From contig JBEKSC010000001.1 of assembly GCA_049517415.1 (NCBI GenBank), positions 159,146 through 223,145 on the forward strand: DNA of 64,000 nucleotides, in the 5' to 3' direction. Each line of letters starts with the position of its first letter. Positions within the stretch are counted from its first letter, which is position 1. Below are positions 1-64,000 of the stretch, in pieces. The notes below the pieces were generated by a model. That model saw only the letters and a program-made list of their open reading frames with translations, searched no databases and was not told the origin of the DNA. This stretch comes from Candidatus Bathyarchaeia archaeon (GTDB lineage: Archaea; Thermoproteota; Bathyarchaeia; 40CM-2-53-6). A program made the translations under genes and the position numbers.

Positions 1-199
1 ACTCTTTCAGAACGACATCAGACATGGTTCAGGCACATCGATGTGGATAAATCGAACTGAATTTCAGGCTTCCGATTGAGTTGTAACTTTGCTTAGAGCT
101 TGTAATAAGCGGACGGCGAGCTCTTCGAAGGTTGGCAGATACAATAAAGAAATGTCAAAATGAAAAACAGGTGATGCCTAGACGTTGAGGTTAGATACG

Positions 200-313
200 A
201 TGTATGGCTCAACCTATGTAAGATGTGCATATTGCGGCCAGACAATCCCACGCGTAACTCCATCCTGCCCATATTGCCAACATAAATTTCTCCTTAAAGG
301 ACTTGGGCTCTAA
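200..313 (+). CDS. Zinc-ribbon microprotein (37 aa, not in ORF track)
   Basis: Hand translation MYGSTYVRCAYCGQTIPRVTPSCPYCQHKFLLKGLGL*; CxxC-x10-CxxC. Confidence 0.55.
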   Translation: MYGSTYVRCAYCGQTIPRVTPSCPYCQHKFLLKGLGL

Positions 314-412
314 CGGTAATCTTTCGCTTGAAGTCCCGATTTGACGCGCAGATACACAACAAAAGGGCGGCTTGGATCCTTTGAGCAATGGCTTCTTGGT
401 GCACCCGAGCTA

Positions 413-1360
413 TTACTTCTCTTTCGCCGTCAGGGTCACTTCTTTCAGCTCTTCTAGGTATGCGAGGGCATCCAGAGCGGCCTTACAGCCTTCCCCAGCC
501 GCTGTCACAGCTTGACGGTACTTGAAATCGTGAACGTCTCCTGCGACGAAAACGCCGTCAACCGAAGTCCTCGTCCCCTCTCCAGTAATTATATAGCCCT
601 TCTCATCCAGTCGCACCTGACCCTCGAAGATCTTGGTGTTGGGTTCAAACCCAATTGCTACGAAGACACCATCACAGGCCACGATTGATTGCTCATCCGT
701 CTTGACGTTCTTGAGCCTTACACCTTCGACGCCCTGCTCCCCAAGAACATCGTCGATTACCGAATCCCAAACGAATTTGACCTTCTCGTTAGATAAGGCT
801 CGTTTTTGCATAATCTTGCTGGCACGCATCTCACCGCGTCTATGGACAACAATGACTTCAGAAGCATATTTTGTTAGGAAGAGCGCTTCTTCGATCGCTG
901 TGTCTCCACCGCCGACAACGACGACTCGCTTCCCCCGAAAGAAATAGCCATCACACGTGGCACAGCTTGAAACGCCGCGACCACGTAACCGCTCTTCAGA
1001 GAGTAAGCCCAGCCATTTGGCAGATGACCCGGTCGCTATTATGATGGCTTTTGATGTGTGAATCTTGCCGCCGACGGTAACCTTGAACGGTCTACGGGAG
1101 AAATCTACCGATTCAACATCATCCTCAAGCAATTGCACGTTGAAGCGTTCAGCCTGTCTCTTCATCTCTTGCATTAGCTCGGGCCCCTGTACTCCGTCAT
1201 GGAACCCTGGGAAATTTTCCACGCCGCTGGTGAGCATGAGTTGTCCGCCTAACAGGCGGCCGGCAACAACAAGAGTCTTCACGAGTGCTCGGCCGGCATA
1301 GATTGCTGCTGTCAAACCCGCGGGGCCTGAACCGATAATGATTATGTCGTACTCTGCCAT
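413..1360 (-). CDS. trxB: Thioredoxin-disulfide reductase
   Basis: GSGPAG FAD motif, CATCDG active site, GGGDTA NADPH motif, C-terminal RQAVTAAG. Confidence 0.96.
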   Translation of the reverse strand: MAEYDIIIIGSGPAGLTAAIYAGRALVKTLVVAGRLLGGQLMLTSGVENFPGFHDGVQGPELMQEMKRQAERFNVQLLEDDVESVDFSRRPFKVTVGGKIHTSKAIIIATGSSAKWLGLLSEERLRGRGVSSCATCDGYFFRGKRVVVVGGGDTAIEEALFLTKYASEVIVVHRRGEMRASKIMQKRALSNEKVKFVWDSVIDDVLGEQGVEGVRLKNVKTDEQSIVACDGVFVAIGFEPNTKIFEGQVRLDEKGYIITGEGTRTSVDGVFVAGDVHDFKYRQAVTAAGEGCKAALDALAYLEELKEVTLTAKEK

Positions 1361-1453
1361 CTTGCTTCCGGGTATAATTTCGATTCATGAATTATAAGCC
1401 AGACCCTTGACCTACCAAACGCAATCTTGCTGTTCAGGTTACGTGTTTCGAAT

Positions 1454-1951
1454 TCACCGTTCTCTAGCATATTCGCCCAGTTTCACTGTGCGCGCTGATG
1501 ACCCAATGAATATGACAATAGTATTAGACAGCCTGTTGAAGAGCCTCTGCCTATTCTCGCGACACGGCGAGTAGACCCAACCAATTAAGCAATCAACTGG
1601 CAGGAGCAGGGACTTTCCCACGCTCTGTATCGCGGAAGCTTTCAGGCTCGGCCTTTTCCCTTGAAGATCTGCTAGTCGAATATTCAGCAAGAGCTGGCCA
1701 ATTGACCTTCCGAAGTACCCTTCCGAAAAGGCCCAATACAGAAAGAAGGCCAAAACGGACAAAGGCGACCAGATGGAAATATCGAATCCTGGAAAACGTG
1801 GCAGAAGGGTTGCTGGGACCAGTTGTGTTTCTAGGTCTTCCAACCTGATGTATGCAAGCATCACATTAACGATAATGTAATCTATGAACCAGGCGATGAA
1901 ACGCCTTCCCCAGTTTGCGAGTACAATCGGACTGGGTCTAGCCTTGGACAT
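1454..1951 (-). CDS. RDD family membrane protein
   Basis: LANWGRRFIAWFID N-terminal motif, GRSIG, RQRLFNRLSNTIV C-terminus. Confidence 0.85.
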   Translation of the reverse strand: MSKARPSPIVLANWGRRFIAWFIDYIIVNVMLAYIRLEDLETQLVPATLLPRFPGFDISIWSPLSVLAFFLYWAFSEGYFGRSIGQLLLNIRLADLQGKRPSLKASAIQSVGKSLLLPVDCLIGWVYSPCRENRQRLFNRLSNTIVIFIGSSARTVKLGEYARER

Positions 1952-2007
1952 GCCGGTACCAGTTACTCGGATCCCTTATGGGCGTGCATAATTGCTGATT
2001 TTCTTTC

Positions 2008-3081
2008 TTACTTTCGGCGTGTCGGCGTGCGGCGATCTCCCATAACCATAGCCATCACGGCTTTTTGGGCATGCAACCTGTTCTCGGCTTGCTCGAAGTA
2101 TAGTGAGTAACTCTCATTATCAATTACGTCATCAGTAACTTCTTGTCCCCGGTCCGCCGGGCCGCAATGCATGTACTTGCCTTTCTTTGTTAGATCCATC
2201 ATCTCCTGGGTGCATATCCAGTCCTTGAACTGGTCTTGGTAAGTGGTCGCGCCGGTCTTGTCTAGTGAGTCGCGGTGCGGAGGAAAATAGTTCTTCGGCG
2301 ACCAGGCCTTCGGGTACACTACATCAGCGCCGTTGAAGGCTTCCTTCATATCGTTAACTACATGGAACCCGCCGCCGTACCTGTCCGCATTCTTCTTCGC
2401 GGCATCAAGGACCACATCTTCTAGTTCGAAGCCTTGCGGGTGCGCGAGGACTACGTCCATTCCTAGTTGCGTTCCGATTAGAACCTCATTTTGCGGGACG
2501 GCTAGTGGCTTTAGTCCGCCAGAGTACGCATAAGAGACAACGAGTTTCTTTCCTTTCAGTTTAGGAATAGCATTTCTCATAGCCTGGGCATCGGCCAAAG
2601 CTTGGAATGGGTGATACATGTCATCCTCCATATTCAACACTGGAATGGTTGCGTACTTTGCAAATTCCCGAACAACCTTGTGGCCTCTGCCTATGATCCA
2701 TTTCGCTGCATCGCCATAGATTCTGATTGCAATCGCGTCCCCGTACCTGCTCAATACACGTGAAACGTCAGAAATTGCTTCAGTTTGATAAGCGACCATG
2801 TCTTCGGGAAGCGCGGGTGTGTAAACGTCTTGTGGACTAAGAAAGTGGGCGTGACCGCCGAGTTGATACATTCCCGCCTCGAAAGAATTCCTTGTCCTGA
2901 GAGAGCGGTTATAGAACATCATGAAGAGGGTTTTTCCAGATAGATAGTGATGCTCCTTTCGGGAACGAAATAGTTTCCTCAATACGTCGGCTGCGTCTAG
3001 AGCTTCCTTAATTTGTTCCTGCGAGAAATCATCTGTATTTAAGAAATGTTTACCCTTCCATTTGCCTACGAACGACGGCAT
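2008..3081 (-). CDS. Carbamoyltransferase (OTCase/ATCase superfamily), YgeW-like
   Basis: SLRTR, HPFQALAD and HCGP motifs; YAYSGGLKPLAVPQ loop resembles the YgeW WAYSPSYGKPLSVPQ loop; no OTCase SMG motif; GGAGG SD upstream. Confidence 0.85.
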   Translation of the reverse strand: MPSFVGKWKGKHFLNTDDFSQEQIKEALDAADVLRKLFRSRKEHHYLSGKTLFMMFYNRSLRTRNSFEAGMYQLGGHAHFLSPQDVYTPALPEDMVAYQTEAISDVSRVLSRYGDAIAIRIYGDAAKWIIGRGHKVVREFAKYATIPVLNMEDDMYHPFQALADAQAMRNAIPKLKGKKLVVSYAYSGGLKPLAVPQNEVLIGTQLGMDVVLAHPQGFELEDVVLDAAKKNADRYGGGFHVVNDMKEAFNGADVVYPKAWSPKNYFPPHRDSLDKTGATTYQDQFKDWICTQEMMDLTKKGKYMHCGPADRGQEVTDDVIDNESYSLYFEQAENRLHAQKAVMAMVMGDRRTPTRRK

Positions 3082-3307
3082 ATTTGTTACCTCCTCGTGT
3101 TGTTTGCTTGCGCGTATTTGAATTAAGCTCTTAGAGAAAGACGTTTCCTTCTAGGGCAATCACCATGACTCTGTCAATCAATCTCGCTTCATCTCAGAAG
3201 AGAAGCACAACCTCTCATTACACCCTTTATGAACTTTCATGATTTTCCTAGTTTCGGAAAGTTCTATCTAGCTCGAAAGAGTATCTTCGAGACAAATAGA
3301 GGAACTT

Positions 3308-4336
3308 TTGATGGCGAAGGTTGATTTGGCCGGTAAGGACTTAATCACCACACAAGATTGGTCACTTGATGAACTTCGGGCAACACTTAAAGTGGCACGG
3401 GAACTGAAGATGAAATATAGGCGCGGCCGCGTCCCACCCCTTCTTCGTAATAAGACGTTTTTCATGTTGTTTTATGCGCCTTCGACCAGGACGAGGGCTG
3501 CGTTTGAAGCCGGTATGACATACCTAGGCGGCCATGCGCAGTATATCGATGTCTCAACAACCCGGCTCGGGTCGGGTGAGGCTCCGAAGGATGTGGCTAA
3601 GATGTATGAGAAATATGGCCACGGGTTAGGGGTTCGAATTCTAGATTCAGCGATCGATTATGTTTACGGCGCTGGAATTTCCGTCGTACGAGAGTATGCA
3701 AAACATGCGGAGATTCCTGTCATTAACATGGCATGCTGTACCTACCACCCGACTCAGGGACTTGCGGATCTGATGACCGTTCAGGAATCATTGGGTAAGG
3801 TGCAGGGTAAGAAGTATGTCATAATGTGGGGGTACGCGAAGAGCTTCCGTGGCAGGTGTAGCATACAAGAGGAGGCATTGATCATGCCCCGCTTCGGAAT
3901 GGATGTTGTTCTGGCCCATCCGCCGGGCTTCGAAATTGACCCAAAGATAGTGGAAACAGCAAAGTCAAATGCCACAGAGGCAGGTGGCAGCTTTCAAGTC
4001 TCAAACGATTTGAAGTCAGCTATCGAGGGGGCCCATGCGGTCTTCCCTAGAAATTGGGCGTCATCTGAATTGCTTCAAGTCGGGGCAAGTAAGTTTGGGA
4101 AGGAAAGAGAGATGGAATTACATGAGAAGTACCGCAATTGGACATTTAATCAGGATTTGCTTGATAGGATGGACAGAAAGGCTGTCGTGACTCATGTACT
4201 GCCTGTGCTTCGCGGAGAAGAAGCAACAGATGACGTAATGGATGGCCCCCACTCAGTTATCTATCCACAAGCTGAGAATGGCATGTACACCAAAATGGCG
4301 GTTCTCGCAGTAACCATGGGCCGCAGAAAAAAGTGA
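3308..4336 (+). CDS. Second carbamoyltransferase-superfamily protein (non-canonical OTCase)
   Basis: STRTR, HPTQGLAD, HVLP (instead of HCLP) and QAENG motifs; WGYAKS loop; no SMG motif. Confidence 0.85.
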   Translation: MMAKVDLAGKDLITTQDWSLDELRATLKVARELKMKYRRGRVPPLLRNKTFFMLFYAPSTRTRAAFEAGMTYLGGHAQYIDVSTTRLGSGEAPKDVAKMYEKYGHGLGVRILDSAIDYVYGAGISVVREYAKHAEIPVINMACCTYHPTQGLADLMTVQESLGKVQGKKYVIMWGYAKSFRGRCSIQEEALIMPRFGMDVVLAHPPGFEIDPKIVETAKSNATEAGGSFQVSNDLKSAIEGAHAVFPRNWASSELLQVGASKFGKEREMELHEKYRNWTFNQDLLDRMDRKAVVTHVLPVLRGEEATDDVMDGPHSVIYPQAENGMYTKMAVLAVTMGRRKK

Positions 4337-4351
4337 AGACATCTCCTTGAA

Positions 4352-5602
4352 CTAGAGTTTCAGTATACGATCCAACTCTTGCATTGAGGCGTCAATGAGA
4401 GGTATCTCTGGCATTCCTTTTGTTGCCACATTCGGATCTTTCAAACCGCTTCCCGTTATCTCCACCACAACACAATCAGCCTTGTCTATATTTTCACGTT
4501 CTTTGATCACGCCGGCTAGTGATGTTACCCCGGACGGTTCAGCGAAAATCCCTTCGTATTTGGCGAGCTTCTTCTGTGCCTCTAGGATTTCGTCGTTCGA
4601 AACCGCAACGGCCGCGCCATGAGAGTTGCGGATGGCAACGAGAGCGGCATCGCCATCCCAAGGATATGGGTCCATGAGTCCTGTTGCAACGGAGTCGGGC
4701 ATTTCCCACGGAACTATGTTTTTCGAGTCGGCGCCTTGCTCGTAGGCCCGAATTACGGGGGCGCAACCGGTCGATTGGACAGCAGCCATTCTCGGCATTG
4801 ATTTTATGAAACCTAAGTTCTGAAAATCGAGGTAGCCTTTCCAGTTTCCCGCAAGTGCACCCCCTGCGCCCACGGGAACGAAGACCCAGTTGGGGACCTC
4901 CCAACCGAGCCCTTCCACGATCTCATAGGACATAGTCTTCGGACCCTCTGCTTGGTACGGGTTCATGGGGCCAAAGCTGGGGCAAGGGTACCAGTTGTTC
5001 TTGTCACAAACAGCCTTCAGCATTATCACAGTTGGATCCTCCCCTGATTCTAACCCTCGAACCTTGACAACATGAGCCCCGTACATCGTTAGCTGGGCCA
5101 ATTTTCCTATGCTCGCCATCTCTGGGACGAAGGTGATGCATCGGAGCCCTGCCTTCGCAGAGTAGGCCGATAACGCTGCAGCAGCGTTACCACTTGAGGC
5201 TGAAACAACCGTTCGGTAGCCCAGCTCAACAGCTTTCGAGACGCCAACAGTCATCGGTCTGTCTTTGAACGAGGCGGTCGGATTGCGAGTGTCATCCAGC
5301 AGCCAAAGATTATCCAAGCCTAACTTCTCGCCGAATCGGTGTGCCCGCAAAAAAGGGGTTCCGCCTTCTCCGAGGCTAACTATGTTCTTCGGATCGTTAA
5401 TCGGCAAAAGTTCCCTGTACTTCCAAACTCCGTTTGGCCTTCTCGACAGTGTCTCTATCTTGATGGCATCCCGCAAAGCTTCGTAGTCATAGAAGATGTC
5501 TAAGCGGCCGTCATCGTGATTTGCGCACCGGATCGCGCCAGAGCTAGGTTCGTACTCCCTCCCACAGCGAGCGCACTTCATCAGCTTAAGGAAGGACTTC
5601 AT
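4352..5602 (-). CDS. thrC: Threonine synthase-like PLP enzyme (fold type II); substrate may differ
   Basis: N-terminal CxxC, SLGEGGTP, NPTASFKDR (PLP Lys), SSGNAA, PVGAGG, EGIFAEPS, TGSGLKD. Confidence 0.8.
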   Translation of the reverse strand: MKSFLKLMKCARCGREYEPSSGAIRCANHDDGRLDIFYDYEALRDAIKIETLSRRPNGVWKYRELLPINDPKNIVSLGEGGTPFLRAHRFGEKLGLDNLWLLDDTRNPTASFKDRPMTVGVSKAVELGYRTVVSASSGNAAAALSAYSAKAGLRCITFVPEMASIGKLAQLTMYGAHVVKVRGLESGEDPTVIMLKAVCDKNNWYPCPSFGPMNPYQAEGPKTMSYEIVEGLGWEVPNWVFVPVGAGGALAGNWKGYLDFQNLGFIKSMPRMAAVQSTGCAPVIRAYEQGADSKNIVPWEMPDSVATGLMDPYPWDGDAALVAIRNSHGAAVAVSNDEILEAQKKLAKYEGIFAEPSGVTSLAGVIKERENIDKADCVVVEITGSGLKDPNVATKGMPEIPLIDASMQELDRILKL

Positions 5603-6651
5603 TCAACAATTTCCCAACGCGATTGATACTTGTCCAGCTGCGTAGTTGTGTACTCGTCAAGTGGATGTTCTCTTTCTGGGACCTCCACATGTTTCTTTTC
5701 GCCGCAGAGTTCCGTTGAGAAGTATCGTTGGCCGGTGTCATTCACCATCGTTACAATCGTTTTGTACCCAGGGTGTCGCTTGGCGATCTTTATTGCTGCA
5801 ACTACATTGCATCCTGAGGATATCCCGCAGAAGATTCCTTCCTCCCTAGCTAGCCTTCTGCCCATTTCAATGGATTCATCTGAGCCAGTTGTAATTATCC
5901 CTGTGAGATAGCTGAGGTCGAGGTTTACCGGGACAAAACCGTCTCCAATTCCTTCGATCTTATGAGTTCCCCATTGACGATGAGCTAGGATTGGTGCTTC
6001 CGACGGTTCCACTGCGAAAAGCGCCACATTCTTTTTCTTCTTTCTCAGGTATTTGCCAACACCCGTCAAAGTACCCCCAGTTCCTTGTGACGCTAGGAAA
6101 CAGTCAACTTTTCCTTCGCTCTGCTCCCAAATCTCGGGGCCAGTTGTTTTGTAATGGGCGGCAACATTGTCTTTGTTGCTGAACTGGCCGGGCTCCCAAT
6201 ATTTGCCTGGACTTGCTTGCTTTAGTTCCTCAATCTTCTTCAGACATAGGTCCACGTCGCTTTCTGCCCCTGGCGTTGTAATGATCTCGGCTCCGTAAGC
6301 CCGTATGATCTTCATCCTCTCTTGGCTCATGCCCGCAGGCATAACGATCGTTACCTTGTGACCTAACGTAGTACCAACAAATGAGCAAGCGATTCCAGCA
6401 TTGCCCGTAGAAGCTTCCAGTATTTCCATTTCAGGCCGTAATTCCCTGCGCTCAATCGCCTTCGTTATCATTTCGAAATATATACGGTCCTTGAGGCTGC
6501 CGGTTGGATTCATGTACTCAAGCTTAACCAGAATGTTCGCTTTGACGCCCTCAGATGCCGGTATCCTCCGCAATTTGACGAGTGGAGTCCGACCGATCGT
6601 TTGGAATACGCCGTCAGCGACTTTACGCGATTTCGTCCACTTTATGCTCAT
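5599..6651 (-). CDS. cysK: Cysteine synthase family PLP enzyme
   Basis: IGRTPLV, KLEYMNPTGSLKDR, STGNAG, GTGGT, HKIEGIG, GISSG, DTGQRYFST. Confidence 0.82.
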   Translation of the reverse strand: MSIKWTKSRKVADGVFQTIGRTPLVKLRRIPASEGVKANILVKLEYMNPTGSLKDRIYFEMITKAIERRELRPEMEILEASTGNAGIACSFVGTTLGHKVTIVMPAGMSQERMKIIRAYGAEIITTPGAESDVDLCLKKIEELKQASPGKYWEPGQFSNKDNVAAHYKTTGPEIWEQSEGKVDCFLASQGTGGTLTGVGKYLRKKKKNVALFAVEPSEAPILAHRQWGTHKIEGIGDGFVPVNLDLSYLTGIITTGSDESIEMGRRLAREEGIFCGISSGCNVVAAIKIAKRHPGYKTIVTMVNDTGQRYFSTELCGEKKHVEVPEREHPLDEYTTTQLDKYQSRWEIVE

Positions 6652-6708
6652 TTGCCTCAGACCACCATTTCGCTAGGCTACTTCAAACTTGAACCTTATG
6701 GTAGGTTC

Positions 6709-8100
6709 CTAGGAAACCGCCCACTTGGGTTCGATTTCGAGACCCGCCCTTTCCAAGAGCTTTTGGCCCCTTTCGTTTGCCTCTTTGAGGATTTCCTCCT
6801 CTTCGAGTGTTTTGAGGTTTCTGTTTTCCATTACGACTTCACCATCAATTATCACGGTTTCGACATCGGTTCCCTCCGCCGCGTAAATGAGGTGTGAAAC
6901 TGGGTTGAAAACTGGTGTCAGGTGAGGTTTGTTCATTGCTATCATGATTACATCAGCTTTCTTATTCACCTCGATCGACCCCAAGTCTGTCTGCTTGCCA
7001 ATGGCTTTTGCTCCGTTGATCGTGGCCATTTCGAGAACTGTCTCAGCATTCATCACTAGTGGGTCGAGCAACCTTGCCTTTTGAAGTAGCGAAGCCGTTT
7101 TCATTTCACGGACAAGGTCGTAGCAGTTGTTGCTTGGGCCGCCGTCACATCCGAGACCCACATTCACTCCCGCTTGCAACATTTCCGGGACCTTTGTAAT
7201 TCCAGATGCAAGTTTCATGTTCGATGATGGGCAATGGGCGACACTACCTCCCTTATCGGCCAATATTCTCCATTCCTTCTCAGTGAGCCAGACACCGTGG
7301 GCGAAAACAACATTCTGGCCCACTAAACCGACTTCATTCATGAATTCCGCTGGCAACATTCCAAATTCTTTCTTGGTATACCGAACGTCCTCCTGAACCT
7401 CGCTCAGGTGCATCGTCACTCCCGTTCCGAGATCTCGAGCGCCGATTGCGATACGTTCGTACAGGTCTTTCGTGCAGCCACCAAGGGACCGAGCACCATA
7501 CCAAACCTTAATCCTCTCGTTCGCTTTGCCGTCCCACCGTTTGAAGTGTGATTCGATTTCGCGAAGGCAGGTTTCAGGGTCTTCGATCATCCCGGGGTGC
7601 ATTATGCTTTTTTCAGTTCCGTAGCCCGGCAGTCCCATAACAGTCTTTGAGAGGATGCCACGCATTCCTGATTTCTGCACGCTTTCGGCTATGCCATCGA
7701 AGCCATAACGCGTATGCAATAGGCTCTCGAGGAAGGTTGTCGTTCCTGATTTTATCATTTCAAGCATGCACAGATTGGCACTTGCCTTTCCATCCCCTGC
7801 TTCGAAGTTGCCTTGAAGGGGCCAGACAAATTTCTGGAGCCAATCTATTAGTGACGTATCGTCCGCGCATCCACGGATAAGAGCTTGGGCTAGGTGAACG
7901 TGCGTATCAATAAGCCCCGGGAGGACAACCATCCCTTTTGCGTCTATTTCGTACTCAGGCCGCGGATGCACTCTAATTTGGTCTGCCTTCCCCACTTCGG
8001 CGATACGGTCGTTTTCGACCCGAACTGCTCCGTCCCTAATAATTCGCCGATTCGCATCCATGGTTATGACTGTCCCGCCGGAAATCAGAATAGACGCCAT
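6709..8100 (-). CDS. Amidohydrolase, nucleobase deaminase family (TrzA/MtaD/8-oxoguanine deaminase-like)
   Basis: DTHVHLAQ, HLSE, AHGVW, HCPSSNMKLASG, GLGCDG motifs; start moved to ATG 8100 (MASILISGG). Confidence 0.88.
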   Translation of the reverse strand: MASILISGGTVITMDANRRIIRDGAVRVENDRIAEVGKADQIRVHPRPEYEIDAKGMVVLPGLIDTHVHLAQALIRGCADDTSLIDWLQKFVWPLQGNFEAGDGKASANLCMLEMIKSGTTTFLESLLHTRYGFDGIAESVQKSGMRGILSKTVMGLPGYGTEKSIMHPGMIEDPETCLREIESHFKRWDGKANERIKVWYGARSLGGCTKDLYERIAIGARDLGTGVTMHLSEVQEDVRYTKKEFGMLPAEFMNEVGLVGQNVVFAHGVWLTEKEWRILADKGGSVAHCPSSNMKLASGITKVPEMLQAGVNVGLGCDGGPSNNCYDLVREMKTASLLQKARLLDPLVMNAETVLEMATINGAKAIGKQTDLGSIEVNKKADVIMIAMNKPHLTPVFNPVSHLIYAAEGTDVETVIIDGEVVMENRNLKTLEEEEILKEANERGQKLLERAGLEIEPKWAVS

Positions 8101-8221
8101 GATGACCACTTCGCCGGGTGCTTGGATTGCACACGTCTGCTTTAATTGAATTTCCTGTGCAACAAACCTGACAAGCATAGAAGGGCGAGGCTGATTCTGT
8201 CAAAACGCTCGACCATTGCAC

Positions 8222-8390
8222 TTAACGATTGGCCTCGGGACGGATGAATACTTGACCGACATGTTTGACGTCATCCGCGCTACGTTCCTGATTCACGAGA
8301 GGTATCTGCAGGATGCATGCGTCATGCCGGCTGAGACAGTTCTAGATATTGCGAAAATCAAGGGCGCGGAGGCAGCAGGACTTGGAGATT
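8222..8390 (+). pseudogene. Remnant of a second amidohydrolase (C-terminal segment only)
   Basis: LTIGLGTD..DMFDVIR..AETVLDIAKIKGAEAAGL aligns by eye with VGLGCD..AETVLEMATINGAKAIG of the adjacent gene; no N-terminal metal motifs. Confidence 0.65.
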
Positions 8391-8558
8391 CACGGTCTGT
8401 TCTCAAAGCATTTCAGAGCCATGAGGGTTGGTGCGGCAGGCCATACATCTTAGGCTCACTTCTACTTATTGAGGTAGGAATAAGTGACTGCGCAACTGAT
8501 AAGTTACTTTGCGAGAAAGGAGTTGTACAAGGGGAATTGAGGCCTGGCGTCCGCTCGC

Positions 8559-9362
8559 GTGACTGAAGATTCGAAGCGGTTGTTCTATGCGTTCTTGATC
8601 TCTGCGATTCTTCTTGTAGTAGTGATTCTCCCAGTCTATGTTCTTAGGATTCCGTTCGTTTCAAGTTTACCCAAAAGATTGAAGATTGGCGATTCTTGGA
8701 CCTACCAAGTCATCTTTCCTGATGGGGAAAGTTACGAATTGACCGAATCAGTCAAGGATACGGTTCAATTGAACGGAACCGAAACCTATCTCCTTCTCCG
8801 AGACGACCCACAGCATGCTTCAACCGAATACCTGTGGATAACTCCAGATTGGCACGAAGTCAAAACATTCCAGCCTAACATCGGGAACATCGTTGCAAAC
8901 TCGACCGTCATTTATTCTCCTCCCATCGAGTTACTTCAAATTCCGTTACGCGTTGGCGACAAGTGGATCGTCAACAGCACTAAGACTATCATAACCCAGC
9001 TAAAGAATTCGAAAATCCAAACAATAACGCAATTGGTCGAGAAAAGAGAATTTGAGAAAATCGACGAGATTTCAACTCCAGCAGGATCATTTCGCGCCTT
9101 CAAGGTCAGTGTAACCATGAATGGCGTACCTATTGAGATTACATGGTTTGATACATCATTGGGTCAAATCGTAAGAGGAGAATATTACAATGGTCCAGAG
9201 GTGGTCACGCAGTCGCTCGTGTCTTACTCAGAGACGTTTCCAGCGACTTCCACATTTACCATGGCCTTTTATCCAACCGTGAACCGTGCTTGGAGACATT
9301 TCGGAAGTTATATCTACAACATCGTTCGAACCTTTACTGAGTTGAAAATATCTTATGACTGA
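8559..9362 (+). CDS. Membrane-anchored hypothetical beta-rich protein
   Basis: N-terminal TM; LKIGDSWTY / PLRVGDKW repeat and ISTPAGSFRAFKV motif; stop overlaps the BMP start. Confidence 0.7.
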   Translation: MTEDSKRLFYAFLISAILLVVVILPVYVLRIPFVSSLPKRLKIGDSWTYQVIFPDGESYELTESVKDTVQLNGTETYLLLRDDPQHASTEYLWITPDWHEVKTFQPNIGNIVANSTVIYSPPIELLQIPLRVGDKWIVNSTKTIITQLKNSKIQTITQLVEKREFEKIDEISTPAGSFRAFKVSVTMNGVPIEITWFDTSLGQIVRGEYYNGPEVVTQSLVSYSETFPATSTFTMAFYPTVNRAWRHFGSYIYNIVRTFTELKISYD

Positions 9363-10557
9363 AAAAGCACCAAAGAAGAACTCGAAGACGCTCATTGCTG
9401 GCGTGGTTATAATCGTCATTATAGTCGCAGCTGGAGCAGCCTACTACTTTACCACTACCCCAATGGGAGCAACGCAGACCACTACGGCTATGCAATCAAC
9501 CACATCAGCCACATCTTCAGCCCCTCTCAAAATTGCGATGATCCTACCTGGCAGAATAGATGACCTCTCATGGAATCAGGCGGGTTACACTTCTTTCGAG
9601 AATCTGTTGACTAGCTATAACCAAGGCATCAATACCTGTGATTGTTGGGTACAGAACCACGAAGACCAGGCCAAAATTGAAGCGGACATAGCGGATTTCG
9701 CGAGTAGAGGCTACAATTTGATCATCGGTCACGGGTTCGAATTCCAAGTTCCAGTTCAGGACGTAGCGTCCCAATATCCAAACGTCAACTTTCTAGTCGT
9801 AGGCGGATGGAATAACTCATTGCCTAACGTTGCTATCGCTGACGTTCGCACTGACCAGACAGGCTACATCTTAGGCTACCTTGCCGGAAAGATGACGCAT
9901 ACAGACAGGATAGGGTACATCATGGGCGCTAGAGTGGCTGAGTTGGCACGGTTTGAGCCCAACTTCGCTCAGGGAGCACATGATGCCAACCCGGCTATTA
10001 CCTTCACATACGGAGCATTACCTGGCGGAGGAAACGGCATACTATCCGGAGGAACCATTAGCGTCGTAGCGGTGGGTGACTTCCACGATCTTGAAGGAGC
10101 CAAAGCTGATGCTGAGTTAATGGCGGGACAGGGCGTTGACGTCATAGCAACTATGGGCGACGGCGTCGTACTAGGATCGATCGAAGGTGCCATTGATAAG
10201 AATGTGTCTTTGATCGGTAACGGCGTTGACATTGCTGACAACCCACCTGTAGGCGCAGAGAAACTGGTCCTTGCCAGCGGTTCATGGAAATGGGATATCG
10301 TCTTCTCGCAATGGATCAACGACACCAATCAGGGCAAGCGGAACGGCAAGTACTGGGCGAACATGAATAATGGTGGATTACACATAGAGATCAACCAGAA
10401 CAATGTACCCTCTGCAGTCCAGCAAGAAATCTTGAACATTGAGGGACAAGTGAAGTCAGGTCAGATTCAGACAAATCCGCTTGGGCCTCTATTGATGAGC
10501 CCCAGCGCATTCATCACTGCTGTAACATTACAGGTAACTCGCTATTCGACAGACTAG
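9355..10557 (+). CDS. BMP family (nucleoside-type) ABC transporter substrate-binding protein
   Basis: N-terminal TM plus Thr/Ser linker; PGRIDDLSWNQ, IIGHGFEF, GYLAGKMT motifs. Confidence 0.9.
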   Translation: MTEKAPKKNSKTLIAGVVIIVIIVAAGAAYYFTTTPMGATQTTTAMQSTTSATSSAPLKIAMILPGRIDDLSWNQAGYTSFENLLTSYNQGINTCDCWVQNHEDQAKIEADIADFASRGYNLIIGHGFEFQVPVQDVASQYPNVNFLVVGGWNNSLPNVAIADVRTDQTGYILGYLAGKMTHTDRIGYIMGARVAELARFEPNFAQGAHDANPAITFTYGALPGGGNGILSGGTISVVAVGDFHDLEGAKADAELMAGQGVDVIATMGDGVVLGSIEGAIDKNVSLIGNGVDIADNPPVGAEKLVLASGSWKWDIVFSQWINDTNQGKRNGKYWANMNNGGLHIEINQNNVPSAVQQEILNIEGQVKSGQIQTNPLGPLLMSPSAFITAVTLQVTRYSTD

Positions 10558-10632
10558 CTTCTCTAACGCAACCGCTCCCCTCACTCTTTTTTCTTTCACA
10601 TTAATTAAATTTGATAGCGGAAGATTTCAAGA

Positions 10633-12180
10633 GTGCAAAGCCAGAACACCGTCGTTGCAATGCGCGAGATTGTGAAGAGATTTCCGGGGGTATTAGCAAA
10701 TGATAAAGTGGATTTTGAGGTGCAGGCAGGCGAAATACATGGACTGCTAGGCGAGAACGGCGCAGGCAAGAGTACTCTCATGAACATTCTCTACGGCTTC
10801 TATCATGCTGACGAGGGAACGGTAGATGTCTTCGGCAGAAGAGTTGACTTCCGCTCGCCAGCTGATGCGATAAGAAATGGGATCGGGATGGTGCATCAGA
10901 ACCTGAAACTCGTCAGCAATATGACGGTCACAGAAAACGTCATTCTTGGTTTAAAGTCCCCGAAGAGATTCTTGACAGATCTTCCGACCGCAGAAAAGAA
11001 GATTTCAGAACTCGGAGAACGCCACGGCCTTCCCGTGGATCCAAAGGCACAGATCTGGCATCTATCAATAGGCGAGAAACAAAGAGTCGAGATACTGAAA
11101 TCTCTCTACCGGGATGCAAAAATACTGATTCTCGATGAACCAACGTCAGTTCTAGCACCAAGCGAAGTGAAGGGATTCTTCATGGCCTTGCGCAACCTTA
11201 CGCAAAGTGGAATCGCCGTCGTTCTGATTACCCACAAATTAGACGAAGTCATGGACATTACCGACAGAGTCACGGTACTAAGAAAGGGCAAAAATGTTGC
11301 AACGCAGCCCACAAACATGGTAGACCAGAAGAAACTGGCTCAAATGATGATCGGAGAAAGCATCCCTCCGATGACTGCAAAATCCCCAACCACGTTTGAA
11401 GAACTGATTCTTCAAGTAAAGCATCTACATGTTTACGATGACCGGGGCCTTGAGGCCGTAAATGACCTAAGCTTTGAGGTACGAAAGGGCGAGATTCTAG
11501 GCATAGCTGGCGTCTCAGGCAATGGACAAAGAGAACTCGTCCAGACAATAGTAGGACTAAGGAAACCTATCTCAGGATCGATAAGACTCAACGGCGTAGA
11601 AATCGCTGCTAAGCCACCTCGAGGTATCATCGAGCTTGGCGTGGCATATGTCCCAGAGAATAGGATGGAAGATGGATGCATAGCGGATTTTGGAATAGAC
11701 GAGAACCTTATTCTCAATGACTTTGATAAGCCTCCGATTTGCAACATGCTTGCGTCACATATTCCGACTTTCTTGAATGAGCGAGAGGTTCGGATCAGAG
11801 CTCAAAGAGCCATCGATGAGTTCGGCATAAAGACCACGGGACCGACCGCCAAAGCAGGATCATTGTCTGGAGGGAACTTACAGCGTTTACTCTTAGCCCG
11901 CGAACTTACTGGGAAGCCCGAGTTAATCGTGATCTCGCAACCAACGCGAGGTTTGGATGTAGCAGCTACTGAATATGTCAGAGGTCTGATAGTCCAACAA
12001 AGAAATAGAGGCGCAGGAATAATCCTCGTAGACGAGGACCTAGCAGAATTAGTTACTGTTAGCGACAGGTTAGCCGTCATGTACAAAGGGGAAATTGTCG
12101 GTCTACTTGAGCCGAAGCAATTCAGACCTGAAGAAATCGGGCTAATGATGACGGGCGTAAAGAGGATGAAAGCGGCGTAA
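10633..12180 (+). CDS. Nucleoside/sugar ABC transporter ATPase (double domain)
   Basis: GENGAGKST, LSIGEKQRVEI, ILDEPT, LSGGNLQR, QPTRGLD. Confidence 0.95.
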   Translation: MQSQNTVVAMREIVKRFPGVLANDKVDFEVQAGEIHGLLGENGAGKSTLMNILYGFYHADEGTVDVFGRRVDFRSPADAIRNGIGMVHQNLKLVSNMTVTENVILGLKSPKRFLTDLPTAEKKISELGERHGLPVDPKAQIWHLSIGEKQRVEILKSLYRDAKILILDEPTSVLAPSEVKGFFMALRNLTQSGIAVVLITHKLDEVMDITDRVTVLRKGKNVATQPTNMVDQKKLAQMMIGESIPPMTAKSPTTFEELILQVKHLHVYDDRGLEAVNDLSFEVRKGEILGIAGVSGNGQRELVQTIVGLRKPISGSIRLNGVEIAAKPPRGIIELGVAYVPENRMEDGCIADFGIDENLILNDFDKPPICNMLASHIPTFLNEREVRIRAQRAIDEFGIKTTGPTAKAGSLSGGNLQRLLLARELTGKPELIVISQPTRGLDVAATEYVRGLIVQQRNRGAGIILVDEDLAELVTVSDRLAVMYKGEIVGLLEPKQFRPEEIGLMMTGVKRMKAA

Positions 12181-12184
12181 AGCA

Positions 12185-13252
12185 ATGACTAAACTCCGGA
12201 TTTCACAGAAATTAGAAGTCAGCAGGCGTGCCCTTCTGGCTGTCACCCTCATTTCGTATATTGCCTCGCCCCTAGTCATCTTGGGCGTTCTTTACGCTGC
12301 GGGTAAGAGTCCGCTCGTGGCGCTGGACGCCCTTTATCGAGGCACGATCGGAACAGTTCCGGGCTTTGCTGAATCGATCGTCCAAGCCACGTCACTAATG
12401 CTGTTAGCGGTAGGTCTCGTAATAGCGTTCAGAGCAAAAGTGTGGAATATAGGCGCGGAAGGTCAGCAGGTGTTCGGAGCGATCTTAGCAACATGGTTCG
12501 CGTTGCCCCTGCTAAGGAACCCTTGGCCTAACTACGTTATGATTCCCATCGCACTTTCGCTCTCCTTCATAGGCGGAGGCCTATTCGCCACCGTACCGGC
12601 GCTGATGAAATCAAGACTGGGGATCAATGAGGTGATCACGACCATCATGATGAATTACGTGGCTATTGACGCTCTTAACTGGCTTGTTAGGGGCCCCTTT
12701 CAAGACAAGTCAATCCCGGGCAGCTACCCAGAATCCCCGATCTTTCCTGAGCAATTGTCCCTGCCAATCATACTGCGAGAATCAAGTGTGACAATAGGAA
12801 TAATCATCGCGGTCGTATCGTGCTTTTGTGTATACTATCTTCTGTTTAGGACGCCGTTGGGTTACAGCATAAGGGCCGTTGGACTAAACCGATCCGCAGC
12901 TAGGACAAGTGGGATCCCAGTAACTCGTGTTCTCGACTCTGCGATGATACTTAGTGGCGCATTAGCTGGGCTAGGGGGTGGAGTCTACATTCTAGGAATT
13001 GCCCACGCACTACTTCCTGAACAGGCGTCGGGCATAGGTTATACGGCTGTAGTCGTCTCACTCTTGGGCAACGTACATCCATTAGGTGTCATTTTCGCTT
13101 CGATTTTCTTTGGAGGACTGATTTCGGGAATGTCATCAGTAGAACGCTCACTTCAGATCCCCGAGACGCTTTCACTTCTATCACAAGGAATAATAATTGT
13201 AATGATTTTGATCATTCAAGTGTTCGCGAGATTTGAACTTAAGAGGGGATGA
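12185..13252 (+). CDS. Nucleoside ABC transporter permease 1
   Basis: WNIGAEGQ, NEVITTIMMNY, multiple TMs. Confidence 0.93.
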   Translation: MTKLRISQKLEVSRRALLAVTLISYIASPLVILGVLYAAGKSPLVALDALYRGTIGTVPGFAESIVQATSLMLLAVGLVIAFRAKVWNIGAEGQQVFGAILATWFALPLLRNPWPNYVMIPIALSLSFIGGGLFATVPALMKSRLGINEVITTIMMNYVAIDALNWLVRGPFQDKSIPGSYPESPIFPEQLSLPIILRESSVTIGIIIAVVSCFCVYYLLFRTPLGYSIRAVGLNRSAARTSGIPVTRVLDSAMILSGALAGLGGGVYILGIAHALLPEQASGIGYTAVVVSLLGNVHPLGVIFASIFFGGLISGMSSVERSLQIPETLSLLSQGIIIVMILIIQVFARFELKRG

Positions 13253-13255
13253 ATT

Positions 13256-14197
13256 ATGGTAGCAATACTAAATGCTGCGGCGATCACAGGCTTGATCGCA
13301 TCAATGATTGAGCTTAGTGTCCCAATGGCTTTCGCTGCGCTGGGAGAGGTTATAAGCGAACGGGGGGGCGTCATCAACCTTGGAACAGAAGGTGTGATGC
13401 TTGTCGGCGCGATTTCCGCCTTCTCCGTAGGTTTCTTCATGCACAATGACTTACTCGGAATATTGCTAGGCGCATTCGCTGGCGCGTTAATGGGCCTTCT
13501 TCTGGCCTTTGTGTCGGTATCTTTGAAGCAAGACCAGATCCTAACGGGGCTTGGAATCTACTTTCTCGGCCTAGGTCTTTCTGGTTTTCTCTACGATGTG
13601 TTGTTCAGCAACATAGGCTCTACAATAAGAATTGAGGGCCTTCAGAAATTGCCGATACCTATCCTATCACTAATCCCTATCTTAGGAGATTCCCTCTTCT
13701 CTCAAGACATAATCGAGTACCTGGCTTTCGTGAGCCTAGTGATAGTTATCCTTGTGATTGGCCGCACGACATTCGGGCTTAACCTTAGGGCCGTCGGCGA
13801 AAACCCGTCAGCCGCAGATACATTAGGCGTCAACGTGAGCAAAATTAAGTACATCGCCGTAATTGCGGGAGCAGCATTGGCGGGGATCGGGGGCGCTTAC
13901 CTAGCAATTTCCTCCCATGCATTTCAGGCAGAGAACATAACCGCGGGTAGAGGTTTCATCGCAGTTGCGATGGTCTACTTCGGCAAATGGAAGCCGGCGA
14001 GAGCATTTTTCGGAACTTTTCTGTTTGGAGCGGCATACCTGCTTGGCTCATTCTTTCAAGTTGTGGGCTCCATGGTTCCATATTACTTTCTTCTGATGGT
14101 ACCATACATTATGACGCTAATCATCCTCGTGATAATAGCCAGAGGCGCTAGACAGCCCTCAGCTCTCGGCGTCCCGTACACCAGAGAGAGCGGATAA
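13256..14197 (+). CDS. Nucleoside ABC transporter permease 2
   Basis: SERGGVINLGTEG, AVGENP, GRGFIAVA, PSALGVPY. Confidence 0.93.
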   Translation: MVAILNAAAITGLIASMIELSVPMAFAALGEVISERGGVINLGTEGVMLVGAISAFSVGFFMHNDLLGILLGAFAGALMGLLLAFVSVSLKQDQILTGLGIYFLGLGLSGFLYDVLFSNIGSTIRIEGLQKLPIPILSLIPILGDSLFSQDIIEYLAFVSLVIVILVIGRTTFGLNLRAVGENPSAADTLGVNVSKIKYIAVIAGAALAGIGGAYLAISSHAFQAENITAGRGFIAVAMVYFGKWKPARAFFGTFLFGAAYLLGSFFQVVGSMVPYYFLLMVPYIMTLIILVIIARGARQPSALGVPYTRESG

Positions 14198-14284
14198 TGG
14201 AACTCAACGAATGAATATTCTTACTCAGCATATTGAGAACAAGTATCTTTCGAGAGCATTTCGCGCTCTGGAATTGGACTAATC

Positions 14285-15079
14285 TTATTCACGCACGAGC
14301 TCGTCAACATCTTTGTACCACTTCCGTTTCTCTCCGATTTGTGACCTAATCTTCCAGCCTCTTGTCTTGGGCTCTTTATCGATCCGCTCCCGTAAAGCAT
14401 TGATCTTCGAAGTCACATCTACCTTATCCTCTTCGGAAAGTTTCTTGAGAGTTTGTGTTGTTTTTCTCACGTTTTCTAAGTTTGTTGTGAATGTCTTCCA
14501 AAGCCCCCAATCGCGAGCAGTAAGCCGCGCCAAATGGTCTTCGTTGATCGTGTCATTGTCCGATCCGCCAATCGGATGTTCCCTCAACAGCATGATGGTG
14601 TCTATCGCGTCCTTCTCATTCAGTTTGACTATCTGCATTTTCTCTAAGACAAGCTCTGCGAGCGGAATCGTCGGATAATCCACTTCGAGCCTATCTTTGA
14701 AGTCAATGTCGTGGCAGAACTCAAGCTTGTCCAAGAAGACATCGCAATGTCTACCGGTGCCGCTGGTCTCGTAAAATACCAGCCTAGAACCGAAAAGAGC
14801 TCTTACTCGCACGTCATACTGATACCCAAGCCCTGCGAAAAGAGTGCTGATTCGCGCAGTTTCCTTCTTGTAGGAGGCGAAGTCTATGTCAGTAAACGTG
14901 CGCCCGAGCATTTCCTGCATGTAGGAAAATTTGGGGCAATGTATGTGAAACGCAAGTGCTCCCAGCAACCTCAATAGTACGCCGTCGGCTTTGGCCGCAT
15001 CCATGATCCGGTGTACTTCTTCAAAAAAGTCAGAATGCGCATTGCCGTACTTTGCCAAGGGTAATCTGCGAAGAATCAA
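14285..15079 (-). CDS. Uncharacterised nucleotidyltransferase-fold protein
   Basis: LRLLGALA...TDIDF motif (hG[GS]..DxD-like), later DVFLD and NEKD. Confidence 0.65.
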   Translation of the reverse strand: MILRRLPLAKYGNAHSDFFEEVHRIMDAAKADGVLLRLLGALAFHIHCPKFSYMQEMLGRTFTDIDFASYKKETARISTLFAGLGYQYDVRVRALFGSRLVFYETSGTGRHCDVFLDKLEFCHDIDFKDRLEVDYPTIPLAELVLEKMQIVKLNEKDAIDTIMLLREHPIGGSDNDTINEDHLARLTARDWGLWKTFTTNLENVRKTTQTLKKLSEEDKVDVTSKINALRERIDKEPKTRGWKIRSQIGEKRKWYKDVDELVRE

Positions 15080-15248
15080 TAGGCCCCGCCTAAATGAAAC
15101 TTGACCTCAACACCCTACAAAGTGAAAAAAGTAAAGGATACGCGGCTCAGAATTCTGGAGCCCAGCTGATTTTCGGGTGATAACCAGCCCTGAACATAAG
15201 AAGCAAGAGGTTAAACTCCCACTACCCGAGCCATAGGGTGGTCATTTT

Positions 15249-16817
15249 ATGAGAAGTCAACCTGCGGCGTTTGTAAGAAAGGCCTCAGGGCTACGTAGAG
15301 ACGTTTCCTTATTGGATGTAGTAAGCCTGAATCTGGGCAACATGTCAGGCGGCGCAGCCCTCGGAGTCATAGGCTTCACAACTGTACTGCTCACATCAAT
15401 GTCTGGCGTGAACCTGGTGTATGGTTCTATAATCGCTTGGGTGCTATCAATCCCGGAGATCATTGTCTATACGATGATGACGACGAGAGTCAGTCGGACT
15501 GGGGGAGACTACGTTTGGGTCTCGCGTATCTACGGCGGAATGTTCGGAGGACCTCTTTCGTTCATGGGTTACACGCTTGAGACGATGGCATATATGGCGC
15601 TGATCGCGCTGGCGGCAGTTTTTGCGATTGGTTCGGTTGGAGTTTCGCTCGGATACTCGAACATGCTTCAGTTCGCGTTGCCAGGCAACATTCCTGGAGC
15701 TAACCTGGCGGGACAATTTCTAATTGCAGGATTAGTCTTCGCTGTCCTAATAGCCATCAACGTTGTCAAACCGAAACTGGGTTTCAAAGTCGTTGCGATT
15801 GCGGTAATAATCGCGATATTGGCAACTTTTGTAGGCATTTTCTCGCTCTTGGCTGCTGGAACGACGGGAGTGCAGAATTATATGAGCTTCCTAAACACGA
15901 TCGGCTCCAACACAACGTATACTGCAGTTGCTAATTCATACACGGGGTCAACATTCGATTTTGGAGCAACCATATTTATGCTTCCATTCTACGCCATCTT
16001 CATCTATCCTTGGTTGAACGCAGGACCCGCTGTAGCTTCCGAGATTAAGGGCAAAGGCGCGTTGCGATACAATGTGTTCATATCGTCATTCATAACTCTC
16101 ATAGTTGTCACGACGGCATTTGCAGCCATGTACTATGCTGGCGGGTTCAACTTCATCAATGGGGCATTAGGCAACGGGAACCTAGTATTCAATTATTCAT
16201 TTAACTTCTGGACACTCGCAATGGGTGTCTCTAGCACCCCCGTAGCCTGGTTCATCGGCATAGGTTGGATCATGTGGGAGGTAGCCATCATAGCCTACGC
16301 AATCATCGTTCTATCACGATACCTCTTCGCTCAATCCTTCGACCGATTCTTACCCGAGAAGATATCATACGTTAGCCCGAAGTACGGTTCGCCTACTGTC
16401 GCATTCCTAATCAATTTCATAGGCACAATGGTTTTGATCGGGTTAGCTTCGTTCTTCTACGGTACTCTAACTGCGCTCTACGGAGCTGTGATCGCATCAA
16501 TGATTTACTTCTTCTTCATAGGAATCGCCGCCGTACTCTATGCTCGCAAGAATGAGAAAGGACGACCCAAAGCAATTCTTGCAACCGCCGGCCTCCTGAT
16601 GGCTATCGTATTTGCGTACATCACCTACCAATTCCTTGCCAATCCATGCATTTGGGGAAGCTGCCCGCCAGGTGTGTGGGGAGAAAATACACTTGGCTAT
16701 CTATGGGTGGTAGGCAGTTTCGTGGCTGGAGTCATAATCTATGCGTGGTCGAAATCGTACCATGCCAAGCGTGGCATTGACATCACGCTCGCATACAAGG
16801 AACTGCCCCCACTATAG
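15249..16817 (+). CDS. APC family amino acid/amine permease
   Basis: FVRKASGLRR N-terminus, RTGGDYVWVSR, SFDRFLP, about 12-14 TMs, ELPP C-terminus. Confidence 0.9.
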   Translation: MRSQPAAFVRKASGLRRDVSLLDVVSLNLGNMSGGAALGVIGFTTVLLTSMSGVNLVYGSIIAWVLSIPEIIVYTMMTTRVSRTGGDYVWVSRIYGGMFGGPLSFMGYTLETMAYMALIALAAVFAIGSVGVSLGYSNMLQFALPGNIPGANLAGQFLIAGLVFAVLIAINVVKPKLGFKVVAIAVIIAILATFVGIFSLLAAGTTGVQNYMSFLNTIGSNTTYTAVANSYTGSTFDFGATIFMLPFYAIFIYPWLNAGPAVASEIKGKGALRYNVFISSFITLIVVTTAFAAMYYAGGFNFINGALGNGNLVFNYSFNFWTLAMGVSSTPVAWFIGIGWIMWEVAIIAYAIIVLSRYLFAQSFDRFLPEKISYVSPKYGSPTVAFLINFIGTMVLIGLASFFYGTLTALYGAVIASMIYFFFIGIAAVLYARKNEKGRPKAILATAGLLMAIVFAYITYQFLANPCIWGSCPPGVWGENTLGYLWVVGSFVAGVIIYAWSKSYHAKRGIDITLAYKELPPL

Positions 16818-17009
16818 TTCAGTCATCACTGAATAAACAACCTCAATCACCGGCGTAAGACAAGCGCACCAAGCGAGAATAAGCAGAAAGCTTGATAGAA
16901 AACCCCCAAAAGCTGAAGCCGACAAGCACTGGATGTTATACGGGACCAAGCCGTCTGGTTCAACCGTCGTATAGTTCACGCGAGACGTTAAACAATATCC
17001 GATTCCGCA

Positions 17010-17978
17010 TTATCCGGATGTGAGCTGAGAACTAAGAACTTTCTTATCTCCGATATTGACGATTGCCCCCCTGAGCACACCCTCAGGGTATTCGCTGCCA
17101 GGGTTAATCACCAACGTTCTTCCAATCCTGGTAGTTCCTCTGGATTCATGGATATGACCGCAAAGGTCTAGAAGCGGCTGATACTTTTCGACCGCGCGAC
17201 GAATTGCAGTGCTGCCAGCTCCAAACATGACTGCCTGACCCTTGTCAAAGACAGGCTTCGGCGGATAAACTGAGTCGTCCAGTTTCGGGGCCGTATCTAA
17301 TCCGCAGTTTACCGGAGGTACGTGAATATTAAACACACAGTTCTCCTTATCCGATACAGAGGAAACGAGCTTCTCAGTCATGGCTTCAAGCTCTTCCTCA
17401 CTATGATCTCGCGGACACTTCCAGGGAGTAGGGTTGCTCCACCCCAAGTTCACCATTTCGTGAAGCTCATCAATTTTGAGGACTTTGTGATCGGCGTTCT
17501 TCACATGAGGAGTATCTCGGACGGCATCGACAATTTCCTGATAATCATCATTTCCACCCGTCAAATAACACGTCACGCCTAGCTCAGAGAGAAAGGGCTC
17601 GGCACGGTCGACCCACTTTGTCAATGTGTCTTTCATGACGGTCATGAAAAGTTTATCCACTTTCTCTTCGGACGCGTTGAGCTCATCCATCTCTGTCTTG
17701 CTACAGCGATAGGGGTAGTAACCGCTGTTAGTTATCTCCTGCTCCAAGGACTTCACCTCGTCTGGGCTGTGTAAAGTTCTCCCGCCAACGTAGTCAGCTT
17801 TGAACGTCCCGTCGCCGTAGTCAACGATCGGGACAAGCATCTTACCGGTCATGTCGCCTCCGAGAACCAAGACGTCAACCTTGTAGAACTTTGCGGCGCT
17901 TAACAACTTTTCATAACAACGTCCCGAACCGTGAAGGTCTGTTGCATAGAAAATCTTCGTGAACTTCTTCTCAGGCAT
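17010..17978 (-). CDS. Calcineurin-like metallophosphoesterase (Icc-related)
   Basis: TDLHG, GGDMTG, GGNDD, HVPP, GHIHE, NPGS motifs. Confidence 0.9.
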   Translation of the reverse strand: MPEKKFTKIFYATDLHGSGRCYEKLLSAAKFYKVDVLVLGGDMTGKMLVPIVDYGDGTFKADYVGGRTLHSPDEVKSLEQEITNSGYYPYRCSKTEMDELNASEEKVDKLFMTVMKDTLTKWVDRAEPFLSELGVTCYLTGGNDDYQEIVDAVRDTPHVKNADHKVLKIDELHEMVNLGWSNPTPWKCPRDHSEEELEAMTEKLVSSVSDKENCVFNIHVPPVNCGLDTAPKLDDSVYPPKPVFDKGQAVMFGAGSTAIRRAVEKYQPLLDLCGHIHESRGTTRIGRTLVINPGSEYPEGVLRGAIVNIGDKKVLSSQLTSG

Positions 17979-18114
17979 ATTTGCGCATCTTCGGTGGTCG
18001 CGTAGTAAACGCGGCGGTACTATAATTTATCCCTCCGAATATATCGAAGGCGAAATCACGAAGAAGGTTCCTTAAGTATGAAGGCAAGTCGTGCTTTCGT
18101 AGGAGACGTGAGCA

Positions 18115-19911
18115 ATGTTTGAAATCGACGGCAGGACACACTTGCATGATGTCACTCGCCTGCTTGTGAACACTGCGATGGGACGCACCAAAGCTGACTT
18201 GGTGGTACGGAATGGTTTTCTTGTAAGTACAAACTCCGGCGAAATCATTGAGAATCAAGGAATAGCGATCAAAAACGATAGGATAGCGCTTGTTGGAAAT
18301 GTGGAAAACACCATTGGGCCGGATACTCAAGTAATTGACGCGCGCGGAAAATGGGTTGCTCCGGGGTTCATTGACGGTCACGTTCACGTGGAGAGCGCTA
18401 TGGTCACAGGAACTGAATTTGCGAGAGCCGTGCTACCTCATGGTACGACTACGGTTTTCATAGACCCTCACGAAATGGCAAACGTCCTTGGGACGGACGG
18501 CGTTCGGTTCTTCATAAACGAAGCGCGAGGACTTCCGCTTAAGATGCTTATCACATTTCCCTCATGCGTTCCTGCGGCCCCCGGTTTCGAAACGAATGGC
18601 GCTACATTTGGGCCGAAGGAGATTGAGGAGGCGATGAGTTGGAAGGAAGTTGTGGCCCTTGGCGAGGTGATGAACTATCCTGGTGTGTTGGCGGCCGACC
18701 CTGACGTACACGGGGAAATTGCAGCGACACTGAAAACCGGGCGGGTAGTGGAAGGTCACGCAGTCGATTTGCTAGATAGAGACTTGGGGGCGTATGCCGC
18801 TGCTGGGATAACCTCATGCCACGAATCAACTGAAGAAATTCAAGCAATCCAGAAACTCAGAAACGGCATGCACGCAATGCTAAGAGAGGGATCGGGTGCG
18901 AGAAACGTTGCGAATACAATCACGTGTGTTACGAAAGAAAAACTTGATTCACGTCACGTCTGTTTAGTTACAGACGACCGAGAGCCGAGCGATTTGCTGA
19001 ACGAGGGGCATATTGATCATGCCATTCGCAGAGCCATTCAAGAAGGAGTCGACCCGATCGAGGCAATTCAGATGGCCACGCTCAATGTCGCAGAACATTT
19101 CGAGTGTGCCAGAGAACTTGGAAACATAGCTCCAGCCCGTTTCGCTGACATCGTCATTCTCGACAAACTCGAAACGGTGTCCGTAAACACGGTCATTGCT
19201 GACGGAAAAGTCGTAAGTGAAAAAGGAAAGTTAACCGCGAACCTGCCGACCCCTACTTACCCAGAAGCTGTGATGCAATCCATGCATGTCAAGCTTCCAC
19301 CCAGCCTGGAGGATCTGATTGTCAGGACTAAGACCAAGAATGGCTCGGTTAGGGTTAGGGCGATTGGGGTTATGCCGACGAATATTCTCACGCGCAACCT
19401 AGAGTCGGAAGTTCCCGTGAAAGATGGGACTGCGACGGCGAATCCAAGAGAGGATGTGGCGAAGATAGCTGTCTTTGAGCGGCACAGAGGTTCAGGGAAT
19501 GTGGCGGTTGGATTCGTCAAGGGGCTTGGGCTAAGAGAGGGAGCTGTTGCATCGACGGTGGGGCATGATAGCCACAACTTGGTGGTCGCGGGAATGGATG
19601 ACGCTAGCATGATTGCGGCCGCAAATCTTCTAACGCAAAGCGGCGGGGGTATGGTCGCGGTTAAGAATCAAAAACCGCTATCCCATCTTCCTCTGCCCAT
19701 AGCTGGGCTCATGTCGGACAAGTCTGTTGGAACGGTTTCAAGGCAGATGGAGGAGCTCAAGGGTGCGTGGTCAAAATTGGGCTCGAAGCTGCCATCTCCT
19801 ACGATCACGCTCGCGTTCACTACACTCTCGGTTATTCCGGAGCTGAGAATTACTGACAAGGGGGTCTTAGATACGGTTCAGTTCAGATTCGTGAACCCTA
19901 TCATTGAGTGA
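18115..19911 (+). CDS. ade: Adenine deaminase
   Basis: DGHVHVES, DPHEMANV, GEVMNYPG, CHES, REGS, TDD, STVGHDSHN, LSVIPELRITDKG. Confidence 0.93.
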   Translation: MFEIDGRTHLHDVTRLLVNTAMGRTKADLVVRNGFLVSTNSGEIIENQGIAIKNDRIALVGNVENTIGPDTQVIDARGKWVAPGFIDGHVHVESAMVTGTEFARAVLPHGTTTVFIDPHEMANVLGTDGVRFFINEARGLPLKMLITFPSCVPAAPGFETNGATFGPKEIEEAMSWKEVVALGEVMNYPGVLAADPDVHGEIAATLKTGRVVEGHAVDLLDRDLGAYAAAGITSCHESTEEIQAIQKLRNGMHAMLREGSGARNVANTITCVTKEKLDSRHVCLVTDDREPSDLLNEGHIDHAIRRAIQEGVDPIEAIQMATLNVAEHFECARELGNIAPARFADIVILDKLETVSVNTVIADGKVVSEKGKLTANLPTPTYPEAVMQSMHVKLPPSLEDLIVRTKTKNGSVRVRAIGVMPTNILTRNLESEVPVKDGTATANPREDVAKIAVFERHRGSGNVAVGFVKGLGLREGAVASTVGHDSHNLVVAGMDDASMIAAANLLTQSGGGMVAVKNQKPLSHLPLPIAGLMSDKSVGTVSRQMEELKGAWSKLGSKLPSPTITLAFTTLSVIPELRITDKGVLDTVQFRFVNPIIE

Positions 19912-19979
19912 ACTGAACTTGGGTGAAATGTGAGTCTGTCCACGTCCTTCGGTCGCTTATTTGTGCGCAAGTTCAGCTT

Positions 19980-21017
19980 TCATGCAATCAGTGGGCCTGA
20001 GGATGGTGGGTTGGCCTCGAAGGCGTCAATCATGGCGTGAACGTTATCCGCCAAGGGATAGAGGATTGGGCAGGTGCATCCGGTGGAGTTGTACTCTGCA
20101 ACTTTCTTGAGGCAATCGTCTGCGGTTCCGCTGGCTGTGATAAGTCGAACGAGTTCATCATCTACCAACTGCTTGGCCTTTTCCAAGCCACCCGGTTTGG
20201 CAGGCCAACCCCCCAAAGCAGATTTTACTTCTTCAATCAAGGATTCCTTCACACCGCTGGCTTTGGCGATGTGGGGTTGCTGCCCCAGATACTGGGCGAC
20301 CAGCGGCCGCGCGCTATCAATAGCTTTGTCAGCGTCGTCGTCCAGCGAACACACAATGAGCTGAGGTCTGTCAATGGCCTCGAAACTTCGGCCTCTCTTC
20401 GCCGCACCGATTTTGAGATGTTCTAAGGCTTGGCGATTGTAGTTCGGGGAAACTAAGTAATTCAGCAGAAGACCGTCAGCGATCTCGCCGGTTAGTTCAA
20501 TCATATCCCAACCAGTGGCACCTATGTAAATTGGGATGTTACGGGGCGTAGAAGGATCGCCGTAAACAACATCTAGTCGTATGTCCCGTACTTTCACGAA
20601 CTCTCCCTCGAACGTGACGTTCTCCATCCGGAAGAGGCGCTGGAGAACAGTAACGTACTCTCGCATTGCTTTCAGCGGTTTCTTTCGTTCGATCCCAACC
20701 TTCGACGCTAGCGGGTCCCACCAAGCACCCACCCCGAGCAAGCTACGACCGTCAGACAGTTCATCGAGAGTTAGAAAAGACACCGCAGTCAGGGCCACGT
20801 TCCGCGTCCAATTGTTTATCACCCCGGTTCCAAGTTTGATTTTGTTGGTGACGGCCGCGATAGCCGCCAAGGGCGTGAGGGCGTCTCGTGCGAGGCGTGA
20901 TTCGGCGTGCCAGATGGCTTCGAACCCTTTCTGTTCAGCATATTGCGCGAGCTTCATCTCTTCGCGAATTCTGTGCTTATCTTGAAGATATAACGCAATT
21001 CTTCGTTTGTTTACCAC
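19980..21017 (-). CDS. LLM-class (Mer-like, probably F420-dependent) oxidoreductase
   Basis: [39 protein letters not shown]; likely start GTG 21017 (ORF track extends to 21083). Confidence 0.88.
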
Positions 21018-21174
21018 TTTTTTCGCTTCCCGTTCAAATTGGCTGCAACTATAAGGGCTTGCTGACCTTAACACTTTCCTCACTTATGGAGTAAACCATA
21101 AAGTTCACCCCCAATCGTGGAGAAAAACGACTACCACATATACTCGCGCGCATGTGAAGCGTTAACGATGAAAT

Positions 21175-21312
21175 ATGCCAGTGGAGAGCGATAACATAAC
21201 CGCCATAAGGGTTAGCTTTCAGGTTGCCGCCATCGTAAATGCGCTAGTCAAAGCCAAGAAACTTCACTCGGCCGACGAACTCTTACGACAAGTTTTGGGA
21301 GTAGGTGCCTGA
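21175..21312 (+). CDS. Ribbon-helix-helix-like DNA-binding microprotein (45 aa, not in ORF track)
   Basis: MPVESDNITAIRVSFQVAAIVNALVKAKKLHSADELLRQVLGVGA*; alternating TAIRVS strand then two helices with S-x-D-E-L-L-R. Confidence 0.6.
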   Translation: MPVESDNITAIRVSFQVAAIVNALVKAKKLHSADELLRQVLGVGA

Positions 21313-21314
21313 AA

Positions 21315-21749
21315 ATGGACGACGCAGCACTCAGCCTGAAATATTTCGGTTGCCTCGCCGTAGACCGTTCGGTGCTCGAAGGTAGCCGACCAGTTGTGGA
21401 AACTCAAATCTCCGAATTCGAGAGCCGTGTCACATCAACTAAGACCGGTATCCGTGAATGGGAGAAAGTCAGGGAGGGCAGGGGAAACCACCTAGCTGAA
21501 GTTGAAGGGAAAATTCAGGAAGCGAAATCCCAGGGCTTGACCTCGGAGGATCCGCAGCTTGCCGTTCTGCTCGAAGAAAGGGATCGTTGCGAGGCGCTTT
21601 GCGGCGGCCCCGATAGCGTTATGATGAGTCTACAATCTGACCTTGCGCACGAGTTAGACGCCCTTGAATATTGGAAATCGAGACTCCGGAAAATCGAATT
21701 CTTGGAGAAGCAAGCTGCTCAGAAAACGAAGGGGGGTAAGAAGCCATGA
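21315..21749 (+). CDS. Hypothetical coiled-coil protein
   Basis: 144 aa, heptad-rich; stop overlaps next start (ATGA). Confidence 0.7.
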   Translation: MDDAALSLKYFGCLAVDRSVLEGSRPVVETQISEFESRVTSTKTGIREWEKVREGRGNHLAEVEGKIQEAKSQGLTSEDPQLAVLLEERDRCEALCGGPDSVMMSLQSDLAHELDALEYWKSRLRKIEFLEKQAAQKTKGGKKP

Positions 21750-22093
21750 GCCCAGACGATTCCGATGAAGACCAAGAGGAATCATCCGACGAAGCCACAT
21801 TAGGCATACGAATCATCGACGCCTCAACCGATGAGGCTGAGGACGAGCTGAAATCCTTACGGAAACAGGCAATCGAAAACCTAGTGAAAATGAGATATCC
21901 ATTAGATCCCAGAATTGAGAGCGCCGTCGAGCACCCTAACCGAACCCACGTTGCTGGATCCCACGCTAGAAGCACGAAACCTCTGACGGAAGATAACCGC
22001 CGCGGATTCTACATCACATTCGACAAAGCCACAATTGAGGCTGAAATGCAGAAGATTCGGCCAAGTCACACCCCTGGAAAACGAATCATTTAG
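21746..22093 (+). CDS. Hypothetical protein, acidic N-terminus
   Basis: 115 aa ORF coupled to the upstream gene, GGGGGGT SD-like sequence. Confidence 0.65.
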   Translation: MSPDDSDEDQEESSDEATLGIRIIDASTDEAEDELKSLRKQAIENLVKMRYPLDPRIESAVEHPNRTHVAGSHARSTKPLTEDNRRGFYITFDKATIEAEMQKIRPSHTPGKRII

Positions 22094-22103
22094 GTGGGCT
22101 CTG

Positions 22104-22382
22104 ATGGATGAACCAACAACCTGTACGTGTAACCCGCCACGGTGGGACGGAATCCATTACGCCTCCTGTCCCATGAGCAATTACCTGTTTCGACATAGGC
22201 AGGAAATTCAGCGAACGGGCCGAGTTGATGGGGAAACCCCTGGGTACCAACCATCGAAGGATACGCCTAGACTCTACACCCAGCCCTCGAATTTGGGGGT
22301 TAGCTGGCCCTTCGTCGCTAAGTCAGCTCAACGCAGAGGCCCGAATTACCGTGAACCATTCCGACCAAGGCGTTCCCATTGA
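22104..22382 (+). CDS. Hypothetical protein with CxC...HxxxC motif
   Basis: MDEPTTCTCNPPRWDGIHYASCP; AGGTG SD upstream; TTGA overlap with next ORF. Confidence 0.5.
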   Translation: MDEPTTCTCNPPRWDGIHYASCPMSNYLFRHRQEIQRTGRVDGETPGYQPSKDTPRLYTQPSNLGVSWPFVAKSAQRRGPNYREPFRPRRSH

Positions 22383-22648
22383 GGGTTTCCAAAGTCAATG
22401 ACGCGATTTCTACTGCGGGTGCTTCTTCCCCCGCTACAATGCAGCCTGAGACTGAGGGAACCGAAATTAATTTTCGAAAATCATCCTTAGCCACCTTGGA
22501 GAGAAGATTTCAGAGTCAAACACGAACGCTTTACCATTCGACTCGGCAGACTCGAAAATATGGCGAATGGTGGGTCATATTGCAGAAGCTTCAGGTTACG
22601 TATCGCCTGATTGTTGAGGCTACGAGGCCGGAGGGTGACTCGGGCTGA
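22379..22648 (+). CDS. Hypothetical protein
   Basis: 89 aa ORF in a translationally coupled run. Confidence 0.5.
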   Translation: MRVSKVNDAISTAGASSPATMQPETEGTEINFRKSSLATLERRFQSQTRTLYHSTRQTRKYGEWWVILQKLQVTYRLIVEATRPEGDSG

Positions 22649-22743
22649 CGAAAGAAAAAGCGGGGCCCATTACGAGTGGGCCACCGACAGTAGTCGCAAA
22701 GGAGACCAGTGGTGACGTTCCAACTAAGGTTTCTGATGCTGAG

Positions 22744-22959
22744 TTGATGCGTTTCCTTGAACTTGAAATTTACCGTCAGGATCGAGAAGATCATGATGGA
22801 ATAGTTTTCGAGATTCAGCGCCGATTAACGAAGGCTCTAGGTGTTCCGCCTAATCTCCAAGTCTTGGACCGCTACTTGGATAGTTTGCTGAATGTCCCTG
22901 AGAAGCAGGCATACCGGCGGGTGCTCAAGTTTTTTCGAGAGCATCCGGCAATTGAATAG
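22744..22959 (+). CDS. Hypothetical helical protein (may start at CTG 22645)
   Basis: 71 aa ORF; frame open back to a CTGA overlap with the previous stop. Confidence 0.55.
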   Translation: MMRFLELEIYRQDREDHDGIVFEIQRRLTKALGVPPNLQVLDRYLDSLLNVPEKQAYRRVLKFFREHPAIE

Positions 22960-23524
22960 TCCCTGCAGGGTTACCGTGCACGGCACCCATTTCGGCCTTA
23001 ACGGCCAGGTTCGGCTACGTTTTCGGTCTGGGCATTGCGGTCGCTGCGACGACTACTCCAAGAGGTACGGTGAGTTGCCTGATTCCATGATTCCTCCCGG
23101 GGCTCGGAACCGCGTCAAAGTTGAACGTTCCAAACTGGGTACATGGTTATTCTACCCTAACGGAAGCGTGGTGTTCTCGACGGCTTTGCGGGGCCTACTG
23201 AGCCATGAGGCTTGGAGTATTTTGGCGGATGACCATGCGGAGATTTTGCGTTTAGATTTCACGCTGCCTCGAAGCTTCTGCACTCCAGCGAAGTTGCGGC
23301 GGCTTAGGATGGTTAAGGGGTGCCGACTCGAATACTGGTGGGGAACCGTGGTTTTCGGGGATCGAAGCGATCCTCGCAACATCGAAATTGAGTTCTCCAA
23401 AGTGGTTTTAAGGCTCATTCGAGAGGGTGGGCCGCGTCTTTTCAAAAAAGCAATCAGAAACCGAATCGCCCTGTTCTGGGCTTATTTTCAGGAAATTTAC
23501 GCTCGGGGCTTAATTGAAATTTGA
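22952..23524 (+). CDS. Hypothetical element protein
   Basis: Likely TTG start overlapping the upstream stop; RVTVHGTHF and GDRSDPRNIEIE motifs. Confidence 0.6.
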   Translation: MNSPCRVTVHGTHFGLNGQVRLRFRSGHCGRCDDYSKRYGELPDSMIPPGARNRVKVERSKLGTWLFYPNGSVVFSTALRGLLSHEAWSILADDHAEILRLDFTLPRSFCTPAKLRRLRMVKGCRLEYWWGTVVFGDRSDPRNIEIEFSKVVLRLIREGGPRLFKKAIRNRIALFWAYFQEIYARGLIEI

Positions 23525-23900
23525 AGAAACGGTGAAACGATTTAGGGAGTTGCCGATTGGTTTGTGGGCGAAATCGCCGCGGAACATGACGTTCGGGATA
23601 CCCCTCTGCAAACGGTTTAGTGAGTAAATATGGCTCTGACCGTTCAAACAAAATTGAGTTCTGAGGGGGTCGGAAACCATGTCGCCAGCTTAAGCTTCCC
23701 AGCTAGGTATGTTGGTGTTGGTTTCTGTGGGTGATGTTGGTTCCTATTCTTTCCTGTATGGTATTCTCATTATTTTCTATACGTTGCTTTATGGTTTGGT
23801 GGTTGAGGTTTCGGAATTAAATGCCCGTTTCTCGGGGTGCGTTCGCCAGCATAAACCCGTGTGAGGCCAGCGATAAGCCTGCGAGTAAACCGTTAGGTGG

Positions 23901-24224
23901 TCACATTCGTTCTAGCAGTGCTTGGAAAACCTGTTGCGTTGTAATCGGCATTTCTGGAAGAAACTGATTGATCGCTTCCTTCACGAGCTTAACATATTCT
24001 GGGGGCGAACGAAATTCAATCTTGAACCGTTTCCCTACCTTGGGCCCGAACCTTAATTGAACGAGAGCCCGCTTGTCTTCTGGTATCCCGGGTTTCACAG
24101 ACTCCAAGATCTTCGCGGCCCACTCATTCAAAACCTCACTTGTAAGGCCCTCCACCATGTCCTGCAGATCACGTTCAAGCTCGTCAAAACCGTCGACATC
24201 CATGTGAATCAAACACTTCGCCAC
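23901..24224 (-). CDS. Hypothetical protein
   Basis: 107 aa ORF with TATA-like TTGATATAT about 25 nt upstream. Confidence 0.6.
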   Translation of the reverse strand: MAKCLIHMDVDGFDELERDLQDMVEGLTSEVLNEWAAKILESVKPGIPEDKRALVQLRFGPKVGKRFKIEFRSPPEYVKLVKEAINQFLPEMPITTQQVFQALLERM

Positions 24225-24320
24225 ATAGAAGCAGCCCCAGCAGGATATATCAAAACGAGAGATAAGTGAAGGTAAACACCCTAGCCCTAAACCATAAAGT
24301 TCTGTAGAGAGAATAATCAG

Positions 24321-24509
24321 CTACACGTCAGGGTTACGGACACCGAAATAACATTGCCTTGAACCATGCCCATATTCCCCACCAGCCGTATGAGAAATCA
24401 GAAAGTAAGCATACTTCCGTAGCCCATGGCGATTCTTACGCCATACCATCAACAGATCACCGAGTAGCCCACACTTCCCGCAATACGCGCCCCTCCGAAC
24501 CAAAACCAA
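24321..24509 (-). CDS. Small zinc-finger-like protein (CxxC...H...C)
   Basis: YCGKCGLLG...YAYFLISH...RQCYFG, a pattern typical of small archaeal MGE proteins. Confidence 0.6.
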   Translation of the reverse strand: MVLVRRGAYCGKCGLLGDLLMVWRKNRHGLRKYAYFLISHTAGGEYGHGSRQCYFGVRNPDV

Positions 24510-24779
24510 CCTGTTTTCACGCCTTAACCAATGTGTGTACGAACGCTTGTGGTTTCTGATTCTATGGTTTGGTAAGCCGTAATTTGAGGGATCACATCAG
24601 TATTCTCAGGCGACTAAGGTTTGAGTTCAGGTCGATGCTCTGAATGTGGTGGATCATTGGATTCAAGGAACCGTAAGGTTTGCACTTCATGTTATTCTGA
24701 GCGAATTCAAGGCTCGGGTGGCGACAGCTTAGATTAAGGACAGAAACCTTTGAAGCGGGATCAGGCCTAGTATTCCGCT

Positions 24780-24902
24780 ATGCCCGAACGTTCATTGAAG
24801 CTTGAGAAGCCGGTTCAATGCAGTGAATGCGGAGCAATCGTTACGCTCCGAAAGAATCTTGTTGGCCGGAAATGTAGGGATTGCGCAGACAAGAAGGCTT
24901 AG
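24780..24902 (+). CDS. Zinc-finger microprotein (40 aa, not in ORF track)
   Basis: MPERSLKLEKPVQCSECGAIVTLRKNLVGRKCRDCADKKA*; CxxC-x14-CxxC. Confidence 0.55.
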   Translation: MPERSLKLEKPVQCSECGAIVTLRKNLVGRKCRDCADKKA

Positions 24903-25135
24903 GTTATTCTTTCAGCCCTGTACCAATGGGATACCCCGTAAACTGAGGCTAAGTCGTGGATTTGTTTAGCGATCCCCATATCATCTAGAATCCAAACTGA
25001 TTGGGTGCTCCTTTTTCGGATTTCAATGTTTGCGGCTCCCAATAATTTCCATAGGCGCCTGTAGAATTGCATGTGTCGGCTTGCAGGCTCAGCCGGAATG
25101 TCATAGTCCACAACGAACCATTCTATTCCAGTCAA
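24899..25135 (-). CDS. Stand-alone Cas2/VapD/PaaX-middle-domain-like protein
   Basis: FVVDYDIP first strand and TQSVW motif, 78 aa ferredoxin-like size; GGAGG SD upstream. Confidence 0.6.
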   Translation of the reverse strand: MTGIEWFVVDYDIPAEPASRHMQFYRRLWKLLGAANIEIRKRSTQSVWILDDMGIAKQIHDLASVYGVSHWYRAERIT

Positions 25136-25317
25136 CGTTCTAGTTCCTCCAAGACGTTACAGGTATAACGCAGGCGGGTAATAGGTGTTACGTGTCAAGT
25201 GCATTTACATTAACCGTAACCTAAACCATGAAGCTCACTGGGGCGTCTACGGCTAGAACCGTAACAAGTATAACGTTCCTTACTCGCCTTGGTTGTCAGA
25301 GTATTGCGTTTTATGGT

Positions 25318-25740
25318 TTAGTGGCGTTGTGTGGTTCCGTTTACGGTATGCTGTTTGGAACTTGGATGTGATTTCGATTTCCGTCTATTGTAAGTAAGTG
25401 TTACGGTGCCGCTTGCCCCGATTCCCAATGGCTTTGCTGACAGTTCCCCTGAAATTGTTATCTGTGAGAGTTCGAAGTTATCGGGGATTGCTTTTTCATA
25501 TTTCGCAGCGATTGCTCGTGGGATAAGTTCCCGCAGGATTTCTTTACGGGGTCTCCTCCGGCCTGCTGTAAGGCTAAAGTTACCGACCTCGCTCAGACTC
25601 ATGACATTCAGTTTGTGTTCCAGTACCTGTTTCTGAACCTGTTTTGAGACTTTAAGGGGTTCGACCTTCAAAATGTCATCTTCGGTCAGAGTAAACAATG
25701 CTGCATTCTCTTTGCGATGTTTCCTGGGCACAGTTGTCAA
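25318..25740 (-). CDS. Hypothetical protein with Pepco/Trypco-like C-terminal domain
   Basis: FELSQITISGELSAKPLGIGASGTVTLTYNR resembles the strand-hairpin-strand signature of peptidase co-occurring domains. Confidence 0.5.
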   Translation of the reverse strand: MTTVPRKHRKENAALFTLTEDDILKVEPLKVSKQVQKQVLEHKLNVMSLSEVGNFSLTAGRRRPRKEILRELIPRAIAAKYEKAIPDNFELSQITISGELSAKPLGIGASGTVTLTYNRRKSKSHPSSKQHTVNGTTQRH

Positions 25741-26179
25741 CTCGACTAGATTTCAAGACCGTTAGGGTATTTCATTTATGGTTTACTTGTCTAGCTTAGA
25801 TGATTGAATCATTCGCATTCAACATTCAAACCTGCATGCGCCCGTGAATGCTGGGATTTCTGGGAATCAGCCGCCGAAATCTAGGGACCCATCCGCCTAC
25901 CCACCAGCCCCCACCAAGCGGTGACACACCACAAAACCCACACACCATCCTGATCACGTGATCCTTCACCCGCCTGCACGCGTGATACCCCGCACCCTCC
26001 ATGATCCAACGTCGCCAAGACGACACCTAAGAAAGAATAAACAACAACACAATATGATAGAAATTATCTTATCTTACTTTCTTTTTTTCCCCTACTGCTT
26101 TCTTCATGTTTAAGGGTACTCTGCGATGTAAGTTGATTTTATGGTTTGCTCGCTGTTAACGTGGCAAATACGCCGTATG

Positions 26180-26677
26180 CTACTCTGGGATTCCCAGATA
26201 CTTCTTAAGAAATTGTCTGATTTCCTCCAACTTGACGCCGAGGACTGGGGGTGCTCCGATCGAAAGAAAGAGGGCATCGCCTGGTAGCTCATCCTTCTCG
26301 CCGCTGGACATGAAGGCGTCCAGTTTCTCCAGTTCGTCTATGATGCCATCTAGCCCCGTGCGAATTTCCCTCGGAAGGAAGAAAGTCCCCCCAACTGACA
26401 CAAGTTTCTGATAATGTTCCTCATAGGCCTTCGAGGTGTCGGCTAGGAGCGCGCGTGCTTCTTGGATGGTTGCATCCACTGAAACTTCGCCAACACTCAT
26501 TTTCAATGACTCCATGGCACCCACGAACCGGAGGAAATCCGGTGTGAGAACCAGCTCTCGGAAGTATTGGCGGGATCGCTGTCGTTGCAAGAAATATGCT
26601 TGAACTAACACGGTCAGGAGGGCTCCAATCCCAAGGTACCCGAGAATTTGAAGGAGCGACTGAACATCTACTTCCAC
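26180..26677 (-). CDS. Hypothetical protein with single N-terminal TM and helical domain
   Basis: LLQILGYLGIGALLTVLVQAYFL TM followed by an amphipathic helical region. Confidence 0.7.
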   Translation of the reverse strand: MEVDVQSLLQILGYLGIGALLTVLVQAYFLQRQRSRQYFRELVLTPDFLRFVGAMESLKMSVGEVSVDATIQEARALLADTSKAYEEHYQKLVSVGGTFFLPREIRTGLDGIIDELEKLDAFMSSGEKDELPGDALFLSIGAPPVLGVKLEEIRQFLKKYLGIPE

Positions 26678-26819
26678 GAAAGGTCAGCAGTAACCGAATT
26701 AGCGTCTAGCCTTAATCAATCATGCTCCCTAACTGACCGCGAGCTTAGGGAAGAATAGGGGTCCGACCGCCGCTTGGCAGAATTTCTTCATGGGATGGAG
26801 TTCTACGAAAAACTCCCGG

Positions 26820-28271
26820 TCATTTTCGATTAAGGTCCTGCCTGCGACCGCATTTAAGACAGAATAGGCTTCCACTAGGAAGTCTATGGCCACAGTTGAG
26901 ACAGAACTGAACTTTATTACGTCGCTTGAGGGTCACAGCACCTACTGAGACGATTGCAATAATGATGACAGCGCTGGCAGGCAGGATGGTACCAGGATTC
27001 AGCGACCACTCGGCATGAATTGTCATAGGAGCATTAACGGTTATCAGAGAGGACCCGTCAGGTCGTGGGCTTCCGGTGTAGTCACCTCCCCATCCACCAA
27101 AAATAGACCGTACACCCAATGCCCCCAGTATGCCTTCAGCTTGGATTGAGGTAGGCCTCACGCCAATTTTTACGTCGATGCCCGCGTCATACCAACCTGA
27201 GCCAAAGGTTGATCCCAGAGTTGAGGTGACTGTCACCAAGTACTGCTTAACGTAGACGGCTGAGAGTGACATGTTCTGATCGGCAGCGAATCCGCTCGCT
27301 GTATAGGTCCCGTCAGTCCAGCCTTCTAGGTAATATCGTTCGCCACCACTAATTGGAACGGTCAACTGCGCTTGCGGCGCAACCTCAGAACCTTCTACGT
27401 ACCATCCGTTGCCCATCGCAGAACCAACTGAGGAAGTTACACTAACGTAGAACCATGGCCAGAGGCTCTGCCCTTCAGCCTTAATGGGTAGACCGCTTCC
27501 TGCTAACCAATGATTATTCTCACCAGTGACACTTTCAACTCCGTAGGGAAAACCACCATTGTAAGTGGCGCTTGTTACACCGTAGCAGCATAATGACGCA
27601 GCGGCGGACGCTTGATGCCAAACTCCAGTGCTGTCGCGGTAGGACAGGTTGCGGAACTCCACAGGACCGAGTACGTTGTCCGTCCAATACGTCTGCGCCG
27701 ATTCAGCCACGGCATCTGGCCCGGAGCCTCCTGAGTCGCCTACGCTGAGGTCGACCTGTCCGAGTTGTTGATCGTTTGCGAACGCCGACCAAATCGTTCC
27801 CGTGCTCGCAAGCGAGAACTTGACCCATGTCCCATTCATTCCAGCGGTCCGACCTTCGTTTCCCAAGAATCCACCCGTATTTTCTTTAGCTGTCCCTGGA
27901 AGGAAGTACTCCCAAAACAAGCTCGGATGTCCGCTGTTATACTGGGGATTCATCATGTACCCTGCCTGTATGAATGCATCGTTCGGTAGGTCAACGCCTA
28001 CCCAGTAGGAGTCGTCAGTGTCAACATGATTGAGTTTCTGATCCAAAATCCTGACTTCGACACTCGCCCCAGTTATTGGCTGCCCGAATTTATCTGCGTA
28101 ACCGCTGTTGCTTTCTCCCCACGCTCCAACTTGAAACCAGTATGTGTTGGACATCGTCGTTTCCGCCATTCCAGAGTGAGATGGTAGATGAGGCGTTAAG
28201 CTAAAGGAACGAACTGTAGGCACTAAGGGTAGAGAGGTAAGAACCAGCAGTAAGAGTAGTCCCTGTCTCAT
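26820..28271 (-). CDS. Surface protein: signal peptide, G1 glutamic-peptidase-like domain, beta repeats, TM, double zinc ribbon
   Basis: SYWVGVD..FIQAGY and AVAES..GPVEF motifs; two G-x-GWY repeats; C-terminal FCLNCG..FCLKCG. Confidence 0.7.
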   Translation of the reverse strand: MRQGLLLLLVLTSLPLVPTVRSFSLTPHLPSHSGMAETTMSNTYWFQVGAWGESNSGYADKFGQPITGASVEVRILDQKLNHVDTDDSYWVGVDLPNDAFIQAGYMMNPQYNSGHPSLFWEYFLPGTAKENTGGFLGNEGRTAGMNGTWVKFSLASTGTIWSAFANDQQLGQVDLSVGDSGGSGPDAVAESAQTYWTDNVLGPVEFRNLSYRDSTGVWHQASAAASLCCYGVTSATYNGGFPYGVESVTGENNHWLAGSGLPIKAEGQSLWPWFYVSVTSSVGSAMGNGWYVEGSEVAPQAQLTVPISGGERYYLEGWTDGTYTASGFAADQNMSLSAVYVKQYLVTVTSTLGSTFGSGWYDAGIDVKIGVRPTSIQAEGILGALGVRSIFGGWGGDYTGSPRPDGSSLITVNAPMTIHAEWSLNPGTILPASAVIIIAIVSVGAVTLKRRNKVQFCLNCGHRLPSGSLFCLKCGRRQDLNRK

Positions 28272-28282
28272 TCGCCACTACG

Positions 28283-29137
28283 CTACTCTTGAGGAGTGCC
28301 ACATTTGTTGCAGAACTTCGACCCGGTAGGAAGAGCTTTTCCACAATTTAGGCAAAATTGTCCATTAGAGGTGCTGCTCTTGGCCCGACTTTTTCTGACT
28401 TTAGGTCTAGACCTAACAACGTACAATGCAGCTATAATCACGATGACCACAACGACAATTGCCACGATAATCGTGGGGTCTACACCAAAGTTTAACCCTG
28501 TGACTGCTTGCGTTATTTGAGTTGAGCTAACCGTTTGCGTTGCCGTCAGCGCCACCTGATTCGTAACCATGTTGTAGACCGTAGAAGTTTGTTCTTGATT
28601 GAAAGTAGCGACTAGAACAAATGGGGTCGTGACTTTAGGGACGCTTGCGCCTAGTGTAGTGGATGAAAAGATGAAATAGTACCAGCCGGTTGGTGGGTTT
28701 TTCCAATCCAATGAATACGTTGAGATTAAACCATATACCGCAACTTCGGCCGCATACGGTATATTGCCGCATAGTGAATTACTGAACGCATAAAACTGAT
28801 TCTGGTTCATAATGTAGAAGTCGATTCTGCTGCTTGGCGGTCCAATTGTGCCGGTAACCTCTATGGTGCCTGGGTCAACGGTTATGTTCCATGGATCATA
28901 AGTGCAAACACGTCCTGCGTTACTGGCTAATATGTCAGTCGTGCTAATGAAAGTGTTTGACGATACAATCGTTTGGGTCGTAGTTCCGACAGTGTTCGTG
29001 GAATAGACAGCTGATGTGAAGAGACCAGTCGTTGTCATAACATTTGTTTCGGTCGTAAATGTCTGACTCGCACTAGATGGAATTGAAGCTATTGCAAACA
29101 CGATGGATAGAATCAAAAGAAGCGTGCCAAATCGCAA
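28283..29137 (-). CDS. Surface protein: signal peptide, Thr-rich linkers, beta-sandwich, TM, double zinc ribbon
   Basis: IDFYIMNQNQF..GWYYFIF core; C-terminal FCLNCGKALPTGSKFCNKCG. Confidence 0.75.
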   Translation of the reverse strand: MRFGTLLLILSIVFAIASIPSSASQTFTTETNVMTTTGLFTSAVYSTNTVGTTTQTIVSSNTFISTTDILASNAGRVCTYDPWNITVDPGTIEVTGTIGPPSSRIDFYIMNQNQFYAFSNSLCGNIPYAAEVAVYGLISTYSLDWKNPPTGWYYFIFSSTTLGASVPKVTTPFVLVATFNQEQTSTVYNMVTNQVALTATQTVSSTQITQAVTGLNFGVDPTIIVAIVVVVIVIIAALYVVRSRPKVRKSRAKSSTSNGQFCLNCGKALPTGSKFCNKCGTPQE

Positions 29138-29457
29138 AAGAATCCGAATACTGGCTCAACAGATTTCCATTTAACACTTTACATTATAACGTATGCCATC
29201 GGACTGGTGATGATGACCTGCTACCTATCGGTGGCTGTAGGTTTCGCAGCGGTTTTTTATAACGTATGGTCTCTCGCTCAAGACTAATGATTACGTTGCT
29301 GATGCTCTTTTCAGTAAATAGTCCCATATTTCAGTTCGGTTGACGATTTCGATCTATGTCTTGTGGTTAGTTATTTCACTTTGTGTCGATTTGCACTTGA
29401 CAGACCGAATGCCGCAGCGTCTGCTTGAAGGTTCTAGCTTTGCACGGAACTAAGGTA

Positions 29458-30639
29458 CTATTTCTTTTGGCGGTTCTTGGCCTTCTGCTTGGTGGGTTTC
29501 CCTGCTTCGAAGTAGGATAATTTTTTTCGCAGTTCAGCGATTTCCTGGTCACGAGCAGTTAACTGCCTTTCAATTTTCGGCAGTTTGCCCAGTATTCCGT
29601 CAACAACTTCGTTCTGTTGGGTGGCGAGGCGTTCTATTTTCGTGAGTTGTTCGTCCCGCTTTGCGTCTGTGTTTACGCGTTCTTGCTGTAGGCGTTCAAT
29701 CTCCCTTTCGAGCTTACTTGTTCGACCGTTGCCCTCCCAAGCCTTGCGTAATTGTTCGTGAACATGGTCCTCATTCTCCCAGAGTTTGTTGTAGCCCTGC
29801 TCGGAAAATTGGCTATGACCTATGGTGAACTTGCGAACGTCCCATTCTACGCCTTGCGTTCCGGCGTATGTGAACCAAGCATCCCGAATTTCGTGGCACC
29901 CGACACCCTTCATATCGGTAAGTCCGGCTCGACTTCTCGCGCGTCGCCATTCCGCCTGTAGATTGTAGTCCTGAACCATATTGCCCCGCGTATTCGTGAA
30001 GGGGAGCCTTCCGCCTTTTCGAAGATAGTTTTCGATTAGATTTCGGGGAATTAGCGAATAGAATTTCCTTTTCGCGTTCTTTCTAGGCGGATGGATGGCC
30101 TTGACGTAAGGCTTCTTGGTGGTTAATTGCTCGCTTACGTCCTTAGTAATGTCGGGGCGAGTATTCCATTTGATGAAGCTAACTTCTCCCATGGGTGCAT
30201 AGGTGAAGATTGTATAGATTGTTTTGTACGGTTCTGGACAGTGGTTGATGATCTCCCTTATTTGATCTAACGTGAGTTCCTTGACATCTCCCTCAGATTT
30301 CACAGTGATGCGCTCAGAGGGAAGAAAGACTCCGTGATGTTGCAAGAAACTGCGGAACGATTTGATCTGCATTTTGATTGAGCCAGTTGGAAACTCAAAC
30401 GCTTGGTCCCGTAGTTCTTGCCATAATCCTCCCAAGTCGCCTTTCATGCTTTTGCAGTGCGCTAGAAATTCAGTCGGTGTTTCACGACGCTTCTCAAGAA
30501 GCCTTTGCAATTGATACGCATAGTAAGTGGCTGTTGCGTTGGAGCCCTTCAGGAGTTTGCTATACCAGGGTTTGATTAACGGGTCTTGGATAAACGGTTC
30601 AATCTTCGCTATTCTAGCGGTCGTATGGTTTGCCTTCAG
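29458..30639 (-). CDS. Tyrosine recombinase/integrase with C-terminal coiled coil (ORF track start 30510; frame open further 5')
   Basis: HEIR (HxxR), IGH...GY catalytic region, PRK; upstream in-frame PWYSKLLKGSNATATYY matches the usual archaeal integrase N-terminal pattern. Confidence 0.85.
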   Translation of the reverse strand: MKANHTTARIAKIEPFIQDPLIKPWYSKLLKGSNATATYYAYQLQRLLEKRRETPTEFLAHCKSMKGDLGGLWQELRDQAFEFPTGSIKMQIKSFRSFLQHHGVFLPSERITVKSEGDVKELTLDQIREIINHCPEPYKTIYTIFTYAPMGEVSFIKWNTRPDITKDVSEQLTTKKPYVKAIHPPRKNAKRKFYSLIPRNLIENYLRKGGRLPFTNTRGNMVQDYNLQAEWRRARSRAGLTDMKGVGCHEIRDAWFTYAGTQGVEWDVRKFTIGHSQFSEQGYNKLWENEDHVHEQLRKAWEGNGRTSKLEREIERLQQERVNTDAKRDEQLTKIERLATQQNEVVDGILGKLPKIERQLTARDQEIAELRKKLSYFEAGKPTKQKAKNRQKK

Positions 30640-30658
30640 GCCCGAATACTGTGGTAAA

Positions 30659-30669
30659 GGTATAAAAAT
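30659..30669 (-). promoter_or_regulatory. Putative TATA box of the integrase gene
   Basis: Minus strand ATTTTTATACC about 25 nt upstream of in-frame CTG 30639. Confidence 0.45.
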
Positions 30670-30922
30670 TCTCGCTATTCTTGAAGGTAAAGAGCTACCC
30701 GTTTCATGGTTCGAATACTACCTCATAGTTGAAGATTAGCATTACATATGTGAAACTTCTGATTTCTGACTTGAGGAGACCTTCCGCTACCGGTTTCTGA
30801 TACGTGAAAATGTCTGTTATGTACCGCAACTCATGAACGGTTAAGAATGAGCTAATGGAACTCTTTCTGGGGTCCCGATCACTCGGAGTTCATCCGGTCC
30901 AGGCCTAGAGGTGTCAGGTTGA

Positions 30923-31399
30923 GTGGGCATTGAGCACGCCATAAGTTTCAGGCTTAACGGGCAAAATGTAACAGTGAACTGTCCCTCTGCTTACACCTTG
31001 CTTGAGGTTCTTCGCGAGCAACTGCACGTGACAGGGCCGAAGGAAGACTGCGCTAAGGGCGAATGCGGGGCCTGCACAGTACTGATGAACGGCCAACCCG
31101 TCTGTTCCTGCCTCGTCCTAGTTTCACAAGCGCAAGGCTCTGAGGTCATTACATCAGAAGGGCTCGTGAAAGATGGAAAACTGAACCCAGTTCAGCAAGC
31201 CTTCCTGGAGGAGGGAGCCGTTCAATGCGGCCATTGTATTCCAGGCATGATCGTTTCAGCCTCAGCACTCTTAATGCGTAACCAGAAACCTTCCGTGGAA
31301 GAAATTCGGACAGCCCTATCAGGCAACCTCTGCAGGTGCACTGGCTACAGTAAGATAATCACAGCCGTTCAGAAGGCCGCAAAGAATTGGAGTCATTGA
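30923..31399 (+). CDS. Xanthine dehydrogenase family 2Fe-2S subunit (complex 1)
   Basis: CAKGECGAC, QCGHC, NLCRCTGY. Confidence 0.95.
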   Translation: MGIEHAISFRLNGQNVTVNCPSAYTLLEVLREQLHVTGPKEDCAKGECGACTVLMNGQPVCSCLVLVSQAQGSEVITSEGLVKDGKLNPVQQAFLEEGAVQCGHCIPGMIVSASALLMRNQKPSVEEIRTALSGNLCRCTGYSKIITAVQKAAKNWSH

Positions 31400-31403
31400 A
31401 TCT

Positions 31404-32288
31404 TTGATGCGCTCCGAAATCGATGTAATAACTCCCCGGACCTTGGATGAAGCGCTAAACATCCTCCATCAAGGTCACGCCGAGCTTAAGATTGTGGCCG
31501 GTGGCTCAGATGTAATTGTGCAACTTCGAGACGGCGTCCTGAAAGTCGAGAAACTTCTGAACATACTGTCTCTGAAGGAACTGAGATTCATACGGGAGCA
31601 AGATGGCTTGATTCACGTTGGTTCCCTAGCCACCTATAGCGACATCACGAATTCCCAGTTAGCGAAAGAGCATGCTTGGGTTCTTGTTGACGCTTCTAGG
31701 CAGATTGGTGCGGTCCAACTCCAGAATACGGCAACGTTAGGTGGGAACCTAGGTAACGCTTCACCGGCAGGGGACAGCCTCCCCCCATTGTATGCTCTCG
31801 AGGCTGTTGTTGTCACGAGGAGTAAAAGCGGTCGACGCGAAACCCCCGTCGAACAATTTTTCGTCTCCTATAGAAAGACCGCACTTAGGCCAGACGAATT
31901 GATTGAAGAAGTCTACTTCAAGCCAATGAATTCAAAGGATCGCGGCGCCTACATGAAACTCGGCCTGCGTGAAGCTAATGCGATTTCAATCGTTGACGTG
32001 GCGGTTGTACTGCGCGAGAGAAGCAGGGACGGTTCGTTTGCTGAGGCGAGAGTTGCCCTAGGTGCTGTTGCGCCTGTAATAACGCGAGCTCGCAAGAGCG
32101 AGAAAGCGTTAGAGCATACCCCGTTGAAGGAGAAAACGCTGCGGGAAGCTGCCACGCTGGCCGCAGATGACGCTGCGCCGATAGATGACATTCGTGGTTC
32201 AGCTGAGTACAGGAAGGAGATGGTCGTTTCATCAGTCTACCAGGCCCTTTACGAGGCCGTGTACGGGAGGAAGAAGAATCACGAGTAA
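31404..32288 (+). CDS. Xanthine dehydrogenase family FAD subunit (complex 1)
   Basis: AGGSD, ATLGGNLGNASPAGD, PIDDIRGSAEYR. Confidence 0.93.
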   Translation: MMRSEIDVITPRTLDEALNILHQGHAELKIVAGGSDVIVQLRDGVLKVEKLLNILSLKELRFIREQDGLIHVGSLATYSDITNSQLAKEHAWVLVDASRQIGAVQLQNTATLGGNLGNASPAGDSLPPLYALEAVVVTRSKSGRRETPVEQFFVSYRKTALRPDELIEEVYFKPMNSKDRGAYMKLGLREANAISIVDVAVVLRERSRDGSFAEARVALGAVAPVITRARKSEKALEHTPLKEKTLREAATLAADDAAPIDDIRGSAEYRKEMVVSSVYQALYEAVYGRKKNHE

Positions 32289-32520
32289 TCCTGTCCACAT
32301 CCGGGTCAGAATCTTTGGCGCTCCTTCGCTCGCGCTGGAGAGCAACGAACTAACACTTGAATTAGGCGAAGGCGCGACAATTGAAGATCTGCTCAACTCC
32401 ATCCCAGTTAAGGACAAAAACTACCTCTACATTGTTCGAGAAGGAGTCAGGCTCAAACCATCAACCAGACTCAATAACGGCGATGAAATCTTGGTCGTCC
32501 CACCGATAGCGGGAGGTTGA
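32281..32520 (+). CDS. MoaD/ThiS/SAMP ubiquitin-like sulfur carrier 1 (start uncertain)
   Basis: beta-grasp pattern, LNNGDEILVVPPIAGG C-terminus; best-placed start is ACG 32281 after GGGAGG. Confidence 0.8.
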   Translation, partial: TSNPVHIRVRIFGAPSLALESNELTLELGEGATIEDLLNSIPVKDKNYLYIVREGVRLKPSTRLNNGDEILVVPPIAGG

Positions 32521-34835
32521 GTCAGATGACTGAGACCGTTGTACTCGGCAAGGGAAAAATGAAGTGGGTTGGAAAATCAGTCGTTCGGCGAGACGGTGCG
32601 GGCAAAGTTACCGGTGAGACCAAGTTCTTTTCGGACATGTCAGTACCGAAGATGCTCTATGCTAAGGTTGCGAGAAGCAAATACCCTCATGCTCTGATTA
32701 AGAGAATCAGCACGGAGAAGGCTGAAGCGGTACCTGGCGTTGTGGCGGTTCTTACCCACAGGGATGTCCTTGGACTCAACGGGTTTGGGATCCTTCTGCC
32801 CGACCAACCCGTTCTATGTAACGACAAGGTGAGATACCTAGGAGACGCAATCGCTGTTGTCGCAGCGGAGAATTTGGAAGCAGCAGAGAAAAGTGCGCAG
32901 CTCGTCGAAGTTGACTACGACCCTCTCCCAGTCGTTTCCGACCCAGTAGAAGCCATGAAACCTGATGCCCCGAAAGTCCACGAAAAGGGAAACGTCTTGA
33001 GGCATTCAATTGTTCGCGTGGGTGATGTCCAAAAGGCATTCCGAGAAGCCGCGGTGGTCGTTGAAAATACGTACCGCACCGGGCGGCAGATGCACATGTT
33101 TCTTGAGGTTGAAGCCGGCCTCGGCATGCTCGATGATGAAGGAAGGATCGTGCTCTACGTGGGAGGACAATCACCTTACAGAGATCAAATGCAGGTCTCG
33201 AGGGCTCTCGGAATAAAACCTGAACAGGTTAGGGTTGTGTCTACACCAGTTGGAGGTGCCTTCGGCGCTAAAGAAGAGAACACAGTCCAAATTCACCTCG
33301 CTATGCTCGCGCTGAAAACGAAACGCCCGGTAAAGATGGTGTGGACTCGGGAAGAGTCCGGGGTCACCGGCATAAAACGCCACCCAATGATAGTCACAAC
33401 GAAGACCGCAGTGGACAAGGAAGGTCGACTTCTCGCAAATCAAGTCCGCATAGTTGCCGACACGGGCGCATACGCGTCGCTGGGACCCACTGTGCTAGAT
33501 GTTGCTATTGAGAATTCATGCGGGCCCTACCGAATACCAAACATCGATATAGACGCCTCACTGGTTTACACTAACAATGGCGTGGCTGGTGCATTCCGCG
33601 GTTTCGGCGCACCACAAGTCAACTTCGCATTAGAATCTAACATAGACATCATTGCAGGGAGACTCGGTATAGATAGATTGAAGATTCGCAAGAAGAACGT
33701 TCTCCGCGAAGGTGAGATTGGCCCCTTCGGTTACAAACTGCGCGGAAGCGTAGGCATCTATGAAACCCTCGAGAAAGCCGAGAAATCTGATGTTTGGAGA
33801 AATCGGAAACAATACAAATCCAAACCGTCGGCGCCTTGGTGCAAGAGAGGGGTCGCAGTAACAACGGCTGTGAAAGGTTTTGGTTTCGGAGCATTACCGG
33901 ATTTTGCCGCCGTCTCAATTCAGATCACACCGGCCGGTAAGTTCGTTGTTGGGGTAAGCTGCCCGGAGATTGGACAAGGAGCTGTGACGGCGTATTCGCA
34001 AATTGCTGCTGAGGCTCTGCACTGCGACCTCGGAGAAGTCTACATCGCCTCAGCAGATTCACAGCTAGCACCAGACACTGGCACATCATCAGCATCCATG
34101 GCCTTGGTCAGAGGAGGCAACGCGATCCTTGCTGCGGCTCCAAAGATGAACGATTTGCTACTTGAGGCAGCAGCGAAGATTCTCAGCCAACCAAAGGAGG
34201 AGCTAACCTTCAAAGACTCCCGCGTGGTTGCGATGAAGAACAAGAACGCTACCACATACACTGAAATCGCCCAATACATGCATCAATCAGGAGCGGAAAC
34301 CAAGATCGAGGCTGGCTACAATGTCCCACGGGTCGACAAACCCGTCGAAGGGAGCATAGAGATTCCGCACTGGTCCTATATGTACGCAAGCGCAGTTGCG
34401 TTAGTGGAAGTAAACACTCTAACAGGAGCCACGAAGGTTATCAAATTCTATCTATCGCCTGAATCGGGAAGAATCATCAACCCACAATCCTACACCGGCC
34501 AATGCGAAGGCGCGATAGTCCAAGGCCTAGGCTTCGCACTAACTGAAGAGACCCAGATCCATAACGGCATAGTAAGAACAAACAACTTCACCACCTACAT
34601 TATTCCGACAATATGTGACATCCCGGAGATTGAAGTGGATCCGGTTGAAACTTACGAGAAGATCGGACCATTCGGGGCGAAAGGCCTAGGGGAGATCGGC
34701 ATAATTCCGGTGGGTTCAGTCGTGGCTAATGCGATATGTGACGCGACTGGCACACGCGTCTACACATTACCTGCAACGCCGGAAAGGGTTTACAAGGCGA
34801 TGAAAGAACGGGAAGCTGGAACAAGTGCGAGTTAA
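32517..34835 (+). CDS. Xanthine dehydrogenase family molybdopterin-binding subunit (complex 1)
   Basis: GGAFGAK, AFRGFGAPQ, EIGQG, GPFGAKGLGE (catalytic Glu). Confidence 0.95.
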   Translation: MSQMTETVVLGKGKMKWVGKSVVRRDGAGKVTGETKFFSDMSVPKMLYAKVARSKYPHALIKRISTEKAEAVPGVVAVLTHRDVLGLNGFGILLPDQPVLCNDKVRYLGDAIAVVAAENLEAAEKSAQLVEVDYDPLPVVSDPVEAMKPDAPKVHEKGNVLRHSIVRVGDVQKAFREAAVVVENTYRTGRQMHMFLEVEAGLGMLDDEGRIVLYVGGQSPYRDQMQVSRALGIKPEQVRVVSTPVGGAFGAKEENTVQIHLAMLALKTKRPVKMVWTREESGVTGIKRHPMIVTTKTAVDKEGRLLANQVRIVADTGAYASLGPTVLDVAIENSCGPYRIPNIDIDASLVYTNNGVAGAFRGFGAPQVNFALESNIDIIAGRLGIDRLKIRKKNVLREGEIGPFGYKLRGSVGIYETLEKAEKSDVWRNRKQYKSKPSAPWCKRGVAVTTAVKGFGFGALPDFAAVSIQITPAGKFVVGVSCPEIGQGAVTAYSQIAAEALHCDLGEVYIASADSQLAPDTGTSSASMALVRGGNAILAAAPKMNDLLLEAAAKILSQPKEELTFKDSRVVAMKNKNATTYTEIAQYMHQSGAETKIEAGYNVPRVDKPVEGSIEIPHWSYMYASAVALVEVNTLTGATKVIKFYLSPESGRIINPQSYTGQCEGAIVQGLGFALTEETQIHNGIVRTNNFTTYIIPTICDIPEIEVDPVETYEKIGPFGAKGLGEIGIIPVGSVVANAICDATGTRVYTLPATPERVYKAMKEREAGTSAS

Positions 34836-35094
34836 GGTTAGGTTATTTCACGAATTGAGGGCGAGCGTAGGCGAGAGTGAAATCGAAGTTCAAGCAAGCA
34901 CCTTGAACGAAGTGCTCCAAGCTCTCATCAATAAGGACGGAGCCGTTAAGGATATGCTCTTTGACCCTGAAGGGCAACTCCGAGGGTACACCCTTTTCTA
35001 CGTTAATAATGCGGTTCAGAATCCACCTGATCTTTCGATGAAACTAAATGACGGAGACCTCGTATTACTAGTTCCAGCAGCAGCAGGTGGGTGA
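34825..35094 (+). CDS. MoaD/SAMP ubiquitin-like sulfur carrier 2
   Basis: MRVKVRLF..LNDGDLVLLVPAAAGG C-terminal diglycine. Confidence 0.9.
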   Translation: MRVKVRLFHELRASVGESEIEVQASTLNEVLQALINKDGAVKDMLFDPEGQLRGYTLFYVNNAVQNPPDLSMKLNDGDLVLLVPAAAGG

Positions 35095-35099
35095 GTTAG

Positions 35100-35987
35100 A
35101 TGCGTAAGTTCGACATGTACGTCCCAGAGGACCTACCCGACCTACTTCACTACCTAAACACACACCAGTCCGGAGCCCACCTGATAGCGAATGGAAGCGA
35201 CCTAATCAGCCGAATCCAACGCAGGCAGGTTAACCCCAGAACGCTGATCGACCTTTCAGGTTTAACGGAATTCAATTACGTGAAAAAGGTTGGAGACCTA
35301 ATCATAATAGGTGCACTAACAACGATATCCGACCTGATCAACTCACCCATCATAGATTCGCGACACGAAGTTTTCCGCGAGGTCGCGGCGAAGTTCGGTG
35401 GGCCAGCGATAATCAACGTGGCCACTGTGGGCGGCAACATTTGCGCTGCCTCATCCTCTGAAGACCTCCTACCTGTACTCCTAGTCCTTGACGCACAAGT
35501 TCGCATGCGCAGCGAACATGGGGAACGCGTAATGCGGCTTGAGGATTTTCTGAAGGGCAAACGAGTAACCGACCTGAAACCAAACGAAATTGTTGTTGAG
35601 ACCATGTTCAAGGCACTCGATGACCAAACCGCATGCGCCTTCGAGAAAATTGGGATGAGAAATTCACTGATAATTGCTTTCGTTAATTCAGCTGTCTATC
35701 TGAGGCTGGAAAGGAAAACTAAGCGTGTCGAAGATGTTCGAATTGCCTTCAACCGCGTGGGTGGAAAGATCCCGGAACGATCGAAGCGGACTGAAGAAAA
35801 ATTACGCGGACGAATGCTGAGTGCGCAGGCCGTCGAGGATGCTGCCCATGCTTTGAGGAGCGAGCTGAAGCTAAGTTCAGATTTCAGAGCCTCGGGCGAA
35901 TACCGCACTGAGGTCGCGGGTGTGCTTTTCAAGCGGGCTCTTGGTAGGTCTGCGAGGATGTTGTCAGGGGAGGAAAACTTTGTCTAA
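35100..35987 (+). CDS. Xanthine dehydrogenase family FAD subunit (complex 2)
   Basis: ANGSD, ATVGGNIC, SDFRASGEYR. Confidence 0.92.
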   Translation: MRKFDMYVPEDLPDLLHYLNTHQSGAHLIANGSDLISRIQRRQVNPRTLIDLSGLTEFNYVKKVGDLIIIGALTTISDLINSPIIDSRHEVFREVAAKFGGPAIINVATVGGNICAASSSEDLLPVLLVLDAQVRMRSEHGERVMRLEDFLKGKRVTDLKPNEIVVETMFKALDDQTACAFEKIGMRNSLIIAFVNSAVYLRLERKTKRVEDVRIAFNRVGGKIPERSKRTEEKLRGRMLSAQAVEDAAHALRSELKLSSDFRASGEYRTEVAGVLFKRALGRSARMLSGEENFV

Positions 35988-36453
35988 GCATCTTCTGAAG
36001 TTCGCGGTCAATGGAAAGGACTACGCATTGATGGTCCAATCCCATGAACGATTATTGGATGTTCTTCGTGACAGGTTAGGTTTGAAGGGTACCAAGGAAG
36101 GTTGCAGCACGGGTGACTGCGGCATATGCGCTGTGTTGATGGATGGGAAACTCGTCAACTCATGCTTAATTTTCGCCATACAAGCCAGAAACAAGAAGAT
36201 CGTAACCATCGAAGGAATCGGAACCGCCGAGAAGCTTCACCCACTACAACGAACGTTCATGGAACGGAATGCGTCTCAATGTGGATTTTGCATCCCAGCC
36301 ATGATTCTGGCATCAAAGAACCTTCTCGACAAGAACCCCAACCCAACTGAGGACCAGATCCGCAGGGCAACGAGCGGAATCCTATGCCGCTGTACAGGCT
36401 ACCTGAAAATCTTCGAGGCCGTGAAGGCAGCGGCTCATGAAATGGAGAAATAG
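35980..36453 (+). CDS. Xanthine dehydrogenase family 2Fe-2S subunit (complex 2)
   Basis: CSTGDCGIC, QCGFC, LCRCTGY; TTG 35980 after GGAGG. Confidence 0.94.
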   Translation: MSKHLLKFAVNGKDYALMVQSHERLLDVLRDRLGLKGTKEGCSTGDCGICAVLMDGKLVNSCLIFAIQARNKKIVTIEGIGTAEKLHPLQRTFMERNASQCGFCIPAMILASKNLLDKNPNPTEDQIRRATSGILCRCTGYLKIFEAVKAAAHEMEK

Positions 36454-36459
36454 GAACCA

Positions 36460-38790
36460 ATGGTTGATGACCAAGCCGCAGTAGAGAAACTCACGAAGAG
36501 CAGACAACTGCTAGTTGTGGGCAAAAACATTCAAAGACTCGACTCGGCCGACAAAGTGATTGGCAAACCAATCTACACAATGGATATCGTTCCGGAAAAT
36601 GTGCTGTACTTGAAGGTTGTGAGATCGAGCGTCGCGCATGCCCTATTGAAGCGGGTTGACGTTACCGAGGCTAGGAAATGGCCTGGCGTTGCGGCGGTTG
36701 TCACTGCCCAAGATATTCCGGGCATTAACGAGTCCACAGCACTTTTGCCAGACAAGCCGCTCTTCGCGACTGATAGAGTAAGATTTGCAGGCGAACCAAT
36801 TGCGGCCATCGCATCCTACGACCCATCCATCGCCGAGGAAGCAGTCGAATTGGTCAAGCTTGAGTACGAACCCCTGCCAGCAGTTTTCTCTCCTGTCGAT
36901 GCTTTGAAAACGGGCGCCCCAACAATTCACAGGAACGGAAACATAGCCAAGCATATGAAATTGCGAAAGGGGAACGTGGAGGAAGGCTTCAAACAAGCGG
37001 ACCTAATCGTTGAACGCACGTACAAGAGCCAGTTCCAAGAACCTGTCCCACTGGAAACTGAAGCGGGGTTCGTTGTTCCCGAGCCTGATGGTTCGGTAAC
37101 ATGCGTCGGCTCAATTCAGAGCCCCTTCCACGTCCAAACTGGCATAGCCAAAATTCTGTCACTGCGACCTGACCAGGTTCGCGTCATACAAGCCGTAACT
37201 GGCGGGGCGTTCGGTCCAAAGTCCGATGAGATACCGGTTGATGTCTTGGGGATGGCGGCGTTGGTCGCGGTAAAAACCCGGAAACCAGCAGCGCTAGCTT
37301 ACACTCGCGAAGAATCCATGGTAGGACACACGAAGCGCCACCCATTCGTTACGACATTGAAGGTCGGCGTGAAGAAGCATGGCAAATTCACGGCTTGGCA
37401 AGCAACCATGCTAGCGGACACAGGAGCATACGCCTCTCTAGGCCCACTCGTCATCATCCGGGCATGCTTCCATGCAACAGGCCCCTACGTTATCCCGCAC
37501 GTGAAAACAGACGCCTACTGCGTCTACACTAACAACACCATGGCCGGCTCCTTCCGAGGCTTCGGCGGCCCACAGGCGCATTTTGCGGCCGAATCAATCG
37601 CAGACGAGATTGCAAAGAAACTCGGCATGGATCCAATAGACTTCCGCCTGTTAAACATCCTGCGACCGGGAAGTTTGATGGCTACTAGCCAAGTCGTTGA
37701 CGAAGCATGCGGACTCGAAGAATGCATTAGCAAGGCCGCGAAAGAATCAGATTGGTATAGGAAGCGCGAAGAGTTCGCTAAGATGAGGGGAACCAAGCGC
37801 AGAGGCCTAGGCATCGCAATTCTCTACCATGGAAACAGCCTTGGCCCAGAGGGAAACGATTACGCCGCAGTCCACATGCAAATCGACAGGGACGGCACAA
37901 TCAGATTTAGAACTGGGCTCACGGAATATGGGACTGGAGCACCCTCCGGCCTAATACAGATCGCTGCGGAGACCATGCAACTCCCCATGAACCACTTTAG
38001 ACTGGAAGCACCCGACACAGATTTCTGCTCTGACACAGGCCCGACTGTCGCTTCGCGAACGATTACAATCGGCGGCCGCGCAACCCAGATGGTAGCGGGC
38101 ACGTTGAACCAGAAGCTCAAAGATATTGCAGCGGAAATGTTAGGTTGCGCGACCAGCGAAGTCGAATCAGCCGAGGCAAAATACTACCAGAAATCAAAGA
38201 CACAACATTCCTTCTCCTACCAAGAAGTGGTCGAATACGCTTACAGGCACGAGATCCAGCTGAAAGAGACTGGGACATTTACAGCGCCCAAATGCGAATA
38301 CAATCCTGAAACAAGCCAAGGAACAACATACTTGCAATACACATACGGCGCAGTCACAGCTGAAGTGGAAGTTGACACTGAAACTGGCAAAGTGCAGGTC
38401 AAAAAGATGGTCGCAGCCTACGACGTAGGCAAAGCCATCAACCCGCTATCCGTCGAAGGCCAAATCGAAGGGGGCACAGTGCAAGGATTAGGTTACGCAA
38501 TTATGGAAGAAATGATTCATAAAGATGGCATCGTCCAAAACCCCAACCTTGCGGACTACTACATACCCACCTCACTCGACATCCCCGAAATCAAAACGAT
38601 AATCGTAGAATACCCAGGACACCTAGGCCCATACGGCGCGAAAGCAATAGGGGAACCACCAATAGTCCTACCCGCCCCTGCCATCGTCAACTCAATTGAC
38701 AATGCACTAGGAATTAGGCTGTACGAAATACCCACAACACCCGATAAAGTGTTAATAGCCCTGAAGAGGGCGCGGGAAGCCAAAAAGTAA
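36460..38790 (+). CDS. Xanthine dehydrogenase family molybdopterin-binding subunit (complex 2)
   Basis: GGAFGPK, SFRGFGGPQ, TVASR, GPYGAKAIGE. Confidence 0.95.
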   Translation: MVDDQAAVEKLTKSRQLLVVGKNIQRLDSADKVIGKPIYTMDIVPENVLYLKVVRSSVAHALLKRVDVTEARKWPGVAAVVTAQDIPGINESTALLPDKPLFATDRVRFAGEPIAAIASYDPSIAEEAVELVKLEYEPLPAVFSPVDALKTGAPTIHRNGNIAKHMKLRKGNVEEGFKQADLIVERTYKSQFQEPVPLETEAGFVVPEPDGSVTCVGSIQSPFHVQTGIAKILSLRPDQVRVIQAVTGGAFGPKSDEIPVDVLGMAALVAVKTRKPAALAYTREESMVGHTKRHPFVTTLKVGVKKHGKFTAWQATMLADTGAYASLGPLVIIRACFHATGPYVIPHVKTDAYCVYTNNTMAGSFRGFGGPQAHFAAESIADEIAKKLGMDPIDFRLLNILRPGSLMATSQVVDEACGLEECISKAAKESDWYRKREEFAKMRGTKRRGLGIAILYHGNSLGPEGNDYAAVHMQIDRDGTIRFRTGLTEYGTGAPSGLIQIAAETMQLPMNHFRLEAPDTDFCSDTGPTVASRTITIGGRATQMVAGTLNQKLKDIAAEMLGCATSEVESAEAKYYQKSKTQHSFSYQEVVEYAYRHEIQLKETGTFTAPKCEYNPETSQGTTYLQYTYGAVTAEVEVDTETGKVQVKKMVAAYDVGKAINPLSVEGQIEGGTVQGLGYAIMEEMIHKDGIVQNPNLADYYIPTSLDIPEIKTIIVEYPGHLGPYGAKAIGEPPIVLPAPAIVNSIDNALGIRLYEIPTTPDKVLIALKRAREAKK

Positions 38791-38810
38791 GCCAGGGAGA
38801 AAGAAAAGAT

Positions 38811-39629
38811 ATGAAACTTATCCCAGTAGCGTCGGACACTGAGATCATTGAAGAAGCCAACAATTTGATCGAAGCCTCCAAAGCATTCGCTTGGGTAACG
38901 ATAATCGGCCAAGAAGGATCCAGCGCGCGGCACCTTGGCTCCTCGATGATTGTCACGAGCGAGGGTAGAGTGATCGGAACTGTTGGCGGAGCCATTGCCG
39001 AACTCCAACTAATCGACCAAGCCATTTCAGCAATCAAAGATGGAAAACCAAGAACCGTCAAAATGCCCCTCCCTGTATGCGCGGGCGTCATAACCTGCTT
39101 CATCAACGTCTTCCAACCACGCGAAACCTTACTCCTAGCCGGCGCAGGCCACGTCGCCCAACCCATGGCTACACTAGGAAAACTACTAGGGTTCAGGGTG
39201 GTCGTCGTCGACGACAGGACTGAGTACGCTACAAAGGAAAGGTTTCCAGAAGCGGACAAACTCATTGTTGATGACTGGGAGAAAGCGTTGAGGGAAGTCC
39301 CAATTGATGACCAGACGTATGTGGTGATCTTAACCTATGCTGGCGAATCCGATGAATTAGCCCTGAGAACCGTCATCGGGTCAAAAGCAGCCTACATAGG
39401 AATGATTTCAAGCGAATCCAAAGCGAAGGCGATTCTAGGGAAGTTGAGAAGGGATAAGATTCCCGAAGACCAGCTCCGCCGCGTGGTAACTCCAATCGGC
39501 TTGGATATTGGCGCTGAAACTCCAGCAGAAATCGCCGTTAGCACAATGGCTGAAATCATCATGCGAAGAAAGAAGGCTACCGGCAAGCCGCTTTCAATCG
39601 CTGAACGAGAGATCACCAGGACAAGTTAA
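38811..39629 (+). CDS. xdhC: XdhC/CoxI Moco-insertion accessory protein
   Basis: GTVGG, CAG, GAGHVA, YIGMI, PIGLDIGAETPAEIAVS. Confidence 0.92.
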   Translation: MKLIPVASDTEIIEEANNLIEASKAFAWVTIIGQEGSSARHLGSSMIVTSEGRVIGTVGGAIAELQLIDQAISAIKDGKPRTVKMPLPVCAGVITCFINVFQPRETLLLAGAGHVAQPMATLGKLLGFRVVVVDDRTEYATKERFPEADKLIVDDWEKALREVPIDDQTYVVILTYAGESDELALRTVIGSKAAYIGMISSESKAKAILGKLRRDKIPEDQLRRVVTPIGLDIGAETPAEIAVSTMAEIIMRRKKATGKPLSIAEREITRTS

Positions 39630-39727
39630 GCCTCTACGGCTCGGAAAATCACACATAGCTGCAAAAAATTTTGCCCCAGTGCGGTTTACCGATGAAAAGA
39701 CTCCGGTGCAAGAATAAGTTGCCGCAT

Positions 39728-40126
39728 TCATTTCGTAGATGAGCTCTTCGTCTTGTAGAGGATTGCGCAAAGCACTATCAGAACGGTTTGTCCGACCAAA
39801 ACTTGAACGGTACCGAGTGGCACCCATCCCCAAGACCAAGACAGCATTCGATGGAAGAAGATATTGGGCATGATTCTCGTGTAGATGAGAAGCAGGTTAT
39901 CCACTATCGCCATAATCACGAGCGCCACAATTGACAATTTAAATAACTTATTCGCGGCAACGAAAATTCCGCCGAGGATAAACACGACGGTGGCGAAGAG
40001 GAAGTATCCGCCAATCGAGAAAGAGAAGAAGATGGCGCGGATTATTGGGACGTGACCGTAAGCCATTAGGAGAGAATCCAACAGGACGAGCACGGCAAGC
40101 ACATTAGGAGTCTTCAAGTGTGTCAA
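39728..40126 (-). CDS. Four-TM membrane protein
   Basis: Four hydrophobic segments in 132 aa. Confidence 0.7.
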   Translation of the reverse strand: MTHLKTPNVLAVLVLLDSLLMAYGHVPIIRAIFFSFSIGGYFLFATVVFILGGIFVAANKLFKLSIVALVIMAIVDNLLLIYTRIMPNIFFHRMLSWSWGWVPLGTVQVLVGQTVLIVLCAILYKTKSSSTK

Positions 40127-40195
40127 CTACAATGCGTAGTCAAACACCCCGCGCATTTAAGCCTTGACTAAAACAACAGTAGGGTTGAACTAAAT

Positions 40196-40627
40196 TTATA
40201 CGATGTAGTTTGATTTTCTAATGAACGCCTCTGAGATGGCCCTTAAGCTCACCACCTGATCTGGAATTGGGACGTTTCCATCTGGGCTCGGCGCGACGAG
40301 CATATGCGTGACTCCAAGCTTCTCAAGTTCTGTTACCGTGTTCTCGTTTTCAGTCATGCTGCCTGAAAGTAGGGACCTACGTTCCTCTCGTGGGCTAACG
40401 TATTCTGACTTTGGGGCCTTCGGCTTTAGGCCAATGCGAACACAGATATCCTTCTCCTTCGCTTGGGGAATACTTCTGAATTCTGAGACGAGCTTTCTGA
40501 AGACATCTAGGGGTGCGACGTTCTGATGCCAGGCATCCCCAAGCGTGGCAGCACGTCTCATTGCCGCTTCGCTGTTTCCAGCAATCCAAATTGTGAGCTT
40601 AGGCTGGATGGGCGGTGGCTCGAACTG
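40196..40627 (-). pseudogene. 5'-truncated LLM-class (F420-type) oxidoreductase
   Basis: Frame reads *QFEPPPIQPKLTIWIAGNSEAAMRRAATLGDAW, the mid-protein LLM motif; N-terminal half absent. Confidence 0.8.
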
Positions 40628-40884
40628 TTAGCACAGTCCTCGACCGCCTTTACAAGAGGGGTTTGGTCAAACGTTCAAAGGTGATTGAGAGGGGTGGAGC
40701 CAAGTACGTTTACTCATATGCCGTGCCTGCAGCGATGCAAGCTAACTTGGTTCAGAAAGCATTGACCCAACTCGTCAGCGCGTTTGGACCGTCTATCGTT
40801 CCCACAATCTACGATAGTCTTGACCAGATCTCAAAGGAAGACTCTACGAAACTCAAGAGAAAGGTTAGCAGAGGCCGAAGGTAA
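40615..40884 (+). pseudogene. 5'-truncated BlaI/MecI/CopY-like transcription regulator
   Basis: Begins directly at the recognition helix TVSTVLDRLYKRGLVKR..YVY; first wHTH helices missing. Confidence 0.65.
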
Positions 40885-41067
40885 CCCTGATTGGATTTCG
40901 GAATTTAGGGCACATACTTTTCAGACCGCAGAACAATCACGTCGATCGCAATCCCTCTGGCCAGCATAGCGTTACTCTACGGCTTCTTCAGAGGGACGTG
41001 CAGCCCTCAACTCTTACGAGTCGGCACTCACCAATTCGCTACCGAATCGATCAAGTGATCCACTTAG

Positions 41068-42093
41068 CTAAGAGCCACTCCTAGGCCCACAGCCCCGGCT
41101 TGCTTGTTCAAATTCCGCCTTTTCAACTCTTTTCAGTACGCGCAAGGCAGTTAACGTAATCCACTTACTCGGCTTTCCCTCCTTCTCGAGCGCGAATCGT
41201 TTTGGCCGTTTTCTCAACCTATAACCGGCCCCTATCCCCAGATCTGGGTGGACAGCGTCTAGAGTCCAAGTGCCATCTGGACGGCGCTTTTTCTCCAGTA
41301 TCCGCAGAGCCGTCCTTAACCGCTTGTCCCCAGCATAGCCCAGGCGTGTGATGACATCTAGCCCTACCAGTAAATCGTAGTAGTAGTGGACTGGATAATG
41401 AAATCGAAACCAGGGCAAGTATCGCCGACCACCTTGCCTGAATAGTTCCAGGTCGAGGTAGAATTCTACGCCCCTCTCGACCGAACGCTTGATCCGCCGC
41501 GTCCACTTTCTTTTAGGTAAGGCGGCGAAAGCGCTCAGGCCTTCCCAGCAATCGAGAGTACCCCTTCCATGAGACTGTTCGTAGAAGCAATGCCAGCCAC
41601 CGTCATCCATCTGGTTTTCTATCAACCAGTCGAAAGCAGCGAGCACGCGCTTGTCTTCGCCATACCCGCAGACGAGTAGTGTCCTCGCTAAGTTGCCTGT
41701 TATGCAAAGTTCACTCCTAGGCGACTCGCCTGGCGAGTCAAAACCGCCGTCTGGCCGAGCGTACTCGTTCAGGAAAAAATCGCATGATTTTCGGATTCGA
41801 TCATCCTTCGCGGTCAAGCCCAAGTCGGCAAGAACAATGAGCTTCCAAATCGTTGCAGAGTATTTTGGTCGATAGAGATCTTCTCGTGATTCCCAGTATC
41901 CGCCGGGCTTTTGCCCCGCAAGGATTTCGCGGGCCCATCCCACCTTGGGAATGTTCGAGTGGGCTTTTCGGACAGCCGTGCTTCTTTTCGAGTGACCAAG
42001 CAAATGCACTAACGTCTCGTAGCGGATGACTGGCTGATCTGGTTCGAGTAGCCAATTCAAGACATCTTCCTGTATTCTCATTACCCAAACCAC
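41068..42093 (-). CDS. Prenyltransferase/squalene-cyclase-repeat (alpha/alpha toroid) protein
   Basis: QKPGGYW, QMDDGGWHC, RRPDGTW QW-like repeats; PSKWITL C-terminus. Confidence 0.8.
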   Translation of the reverse strand: MVWVMRIQEDVLNWLLEPDQPVIRYETLVHLLGHSKRSTAVRKAHSNIPKVGWAREILAGQKPGGYWESREDLYRPKYSATIWKLIVLADLGLTAKDDRIRKSCDFFLNEYARPDGGFDSPGESPRSELCITGNLARTLLVCGYGEDKRVLAAFDWLIENQMDDGGWHCFYEQSHGRGTLDCWEGLSAFAALPKRKWTRRIKRSVERGVEFYLDLELFRQGGRRYLPWFRFHYPVHYYYDLLVGLDVITRLGYAGDKRLRTALRILEKKRRPDGTWTLDAVHPDLGIGAGYRLRKRPKRFALEKEGKPSKWITLTALRVLKRVEKAEFEQASRGCGPRSGS

Positions 42094-42166
42094 TCATGAG
42101 GTTAGATAGGTGAACTTGTCAGCCGCTGATCGACGAGGAGCTGAGCACCGCAACGTAGAGCCGAAT

Positions 42167-43018
42167 TTAGTCGGTCTTCTGGTCTTTCTTATCTTTCGTA
42201 AGATCCTGGATGCTGACTACGCCTATCGGCGGGAACCCCATTGAAACGCCGGCTGTGGGCGTGTTCGTTGGGACGAGCATAAGGGTGCCTTTGCTCTGTA
42301 GCCCGAGCTCGTAGAGAATGTTCATCCAACGCAATTCCAAAGCACGGATGTTCTTTTCGTACATATTGGCGGCGTCCACCATCTTCTGGGCCGCCTCAAA
42401 CTCTGCCATAGCCAAGGTCACCCGTGCCCTTCGCTCGCGTTCGGCTTGAGCTTGCCTAGACATGGCATCCTGCAAAGCCCCTGGTATTCCGATATCTTTG
42501 ACCTCAACAGAGGACACCTTAATACCCCAATGCTCTGTTTTCATGTCAATTATGTTCCGAGCCTCGACGCCCACCTTCTCGCGCTCTGCGAGTAATTCAT
42601 CAAAACTTACTTTGCCTATAACCTCTCGCAATGTTGTCTGAGCAGCTAAAGTGGTAGCGTCTAGGAATCTTTCGACGTTCAAAATCACTTTCTCTACATC
42701 TACAGCTTGGAAGAACATTATTGCATCGACGTTCACGGGAACATTGTCTTTGGTGAAGGTTTGTTCGGTTCTAAATGGAAACGTTTGCACGCGCGTTGAA
42801 ACGATGTTTGGAATCCGATCTACGAAGGGGATTATGTAAAAGAGGCCGGGGCCCTTCAACCCGGTATAGCGGCCTAGGCGTAGAACGGGAGCTCGTTCCC
42901 ATTCTCTGATTACCCTAATACCGGAAGCTACGATTATTACAACGAAGAGTAGGAGTATGGCGCCTACGATGAACTCAGGCGTCAATAAATCCTCAAGCGC
43001 CAAGGACGTATCCTTCAC
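42167..43018 (-). CDS. SPFH/stomatin (slipin) family protein
   Basis: GPGL, TKDNVPVNVD, AQTTLR, QAQAERERRA. Confidence 0.95.
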   Translation of the reverse strand: MKDTSLALEDLLTPEFIVGAILLLFVVIIVASGIRVIREWERAPVLRLGRYTGLKGPGLFYIIPFVDRIPNIVSTRVQTFPFRTEQTFTKDNVPVNVDAIMFFQAVDVEKVILNVERFLDATTLAAQTTLREVIGKVSFDELLAEREKVGVEARNIIDMKTEHWGIKVSSVEVKDIGIPGALQDAMSRQAQAERERRARVTLAMAEFEAAQKMVDAANMYEKNIRALELRWMNILYELGLQSKGTLMLVPTNTPTAGVSMGFPPIGVVSIQDLTKDKKDQKTD

Positions 43019-44406
43019 TTCTGACTTGGTTTCGGCTTCACCTTTAAGGTTAGCCCCTTTCTGTCGACGATTTCGACTTGCTCTCCCTCTTTCACTTCGG
43101 CACCGATACTTTCAGCTCTCCAAATTTGGCCCTCTATCCTGACTTCACCTGTCGGGGCGAGGGCTAATATTACCGTCCCGACTTTGCCCACCAACCCTTC
43201 GGGGCCCGCTTTTACCTGCATTCGTCTTGCCTGGGCCACCTTGTAAACAACGAACCCAAATATTCCAGACATCACGAGGGCTACCGAGATCAGTGTTTCC
43301 CGCGCCGTTTCGACAGATCTTGCTGCGAGTAACTCCCATCCTGGGAGAGGAAATTCCAGGAAACTCCCGAGGATTACCATTCCGATTCCCGCTATGGCGA
43401 ATATTCCGATGTGCGTCTTGATCTCCAGCAGGGTCAGAGCTACACCAAGAATGAAGAGAAGTATTGCAGCGAGGTTGATTCCTATTGCTCCAAATCCTAT
43501 CAGCGCAAACAAGACCATCAGAGCTCCGGCAATTTCAACGCCGTAGCCTGGGGTTTTGAACCCTATTATGACCGCATACATGCCAACAATGAAGAGGACG
43601 ATTGAGATGATGGGGTTCGATAGGAATGTAAGGAGTTGAATGCTAATGCTAGGTGTGTAATTGTAGGTGGGTATTTGTGATATTCCTGAGAAATCGTAGC
43701 TCTTCGTATGGGTTACATTGCTTAATGTGGACCTCAAAACGAGTTTCCACACTGAAGTGCCCATCTGTGTGGTCGTAAGAATCAGAGTGTAGGGTTGGAG
43801 TTGAGAGAATAGGCTGTCAAGACTGTCGGCAGCAAATTCAACAACGTGAAGCCTAAGTGCCTCCTCGGGGCCGAGGTTGATGTTCTGCGTTACAAATTGC
43901 TGAGCTGCGGTCTCGTTTCTGTCGTGAAGTCGGGCGTTGTCCCGCATCAGTCCGGTCAGAGCGTTGATGATTTTTGATTCATTGATGACTTCCCCCGTCG
44001 CCGAAACTGGTTGAGCTGAACCTATTGTCGTTCCGGACGCCATCACGGCTATGTCCGACGCCATCAAAATGTATGTCCCACCGCTCCAAGCTGTCGCACC
44101 TGAAGGAGTGACCCATACAACAATGGGGATTGGCGAACTGTTGAAGTCATTCATAATATCCGTAACAGACCCCAAGTCTCCGCCGGGAGTGTTAAGCTCA
44201 TATACTATGAACCGCGCTCCCCCAGCGTTTGCCTCATCTATGGAACGCGCCACCAGCTCTACGGTTGGGCCTGCTATGTCTGAACTTATGCTAACGACAA
44301 GTACGCTGCCCTGAGCTGAAGCGGTAGGCTGGAACGCAATGGTCACTACGACTGCAAGAAGGGCGACCAGCATTATGGCCTTCATATCGTTCTGGAGTCT
44401 CTTCAT
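43015..44406 (-). CDS. nfeD: NfeD-like membrane-bound serine protease
   Basis: LNTPGG, AWSGG, IGSAQP, TM bundle, C-terminal OB fold GEVRIEGQIWRA; adjacent to stomatin. Confidence 0.93.
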   Translation of the reverse strand: MKRLQNDMKAIMLVALLAVVVTIAFQPTASAQGSVLVVSISSDIAGPTVELVARSIDEANAGGARFIVYELNTPGGDLGSVTDIMNDFNSSPIPIVVWVTPSGATAWSGGTYILMASDIAVMASGTTIGSAQPVSATGEVINESKIINALTGLMRDNARLHDRNETAAQQFVTQNINLGPEEALRLHVVEFAADSLDSLFSQLQPYTLILTTTQMGTSVWKLVLRSTLSNVTHTKSYDFSGISQIPTYNYTPSISIQLLTFLSNPIISIVLFIVGMYAVIIGFKTPGYGVEIAGALMVLFALIGFGAIGINLAAILLFILGVALTLLEIKTHIGIFAIAGIGMVILGSFLEFPLPGWELLAARSVETARETLISVALVMSGIFGFVVYKVAQARRMQVKAGPEGLVGKVGTVILALAPTGEVRIEGQIWRAESIGAEVKEGEQVEIVDRKGLTLKVKPKPSQK

Positions 44407-44486
44407 TGGTTAGAAAGATAGCTTCCTTTAAAGTGTGCTTCAAACTTACGAACGCAAGCAGTCGCTACAAATAAGGAACCACGTCG

Positions 44487-45146
44487 ATGAAGAAAACGAC
44501 TTCACGAACACAAATCAAGATGATAAGAATAATCGGCCAGCGGTTTCCGGTTAAGGTTTGGAAGGCTGGATCCCCCTTCGAAACTTTAGTTAACACGATA
44601 CTCTCACAAAACACGAATGATCGAAATAGCGACGCGGCAATGAGAAGACTCCGAAAACGCTACCGGATCACACCGGAAGTCCTATCGAAAGTAAAAGTTA
44701 GGCAACTGATCCCTCTGATCCGCTCAGCTGGGTTGTACAAGTCTAAGGCGCCCAGGATCAAGGAAGTTTCAAGGATCGTCAAAGAAGAGTATGGCGGCCG
44801 CCTCTCACCCATACTGAACCTTCCATACGCGGAAGCAAAAGCGAAGCTCATGGAGATGCCAGGGGTGGGACCGAAGACGGCGGACATCCTGCTTGCATTC
44901 GTCGCAAAAAACCCAGTAATTCCAGTTGACACGCATATCGCACGAGTCACCAAGCGGCTTGGAATTGCTCCGACCAACGCCAATTACGAGAAGACCCGGA
45001 CATCATTAGAGGCGTTAATCCCTCCGGAGGACAGAGTGAAGTTGCATCTGTCGGTTATCGCATTCGGCCGCGAAATCTGTAGGGCACCGAGGCCGCGATG
45101 TAGCACTTGCCCAGTTAACGAATGGTGCCCGAGCAGCACCTTTTAG
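44487..45146 (+). CDS. nth: Endonuclease III
   Basis: ILSQNT, HhH MPGVGPKTA, VDTH, C-x6-C-x2-C-x5-C Fe-S motif. Confidence 0.93.
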   Translation: MKKTTSRTQIKMIRIIGQRFPVKVWKAGSPFETLVNTILSQNTNDRNSDAAMRRLRKRYRITPEVLSKVKVRQLIPLIRSAGLYKSKAPRIKEVSRIVKEEYGGRLSPILNLPYAEAKAKLMEMPGVGPKTADILLAFVAKNPVIPVDTHIARVTKRLGIAPTNANYEKTRTSLEALIPPEDRVKLHLSVIAFGREICRAPRPRCSTCPVNEWCPSSTF

Positions 45147-45222
45147 CATGGATTACCAGATTTTTCTCGTCAAAAATGCTTTTTAGCGAAAGGCGTTCTC
45201 TGAACTAGCCGGTGGCTTCTTA

Positions 45223-45414
45223 GTGCCAGTAGAATTAGCAGAAGAGGACATACCGTTCTATGCTGAAGTGACCGCAGGCGGCAGAATTACTATACCCGAA
45301 GAAATCCGCAAGATTTTCGAAATCAAAGATGGCGACCCGGTATTCTGCAGGCTGAAGATAATGCATAAGAAAAAGAACAACAATGCACCGAAGGAAACCA
45401 AACCTGCTACTTGA
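45223..45414 (+). CDS. AbrB/MazE/SpoVT family DNA-binding protein
   Basis: GRITIPEEIRKIFEIKDGD. Confidence 0.85.
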   Translation: MPVELAEEDIPFYAEVTAGGRITIPEEIRKIFEIKDGDPVFCRLKIMHKKKNNNAPKETKPAT

Positions 45415-46063
45415 CAGGCGCCGTCGATAATAGTGTCCGGCCCAGTGGGGTTAGCCTCACTCTAAGCCTCCCGCGTTGTCCACGTTCAACTTCAACAAGG
45501 CCTAATTCTTCCAAGCCTTGGCCGTCTTTTGATCCCCTGATATGATAACTCAGCAACGGTTTTCCGTAATTCGACGTTGCGCTAAGCTTCTCTAAGCTCT
45601 CGACATCACCGCCTGACTGCTCGATTGCCCGCAATATTTCCAACTTAGGTTCGGTGACCACTTGGGTGTAACTGAATTTCATTACTGGAAGGATTGCCGT
45701 CTGGTCACCCATTACGTCGAATGCTTTGACTCCATAAACGAATGCTGCCGTGACACCAGCGCAAGTCAAATGTTTGTCTGCGGACCCGACGTTTATGATG
45801 AAATCCTCGAAGTTCTGCGACTCTTTGCGCACGATCTGGCCAAACGCGTCTAGCATACTCGGTATTGACGCATCTTTGACCTGAACAATTTCGACTAAGA
45901 GTTTTAGTGTGTCCTTGAGTTTGCCGGAAAGTGTTTCTGCTTGGCTAATGTATTCGGGAGACGAAATCAGAATGAGTTTATGAACGGAGAAGTTTCTGAG
46001 CCCTACAAGGACTGCGTCATCGCTGCCGCCGAGAATAGCGATCTGGAGAGTCTTCAGCGGCAT
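45407..46063 (-). CDS. CARF-like Rossmann domain plus wHTH transcription regulator (Csa3/DUF6293-like)
   Basis: IAILG..KLILI..FIINVGSADKH N-domain; C-terminal wHTH SYHI..LEELGLV..RLTPLG. Confidence 0.7.
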   Translation of the reverse strand: MPLKTLQIAILGGSDDAVLVGLRNFSVHKLILISSPEYISQAETLSGKLKDTLKLLVEIVQVKDASIPSMLDAFGQIVRKESQNFEDFIINVGSADKHLTCAGVTAAFVYGVKAFDVMGDQTAILPVMKFSYTQVVTEPKLEILRAIEQSGGDVESLEKLSATSNYGKPLLSYHIRGSKDGQGLEELGLVEVERGQRGRLRVRLTPLGRTLLSTAPVK

Positions 46064-46173
46064 GGTTCGTGGCTTCTATGCGCCTATAATTAAACGCTTA
46101 CAACTTCCCTTATACGGACGTTCGCTTCACAGGGCCGAACTCTTCGTGGCTGTCTACTGGTGGGGGAGAAAAG

Positions 46174-47412
46174 TTGGCTAGGTCTTATTCGACACGAATC
46201 TCAGTTGCTGGGTCATTGCTTCTTTCTTCACCACTCTACATTTCAGTTTTCTTGATGCGATTCAGCTTCGGCCTCGTTCTCTTCACGCTCCCAATCTACC
46301 TTCCCAGAGAGGAGTTCTCTAACTTCGTGGTAGGAGTAATTGCAGCCGCTTACCCAATTACGGAGATTCTTGCTGCCCCCGCAATCGGTGTGTTGGTGGA
46401 TTGGTTTGGGAGAAGAAAGTGGATTTACCTTGGCTTGGCGCTCTCAACCTTTGCGTTGTTTGCCTTCACCTTGAATACTGCGGTTTACTATCTCGTGCTC
46501 GTACACGCCGTACAAGGTCTGGCCGCGGCTATGATCGTCGTGAGTACGTTGACCATGGCAACAGACGTGAGTACAACTGCGAACCGCGGCCGTGAGATGG
46601 GGATATACGATTTCGCTAACCTCGGGGGATACGTGGTAGGTATTTTTGCAGCAGGGGTTTTGGTGCGAACACATCTGATAGTAGCCCCGTTCTATTTCGC
46701 TTCAGCCCTGGCGGCGGTCGGGGCGGTCTTCGCATATTTGAGAGTGAAAGAAGCGAAGACGTATGCGAGGCGTTCCGCCCTCTCCCCGATACGAACCCTG
46801 CAACTCCTCTTGACCGATAAACGCGCTGCAGCAATGTTTCCAATATGGTTGTCCGTAACCATATTCATCGGAATGGCTCTCACATTCGGTCCGCGCTTTG
46901 GCCCTTCGCCTCTCCTAACGAGCTTCGTAATCGCAGGCATAGTTCTGCTTCTAGCGTTTTCGCAACCATTCTTCGGCCACCTTTCAGACCATTACGGCAG
47001 AGATAGGCTGATGATGCTGGGAATGGTTTCATTGATCGGCTTTTTCGCTACGGTTATCACAATGTTCAGGCACCGCTTGGACTTGATTTATGTTACTCCA
47101 TTCCTCGTTGTGTTCGGAGTTGGAAGTTTTGCCTTTGCTCCAGCGGCCCTAGCATCACTCGGAGACCTAGCCCCCGAGCGAGGCCGTGGAACAACAATGG
47201 GGATTTACAGTGTAGTAATTAGTTTGGGAACAATTATAGGCCCATTGCTTGGCGGATATTTGCTTGACCGGTATGGGATCTCAAGCTTGTTCTACGCGGG
47301 CCTAGTGATCCTCATCGCTGCGATCAGCATTGCAACTGTCATAATAGGGCCAGATTTCAGAAACCTCAGACCTGTATCTTGGAGAGGTGGGAGATCACGT
47401 CCATCTTCGTGA
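46174..47412 (+). CDS. MFS transporter
   Basis: [10 protein letters not shown] and GHLSDHYGR motif A, about 12 TMs. Confidence 0.93.
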
Positions 47413-47702
47413 GCACACCAATCGCTTTCCCATCCCGAACAACAGCCACTGCGTTGTATTTTCCGGCAAGTTGCTTGTAGAGATTGGATCTTTCCGCTCA
47501 ACGATTGAGCCGCCAGGCTTTAATAATTCCTTTCGTTCAGCATCGTCGATCATCGCAACTCCTATGCGATCCTTCATGCTACCTCCGGGATTTAGGTCCT
47601 GAAGCTTCGCAAGGATAAGGCACTAGGCGCCGTTAGTGACCTTGTAAACCTAACCAGCGGGGTCTTGCCAATTAGGCCGAGAACGTTCTCGTAGCAGTCC
47701 AA
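47366..47702 (-). pseudogene. Cystathionine beta-synthase pseudogene (frameshift, stop, large internal deletion)
   Basis: LIGKTPLVR, frameshift, then [39 protein letters not shown], joined in another frame to the CBS-domain end [23 protein letters not shown]. Confidence 0.85.
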
Positions 47703-47803
47703 AACCAATCATTCAGTTAAATCACTCGTGGAAATCTATAGCTTATGCCTCGCCTGATTTGATTTGCATAATCAATAAATCGGACTGAGCCTCCCTCCGC
47801 ACC

Positions 47804-48157
47804 ATGGAAGCGGTATTCCTCGTTCAACCTTGGGTCCAACCGAGCACAGCAATGGACTGTTGCAAACTTTGCTACCAGGAGAGGGAGGGCAAGAGCCACT
47901 TGGAATGTAAACGTGCTCACTTAGCTGCATACAACTCCCTGCTCGCTGTTCTCAAACTTGAGAGAGGCGCAGAGTTCGAAACAGCTTTGAAACGAATAGA
48001 GGAAGCGAAGGAAAAATGTATCTCAACCGCAAAGCCAGACGAACACTGCCACGCAAAATCTCAGGAAGCGTCGAGTTACACCAAGGGACTCTATGATAAG
48101 ATTCTAGATGAGTATAGGAAGAAGCTGCCGAGCAGACCGCCACCACCTCGTACTTAG
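47804..48157 (+). CDS. Hypothetical Cys-containing helical protein
   Basis: 117 aa ORF with CCKLC and ECKRAH. Confidence 0.55.
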   Translation: MEAVFLVQPWVQPSTAMDCCKLCYQEREGKSHLECKRAHLAAYNSLLAVLKLERGAEFETALKRIEEAKEKCISTAKPDEHCHAKSQEASSYTKGLYDKILDEYRKKLPSRPPPPRT

Positions 48158-48268
48158 TAACTCCGCTCTATCACCGCCCCTTTCCTCGCGTATGGATCCC
48201 TTAGGGTCTTCACAATTTTGGGTCATGTTTAAGGCGAATGCCGACAAGAACAGTGGGTTTGAGTAGAA

Positions 48269-50014
48269 TTGGAACCGAAAAAATCGCCAAAGATACATTG
48301 GATGGATTGGACTGACGAGGCCTTTGAGCGGGCGAAGAGTGAGAACAAACCCGTTCTTCTCGATATTAGCGCTGTGTGGTGCCATTGGTGCCATAGATTG
48401 GACCACGATACATATTCTGTCCCGGAAGTTGCTGAGTATATTGAATCCAACTTTATTCCAATCCGAGTGGACACTGATAAGCGGCCCGACATTAACCGAA
48501 GGTATAACATGGGCGGATGGCCAACGACCGCCTTCCTCACCCCCGACGGCCGCGTGATTGGCGGTGGAACATACATGCCGCCTGAACAGATGCGGCAGGT
48601 CTTGAGGGATGTTAAGTCATTTTGGGGGAAGTCCCAAGGTAAACCAGCACCTGAACTGGAGATGCCCCCACCTGAGAGCATCCCGACCGGCCAACTGTCG
48701 CCTCTAATCGTTGATGAGATTCTTGGGGAAGTTGCAAACAATTTCGACCCTATCTACGGTGGGTTCGGTTCGCAACCAAAATTCCCCAACACCGAAGCCC
48801 ACGAACTCGCCCTCTTGAAGTACCATTACAGCGGCAACCACGAATTCCTCCGATTCGCGCTTTTGACGCTTCAGAACGTTGGACGCAGCGGCACATACGA
48901 CAAGGAGATGGGGGGCTTCTTCAGGTACTCAACGCTGAGAGACTGGAGCGTCCCACACTTCGAGAAGATGTGCGAGGATAACGCGAAATGGTTAACCCTG
49001 TATCTGCATGTGTATCAGGTTACGGGCGAACCATTCTACGCTGACATCGCGAGGGGAATTATCGATTACGTGAACACCTGGCTAAGCGACCAAGAGCATG
49101 GATGCTTCTACGGCAGCCAAGATGCTGATGAGGAATACTACAAGTTAAACAAGGCCGAACGTGCGAAAACAAAACCACCGTTCATTGACAAACACATTTA
49201 CACAAACTGGAACGCAATGATGACCTCCGCATACTTGGAAGCATCCTTCACACTCGGCGAAATGTCCACCCGAGAATTCGGACTGAAGAGTTTGGAAAGG
49301 CTGTTGAACCTCAACCATAAGCCAGGCGAGGGCATGTACCACTATCACGACGGCCGGCCACACCTCGAGAACCAACTTGCTGACCAAGTGCAAACTGCGA
49401 AGGCCTTGTGTTCTGCTTACGAGTGCAGGGGTGATCGAAAGTTTTTGGAATTAGCAGAAGAACTGATGGAAATTGCTGGACGAAAATTGTATGATGGAGA
49501 GTATGGCGCTTTCTTCGACACAATCGTGGACCTCAACGCGCCTGGCTTTCTAAGTAAACCTGCGAAACCGCTTGAAGAAAATAGCACTGCGGCCCTAGTA
49601 TTATCGAAGCTATTCCATCTGACTGGGAAGCAGGTTTACCGAAAGCAAGCTGAGGAAACATTGAAGCGATTCGCCGAAATTTACCCTCAATTCGGGTTTA
49701 TGGCAGCTGAATACGCCATAGCAGTAGACACGTTCCTTAACGAACCGACAACTGTGCGCATTCTGGGTTCACCCGAGAACCCAGGGACGAAAGGCCTCGT
49801 GACGGAAGCACACCGAGTCTATGAACCGCGCAAAATCATCCAAGTCCTAGACCCGAAGAAGGATTCCGAAACGATAGCTGCCCTCGGCTATCCTAACGCG
49901 GAACAACCCACCGCCTACGTTTGCGTCGGAACAGTTTGCACAGCACCGATCATAGAACCGAAACAAATCGGGTTGGAAATAGGCAGAATGATAGCTGGGC
50001 GACTTAAGAGGTAA
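48269..50014 (+). CDS. Thioredoxin-domain/six-hairpin glycosidase-like protein (YyaL/DUF255 family)
   Basis: WCHWCH, GGWPTT, GGFGSQPKFP, PHFEKM, AYVC..C. Confidence 0.92.
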   Translation: MEPKKSPKIHWMDWTDEAFERAKSENKPVLLDISAVWCHWCHRLDHDTYSVPEVAEYIESNFIPIRVDTDKRPDINRRYNMGGWPTTAFLTPDGRVIGGGTYMPPEQMRQVLRDVKSFWGKSQGKPAPELEMPPPESIPTGQLSPLIVDEILGEVANNFDPIYGGFGSQPKFPNTEAHELALLKYHYSGNHEFLRFALLTLQNVGRSGTYDKEMGGFFRYSTLRDWSVPHFEKMCEDNAKWLTLYLHVYQVTGEPFYADIARGIIDYVNTWLSDQEHGCFYGSQDADEEYYKLNKAERAKTKPPFIDKHIYTNWNAMMTSAYLEASFTLGEMSTREFGLKSLERLLNLNHKPGEGMYHYHDGRPHLENQLADQVQTAKALCSAYECRGDRKFLELAEELMEIAGRKLYDGEYGAFFDTIVDLNAPGFLSKPAKPLEENSTAALVLSKLFHLTGKQVYRKQAEETLKRFAEIYPQFGFMAAEYAIAVDTFLNEPTTVRILGSPENPGTKGLVTEAHRVYEPRKIIQVLDPKKDSETIAALGYPNAEQPTAYVCVGTVCTAPIIEPKQIGLEIGRMIAGRLKR

Positions 50015-50486
50015 GGTTCAGATCTGTAATTTCTAACTTTCTTTTGATTTCTTCCATCTCGTCTGGGCGCACGAGTTTCCTTGCAGTGAAACCTGCGCTG
50101 TCGTTCGGATCGCGTGGAATTATGTGGACGTGCACGTGCGGTATGAGTTGGTTGGCGGCCGCGCCGTCATTTATTGAAATGTGTGATGCGGATGCACCGA
50201 CTTTCGATATTATGTGGCGGTTTAGGGCCTGGACCCGTGCGTATAACGCGCAGAACTCTCTCTGGGGTATGTCGTTGACGCGTTCAAAGTGCTTCTTTGG
50301 CAGTACGAGTGTATGTCCAATGGAAATTGGATACTTGTCTAAGAAAGCTATGTACCCTTCATCTTCGTAGATAATATATGACCCCGTAGCCCGCTTGACG
50401 ATGTCGCAGAAGACGCATTCCAAACCGACAACATTTCCTTTGGCATCACAATACGGGTTAGTAGGGCCGCCTAAACAGTTAACCAT
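50004..50486 (-). CDS. HIT family hydrolase (true start probably near LECVFC)
   Basis: CVFC, GHTLVLPKKH, HVHVHIIPR. Confidence 0.93.
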   Translation of the reverse strand: MVNCLGGPTNPYCDAKGNVVGLECVFCDIVKRATGSYIIYEDEGYIAFLDKYPISIGHTLVLPKKHFERVNDIPQREFCALYARVQALNRHIISKVGASASHISINDGAAANQLIPHVHVHIIPRDPNDSAGFTARKLVRPDEMEEIKRKLEITDLNLTS

Positions 50487-50617
50487 TCGCTCCTGTGGTA
50501 ATTTACGCCGAAAAGACGGTGGTTTTGTCTTTCTCTCTGAAGTTTACGTGAAAGACACTTTCACTTAGCTCTCTTGTTTATTTTTACAGGGTGTCAATTA
50601 TCCTTTTGTGAGGTACT

Positions 50618-50941
50618 TTGCCGCTGAGACCTCTGCTCTTGAAGACTCTGGGCAGTGAGGCCCGGTTGAGGATCCTGTTGGTTCTAGCTCGCAATCGGAG
50701 TGAGGATTTGACCATCTATAAGATTGCAAAGTTCAGCGGGCTGGATAGGAAGGTTATACGGAAGCATTTAGAGAAACTGATAGCGGCGAACCTTGTTCAC
50801 ATGAAGAGTTACGGCCCCGTATACGTCTACGGCATAAACGGCGACAGCGCCCCCGTCCAACGAGTCATAGACCTATTCAATGAAGCAAGGCTACTAGCAC
50901 AAGTCCCAGTTCAACTACACTGGTACGACATACGCGCTTGA
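50618..50941 (+). CDS. ArsR-like winged-helix regulator
   Basis: LGSEARLRIL..IAKFSGL..HLEKL. Confidence 0.75.
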   Translation: MPLRPLLLKTLGSEARLRILLVLARNRSEDLTIYKIAKFSGLDRKVIRKHLEKLIAANLVHMKSYGPVYVYGINGDSAPVQRVIDLFNEARLLAQVPVQLHWYDIRA

Positions 50942-51023
50942 GCTTCAGTTCTGCCAGGCAGCAAGCCCAAACAGGTTTGTCAAGCCTCATGAACAACTTG
51001 AATATTCTACGGACAAAGCCTAG

Positions 51024-51353
51024 TTGGAGGATAGTGTCGTGGCTAAGACTTCGCTCGGTCGGGTTGCATACTTGTTGGTTCTGGTTGGCGGCATTTTGAT
51101 GATTCTGCTCAGCGTGCTCAGTTTTCTGGGGATCGAATTCATGAGTTTCGGGATGCCTGGGCTCGGGCTCTCCGCTAGCTTTGGAGCGATACTGGGCATA
51201 ATACTTGGGATAGTCGCTATCTTCGGTTCGAAGCATGTTACTGAACTTGTCTGGGCAATCGTTCTCATAGTCATCGGCTATGTGGGCGCAGGAATCGGTG
51301 GCCTCCTTGTCCTGGTTGGAGGCATTCTAGGTTTACTCTCGAGGTACATCTAG
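51024..51353 (+). CDS. Small Gly-rich membrane protein
   Basis: 3-4 TMs, repeated LVLVGGIL. Confidence 0.75.
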   Translation: MEDSVVAKTSLGRVAYLLVLVGGILMILLSVLSFLGIEFMSFGMPGLGLSASFGAILGIILGIVAIFGSKHVTELVWAIVLIVIGYVGAGIGGLLVLVGGILGLLSRYI

Positions 51354-51411
51354 TAGAGTGGCGGAACCGAGAGTCCTAGGTTGGCCTTGTGCGTCTAGGC
51401 CTGCGGCCGCG

Positions 51412-53388
51412 TTATGTGCAGATGGCTTCAATTTCGGCTACGAGCTGACGGTTGGTGAAGTTCTGCTGTTCAATCGCGCTGGAAGGACAGGCCGCCACGC
51501 AGACGCCACATCCTTTGCATAGGGCCTCGTTTACTGAAGCGAGCTTCCTTTCCTCGTCGTAGGTTATCGCGTGGTATGGGCATAATTCAACGCATATCTT
51601 GCAACCAGAGCATAAGGCCTCATTGATTACTGCGATTGCGGGTTCAAGTTCCACTGCCTTCCTATCAATGAGCGAGAGGACGTTGGCGGCTGCGGCCGCT
51701 CCCTGTGCTACGCTATCTGGAATGTCCTTTGGCCCTTGGCAAGCCCCTGCAACAAAGACCCCATCGACGGCCGTGGAGACGGGTGCAAGCTTCGGATGTT
51801 TTTCTAGGAAGAAGCCATCCTTGCTTCTGCTGATTGAAAACGTGTGTGCAACATCGAGTACGTCCCGCCTGGGCTCAAGTCCAACACTAAGAATCACCAT
51901 ATCGACTGGGATCCTCCGCACGATGCCTAGAAGCGTATCTTCAGCCACAACCACTAACTTGCCTTTCTCGGAGGTAGCTTCGCTTACGTTCGTAACTTCG
52001 GCTACCCTTCCGCGGATGAAGGTTACGTCTTCTTCGAGTAGCCGTTTGTAGAATTCCTCGTAGCCTTTCCCAAACGCCCGCATGTCAATGTAGAATTCGT
52101 ATACCTTCCCGGCTGTCTTCTCCCGAACCAGGTGAGCCGTCTTTAGTGAGTACATGCAGCAGACTCTTGAGCAGTATTCGTTGTAGTTGTGATCTCGGCT
52201 TCCAACGCAATGGATGATTGCCACGCTCTCAGGAGTCTTACCGTTCTTGAGAACTACATTGCCCCCCGTTGGGCCTGAGGCGTGCGTCAACCGTTCGAAT
52301 TCCAGGCTTGTTATGACGTTGGGCAACCTGCCGTACCCGTATTCTTTGATGCGCGCGCCGTCGAAAACATCGAAACCCGTGGCGAGGATTGCTGAGCCAA
52401 CGGGCACCTCAACAAACTTCTCTTTCTGTTCAAAGTCTATTGCGCCCTTCGGGCAGAACTTCACGCAGACCTTGCAGACACCTTTTGTGAAGTATAGGCA
52501 GTGTTCCCTGTCGATGACCGGGGTGCCTGGGACGGCTTGAGGGAACGGCCGGTAGATTGCCTTTCTTTTGCCTAAGCCGCAGTCAAACTCGCTTGGTACG
52601 CTTAGTGGACATTTTTGTTCGCATTGGCCGCAGCCTGTGCATTTCTCCTCGTCGATGTACCTCGGCCTCTTGCGTATTCGCGCGGTGAAGTTCCCTACGT
52701 AGCCGGAAAAGTCGGTAACGACGCTGTAGGTTAGGAGCTCAATGTTCGGGTGATGGCCTACGGACACCATCTTGGGAGTGAGGATGCAGGCCGCGCAGTC
52801 GAGTGTGGGAAAAGTCTTGTCAAACCGCGCCATGTAACCCCCGATTGATGATTCCTTCTCTACAAGGTACACCTTCTTCCCCGAATCTGCAATTTGAAGC
52901 GCAGCCTCAATTCCCGTGATGCCGCCTCCAACGATCAACACGTCTGGGTTCACTGGGACCTTCTTTACCTCGAGTGGTTCGTGGAAAGCCACACGCATTA
53001 CGGCTGCGCCGACGATGGCCTTAGCGCGTTCAGTCGCTAACTCTTTGTCTTCCGTTATCCACGAGCATTGTTCCCGTATGTTGGCCATTTGAAACAGGAA
53101 CGGGTTCAGGCCCGCGCCGGCAACCGCGCGGCGGAAGGTTGTCTCATGCATCAACGGGGAACATGAAGCAACGACTACTCGGGTTAGACCAAGCTCGCTG
53201 ATATCCTTCCTGATCATTTCTTGCCCTGGGTCGGAGCACGTGTACTGGTAATCCCGGGCCACAACTACGTTAGGAAGACGACACGCATACTCGGCAACGG
53301 CCTTGCAGTCTACGGTGCGGGCTATGTTCGTCCCGCAGTGGCAGACGTAGACGCCTATCTTTTCTGGCAACTCTCGTACAACCACCAA
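51412..53388 (-). CDS. hdrA: Heterodisulfide reductase subunit A
   Basis: GVYVCHCGTNI, ASCSP, NIREQC, KTFPTLDC, HCVGSRD, CSRVCC, inserted and C-terminal ferredoxin motifs. Confidence 0.96.
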   Translation of the reverse strand: MVVVRELPEKIGVYVCHCGTNIARTVDCKAVAEYACRLPNVVVARDYQYTCSDPGQEMIRKDISELGLTRVVVASCSPLMHETTFRRAVAGAGLNPFLFQMANIREQCSWITEDKELATERAKAIVGAAVMRVAFHEPLEVKKVPVNPDVLIVGGGITGIEAALQIADSGKKVYLVEKESSIGGYMARFDKTFPTLDCAACILTPKMVSVGHHPNIELLTYSVVTDFSGYVGNFTARIRKRPRYIDEEKCTGCGQCEQKCPLSVPSEFDCGLGKRKAIYRPFPQAVPGTPVIDREHCLYFTKGVCKVCVKFCPKGAIDFEQKEKFVEVPVGSAILATGFDVFDGARIKEYGYGRLPNVITSLEFERLTHASGPTGGNVVLKNGKTPESVAIIHCVGSRDHNYNEYCSRVCCMYSLKTAHLVREKTAGKVYEFYIDMRAFGKGYEEFYKRLLEEDVTFIRGRVAEVTNVSEATSEKGKLVVVAEDTLLGIVRRIPVDMVILSVGLEPRRDVLDVAHTFSISRSKDGFFLEKHPKLAPVSTAVDGVFVAGACQGPKDIPDSVAQGAAAAANVLSLIDRKAVELEPAIAVINEALCSGCKICVELCPYHAITYDEERKLASVNEALCKGCGVCVAACPSSAIEQQNFTNRQLVAEIEAICT

Positions 53389-54260
53389 GTTTTCTTCAGC
53401 AATTGTTTGCTAGGCGTTAGCTCGTCGTCAACGCCAAGCGATTTTCTCGAGAAACCGAAAGCTAGGCCGAGAAGTTGTGTAAAGTATAGGATTGGAATTT
53501 TGAAGTCTGTTCCGAAGAGATTGTTCACATTGCCCTGATACGCTTCCAGGTTGATGTGGCATAATGGACAGAGAGTGGCAATGCACTCTGCACCATTTTG
53601 CTTCGCCGCTTCGAGGATGTTTCTTGTCAAACCCAGTGCAACGTCTTCGTTAGTCATCATTAACATGCCACCGCAGCATTTTGTTTTCAACGGAAAATCG
53701 ACCGGCTTGGCTCCCAGCCAGGAGAGCAGCTTGTCAAGCATCATTGGGAACTCCTTGTCGTCTATCTCTCCGAACGGCCGCGTCAGCTGGCAACCATAAT
53801 ATGGTGCGACCATTAGATTGGTGAGTGGCTTCTTTGTTCTGGCTTTGACCTTGCCTTCCCCAACTTCGTTAACAATCACTTCGAGGAGATGCCTAACCCT
53901 TGCCCCTCCCTGATATTGCATACCTGTAACGCCCAGAGCTGCGTTGACTGCCCTCCTCAGTTTCGGATCTTCGCCCATGTAGCGGTTCGTCTTGGTTAGA
54001 GTTGTTAGGCAGGCGGGGCAGACTACGACTAGATCTCTTTTTTCTTTCTCCGCCAACGCCAAGTTTCTTGCTGAGAGAAGGTGTGCCCTCTGTTCGTTGA
54101 TGGCCATGTATGACGTGGCGCCGCAACAGTTCCAGTCAGTTAGCTCAGTTAGGTTGATGTCGAGTGCCTCGCATACAACACGGGTGGCCTTATCGTAGGC
54201 TTTGTTCATTCCTTCGACCGAGCAACCCGGGTAGTATGAGAATTGAACCTGAGACTGCAA
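53355..54260 (-). CDS. hdrB: Heterodisulfide reductase subunit B
   Basis: YYPGC, WNCCG, YYGC, KCCGG, CPLC; likely TTG start 54260. Confidence 0.95.
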   Translation of the reverse strand: MQSQVQFSYYPGCSVEGMNKAYDKATRVVCEALDINLTELTDWNCCGATSYMAINEQRAHLLSARNLALAEKEKRDLVVVCPACLTTLTKTNRYMGEDPKLRRAVNAALGVTGMQYQGGARVRHLLEVIVNEVGEGKVKARTKKPLTNLMVAPYYGCQLTRPFGEIDDKEFPMMLDKLLSWLGAKPVDFPLKTKCCGGMLMMTNEDVALGLTRNILEAAKQNGAECIATLCPLCHINLEAYQGNVNNLFGTDFKIPILYFTQLLGLAFGFSRKSLGVDDELTPSKQLLKKTWWLYESCQKR

Positions 54261-54264
54261 CCTT

Positions 54265-54870
54265 CTACTGCGCCCCCTTTGCGGCTGTTCCCGCATGCAC
54301 TCCTGAGACCAGCATCTCAGTGCTCTTGCGTAAGTCGCGTGTTCCCTTGATGCGGTGAGGAATGAGAGGCATTCTGCCACGCATGAAGAGTTTGTAAGCC
54401 CGCGGAATCATCTTGACGATGGAAAAGGGATTTGTCTTCATCATGAACTTGCTAACGAGCTCGGTTTCTGATATTCGGCCGTACTTATCGACGATGCTGA
54501 CGAATAGTTTCGATACCATTGGCGTTTTAACATTCTTCGGAACAAGGTTGAACTCGATTGCGAGCCGTTTGAGCTCGTACATGACGTCTGTTAGTTTGAT
54601 TCCTGAAGGGCACCTGACGGTGCAGGAGTAGCATGAGACGCAGAGCCAGATTGTGTTGCTCTTCAGAACACGATCAAGCATTCCAGCCCTAAGCGCTGCA
54701 ATGACCTCTCGTGGCGTATAGTCCATCGCGTAGCTCGTCGGGCAGGAGGCACTGCAGGTCCCGCATTGAATGCATTCCTTGACCTTCTCCCCGCCGGGTA
54801 TGGCGTAAACGTCCTCGAGGAACACTTCGCTTAGCGAGTCCACTCTCCGATCCGCGTGCTCCATTTGCAT
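54265..54870 (-). CDS. hdrC: Heterodisulfide reductase subunit C
   Basis: CIQCGTCSASCP and CVSCYSCTVRCP. Confidence 0.94.
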   Translation of the reverse strand: MQMEHADRRVDSLSEVFLEDVYAIPGGEKVKECIQCGTCSASCPTSYAMDYTPREVIAALRAGMLDRVLKSNTIWLCVSCYSCTVRCPSGIKLTDVMYELKRLAIEFNLVPKNVKTPMVSKLFVSIVDKYGRISETELVSKFMMKTNPFSIVKMIPRAYKLFMRGRMPLIPHRIKGTRDLRKSTEMLVSGVHAGTAAKGAQ

Positions 54871-55017
54871 GAGTATCGCACGACGCGTTAGGAAAGTAGG
54901 GTCTTATGTTTAGCATATAGACTGGCATGGCAAGTATAGAACAATAAGTAGACTAAATGCATCGCATCCCATCAATACGCCAATAATTGACCGATTACAG
55001 GGATATCACGAAGAAGA

Positions 55018-55251
55018 ATGAGTGCAATACGCCCGGAACAGGTCCTCAAGGTTCTCGAGATTACGGACTCATTGAACCTGCACCGAGAGTCCGTCGTCAT
55101 ACCGCTAAAGACCGAAGAGAACGGGAACATTACGATTCTCCCCGACGGACGCCTCCGAATAGTATGCCCAGAAAGAGAACAGTTCACACCTTGGCTAGAG
55201 CAGCTGCGTGCTGAGTTGCAGGGGATAGATCTATCAAAGGTTAGACAGTAG
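55018..55251 (+). CDS. Hypothetical protein
   Basis: 77 aa ORF with protein-like composition. Confidence 0.6.
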   Translation: MSAIRPEQVLKVLEITDSLNLHRESVVIPLKTEENGNITILPDGRLRIVCPEREQFTPWLEQLRAELQGIDLSKVRQ

Positions 55252-55291
55252 AAGCGAGATAGCTCGCTCACAACATGGACTTAACCATTTT

Positions 55292-55625
55292 ATGATGTCG
55301 CAGGTCACTAATCAAACGAGATATGACTTGAATCACAAGGGCATGCGGGCCGCTTTGCCCATTTTTCTTCCGGCAATTCTAGTTCGAATGATAATCGCTC
55401 CATTTACAGGGCATCCCTATGATCTCAGCATCTGCATGGCAACCGGTAGAAATGTAGCGAACCTGACCTCACCCTATCAACTTCATCTGAGCCTGAGTTA
55501 TCTCCCGCTCTGGGCCTACTGGTGTGGCTTGGCTTAAGTTATTCCAACGAATGATGCCAGCTACAGTTTTTTTCCACATCTTCCTCATTAAACTTCCAAT
55601 AATTCTTGGGGCATATTGCCTGTAA
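55292..55625 (+). pseudogene. Fragment of a GT-C type (GT87/DUF2029-like) membrane glycosyltransferase
   Basis: RMIIAPFTGHPYD..SPY..YLPLW, stop, then FLIKLPII in a shifted frame; rest missing. Confidence 0.6.
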
Positions 55626-55719
55626 GTAGCATTGACGCTAATTCGCAGCATGATCAGACCATTTAGGGCGCAAGAACTCGAGCTTAGAGCTTAGGGGAAG
55701 AGGGAGCAGCCGCTAATAG

Positions 55720-56802
55720 TTAGCGTGTTGCCCAGTTTAGAATTGTTTCTTGCTCCGAGTCAACCTTTCTCAGGTTAGCTGCTCGAACGCCGACCAGGCG
55801 AATTTTCTCCGGGGTATTCTGGAATTCGCGGAAGAGTTTTCTTACATATTCTGTGATTACCGCTTTGTCGTTGGTGTACCTTGTGTGGGTTCTTGCTCGA
55901 GTGAAGGTTGTGAAGTCTTCGAGGCGTACCTTGATGCCCACGGTGCGGAAAAGGACCTTCTGGGACAGGACACGAGCGTGGACATCATCGATCAGCGAAG
56001 CAAACGCTTCCATTACCTTTTCCCGGTCGGCTACGTCTTCTTCGAACGTGGTTTCTGAGCTGATGGATTTGATTGAGTAGGATGTTATTACTTCTTCGTC
56101 GTCTAGGCCGTTGGCCACCTGCCAAAGGCGCGTCCCGTACTTACCGAAGACCTCAACCAACTTGCCGGGATAGGTTGCGGCGAGATCCCCAATCGTTTTG
56201 ATACCCATCCCCTCAAGAACCTCAGAACTCTTCTTACCGACACCGCTAATCTTTCCTGCAGGTAATGGAGATAGAAATTCGTGTACTTTCTCTGGCGGAA
56301 CTATGGTTAGGCCGTCTGGTTTCTTGAAGTCCGTGGCGATTTTGGCGACTGATTTGTTTGGTGCGAGGCCCACCGAACAAGTGAGCTGAGCCTTCCCCTT
56401 CACTTCATCCTTTATTTTTCTAGCCAACGCAGCCGCTTCTCCAAAGCTCGTGATTTTTCCTGAAACGTCCATGAATGCCTCGTCGATGCTCATAGGCTCA
56501 AGTTTCTCCGTGAACTGCTTGAGCAGTTGCATGACTTGCTCTGAAACCTGTTCGTAGAGGGGGAAGTTTGGCCTGAGGTAGACGCCGTTTGGGCATAGCC
56601 GGTAGGCTATGGAGATGGGTTGGGCGGAGTGTACGCCGAACTTTCGGGCCTCATATGAGCAGCCGGCGACGACGCCCCTGCCTTTTCCACCTTTCGGGTC
56701 TGCTCCAACTATAACGGGCTTACCGCGCAAGTCTGGGTTCTCGCGTTGCTCAACGGACGAGTAGAACGCATCCATATCGATGTGCATAATAGCCCTGAGC
56801 AA
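55720..56802 (-). CDS. dinB: DNA polymerase IV (Y family)
   Basis: HIDMDAFYSSVE, SYEARKFGV, SIDEAF, KKPDG. Confidence 0.96.
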   Translation of the reverse strand: MLRAIMHIDMDAFYSSVEQRENPDLRGKPVIVGADPKGGKGRGVVAGCSYEARKFGVHSAQPISIAYRLCPNGVYLRPNFPLYEQVSEQVMQLLKQFTEKLEPMSIDEAFMDVSGKITSFGEAAALARKIKDEVKGKAQLTCSVGLAPNKSVAKIATDFKKPDGLTIVPPEKVHEFLSPLPAGKISGVGKKSSEVLEGMGIKTIGDLAATYPGKLVEVFGKYGTRLWQVANGLDDEEVITSYSIKSISSETTFEEDVADREKVMEAFASLIDDVHARVLSQKVLFRTVGIKVRLEDFTTFTRARTHTRYTNDKAVITEYVRKLFREFQNTPEKIRLVGVRAANLRKVDSEQETILNWATR

Positions 56803-57133
56803 CTTCCCACGCGCGGATCACAAGCGTAATTTGATAATAGATAAAAGATTAGGAGACCTCAGTGTCGAAGACCACGCTCAAGCAAATCCTTCTCCCGCCG
56901 ACGATCCTCTGCTAACTCCCGGAGAAGGATTATGGGTATACATGGCGGTAGCCGCCATCCTAAACCCGTAAGCCTCCTTTTTCTACTCACAAGATAATCA
57001 CTTCCGACCCAGCCTCTCTCAACACAGACCTTCGAAGTAGCTGTAACCTTGGACCCGCCGAACCAGCTTCCAACCTAAGGGTTCAAAACAGAGCTGCTTT
57101 GAGAGGTATGGTGTTCGAGGCTTACGAGGCTAA

Positions 57134-57934
57134 ATGAAAGCGGTTGTAAACGGCAGGGAGATTTTCTACGTTGAGGCAGGTATCTCAAAAGCAGCGCCTA
57201 TCGTTCTGATTCACGGCTTTCCCTTCAGCCATGAAATGTGGGACCCGCAAATTGAAGCCCTACAGAAACGGCTTCGAGTTTTCGCTTACGACCTTCGTGG
57301 GCATGGAAGGAGTGGCGTTGGCGATGGGCAGTATACGCTTGAATTCTTTGTAGACGACCTTCTCGTACTGCTTGACCACCTAAAGATTGAGAGAGCAGTG
57401 CTTTGCGGTTTATCGATGGGCGGATACATTGCGCTAAGGACCGTTGAGAGAAACCCTGAGAGGATTCAGGGGCTGATTCTTGCTGACACGCAAGCGAAGG
57501 CGGATTCTAACGAAGCCAAGTTGAAACGCGCGGCCGCAATCAAATCCGTCAAAGCCAACGGCGTCAAGGCTTACGCAGAGGGCTTCGTGAAGTCTGTCTT
57601 CGCCCCACAGACCTTTACCAACAACAAGGCTATCGTTGAGAAGATTAGGAAGACAATTGAGGCGAATTCTTCCCTCGGCATATGCGGAGCATTGTTGGCT
57701 TTAGCGAGTAGAACAGATACAACTGAGGCGCTGTCGGGCATTAAAGCTCCAACGCTCATTTTAGTTGGCGAATATGACGCGCTTACGCCCCCCTTAGCTT
57801 CGCAGGAAATGCACAACAAAATTCCAAACTCTGAAATTCACGTGATCCCTAACGCCGCGCACATGAGCAATTTGGAGAATTCCGACGATTTCAACAAACA
57901 CTTGTTAGATTTTCTTGGCAGATTGCAGATGTAG
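57134..57934 (+). CDS. Alpha/beta hydrolase (enol-lactonase-like)
   Basis: LIHGFP, DLRGHG, GLSMGG, GEYD, AAH. Confidence 0.92.
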   Translation: MKAVVNGREIFYVEAGISKAAPIVLIHGFPFSHEMWDPQIEALQKRLRVFAYDLRGHGRSGVGDGQYTLEFFVDDLLVLLDHLKIERAVLCGLSMGGYIALRTVERNPERIQGLILADTQAKADSNEAKLKRAAAIKSVKANGVKAYAEGFVKSVFAPQTFTNNKAIVEKIRKTIEANSSLGICGALLALASRTDTTEALSGIKAPTLILVGEYDALTPPLASQEMHNKIPNSEIHVIPNAAHMSNLENSDDFNKHLLDFLGRLQM

Positions 57935-57994
57935 TTCAGATTGGGGAAGGCTCTGTCCCAGGTAACACGAATTTGCCTCCGGCTTGCTTCCTCA

Positions 57995-59122
57995 TCATTC
58001 TACTGCCGTTACTGGAACCGCCGGCATTAGCTTCTCGGAAATCTTCCGTAAGAGGTTTGCTAGGTTAGCTCCTGTTTTCGAACTTATTTCCAGTATTTCA
58101 TCGTTTCCGAATATCTTGCGAGTTTCCTCGAGTACCTTGTCCAAGTGTTCACGTGTCGCAAGGTCCACTTTGTTTATGCAGATTAGTACTGGAACGCCGT
58201 GGATTTCTTTATTCATTATCTCATGCGAGGCCGTGACCTTTCGTATTACTGTTTCAATTTCCTCACTGCCGTCAACGAAGAGGAGGATTAAGTCCGAATT
58301 TGCGAGTTCATTTAATGAAGTGTGAAAGGCGTTGAGCAGAAGGGGGCTAAGGTCATCGATGAATCCAATTGAATCAATCATGATGAAGGAATCATCAGAG
58401 TCCCCCTTTGTGTGCAGGGAGACTTTTCGGGCAAATGTGGAGAGCGTCGTAAAGGGTCCCAAGCCAATGTCCTTCGATTCTGACGCGAGTCTGTTGAATA
58501 GCGTAGTCTTACCGCTTTGTGTATAACCTGTTAAGGACACGATTCGAAAACCAGCCTTTCCTCGTTGTTCGCGAAGCTGTCCGCCCCTTGACCTCATATC
58601 GCGGAGCTTACTTTCGATTTTGCTTATCCGTTTGCGCGACATGGCCTCGTAGACTTCGTATGGGTACCGTCCCGGACCGCCCCGTCCCATCTGTTCGCTA
58701 ATGATTCCACGCATTCGAATGGATTCTCTGCCCCAAGAAAACGTGTACCGCAACCTAGCCAATGCGATTTGCAGCTTAGCTTCTGGTGTAGCGTTGCGTT
58801 TTTCGAACACTTCTAGAACCAATAGGTTTCTGTCAAGAACATGGATTGCTTCGCCAAGTTTCTTCTTGATTCGGAACATTTGGCCTGCCGAAAGCTGTCG
58901 GGTGAAAATTACTGCCTCGATTGAATCCTTTGCTACGATCTTGGCGACTTCCTCAATTTTTCCTTCCCCTACGCAAAATGCGGAATCCACGAAGTCACGA
59001 TGCTGTACAACTTGGCCTACCACATTGTAACCCGCAGCCTTCGCTATGTCGCTAACTTCATCAATTCGAGGTTTAGTGCGTCGGACGATGCACTCTACGA
59101 GAAGCGCTTTCAGATTCAACAC
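57995..59122 (-). CDS. hflX: GTPase HflX
   Basis: EAKLQIALARLRY, GGPG, GYTQSGKTT, FTTL, DSIGF, NKVD. Confidence 0.92.
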   Translation of the reverse strand: MLNLKALLVECIVRRTKPRIDEVSDIAKAAGYNVVGQVVQHRDFVDSAFCVGEGKIEEVAKIVAKDSIEAVIFTRQLSAGQMFRIKKKLGEAIHVLDRNLLVLEVFEKRNATPEAKLQIALARLRYTFSWGRESIRMRGIISEQMGRGGPGRYPYEVYEAMSRKRISKIESKLRDMRSRGGQLREQRGKAGFRIVSLTGYTQSGKTTLFNRLASESKDIGLGPFTTLSTFARKVSLHTKGDSDDSFIMIDSIGFIDDLSPLLLNAFHTSLNELANSDLILLFVDGSEEIETVIRKVTASHEIMNKEIHGVPVLICINKVDLATREHLDKVLEETRKIFGNDEILEISSKTGANLANLLRKISEKLMPAVPVTAVE

Positions 59123-59149
59123 AGACTTTTACTGTAGAACACGCCTTAT

Positions 59150-59284
59150 TCACTCAATGCTGAAACTCATTTTTCTAGCGGCCTCTACTCTGGCACATGT
59201 AACGCAGAGACCCTCCGTCGAGGGTAATCCGATAGAGTAGACAGGTGAGCCGCATTTCTTGCATCTTGCTTGAGTCATCACCAT
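59150..59284 (-). CDS. Zinc-finger microprotein
   Basis: MTQARCKKCG..GLCVTCAR, CxxC..CxxC. Confidence 0.55.
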   Translation of the reverse strand: MVMTQARCKKCGSPVYSIGLPSTEGLCVTCARVEAARKMSFSIE

Positions 59285-59426
59285 TACATCCTTCAAGGTC
59301 CTAATGTGGGTTGCTAAGTATAAGGACGAGGACCAATGCCCCCGTTTCACGGAGCCAATCAGCTCGAAACGAACCGCATTCTTGCTGATTATCTGAATAC
59401 TCTCGTCGAGGGAGCACGCTGCAGCA

Positions 59427-59654
59427 TCAATATTCTTGCATCTCGCGCACTACGCGTGAGGTAAGGTTGACCGTGGCGGTAAAGAAGAAGTTCTTCTCAC
59501 TAGCATGTTTTCGGTAGTTCCCCGTGACACCCATATCGCCCTTCGCGTCAGGGGACATCTGACCCTCAATTGCAAAATAATCCAGAACAGCCCCAAACTT
59601 AGCCTCAAGATAGCCTCTGAGCAACTGATCTAATTCGCTCGAATTCATGACCAC
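59427..59654 (-). CDS. Hypothetical protein
   Basis: 75 aa ORF, helix plus beta strands. Confidence 0.6.
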   Translation of the reverse strand: MVMNSSELDQLLRGYLEAKFGAVLDYFAIEGQMSPDAKGDMGVTGNYRKHASEKNFFFTATVNLTSRVVREMQEY

Positions 59655-59680
59655 ACCATTGGCCGCCCACGCTCATAATG

Positions 59681-60109
59681 CTAGCGACATATCCATTTCC
59701 GGCTAGGTTGACTGAGGGACAATTGTTCAGTCTTCATTGAACCTGAGTGTGGGATGCCTAGAAAGCGTAGCCGCGGTTCCTTCAGCTTCTCGAGAAGGTC
59801 AGCGATGTCCTGTTGTGCTTTCGCTATTGCTGTGATTACGTTTCTGGTTTCTTCCCAGTCTGCTTTGACCTCGTTCCTGAGTTTGGCTGCTTCAGGATCG
59901 TTCCCTTCGCAGACTCTCACCTTGGCCCCTAGGGCAAGCTTGATGACCGCCCAATTTTCCACCCGCTCCTGCGTCGGCTTCAACTGATCCCTAAGGCGAA
60001 TCGCTCTCTCAGAATTGCCGGCAGCGATCGCCTCATCCCTCTTCGGCGTTAGAGTTGCAAGTTCCAAGTTAGCGTTGCTAATCTTCAGCATGGCATCGTC
60101 CAGGCGCAT
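59681..60109 (-). CDS. Hypothetical coiled-coil protein (possibly a fragment)
   Basis: 142 aa helical ORF. Confidence 0.45.
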   Translation of the reverse strand: MRLDDAMLKISNANLELATLTPKRDEAIAAGNSERAIRLRDQLKPTQERVENWAVIKLALGAKVRVCEGNDPEAAKLRNEVKADWEETRNVITAIAKAQQDIADLLEKLKEPRLRFLGIPHSGSMKTEQLSLSQPSRKWICR

Positions 60110-60586
60110 TCTTGTCTCACAGACATGGTTCTCGCAACCATTAGTATGGGGACGTCATGCGTGAGAGTGTGCAAAAGAGTACATTGGCCCATGCTTCTGG
60201 GTTGTCACATGCAGGGCGTTGAACACCCCCCCTAGGGAGGTACTTACGGGTGCATTGCACATTGCCCTCTATGCTCAACGACGAGGTAGTTGGTCGCTGG
60301 CGACTAACTACTTGGTCATTTTACGCGTACCTTTCTCGAAGTAGACTGCGTATAGTAAGCTCGGCAGTTCTAATTGTGAGAGCACCATACCAGAGGATTA
60401 GAGCCTCCTTCTTCAGGAATGAGGAAGAAGGCAACGATTCACGAATGATTGTCTTTGATACGTCGACTGTGATTGTGACCTTGAAGAAGTGACAAAGATC
60501 GCAGATATAAGAATCCAATTTGTGTAGGGAGCATCAGTTCAGTTTTCCTTATATTCAGCCCACCGGAAAATTACTCTTGAAGCCCC

Positions 60587-60877
60587 ATGGCACTTATTGG
60601 GTATGAGTGGCTCATCGTAGTCGGAATCTTACTGGTAATTTTCCTCTGGGGACCACAGAAACTTCCCGAGCTGGCTAGGTCGATTGGCCTAGCGAAGAAA
60701 GAGTTCCAGAAGAGTGCTAAGGAAATATCATCAATCTCAAGCCCCACAACCTCAACAACAAAAGAGACCGAACAGGACCCACTTCTACTCGCCGCGAAAA
60801 GCATCGGCATAACCACAGAAGGCAAAACCAAAGAACAAATCGCGAAAGAAATAGCGGACAAAACCACACAGAAATAG
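60587..60877 (+). CDS. tatA: Twin-arginine translocase TatA/TatE subunit
   Basis: EWLIV..LWGPQKLPELARSIG..KEFQK. Confidence 0.92.
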   Translation: MALIGYEWLIVVGILLVIFLWGPQKLPELARSIGLAKKEFQKSAKEISSISSPTTSTTKETEQDPLLLAAKSIGITTEGKTKEQIAKEIADKTTQK

Positions 60878-61150
60878 CCTGACTCTGGAAAGTTCCGTCA
60901 AGTATTCGTTTGGTTAATTGACTCTCATCCTACTTGTGCCGCCACGGTTTCAGCGTATCTTTCGCGAATAGCTACCTAAGGAAGGGGCCCAGCAGATGCC
61001 CACGTGATTCATGAGCATGAAAATTCGCAGCGCTTTCCGCTGACGCTTTTCAAGGCCGACCGGTGTTAGGTTCCGTTTCCCTTACACAGAAGGATGATTC
61101 ATCCATCGAGGTTATAGGCAACTACGCGATGTAGTTAATTGATGGTCTAG

Positions 61151-61801
61151 TTGGGGAAAACACTTACGAAAAAATGTGGCTATGCTCTGCTCATCATTGC
61201 CTTAACTGTAGGGATAGTTGCAGTTGCGACGAACGGTAGCCTCGTCTTAGCCGATCTCTGTACTGCTCAGATTGGCTATCCCGTAATGGCAGCGCAACAA
61301 TACTACGGCTCAAACGTTCAAGTTACAGTACCCGTGTCAGCTACATGCTCCTTCTATGCCGGTCAGCTATACGCCGTCGGCACGGCTTACGATGCAACCT
61401 ACAACTCGAACGTTGGAACGGCAAACACAGCACTAAACGCAATAAACGGGGGCAACAGTTTCAGCGGACAACTCCAGTTTAACCTCCCAATATCTACACA
61501 AACACACTCAGTGCAGTTCTCAGTTTCAATTTACAATGCGCAAACTGGATATAATCAACCATACTACGGCGGTGCACCTCTAGCAATAATGTCAGAAACC
61601 TTCGTGGTTAGTCCCAGCAACTATCAGAGCAGCTATCCGTACAACCCACTGTACCCGAGCTACCCCTACTATCCAACCTACAATCACTATTATGCTCCAT
61701 ACCCGCACTATAATCCAAATCCAGGCAGCTACTACCATTATTACTACGGCAATTACAACCGACACTGTAACAACTGGAAGAATTCCTGCAACCATCACTA
61801 A
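61151..61801 (+). CDS. Secreted protein with Ig-like region and Tyr/Pro/His-rich tail
   Basis: Signal/TM helix, beta-rich core, YPYNPLYPSYPYYPTYNHYY tail. Confidence 0.7.
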   Translation: MGKTLTKKCGYALLIIALTVGIVAVATNGSLVLADLCTAQIGYPVMAAQQYYGSNVQVTVPVSATCSFYAGQLYAVGTAYDATYNSNVGTANTALNAINGGNSFSGQLQFNLPISTQTHSVQFSVSIYNAQTGYNQPYYGGAPLAIMSETFVVSPSNYQSSYPYNPLYPSYPYYPTYNHYYAPYPHYNPNPGSYYHYYYGNYNRHCNNWKNSCNHH

Positions 61802-62117
61802 AGCAACGAACATTCAATACTAGACTACCGCTCACTAAACTTCCCTTTTCTTAGAATCGCTCTACGGCTTACCAAAATCAGAACGCTCAAGATTGACAAG
61901 GGCGCGTGATCAATAGTGGGTATGCTGGTGGGCACTCAGCGTAACAGTACGATTCACGGGCAACAGGCACCTTAGGACCACCAACCACAACATCTCTCAT
62001 GAGTTTGTGAGCACTACTAGACCCACACACCATCACTACAACGCTATGCTAGAACGAGGGGAAGGTTCATCGATAGGGACCATGCGTATCTTACCTGTAT
62101 GATGGGCGGGGTAGGTT

Positions 62118-62495
62118 TTGAGCGAAGATGAGTGGAGACCCAGAAGGCCTGTGTGGGTTGGGTTGCTCGTCGCGTTGATTTTGGTTCCAATCGTGGTGTC
62201 CGCGGTACTCTACGTTCTTAGGCCGATGGGACGCGCTTACTTCCCGTTTATGGGGTATTATCCGTTCTTCTTCTTTCCGTTCGGTTGGGTCTTCGCGTTC
62301 CTGATACTGTTCTTCCTGTTGCGAATGATATTCTGGCCCTGGGGATGGGGTTCGCGTAGAAGGTATCGAGGATACCCATACGAGTATCACATCCTACGTG
62401 TCAGGTACGCTAGAGGAGAGATCACGAAGGAGCAATTCGACCAAATGACCCACGACCTACAAGAATCAAACCAGAAAACACAAAAGCCAACTTGA
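62118..62495 (+). CDS. SHOCT-domain membrane protein
   Basis: Two TMs then ILRVRYARGEITKEQF. Confidence 0.85.
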   Translation: MSEDEWRPRRPVWVGLLVALILVPIVVSAVLYVLRPMGRAYFPFMGYYPFFFFPFGWVFAFLILFFLLRMIFWPWGWGSRRRYRGYPYEYHILRVRYARGEITKEQFDQMTHDLQESNQKTQKPT

Positions 62496-62551
62496 CAGCG
62501 CTGAAACCATCGGTTGATCCGAGTAGCCAAACTCCCGCATCATTTTATCCA

Positions 62552-63052
62552 TCAATGGCACTTGAGGGTTTTCGCCATTTTCACAAAAATCTTCTCGCAA
62601 TCAGACGTCCCACCAATCGGCATCAACGCGTAGACCACGAAATACCTTGACGATTCAGAGCAGTGCACGTGAACGGAATGAGCTTCGCGTGGGTTTTTTC
62701 GCTTGCCGCTTAGAAATCCCACGGCGACCTCCTCAAACCTCGCGCGGTTGTAAAGTCCCTCATGCGAGTTCATCCTTAGTGAATCGTGGGAGATTAGTTC
62801 GAAGTTCTTCACCTTTCCAGCATTCTTAACTCTGTTAAGGCCGTGGTCAGCGTGTTTTTCGACTGTTCCGAAAGTTTTCGTGGCTTTTTCTAGATCTCCC
62901 CATGTGAGGAAGATTTTCACCTTATCAGGGAAATGAAATGCGACGTCGCCTTCGCCGCGTCTTGCCTTAGGGTTGAATTCGACGCGAACATCCTTTGGGT
63001 AATCGATTGAAAACCCGTAGACGCTAAACCGCTCAAAATCCTTCTCCATCAA
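62552..63052 (-). CDS. Hypothetical protein (PsbP/Mog1-like pattern)
   Basis: GFSIDYPKD N-terminal motif; C-terminal helix ending LKCH. Confidence 0.6.
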   Translation of the reverse strand: MMEKDFERFSVYGFSIDYPKDVRVEFNPKARRGEGDVAFHFPDKVKIFLTWGDLEKATKTFGTVEKHADHGLNRVKNAGKVKNFELISHDSLRMNSHEGLYNRARFEEVAVGFLSGKRKNPREAHSVHVHCSESSRYFVVYALMPIGGTSDCEKIFVKMAKTLKCH

Positions 63053-63404
63053 AGAACGACTCTCGCAACCTTCCGGAAGTTGTAGGCATGATTTTCTCGA
63101 ATAAGAGGATTGGGATTATGGTCGCAGCCAGTCAACATTAGGTGAGAAAGGAACACTCCAAATGCTTATTGTCCGAGTTCAGTTGAGGCTGTCTGCTTTG
63201 ACATTAGGGAAAGAGAAAAGCAAGAGGAAGTTTTACCGGATATTTTTTCGCAACTGACGTCCGCGCATCTGAGGTTGTCTTCGGAAAGTTCATCGCGGCT
63301 GCCAAGTTCTATAACTATACCAGGTTTCAACGTTTCTCTTGAAATCGGCCCGTTGGAACGGAAGTGCTTTATGAATAGTAAACGAATAGATAGCGGGTCG
63401 GATT

Positions 63405-64000
63405 TTGGAAGTAACCGTTCAACCTTACAGAATGTTCGTTGACGGCGAATGGGTTTCTTCAGAAAGTAAAGCCACTTATGATGTGATCAACCCCGCCACA
63501 ACTGAAGTTATCGCTAAAGTTCCGAAGGGCGACGCGAAGGACGCAGCTAGGGCGGTGGATGCCGCGCGTGAGGCCTTCGATAAAGGCCGCTGGCCCCGGA
63601 TGGCCCCTGCGGAACGCGCTGGCCTCATTATGAAATTAGCTGACGTAATCGAAAAGGAAGTTGATCGTCTCGCGCTTCTCGAAACCCAGCAGCAAGGTAA
63701 ACCTATCAAGCTTAGCCGCGATGGCGACTTCCCCTTCGCAATTGACAACATCCGCTTCTTCGCCGGTGCAGCTAGGTGCCTCGAAGGCAAGGCGAGCACG
63801 GAGTACAACGCGGTCGCTACTAGCATCATCAGACGCGAACCAGTCGGCGTCGTAGCCACAATTACACCATGGAACTACCCGTTCATGATGCTTGCGTGGA
63901 AAGCTGTTCCGCCACTCGCAGCGGGGAACACGGTTGTAATAAAACCCGCTAGTGTCACGCCGCTCACCACCCTGGAATTCGGGAAGCTAACAGAGAAAGC
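63405..64000 (+). CDS. Aldehyde dehydrogenase (runs off the window end; not in ORF track)
   Basis: Hand translation MFVDGEWV..INPAT..AVDAAREAF..REPVGVVATITPWNYP..LAAGNTVVIKPA. Confidence 0.93.
   Translation, partial: MEVTVQPYRMFVDGEWVSSESKATYDVINPATTEVIAKVPKGDAKDAARAVDAAREAFDKGRWPRMAPAERAGLIMKLADVIEKEVDRLALLETQQQGKPIKLSRDGDFPFAIDNIRFFAGAARCLEGKASTEYNAVATSIIRREPVGVVATITPWNYPFMMLAWKAVPPLAAGNTVVIKPASVTPLTTLEFGKLTEK

Follow-up and report, generated by a model that had tools for sequence, protein, structure and literature searches.

A candidate archaeal cluster for reductive purine fermentation with two putative ureido phosphorolysis steps

Results

The window, a 64,000-nucleotide stretch from a Candidatus Bathyarchaeia archaeon, carries at positions 2008–39629 most genes of a candidate purine-fermentation cluster (Table 1). 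Profile and family searches recovered every gene named in the original prediction: a nucleoside-type BMP importer, an adenine deaminase, an HxHxxQ deaminase, two XDH-family complexes, XdhC, a pair of fold-II PLP enzymes, an LLM reductase and two carbamoyltransferases. The prediction also held that these genes are near-contiguous once an inserted element is removed. In the relative G014 the cluster is indeed kept and the element is absent. However, four extra genes, encoding a DUF3108 protein, a nucleotidyltransferase-like protein, an APC permease and a metallophosphoesterase, sit inside the cluster of the window. Likewise, no intact copy of HyuA, YgeY, YgfK or carbamate kinase lies in the window, as had been stated, but a decayed remnant of the kinase gene does.

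Table 1. Features of the candidate cluster (positions within the window)
Feature	Position	Strand	Remark
CT1, YgeW-like carbamoyltransferase	2008..3081	-	Pfam OTCace; clade with E. coli YgeW
Carbamate kinase gene remnant	3131..3166	-	reads MVIALEGNVFL (stop)
CT2, archaeal carbamoyltransferase, changed acceptor site	3308..4336	+	OTCace family
ThrC-like fold-II PLP enzyme	4352..5602	-	NPYQ where solved threonine synthases have NPYR
CysK-like fold-II PLP enzyme	5599..6651	-	own archaeal clade, apart from the genome's CysK on contig C14
Amidohydrolase with HVHLAQ	6709..8178, likely start 8100	-	below all curated cut-offs
BMP-family binding protein, ATPase, two permeases	9355..14197	+	Pfam Bmp, ABC_tran, BPD_transp_2
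Adenine deaminase	18115..19911	+	TIGR01178, 566.5 bits against a cut-off of 472.5
LLM-family reductase	19980..21017	-	orthologue neighbourhoods (see text)
Integrase-bearing element in LLM 5' end	about 20980..30686 (~9.7 kb)		empty site in G014
Displaced original LLM 5' end	30675..30707	-	MKRVALYLQE (stop)
X1 (Fe-S, FAD, Mo subunit 32517-34835)	30923..34835, to 35094 with MoaD/ThiS-like gene	+	best family PucD, below cut-off
X2	35100..38790	+	orthologues directly after LLM-SsnA in loci L073, L081, L082, L249
XdhC maturation factor	38811..39629	+	Pfam XdhC_CoxI, XdhC_C

Both carbamoyltransferases score below the YgeW, OTC and AOTC cut-offs (YgeW scores of 170 and 135 versus 453). The acceptor site of YgeW (YTCase) involves K203, K270 and a proline-rich loop (PMC4581275). 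CT1, whose closest solved relative is an AOTCase, retains the KPLAVPQ and VYPKAW of YgeW, with KPL and YPK motifs in all 28 CT1 rows, and so has the YgeW acceptor site by its residues while staying under the curated cut-off. These residues are not kept in CT2: FPR replaces YPK in 29 of 29 CT2 rows, RGRCS stands in place of KPL in the commonest forms, and ENG or ENL is found instead of ENR. The acceptor site is thereby altered by K-to-R changes and the loss of the proline loop. The two proteins had been described as YgeW-like; both do fall in the YgeW-containing clade of a quick tree (the other trees were made with FastTree, and tree rows were restricted by length), but only CT1 bears the acceptor-site motifs. 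Within this tree CT2 forms its own clade spanning Bathyarchaeia and Nitrososphaeria. A biosynthetic OTC or AOTC role was rejected for both, given the canonical OTC on contig C42 and their position beside purine genes; a canonical ATC lies on contig C1.

Among 401 genomes of the phylum, CT2 was found in 43, including all 40 with an SsnA orthologue (CT2 only, 3; SsnA only, 0; neither, 358; kin in this sample are not independent). YgeY (TIGR03526) exceeded its cut-off in 0/72 archaeal versus 13/26 bacterial genomes. Reading of the YgeW-like locus in 20 bacterial genomes revealed a pseudo-ATCase without YgeY in nine, YgeY without a pseudo-ATCase in seven, both in four and neither in none, where absence of the pseudo-ATCase refers solely to the stretch read around the YgeW-like locus. 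In Anaerolineae-type clusters, the two share one slot upstream of the carbamoyltransferase–kinase pair. The lack of a YgeY above cut-off in the archaea tested, together with this bacterial slot swap, lends comparative support to the earlier proposal that a second carbamoyltransferase replaces YgeY. CT1 likely catalyses the first ureido phosphorolysis of 2,3-diureidopropionate, and CT2 likely takes the place of YgeY in a second one.

The carbamate kinase gene sits between CT1 and CT2 in all 16 loci of genus g1 read across both genes. Here, about 900 bp have been deleted at 3132/3134, and blastn against G014 skips from 33136 to 34033; one identical 573-nt contig spans the junction in 4/4 runs. 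An intact carbamate kinase gene, which passes NF009007, is located in a second cluster at C1:24597-25622. The genome holds a combination expected of the 2,8-dioxopurine pathway, a YgeW-type carbamoyltransferase plus a carbamate kinase.

The integrase-bearing element has a common 8-bp core, TCTTGAAG, at its two ends (20980 and 30679), found by comparison with the empty site; a repeat search revealed no long att repeat across it. Its tyrosine integrase is encoded at 29458-30510. Apart from zinc ribbons, searches of Pfam and PHROGs assigned neither the integrase nor the other element genes to a family. In G014, which is free of the element, 205 bp separate LLM from the first Fe-S gene, and the LLM of element-free relatives starts with MKRVALYLQ. 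The insertion restores the LLM frame, but the native upstream region is lost. Inserts at the same LLM site, with similar new N-termini, are found in G002 and G003. The left element junction is spanned by contigs in 4/4 runs. An assembly chimera was rejected, as the junctions are bridged in independent runs.

In the loci of 80 LLM orthologues, the gene is near SsnA in 45 and near F420 genes in 36, and near YgfK or a UacX-like gene in none. Archaea without an LLM orthologue (G547, G607, G661 and G665) carry a PreA/UacX-like enzyme in the cluster. YgfK (TIGR03315) was found in 0/5 genomes, and a UacX-like query gave only partial PyrD-like matches. The SsnA and F420 neighbourhoods, with a UacX-like enzyme occupying the slot elsewhere, support on comparative grounds the idea that LLM stands in for YgfK. 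The LLM protein is likely an F420H2-dependent 2,8-dioxopurine reductase replacing YgfK/UacX. The genes cofC, cofD, cofE and npdG exceed their cut-offs in the genome. A search of five genomes, including the source genome, detected no CofG, the Fo synthase; F420 may therefore have to be salvaged. A homologue search with LLM returned matches that were all at least 80% identical and bore generic names, and an AlphaFold model from a 10-row alignment (mean pLDDT 42.6) was discarded.

An SsnA orthologue at C30:7012-8382 forms the sister branch of bacterial SsnA, with a support of 96 (FastTree; rows at least 85% identical to the source genome's copy were dropped). It scores just under the cut-offs (411 versus 455.5 and 422 versus 444), so that this marker of Li et al. 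is recognised from its tree position and gene context rather than its score. Here, as in 7/7 relatives with enough contig, SsnA lies beside a cyclic amidohydrolase and MocA. This cyclic amidohydrolase falls outside the HyuA clade, and a D-hydantoinase exceeded the cut-off in 0/5 relatives tested. In the second cluster, C1:36807-38189 passes TIGR02033 (hydantoinase). The original prediction had missed the SsnA gene, the kinase deletion and a prior LLM proposal for Chloroflexota. It was staked on a hydantoinase and a carbamate kinase existing somewhere in the genome and on co-location of the genes in relatives. Both the kinase and two candidate hydantoinases are encoded in the genome, and relatives from one Bathyarchaeia family and from Caldarchaeales/Nitrososphaeria share the cluster. 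As this conservation spans genera and classes, the arrangement is not due to chance. In G036, the kinase, CT2, ThrC-like enzyme, amidohydrolase, LLM, X1, X2, MocA, cyclic amidohydrolase and SsnA lie on one contig within 40 kb, and the gene order in Caldarchaeales is LLM-SsnA-X2-CT2-kinase-ThrC-CysK. Closed genomes of family f36 have CT1, CT2, the kinase and SsnA; thus recombinant tests are possible without metagenome bins.

X1 is accompanied by MoaD/ThiS-like genes at 32281-32520 and 34825-35094. Of the xanthine-oxidase substrate pocket, X1 retains the Glu and misses the Arg, and X2 retains the Arg and misses the Glu. XdhD E606 (Li et al.) gave no useful mapping onto either. In a FastTree analysis that covered E. 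coli XdhA, E. coli XdhD and the TIGR03311 type, the subunits of X1 and of X2 fall into archaeal clades of their own, and neither complex groups with any of these three. X2 is a likelier candidate than X1 for converting urate to 2,8-dioxopurine. No YqeC match was found in the source genome.

The NSxNPxR motif of threonine synthase has a role in phosphate binding. It is not preserved in the ThrC-like clade, in which Gln replaces Arg in all 17 rows. Biosynthetic roles for the ThrC-like and CysK-like enzymes were rejected, given a canonical ThrC on contig C4 and CysK on C14. The CysK-like gene adjoins CT1 in Caldarchaeales and XDH genes in family f36. DpaL/YgeX (TIGR01747) was found in 0/24 archaeal genomes. 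Comparison thus favours the suggestion that a ThrC/CysK-like enzyme replaces DpaL, but the replacement appears to be a pair of PLP enzymes, which had gone unnoticed; G002 has a ThrC-type match, with no 480-aa partner seen. The ThrC-like enzyme is a candidate for the diaminopropionate ammonia-lyase step, and the CysK-like enzyme would fill the second PLP slot of the cluster.

The BMP ABC system is likely a nucleoside importer, and such systems recur in both archaeal and bacterial clusters. The window amidohydrolase is a candidate guanine or 8-oxoguanine deaminase; it is the top match to the guanine-deaminase profile in 4/5 cluster genomes without GuaD. The source genome carries GuaD on contig C3. 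Assignment of the window amidohydrolase as SsnA was rejected, as its clade is separate from SsnA (FastTree).

Discussion

The genes, their families, synteny, co-occurrence and slot swaps, from which we infer all activities, enable us to propose a putative route. Initially, nucleosides would be imported by the BMP ABC system, and adenine deaminase, with the window amidohydrolase or the C3 GuaD, would yield hypoxanthine and xanthine. X1 and X2 would convert these to urate and then urate to 2,8-dioxopurine, the ring of which would be reduced by LLM using F420H2. Afterwards, the C30 SsnA and the adjoining cyclic amidohydrolase would open both rings to give 2,3-diureidopropionate. CT1 and then CT2 would release two carbamoyl phosphates, from which the carbamate kinase of the second cluster would form ATP. 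Finally, the ThrC-like/CysK-like pair would turn diaminopropionate into pyruvate. The calculated sum would be redox-neutral: hypoxanthine + 6 H2O -> pyruvate + 2 CO2 + 4 NH3. A purine pathway of this kind is very probably present. We favour, with moderate confidence, the reading of the window as an archaeal reductive 2,8-dioxopurine pathway in which both ureido groups are phosphorolysed, yielding two ATP per purine; sequential double phosphorolysis itself is rather probable.

The same pathway might instead phosphorolyse each molecule only once. CT1 and CT2 would then serve separate substrates side by side, either the two enantiomers or some further ureido compound, and the remaining ureido group would be lost as urea through PLP-catalysed beta-elimination of albizziin or a distant M20 hydrolase. 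Such an arrangement would accord with the two PLP slots being retained and swapped together (G013, G015, G016 and G022 carry a Chloroflexota-type pair instead), a racemase-family gene in the G613 and G673 clusters, the presence of M20 hydrolases below the YgeY cut-off, and four bacteria that retain both YgeY and a second carbamoyltransferase. Our favoured route, for its part, does not account for the need for two PLP enzymes. However, the PLP pair also occurs with YgeY in bacteria, so that it is the second carbamoyltransferase, and not this pair, that goes with YgeY loss. In genus g5 and Caldarchaeales, moreover, the kinase is linked to CT2, not CT1. We regard a single phosphorolysis as unlikely.

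Breakdown of another N-heterocycle (pyrimidine, pterin or nicotinate) by a cluster that only resembles a purine route seems very improbable. In its favour, X1 and X2 have 4-hydroxybenzoyl-CoA reductase and nicotinate dehydrogenase as their closest solved relatives, the window amidohydrolase has atrazine chlorohydrolase, and paralogous LLM/carbamoyltransferase clusters exist, one on the window's contig. Against these stand the adenine deaminase over cut-off inside the cluster, the Chloroflexota LLM orthologues adjoining XdhD-clade genes and SsnA genes over cut-off, the IMP-dehydrogenase-family genes within g5 clusters, and a separate pyrimidine-type cluster in the source genome. There is also a slim chance that the pathway, real in the lineage, is partly inactive in the source organism, which would perform upper salvage-type steps only, as the kinase deletion, the element in the LLM 5' end and the missing CofG might suggest. 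Yet all frames other than the kinase and the LLM 5' end are open, with 93–97% identity to G014 outside the middle segment, a second kinase is encoded in the genome, the LLM frame is restored, and G002 and G003 bear comparable inserts and N-termini.

More broadly, we give roughly even chances to a model in which several Thermoproteota lineages ferment purines selenium-free via 2,8-dioxopurine and capture the two ureido groups as carbamoyl phosphate, for a yield of two ATP per purine. In this model, the second phosphorolysis arose twice, once in archaea as CT2, derived from the YgeW clade, and once in Chloroflexota and Actinomycetota as a pseudo-ATCase. Its upper steps are interchangeable modules, with F420-LLM or UacX in one position and Mo-hydroxylases or AOR-family enzymes in another. 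If true, the pathway would extend to uncultured peat and wetland archaea and hot-spring lineages, for which purines would be a source of carbon, nitrogen and ATP, and the second phosphorolysis would double the substrate-level yield from the one ATP per purine of bacteria to two. An ATCase-derived enzyme in the place of YgeY would further speak for the alpha-ureido group being the last to be cleaved, a point open between the two 2025 papers cited below. The part swaps would offer a handle on the first-cut ureido group, stereochemistry and the electron donor, as well as parts for urate-lowering engineering that need no selenium and may be thermostable. Literature searches found no description of an archaeal pathway or of double phosphorolysis, and a 2025 commentary describes the anaerobic urate pathway as restricted to selected bacteria (PMC12990295).

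The reductive urate/2,8-dioxopurine pathway was reported in 2025 from the gut bacteria E. coli and Clostridium (Liu et al., 10.1101/2025.04.24.650524; Li et al., PMC12507026). The archaeal cluster shares with it two Mo-hydroxylases with maturation factors, SsnA, a cyclic amidohydrolase, a YgeW-clade carbamoyltransferase, carbamate kinase, a fold-II PLP enzyme and purine deaminases. It differs in its archaeal host and in having an LLM reductase, a second carbamoyltransferase and a PLP pair without YgfK, YgeY and DpaL, a non-HyuA ring opener, and a BMP ABC system rather than XanQ/UacT. Furthermore, SelD is needed by the C. sporogenes enzymes, whereas none (TIGR00476) exceeded the cut-off in the genomes tested (0/5). 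With N-acetylornithine and ornithine carbamoyltransferases, CT1 and CT2 have the fold and carbamoyl-phosphate motifs in common, but they score below those cut-offs.

Phosphorolysis at a ureido hydrolase step has been proposed for pseudo-ATCases and ureidoglycine carbamoyltransferase (UGTCase) (Barba et al., PMC4016543), and the gene of a Nocardioides subgroup-2 pseudo-ATCase adjoins a ygeW homologue, xdh and hyuA (PMC4016543). Unlike pseudo-ATCases, CT2 is not ATCase-derived, and UGTCase serves oxidative allantoate breakdown. An F420-LLM variant was proposed from gene neighbourhoods for Chloroflexota (Li et al. 2025, PMC12507026). It resembles the archaeal cluster in its orthologous LLM (~60% identity) by SsnA, F420 genes, a ThrC-type and a second PLP enzyme, a BMP ABC system and adenine deaminase. 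Unlike the archaea, Chloroflexota have XdhD-clade enzymes, HyuA-clade hydantoinases and either YgeY or a pseudo-ATCase; the archaeal CT2 would represent a different, YgeW-clade solution.

Results

The original prediction read the cluster (window 2008-39629) as a candidate archaeal variant of anaerobic purine catabolism, and each gene it named was confirmed in place. The window spans C1:159146-223145 of genome G000. Adenine deaminase is the only cluster protein clearly over a specific curated cut-off, and the two PLP proteins, ThrC-like and CysK-like, pass broad family cut-offs. Both carbamoyltransferases (CT1 and CT2), the amidohydrolase, the LLM protein (a likely F420-dependent reductase) and the Mo subunits of the two XDH-family complexes (X1 and X2) fell under every curated cut-off tested. 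The nearest named relatives of the LLM protein are Bathyarchaeia records (82-92%). Window 2001-11900 was found almost whole in 20 runs from 19 studies (peat, wetland, soil), with 12 runs flagged as a possible source. Querying the genome (G000) with the E. coli cluster by BLAST, plus family scans, located outside the window the carbamate kinase and hydantoinase-type genes for which a genome-wide search had been proposed. The same searches gave zero matches to YgfK, YgfT, XanQ and UacT, and only weak ones to YgeY and DpaL. In the tree, bacterial SsnA is sister to an archaeal clade that contains the SsnA-like protein on contig C30; the window amidohydrolase falls outside this clade and was excluded as SsnA.

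Features located outside the cluster under study, by contig, locus or window position
Feature	Location	Method
Carbamate kinase	C1:24597-25622	BLAST + family scans
Dihydropyrimidinase	C1:36807-38189	BLAST + family scans
SsnA-like protein, cyclic amidohydrolase and MocA	C30:7012-11090	BLAST + family scans
GuaD	C3	BLAST + family scans
Second nucleobase cluster (L054, L055)	G000:C1:18614-41733	
AOR-family genes in CT2/SsnA clusters	L245:10875-16896 (G661), L246 (G665), L044 (G038)	
Trio resembling heterodisulfide reductase in Pfam content (FAD/4Fe-4S, CCG, 4Fe-4S)	window 51412-54870	

Synteny across Bathyarchaeia and Thermoproteota, the check proposed originally, showed the cluster co-located both in relatives of the genome's own and a second genus of its family and in Caldarchaeales and Nitrososphaeria. 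CT1 orthologues (identity at least 79%) occur in 19/22 genomes of the own genus and 4/5 of the second, SsnA orthologues in 19/22 and 5/5, and neither in the nine genomes of the family's other three genera. The LLM orthologue is present in 22 of 301 class genomes, every one in these two genera. The order XdhC-X2-X1-LLM-amidohydrolase-CT2-kinase-CT1 is kept as a single block in seven genomes (G014, G018, G001, G015, G006, G002 and G003), accompanied by adenine deaminase in six, and the transporters and PLP genes differ. The carbamoyltransferase block stands apart from the remaining cluster genes in G011, G016, G017, G013 and G019. One contig of G036 unites MocA, a cyclic amidohydrolase and SsnA with all of the window genes other than adenine deaminase, CT1 and the CysK-like gene. 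In the Caldarchaeales and Nitrososphaeria loci, LLM adjoins SsnA, followed by X2 or X1, CT2, the kinase and PLP genes. Of 401 phylum genomes, 43 carry CT2, and every one of the 40 with SsnA belongs to that set, a pattern rather than a statistical test because the genomes are kin.

A quick tree placed CT1, CT2, bacterial YgeW-like proteins and E. coli YgeW in one clade, separate from OTC and ATC. CT1 retains the YgeW acceptor residues, as listed in PMC4581275, and in CT2 they are consistently altered. All nine non-Asgard archaea reached via LLM loci carry CT2 plus a second carbamoyltransferase reading as CT1 (65-85%). YgeY over the cut-off was found in 0/72 archaeal and 13/26 bacterial genomes. 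Six of these bacteria yielded no YgeW-like locus; at the 20 readable loci, a pseudo-ATCase occurs without YgeY in nine, both occur in four, and YgeY occurs without a pseudo-ATCase in seven, this absence being judged in the sequence read only. In Anaerolineae-type clusters the two genes take turns at one position. The ATCase RxQ motif is missing in 14/14 pseudo-ATCase rows, in agreement with the pseudo-ATCases described by Barba et al. (PMC4016543). If the replacement is real, the likelier target of an enzyme derived from aspartate carbamoyltransferase would be an alpha-ureido group.

Neighbourhoods of the best 80 LLM loci, many ending at contig edges, contain SsnA in 45, Mo-hydroxylase subunits in 49 and F420 genes in 36, with YgfK and a UacX-like gene in none. 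The Anaerolineae gene order is ssnA-npdG-cofE-fbiB-cofD-cofC-LLM-xdhD. Archaea with CT2 and SsnA and without an LLM orthologue (G547, G607, G661 and G665) carry a PreA/UacX-like flavoprotein inside the cluster. On the basis of gene neighbourhoods, a luciferase-family F420 reductase had earlier been put forward for Chloroflexota by Li et al. (PMC12507026); the string "archae" is absent from their main text. Counting against the F420 reading of LLM, CofG was not found in any of five genomes tested, including this one, and such genomes possibly depend on scavenged Fo. Contigs C8, C10, C15 and C45 encode cofC, cofD, npdG and several genes of the cofE family; cofG is absent from this set.

DpaL was found in 0/24 archaeal and 4/26 bacterial genomes. 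The ThrC-like protein lacks the conserved threonine synthase Arg, and each PLP gene forms a cluster-specific clade in the tree. The pair is swapped jointly for a Chloroflexota-type pair in G013, G015, G016 and G022, and the 480-aa PLP partner is missing from the three bacteria whose cluster contains DpaL. Since E. coli DpaL accepts both enantiomers (PMC12507026), one guess is that the pair provides one enzyme per enantiomer, or a lyase plus a racemase.

X1 and X2 form two distinct archaeal clades in the Mo subunit tree. Alignment to bovine xanthine oxidase, with pocket residues 802 and 880, revealed that X2 keeps the pocket Arg and has lost the Glu, and that X1 keeps the Glu and has lost the Arg. 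Given these separate clades and mixed residues, the substrates of X1 and X2 are assigned by context alone. SsnA-adjacent TIGR03311 proteins keep both residues and carry the Thr and Val substitutions reported for DOPDH by Liu et al. (10.1101/2025.04.24.650524). Nothing over the SelD cut-off was found in five genomes tested, and a MoaD-like gene precedes each complex, which suggests sulfur rather than selenium. Some CT2/SsnA clusters include aldehyde:ferredoxin oxidoreductases of the AOR family, which are usually tungsten enzymes, together with 4Fe-4S partners. In one such genome, G661 (80% complete), no XDH-family Mo subunit was found, and AOR-family enzymes may replace Mo-hydroxylases in these clusters.

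The integrase element (window 20980-30707) is located inside the LLM gene start. The old N-terminus survives at 30675-30707, a replacement is provided at 21017, and TCTTGAAG is common to both element ends. A related integrase occupies the identical site in G003, and the new N-termini are alike in G002 and G003. The element, which has a protein-coding gene's 5' end as its target, rebuilds the start and cuts the gene off from its native upstream region; excision of the element could act as a switch. Window ~8220-21000 shares 68-79% DNA identity with G014, with flanks at 93-94%, and 14.3-21 kb is 82-86% identical to G013/G016/G019. This stretch reads as a recombined tract terminating at the element; its boundary at 8222 is bridged in 4/4 runs. 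Three genes at window 14285-17978 move jointly, sometimes away from purine genes (G006): one is nucleotidyltransferase-like, and the others encode an APC permease and a metallophosphoesterase.

A carbamate kinase lies between CT1 and CT2 in all 16 own-genus loci readable across both genes. In G000 about 900 bp of this slot is gone, leaving a frameshifted remnant, and the deletion junction is identical in 4/4 runs compared. The surviving kinase belongs to the second nucleobase cluster, alongside a TIGR03842 LLM, a methylmalonate-semialdehyde dehydrogenase, two class III aminotransferases, a BMP ABC system, two further carbamoyltransferases, a paralogue (53%) of the window LLM, dihydropyrimidinase, pyrBI and a deaminase. 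This cluster looks like reductive pyrimidine breakdown in which beta-ureidopropionate would be split by phosphorolysis, not hydrolysis. For its carbamoyltransferase CT3, 400 class genomes offered nothing closer than a 57% match; therefore the surviving kinase was probably a late arrival that allowed loss of the window kinase. Paralogous clusters (G011:C3:338001-392000, L226-L228; G038; G047; G036:C78; G009:C130; G002:C34) hold further amidohydrolases, SsnA-like ones among them, as well as LLMs, XDH-family genes and BMP ABC systems, and possibly serve other N-heterocycles.

Discussion

In the accessible parts of the literature, which included 10.1101/2025.04.24.650524, 10.1101/2025.05.19.654654, PMC12507026, PMC12990295, PMC4016543 and PMC4581275, neither an archaeal pathway nor double phosphorolysis was found described; supplementary genome tables could list archaeal members. 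If an enzyme derived from aspartate carbamoyltransferase does replace YgeY, the likelier alpha-ureido cut would favour the order of Liu et al. (10.1101/2025.04.24.650524) over that of Li et al. (PMC12507026). Compared with the 2,8-dioxopurine pathway, strict membership fails on YgfK, YgeY, DpaL and SelD; the cluster is best read as a likely archaeal variant without these four over cut-off, which is predicted to work like that pathway.

Follow-up and report, generated by a model that had tools for sequence, protein, structure and literature searches.

The 10-bp motif AAACCATAAA recurs in both orientations in the non-coding gaps of a small-gene region on an integrated element of a peat archaeon. 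We judge the chances to be about even that it is a putative promoter-overlapping operator for a ribbon-helix-helix (RHH) protein that the element itself encodes; from the evidence set out below we infer that a protein binds the box, that the binder is the RHH protein, and that its effect is repression. The window, that is, the whole stretch of DNA analyzed, comprises 64,000 nucleotides (positions 159,146–223,145 of the forward strand of contig JBEKSC010000001.1, assembly GCA_049517415.1, Candidatus Bathyarchaeia archaeon), and coordinates are those of the window.

A Cryptic Integrated Element at a Recurrent Target Site

The motif-bearing 5-kb stretch belongs to a 9.7-kb element inserted into the 5′ end of a luciferase-like monooxygenase gene. 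The locus of one congener (G014) is an empty site for the element: to the right of 30679 the window is 94% identical to it, and at the other side the identity covers the monooxygenase gene only to about 20990. With this empty site and an 8-bp attachment core present at each end, the insertion is a cryptic integrated element. As read from these comparisons, its real ends are the cores at 20980 and 30679, neither of which contains the motif; the sequence-only reading had placed the left end at the first motif copy, and the left core lies 105 bp further left. The element is predicted to give the host monooxygenase gene a new promoter and new first codons, and in this genus the same site is a repeated target. 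Genome G003 has a 25-bp direct repeat at the same monooxygenase codons, and among 17 congener loci fetched the host gene pair was adjacent in ten, other inserts were present in six, and one ended at a contig edge. The features of the element are as follows.

20980–20987: left attachment core (8 bp), within the first codons of the luciferase-like monooxygenase gene
20988–21062, minus: predicted new 5′ end (GTG at 21017) and promoter that the element would supply to the monooxygenase gene; 21049–21062, upstream of that gene, has a promoter-like score of 6.9 bits
21093–21102, plus: motif copy 1 (exact), flanked by the leftward promoter of the host gene and by the RHH gene
21175–21312, plus: 45-aa RHH-like protein, candidate binder, first gene of the left operon
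21315–22648, plus: four orphan ORFs that abut one another, of 144, 115, about 92 and 89 aa
22645–23524, plus: gene for a protein of TBP/Rep_trans-like fold, frame-split at a T6 run (22930–22935)
23788–23797, minus: motif copy 2 (exact), between the left operon and the 107-aa gene, whose 3′ ends converge on this gap
23901–24224, minus: 107-aa gene, with homologues in G016
24289–24298, plus: motif copy 3 (exact), 22 nt beyond the stop codon of the 62-aa gene and 65 nt ahead of the 107-aa gene
24321–24509, minus: 62-aa CxxC protein
24561–24570, minus: motif copy 4 (one mismatch), ahead of the 62-aa gene
24780–25135: conserved convergent pair, 40-aa zinc ribbon (plus) and 78-aa protein (minus)
25156–25274: three GTAAC-N4-GTTAC-like boxes (25156, 25178 and 25261), the conserved upstream signature of the 78-aa gene
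25223–25232, plus: motif copy 5 (one mismatch), inside that box cluster
25310–25319, minus: motif copy 6 (exact), sharing two bases with the stop codon of the 140-aa gene
25318–25740, minus: 140-aa orphan gene (TTG start)
25775–25784, minus: motif copy 7 (exact), ahead of the TTG of the 140-aa gene
26138–26147, minus: motif copy 8 (exact), 32 nt downstream of the 165-aa stop codon
26180–29137, minus: cargo, a 165-aa protein and two membrane proteins (483 and 284 aa) with C-terminal zinc ribbons
29458–30630 (upper end approximate), minus: integrase-like gene, by homology
30622–30631, minus: weak two-mismatch motif copy at the expected integrase start (9.5 bits; significance doubtful)
30679–30686, minus: right attachment core, an 8-mer identical to 20980–20987
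30679–30707, minus: stranded original first codons of the monooxygenase gene (ATG at 30707)

The four orphan ORFs of the left operon had no Pfam matches, and for the 144-aa ORF only two marginal matches (E 0.003 and 0.009) were found in 104 other genomes. The 107-aa protein has a weak PHROG match to a neck protein (E 0.016), and its homologues in G016 adjoin a tRNA-like sequence in a setting free of the motif array. The 40-aa/78-aa pair is conserved in G006, G004, and G016, all without the array; boxes of the GTAAC type, which here flank motif copy 5 on both sides, number two in G006 and one in G004, with none by that pattern in G016. By eye only, the 78-aa protein looks Cas2/VapD-like. The 140-aa protein matched nothing among 200 other genomes of the class, and the earlier label "Pepco-like" for the gene between 25310 and 25775 drew no Pfam or named PHROG support. 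Runs X13 and X15 contain a second, diverged copy of 26835–29205 in different surroundings.

Homologues of the integrase suggest a start near 30620, and the first in-frame ATG, GTG, or TTG is at 30510. In 13 homologues, one of which is annotated "integrase" by JGI, an H-x-x-R, an H, and a K are invariant and a Y is nearly so, and the position of the first Arg is Gly; we take the roles of these residues (R-K-H-R-H/W-Y) from the general consensus for the family. The protein has no PF00589 match. Its gene lies 3.3 kb from the motif array and has attachment sites of its own.

The Motif Is Enriched, and Its Eight Clustered Copies Are Non-coding

A recount bore out the six exact copies listed in the sequence-only reading (21093+, 23788−, 24289+, 25310−, 25775−, and 26138−) and the two copies with one mismatch (24561− and 25223+), and there is no further exact copy within the window. 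Genome-wide, the exact motif occurs nine times in 2.65 Mb, six of these inside the 5-kb stretch. All eight copies are non-coding (P about 6e-5 if 30% of the DNA is non-coding), so the earlier description of them as intergenic stands, save that the copy at 25310 overlaps two stop-codon bases of the 140-aa gene. Each of the six gaps between 21017 and 26179 contains a copy (P 0.054 taken alone), and the cargo at 26180–29137 has no intergenic copies. As a post-hoc control we counted any 10-mer, with copies more than 60 bp apart, in half-overlapping 5.1-kb tiles: eight of 954 tiles carry some 10-mer at least five times, and one of the eight is this element. No comparable cluster was found in 58 other genomes of the family.

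The consensus extends to (A/C)(G/C)(T/C)AAACCATRRA, about 13 bp, in which eight positions are invariant, two are conserved in seven of the eight copies, and three are degenerate, and the 8-bp flanks vary among copies on both sides. The 15-bp identity noted between 21092 and 24288 holds, as does the match of 25222 to 21092 at 15 of 17 positions; the three plus copies have 13 of 21 extra bases in common (P 0.0016). Copies 2 and 3 have 15 of 22 downstream bases in common (P 0.0008) and together make a 32-bp, 78% inverted repeat. The sole dyad is at copy 1 (TTATGG-N6-CCATAA, 21084–21101), and a search for a partner arm or half-site at the other seven copies gave scores of 4–6 of 11, within the random range.

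The Motif Resembles a Host Promoter Core

The motif fits the pattern AA[ACG]NCATWW, which peaks 30–39 nt before the ATG of host genes: in a scan of 524 host upstream regions taken from crude gene calls, nine of 18 sense matches fell in one of 14 bins and antisense matches were flat. By this comparison of sequences the motif appears to be in register with a BRE-TATA promoter subclass of the host. On a host BRE-TATA matrix, seven of the eight copies score 5.3–7.7 bits, and 0.5% of random intergenic 14-mers reach 5 bits. The matrix is weak, however, because 82 places in 20980–26800 reach 5 bits, confident host promoters score higher (6.4–9.6 bits), and promoter signal is absent from the sequence downstream of the copies (P 0.71). 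Copy 7 stands 34 nt from the start of the 140-aa gene, which is the host TATA-to-start distance, and it is the only one of the eight with a real gene at 30–39 nt. Copies 2, 3, and 5 point antisense or into non-coding DNA, and several copies lie at 3′ ends.

A Putative Operator for an RHH Protein

These findings are best accommodated by an element-specific, protein-binding box of about 13 bp, present in every non-coding gap of the 5-kb small-gene region, that would overlap or mimic the BRE-TATA core. Its most likely binder would be the 45-aa RHH protein encoded first in the left operon, which may repress the element's transcription units, and antisense promoters too, for as long as the element stays in the chromosome. 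An autoregulated switch would be expected between the divergent left-end promoters, and it is there that the only two-armed copy is found; once the element is excised, the leftward promoter would be directed toward the integrase gene.

In favor of the operator reading, copies 7, 4, and 1 lie 34, 51, and 72 nt ahead of genes, and copy 5 sits inside the conserved box cluster of the 78-aa gene rather than at a module edge. In G016, moreover, a one-mismatch copy of the motif can be read about 40 nt before a small RHH-like ORF. Passages of PMC9976878 describe an archaeal RHH repressor, aCcr1, that acts via a 9-bp box at many promoters and has homologues on plasmids and viruses. Against the operator reading, the box is non-palindromic, seven of eight copies have no partner half-site, and a simple operator does not explain the similarity between copies 2 and 3 or the extra similarity among the plus copies. 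The 45-aa protein has no Pfam or PHROG match; its feature-level matches, 0.90 to one cluster (RHH_1 on 20% of members) and 0.89 (DUF3950), are a lead only. No homologue of its gene was found beyond itself with which co-occurrence with the box could be compared.

Alternative Readings of the Motif

The sequence-only reading had preferred recombination sites for the integrase and kept RHH operators as a fallback. The evidence favors the fallback, as putative binding sites, and does not support the former. A broader version, in which one-armed sites of a shufflon or dif-module kind let the integrase or another tyrosine recombinase invert or excise modules and the system is now locked or rarely active, seems to us unlikely. 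In its favor, copies 1 to 6 switch orientation from one to the next and enclose modules of one or two genes, the dyad of copy 1 has a 6-bp spacer, copies 2 and 3 form the 32-bp inverted repeat, and the plus copies have extra bases in common. The opposite orientations reported earlier are present, although the proposed inverted pairing is not unique, because these six copies alternate; the pair 23788/24289, which encloses the 107-aa gene, is the strongest of the inverted ones. In the passages drawn on, shufflon sites likewise combine a conserved arm with a free one (PMC9045228), repeats of 10–20 nt border invertible segments (PMC5903667), and Sulfolobus conjugative plasmids rearrange at direct-repeat motifs (PMC4872121). 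The integrase, lacking a canonical start where its homologues begin, could have locked the system.

Weighing against recombination, the attachment cores are free of the motif. So are the same-site elements of G003 (integrase 58% identical) and G002 (an integrase fragment) and two longer metagenome loci with 50%–54% integrases (L063 and L065), so that a gene-order comparison with same-site and same-family elements uncovered no second array. The stretch at 21–27 kb lies on one contig with zero letter differences in each of four runs, and none of three listed joints from these runs falls within it; two JGI contigs are 100% identical over 10,797 and 20,987 bp. A single arrangement is therefore seen in four of four runs and two of two assemblies, with no rearrangement at the motif, in contigs that drop rare variants and may share their origin with the window. 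Excision of the element is likewise not seen in those contigs, and it is because contigs hide rare variants and excision too goes unseen that we retain a locked system among the readings. Finally, the 8-bp flanks vary, no inversion would exchange gene ends, and both the 40-aa/78-aa module and the 107-aa gene are present at other loci that lack the array.

An Rci/sfx shufflon would have an identical 7-bp core and 12-bp arm (19 bp), and here the flanks vary; nor is the 3′ end of a constant gene exchanged, as every copy lies between complete ORFs. In Acinetobacter, a pdif site consists of two arms separated by a 6-bp spacer and matches the dif site of the host chromosome, whereas two inverted arms so spaced are found at only one of the eight copies here. 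No conserved dif-like site matching the motif was found in the host genus, the best candidate palindrome lying inside an ORF and missing from 22 of 22 congeners. An integron cassette array would have attC hairpins in the same direction; orientations here are mixed, and the 99-bp segment between 25223 and 25310 folds no better than shuffled sequence (z −0.6). For ends of a terminal-inverted-repeat transposon or MITE, target-site duplication amounted to at most 2 bp over nine pairings and four offsets.

Slightly less likely again is that the box is read by the TBP-fold protein (22645–23524), as a private TATA-binding factor or as a replication or origin-binding protein derived from Rep_trans. 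A one-base frame change at the T6 run splits its gene: the upstream frame aligns to residues 5–90 of a single-ORF homologue, P0016 (41%), and the downstream frame to residues 105–280 (43%), the C-terminal 182 aa being open from a GTG at 22976. Possibly the protein is made by programmed +1 frameshifting at a UUU-UUU-CGA site. An AlphaFold model (pLDDT 81.6) has two strand-helix-strands-helix repeats. TBP ranked first in both fold searches, and the motif is TATA-like. In Foldseek against the PDB, all four matches at E ≤ 0.001 were TBP (best 3e-4, TM 0.31, rmsd 10), and full-length P0016 again ranked TBP top, but at E 0.005. VIA-align gave TBP Z 5.0 (rmsd 4.3, 123 aligned) and a Rep_trans initiator Z 4.4 (rmsd 4.9, 157 aligned), a weak match in which the two are tied and in which Z under 8 may reflect a common arrangement. 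The 182-aa protein has no Pfam match, PF02486 included, and is outside the genome's nine PF00352 matches. Invariant residues in seven sequences (one a fragment) are G-D-x-S-x-P...E; none is a tyrosine, so nicking activity is doubtful, and no hairpin in the stretch folded downstream of the gene was better than shuffled sequence. Homologues occur in two of 400 genomes searched, G003 and G046, both without the motif array; the G003 element does have two copies of a site resembling the downstream half of copy 1, but that site is also in G019, next to unrelated genes.

We give only a small probability to the copies being ordinary basal promoters, sense and antisense, served by one host TBP/TFB paralogue with no element-encoded binder. 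The host promoter subclass exists, and the genome encodes TBP at four two-repeat loci, with a further fragment, and TFB at four; yet the seven host promoters listed for the class differ from one another, whereas six motif copies are identical over 10 bp, and the downstream promoter signal is missing. There is a slighter chance still that the element encodes its own divergent TATA-binding factor reading a private BRE-TATA variant, with the eight boxes as element-specific promoters that would be on only when the factor is made, a reading that the frameshifted protein and its weak TBP/Rep_trans-like fold allow. That the motif, A-rich and picked after looking, is an artefact of chance or composition has a probability close to nil given the genome count, the tile control, and the absence of a cluster elsewhere in the family.

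Comparison with Known Systems

The comparisons below draw on passages of the cited articles. On Sulfolobus pNOB8-type conjugative plasmids a short motif is likewise repeated at module borders, but deletions were observed there and none is seen at the motif here (PMC4872121). The IncI shufflon (Rci/sfx) resembles our case in its several short, one-armed repeats in both orientations and its tyrosine recombinase (a putative one here) carried on the element; sfx, however, has a perfectly conserved 7-bp core and 12-bp arm, as against 10–13 conserved bp here, and swaps pilV 3′ ends next to rci in mixed populations, whereas here whole genes are enclosed, the integrase is distant, and there is one arrangement (PMC9045228). 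Acinetobacter dif modules also have alternating sites around one- or two-gene modules. If the box were a recombination site, it would define an archaeal shufflon-like system, of which the literature searches returned no example.

Rep_trans and the archaeal Rep-Arvir initiators share with the product of the split gene a TBP-like fold (weakly matched here) and, for the archaeal proteins, residence on an archaeal mobile element, and in Rep-Arvir a non-coding stretch also lies directly 3′ of the gene; here, in contrast, there is no PF02486 match, no invariant catalytic tyrosine, and no downstream hairpin better than shuffled sequence in the stretch folded, and the gene is frameshifted (PMC13107129). 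If the TBP-fold protein reads the box, the element would have its own basal transcription factor and promoter code, and a private TATA-binding factor would be the archaeal counterpart of phage-encoded sigma factors.

As a whole the element resembles the cryptic integrated elements of Thaumarchaeota, which are small and integrase-bearing, have no viral or conjugation hallmarks, and have a short attachment repeat and a protein-coding target, with bounds set via an empty site (PMC6563490). Those passages describe no repeated internal box, and the 14 thaumarchaeal insertions target 3′-distal gene regions, whereas this element targets first codons and would supply a new 5′ end and promoter. For the operator reading the closest parallel is aCcr1, a small RHH protein (a candidate only, here) with a short box at many promoters; the aCcr1 box is palindromic, lies between TATA and start codon, and is used genome-wide, whereas this box is asymmetric, TATA-like, and limited to one element (PMC9976878). 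If the operator reading is true, a 45-aa protein and a 13-bp box would make a compact regulon on the mobile element of an uncultured archaeon, which would be useful to know of, if not surprising.

An Array of Eight Boxes within the Integrated Element

A box of 10–13 bp is found eight times in a 9.7-kb element that interrupts the 5' end of a gene for a luciferase-like monooxygenase. The copies and the features among which they lie are as follows (window positions).

20980–20987: 8-bp core, left
21093 (+): copy 1
21175–21312 (+): 45-aa ribbon-helix-helix (RHH)-like protein, first gene of the left operon
22645–23524 (+): TBP-fold gene, last gene of the left operon
23788 (-): copy 2
23901–24224 (-): 107-aa gene
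24289 (+): copy 3
24561 (-): copy 4, one mismatch
24780–25135: genes for 40-aa and 78-aa proteins
25223 (+): copy 5, one mismatch
25310 (-): copy 6
25318–25740 (-): 140-aa gene
25775 (-): copy 7
26138 (-): copy 8
29458–30630 (-): integrase-like gene
30679–30686: 8-bp core, right

The positions assigned to six exact and two single-mismatch copies in the sequence-only reading were borne out, and the window contains no further exact copy. Genome-wide we counted nine exact copies in 2.65 Mb, six of them inside the same 5 kb. A post-hoc control used 954 half-overlapping 5.1-kb tiles, of which 8 contained any 10-mer at least five times at a spacing greater than 60 bp; the element is one of the eight, and at least three of the remaining tiles represent repeat families of this genome. 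All eight copies, which conform to the consensus (A/C)(G/C)(T/C)AAACCATRRA, lie in non-coding gaps (P ~6e-5); one shares two bases with a stop codon. Of the six gaps from 21017 to 26179, none lacks a copy (P = 0.054 taken alone).

The array is real and, among the genomes searched, is particular to this element. YAAACCATAAA had 60 matches in 59 genomes of the family, and in no genome except this one did two fall within 10 kb. Nor did the top 9- and 10-mers of 18 integrase regions (14 from relatives, the element itself, and 3 others from the same genome) reveal a comparable array outside the element. A ACCTAAACC cluster on contig C18, considered as a similar array, is partly coding and unconvincing. 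In viral collections, a 15-bp pattern matched at least 119 stretches; the 80 examined contained one copy (76 stretches), two (3), or three (1), with no shared protein in any of them.

A Probable Regulatory Role for the Box

The box most likely has a regulatory role. It fits a class of host promoter, AA[ACG]NCATWW, which in 524 upstream regions, taken from crude gene calls, peaks 30–39 nt before the ATG (9 of 18 sense matches, in the same bin as TTAAA, with antisense matches flat). On a host matrix, seven of the eight copies score 5.3–7.7 bits; among random intergenic 14-mers, 0.5% reach this level. However, confident host promoters score 6.4–9.6 bits, and the region has 82 places at 5 bits or more. 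The ten-base identity among the copies exceeds that among the listed host promoters of the class and so points to a putative sequence-specific binder of the box.

As a fallback, the sequence-only reading had proposed operators for the RHH protein, and the fit to the promoter class favors this proposal, as do the RHH-like gene itself, which we regard as a lead, and the placement of the copies. The sole two-armed copy lies just upstream of that gene, between divergent promoters; copy 7 lies 34 nt before the 140-aa gene, and copies 4 and 1 lie 51 and 72 nt before genes. Against the proposal, copies 2, 3, and 5 are directed antisense or into non-coding DNA, no promoter signal was found in the sequence downstream of the copies (P = 0.71), and the 9-bp box of an archaeal RHH repressor known to act at many promoters is, in the accessible part of PMC9976878, palindromic. 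On balance the scales stand level for the box being an operator; we infer both which protein would bind it and which way the effect would go.

The Element and Its Site of Insertion

From 30679 rightwards the window has a 94% match in a relative's genome, G014, which continues directly into the monooxygenase gene, and an 8-bp core is repeated at 20980–20987 and 30679–30686. This empty site and the repeated core place the element in the first codons of the monooxygenase gene. The element has taken the place of the promoter and initial codons of the host gene: the original start is stranded at 30707, and the element supplies a new start at 21017 and a promoter. Copy 1 had been taken for the left end of the element; it is not an end, because the true left junction is the core 105 bp farther out. 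Metagenome runs with this stretch come from peat, wetland, and soil, and no RNA run was among those listed.

The start of the monooxygenase gene (window 20980–21062 and 30679–30707; loci L023, L051, L043, L053, L042, L041, and L056) is an insertion hotspot in the genus: two congeners have integrase elements of the same family at these codons, and five more have other inserts, of 0.9–9.6 kb, between the two host genes. The G003 element there has an integrase that is 58% identical; a 25-bp repeat marks its bounds, and its cargo differs. G002 has an integrase fragment at this site. In 17 congener loci examined, out of 23 listed from other genomes, the monooxygenase and 2Fe-2S genes are adjacent in 10, separated by other inserts in 6, and cut by a contig edge in 1.

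Several further features of the element and its genome were observed. The usual first catalytic arginine position of the integrase is a glycine (APMGE) in those family homologues that cover it, and the window gene (29458–30630) has no ATG, GTG, or TTG where homologues begin. AT-rich stretches with many ATATAT-type repeats adjoin an integrase gene in this genome (G000:C5:60900–66100) and in a metagenome locus (L065:1800–7300). The two zinc-ribbon membrane genes (26835–29205) recur as a second, diverged copy in a different context in metagenome runs X13 and X15, and the larger has a 51% paralogue on contig C29. The 40-aa zinc-ribbon and 78-aa Cas2/VapD-like (by eye) genes are convergent, overlapping, and conserved across congeners (window 24780–25274; L074, L075, and L076), and three of these four loci have GTAAC-N4-GTTAC boxes upstream; the 78-aa family occurs in 12 of 104 other genomes of the order. 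A hairpin-like site ending ATAAAGTTCAACYCCCA, which resembles the downstream half of copy 1, occurs once in G019 (L228:789–805) and twice in G003 (L033:12412–12445 and 13542–13575), where it brackets an HTH and nucleotidyltransferase-like gene pair. Finally, outside the window, contigs C3, C4, C8, C12, C37, C39, and C50 of this genome carry two families of dispersed repeats that look like reversed tRNA 3' ends and cluster in both orientations; some genes for TBP and TFB fall inside the clusters.

Recombination and Other Readings of the Array

The main proposal of the sequence-only reading, that the copies are shufflon-like recombination sites for the integrase, is unsupported, and we consider it unlikely. 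The attachment cores lack the motif, and AAACCATA is absent from the G003 and G002 elements. Of eight metagenome loci with integrase relatives, two are this element itself, with 100% identity across 10,797 and 20,987 bp; an array is in none of the five scanned among the other six, only two of the five extending several kb. At least 97% of the stretch's words are present in 20 runs, and in each of the four whose arrangement was compared (depths ~10, 14, 27, and 63) 21–27 kb lie on a single contig with no differing letter, the motif region having none of 3 listed joints and none of the 24 loose ends listed out of 67. Rare variants are lost from contigs, the samples and the window may have a common origin, and the excision junction is also absent from the contigs of these four runs, so that the comparison is one without a positive control.

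Four points favor recombination: the orientation of the copies alternates, similarity extends beyond copies 2 and 3 at 15 of 22 bases (P = 0.0008), extra bases are common to the three plus copies (P = 0.0016), and shufflon sites are likewise one-armed (PMC9045228, accessible part). As to anatomy, seven of the eight copies have no inverted partner across 6 bp, and the adjoining 8-mers differ from copy to copy. As to modules, the 40-aa/78-aa pair recurs in three relatives (G006, G004, and G016), the last of which also has the 107-aa gene, all without an array, and copy 5 lies in a regulatory region rather than at a module edge, because the 78-aa gene's own upstream boxes flank it on both sides. 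An inversion survey reports none in its six archaeal samples (PMC5903667, accessible part).

That one element should carry both a TATA-like box and a TBP-fold protein is a coincidence worth testing. The TBP-fold gene is split: its upstream and downstream frames correspond to residues 5–90 and 105–280 of a single 324-aa homologue, and the reading frame shifts at TTTTTTCGA, at the T6 run 22930–22935. Every contig seen has identical letters there, and the change is therefore not a one-off sequencing error; the gene is either a pseudogene or subject to a programmed +1 shift, and its UUU-CGA may resemble known +1 sites. An apparent CTG start overlaps the previous stop (22645–22648), so there may be both a non-canonical start and a +1 frameshift.

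The match between the modeled structure of the 182-aa part and TBP is weak (Foldseek E 3e-4, TM 0.31), and its Z of 5.0 to TBP is tied with 4.4 to a Rep_trans initiator. Searches with the family alignment gave no match among PDB sequences and no usable match in the Atlas, and viral collections held no relatives of this protein or of the integrase. Homologues occur in 2 of 400 other genomes of the class, neither locus having a comparable array: in the G003 integrase element and in G046 (L072:1786–4707), directly before genes resembling small and large terminase subunits (the large by eye). Binding of the box by the TBP-fold protein, all versions together, is quite improbable, and its predicted role as an alternative TBP for the box very improbable.

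Other identities were rejected: an attachment site (ruled out by the G014 empty site and by cores without the motif), a Xer/dif half-site (the genome's best dif-like palindrome agrees with the motif at 9 of 11 bases, but it is inside an ORF and none of 22 congeners has it), an attC-like hairpin (folding no better than shuffles), transposon ends (no target duplication found), a terminator (reverse motif not enriched after stop codons), and integrase arm-type sites (apart from copy 1 and one weak copy, none is near an attachment core). The accessible part of a review (PMC8371274) presents archaeal attachment sites as short and never uses the term arm-type; that of PMC4390865 does not describe the repeat motif of Sulfolobus plasmids.

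Comparison with Known Systems

In the literature searched, outside which most subscription papers fall, we found no account of this element, nor any of a shufflon in archaea or of an alternative TBP encoded by an element. The TBP fold is common to Rep_trans and archaeal Rep-Arvir initiators (PMC13107129, accessible part); unlike these, the present family has no invariant tyrosine. Its anatomy sets the element apart from shufflons, dif modules, integron arrays, and TIR transposons. It fits among the cryptic integrated elements of Thaumarchaeota, as the accessible part of PMC6563490 presents them, although its 5' target is unusual, and it most likely works in the manner of a small RHH regulon.
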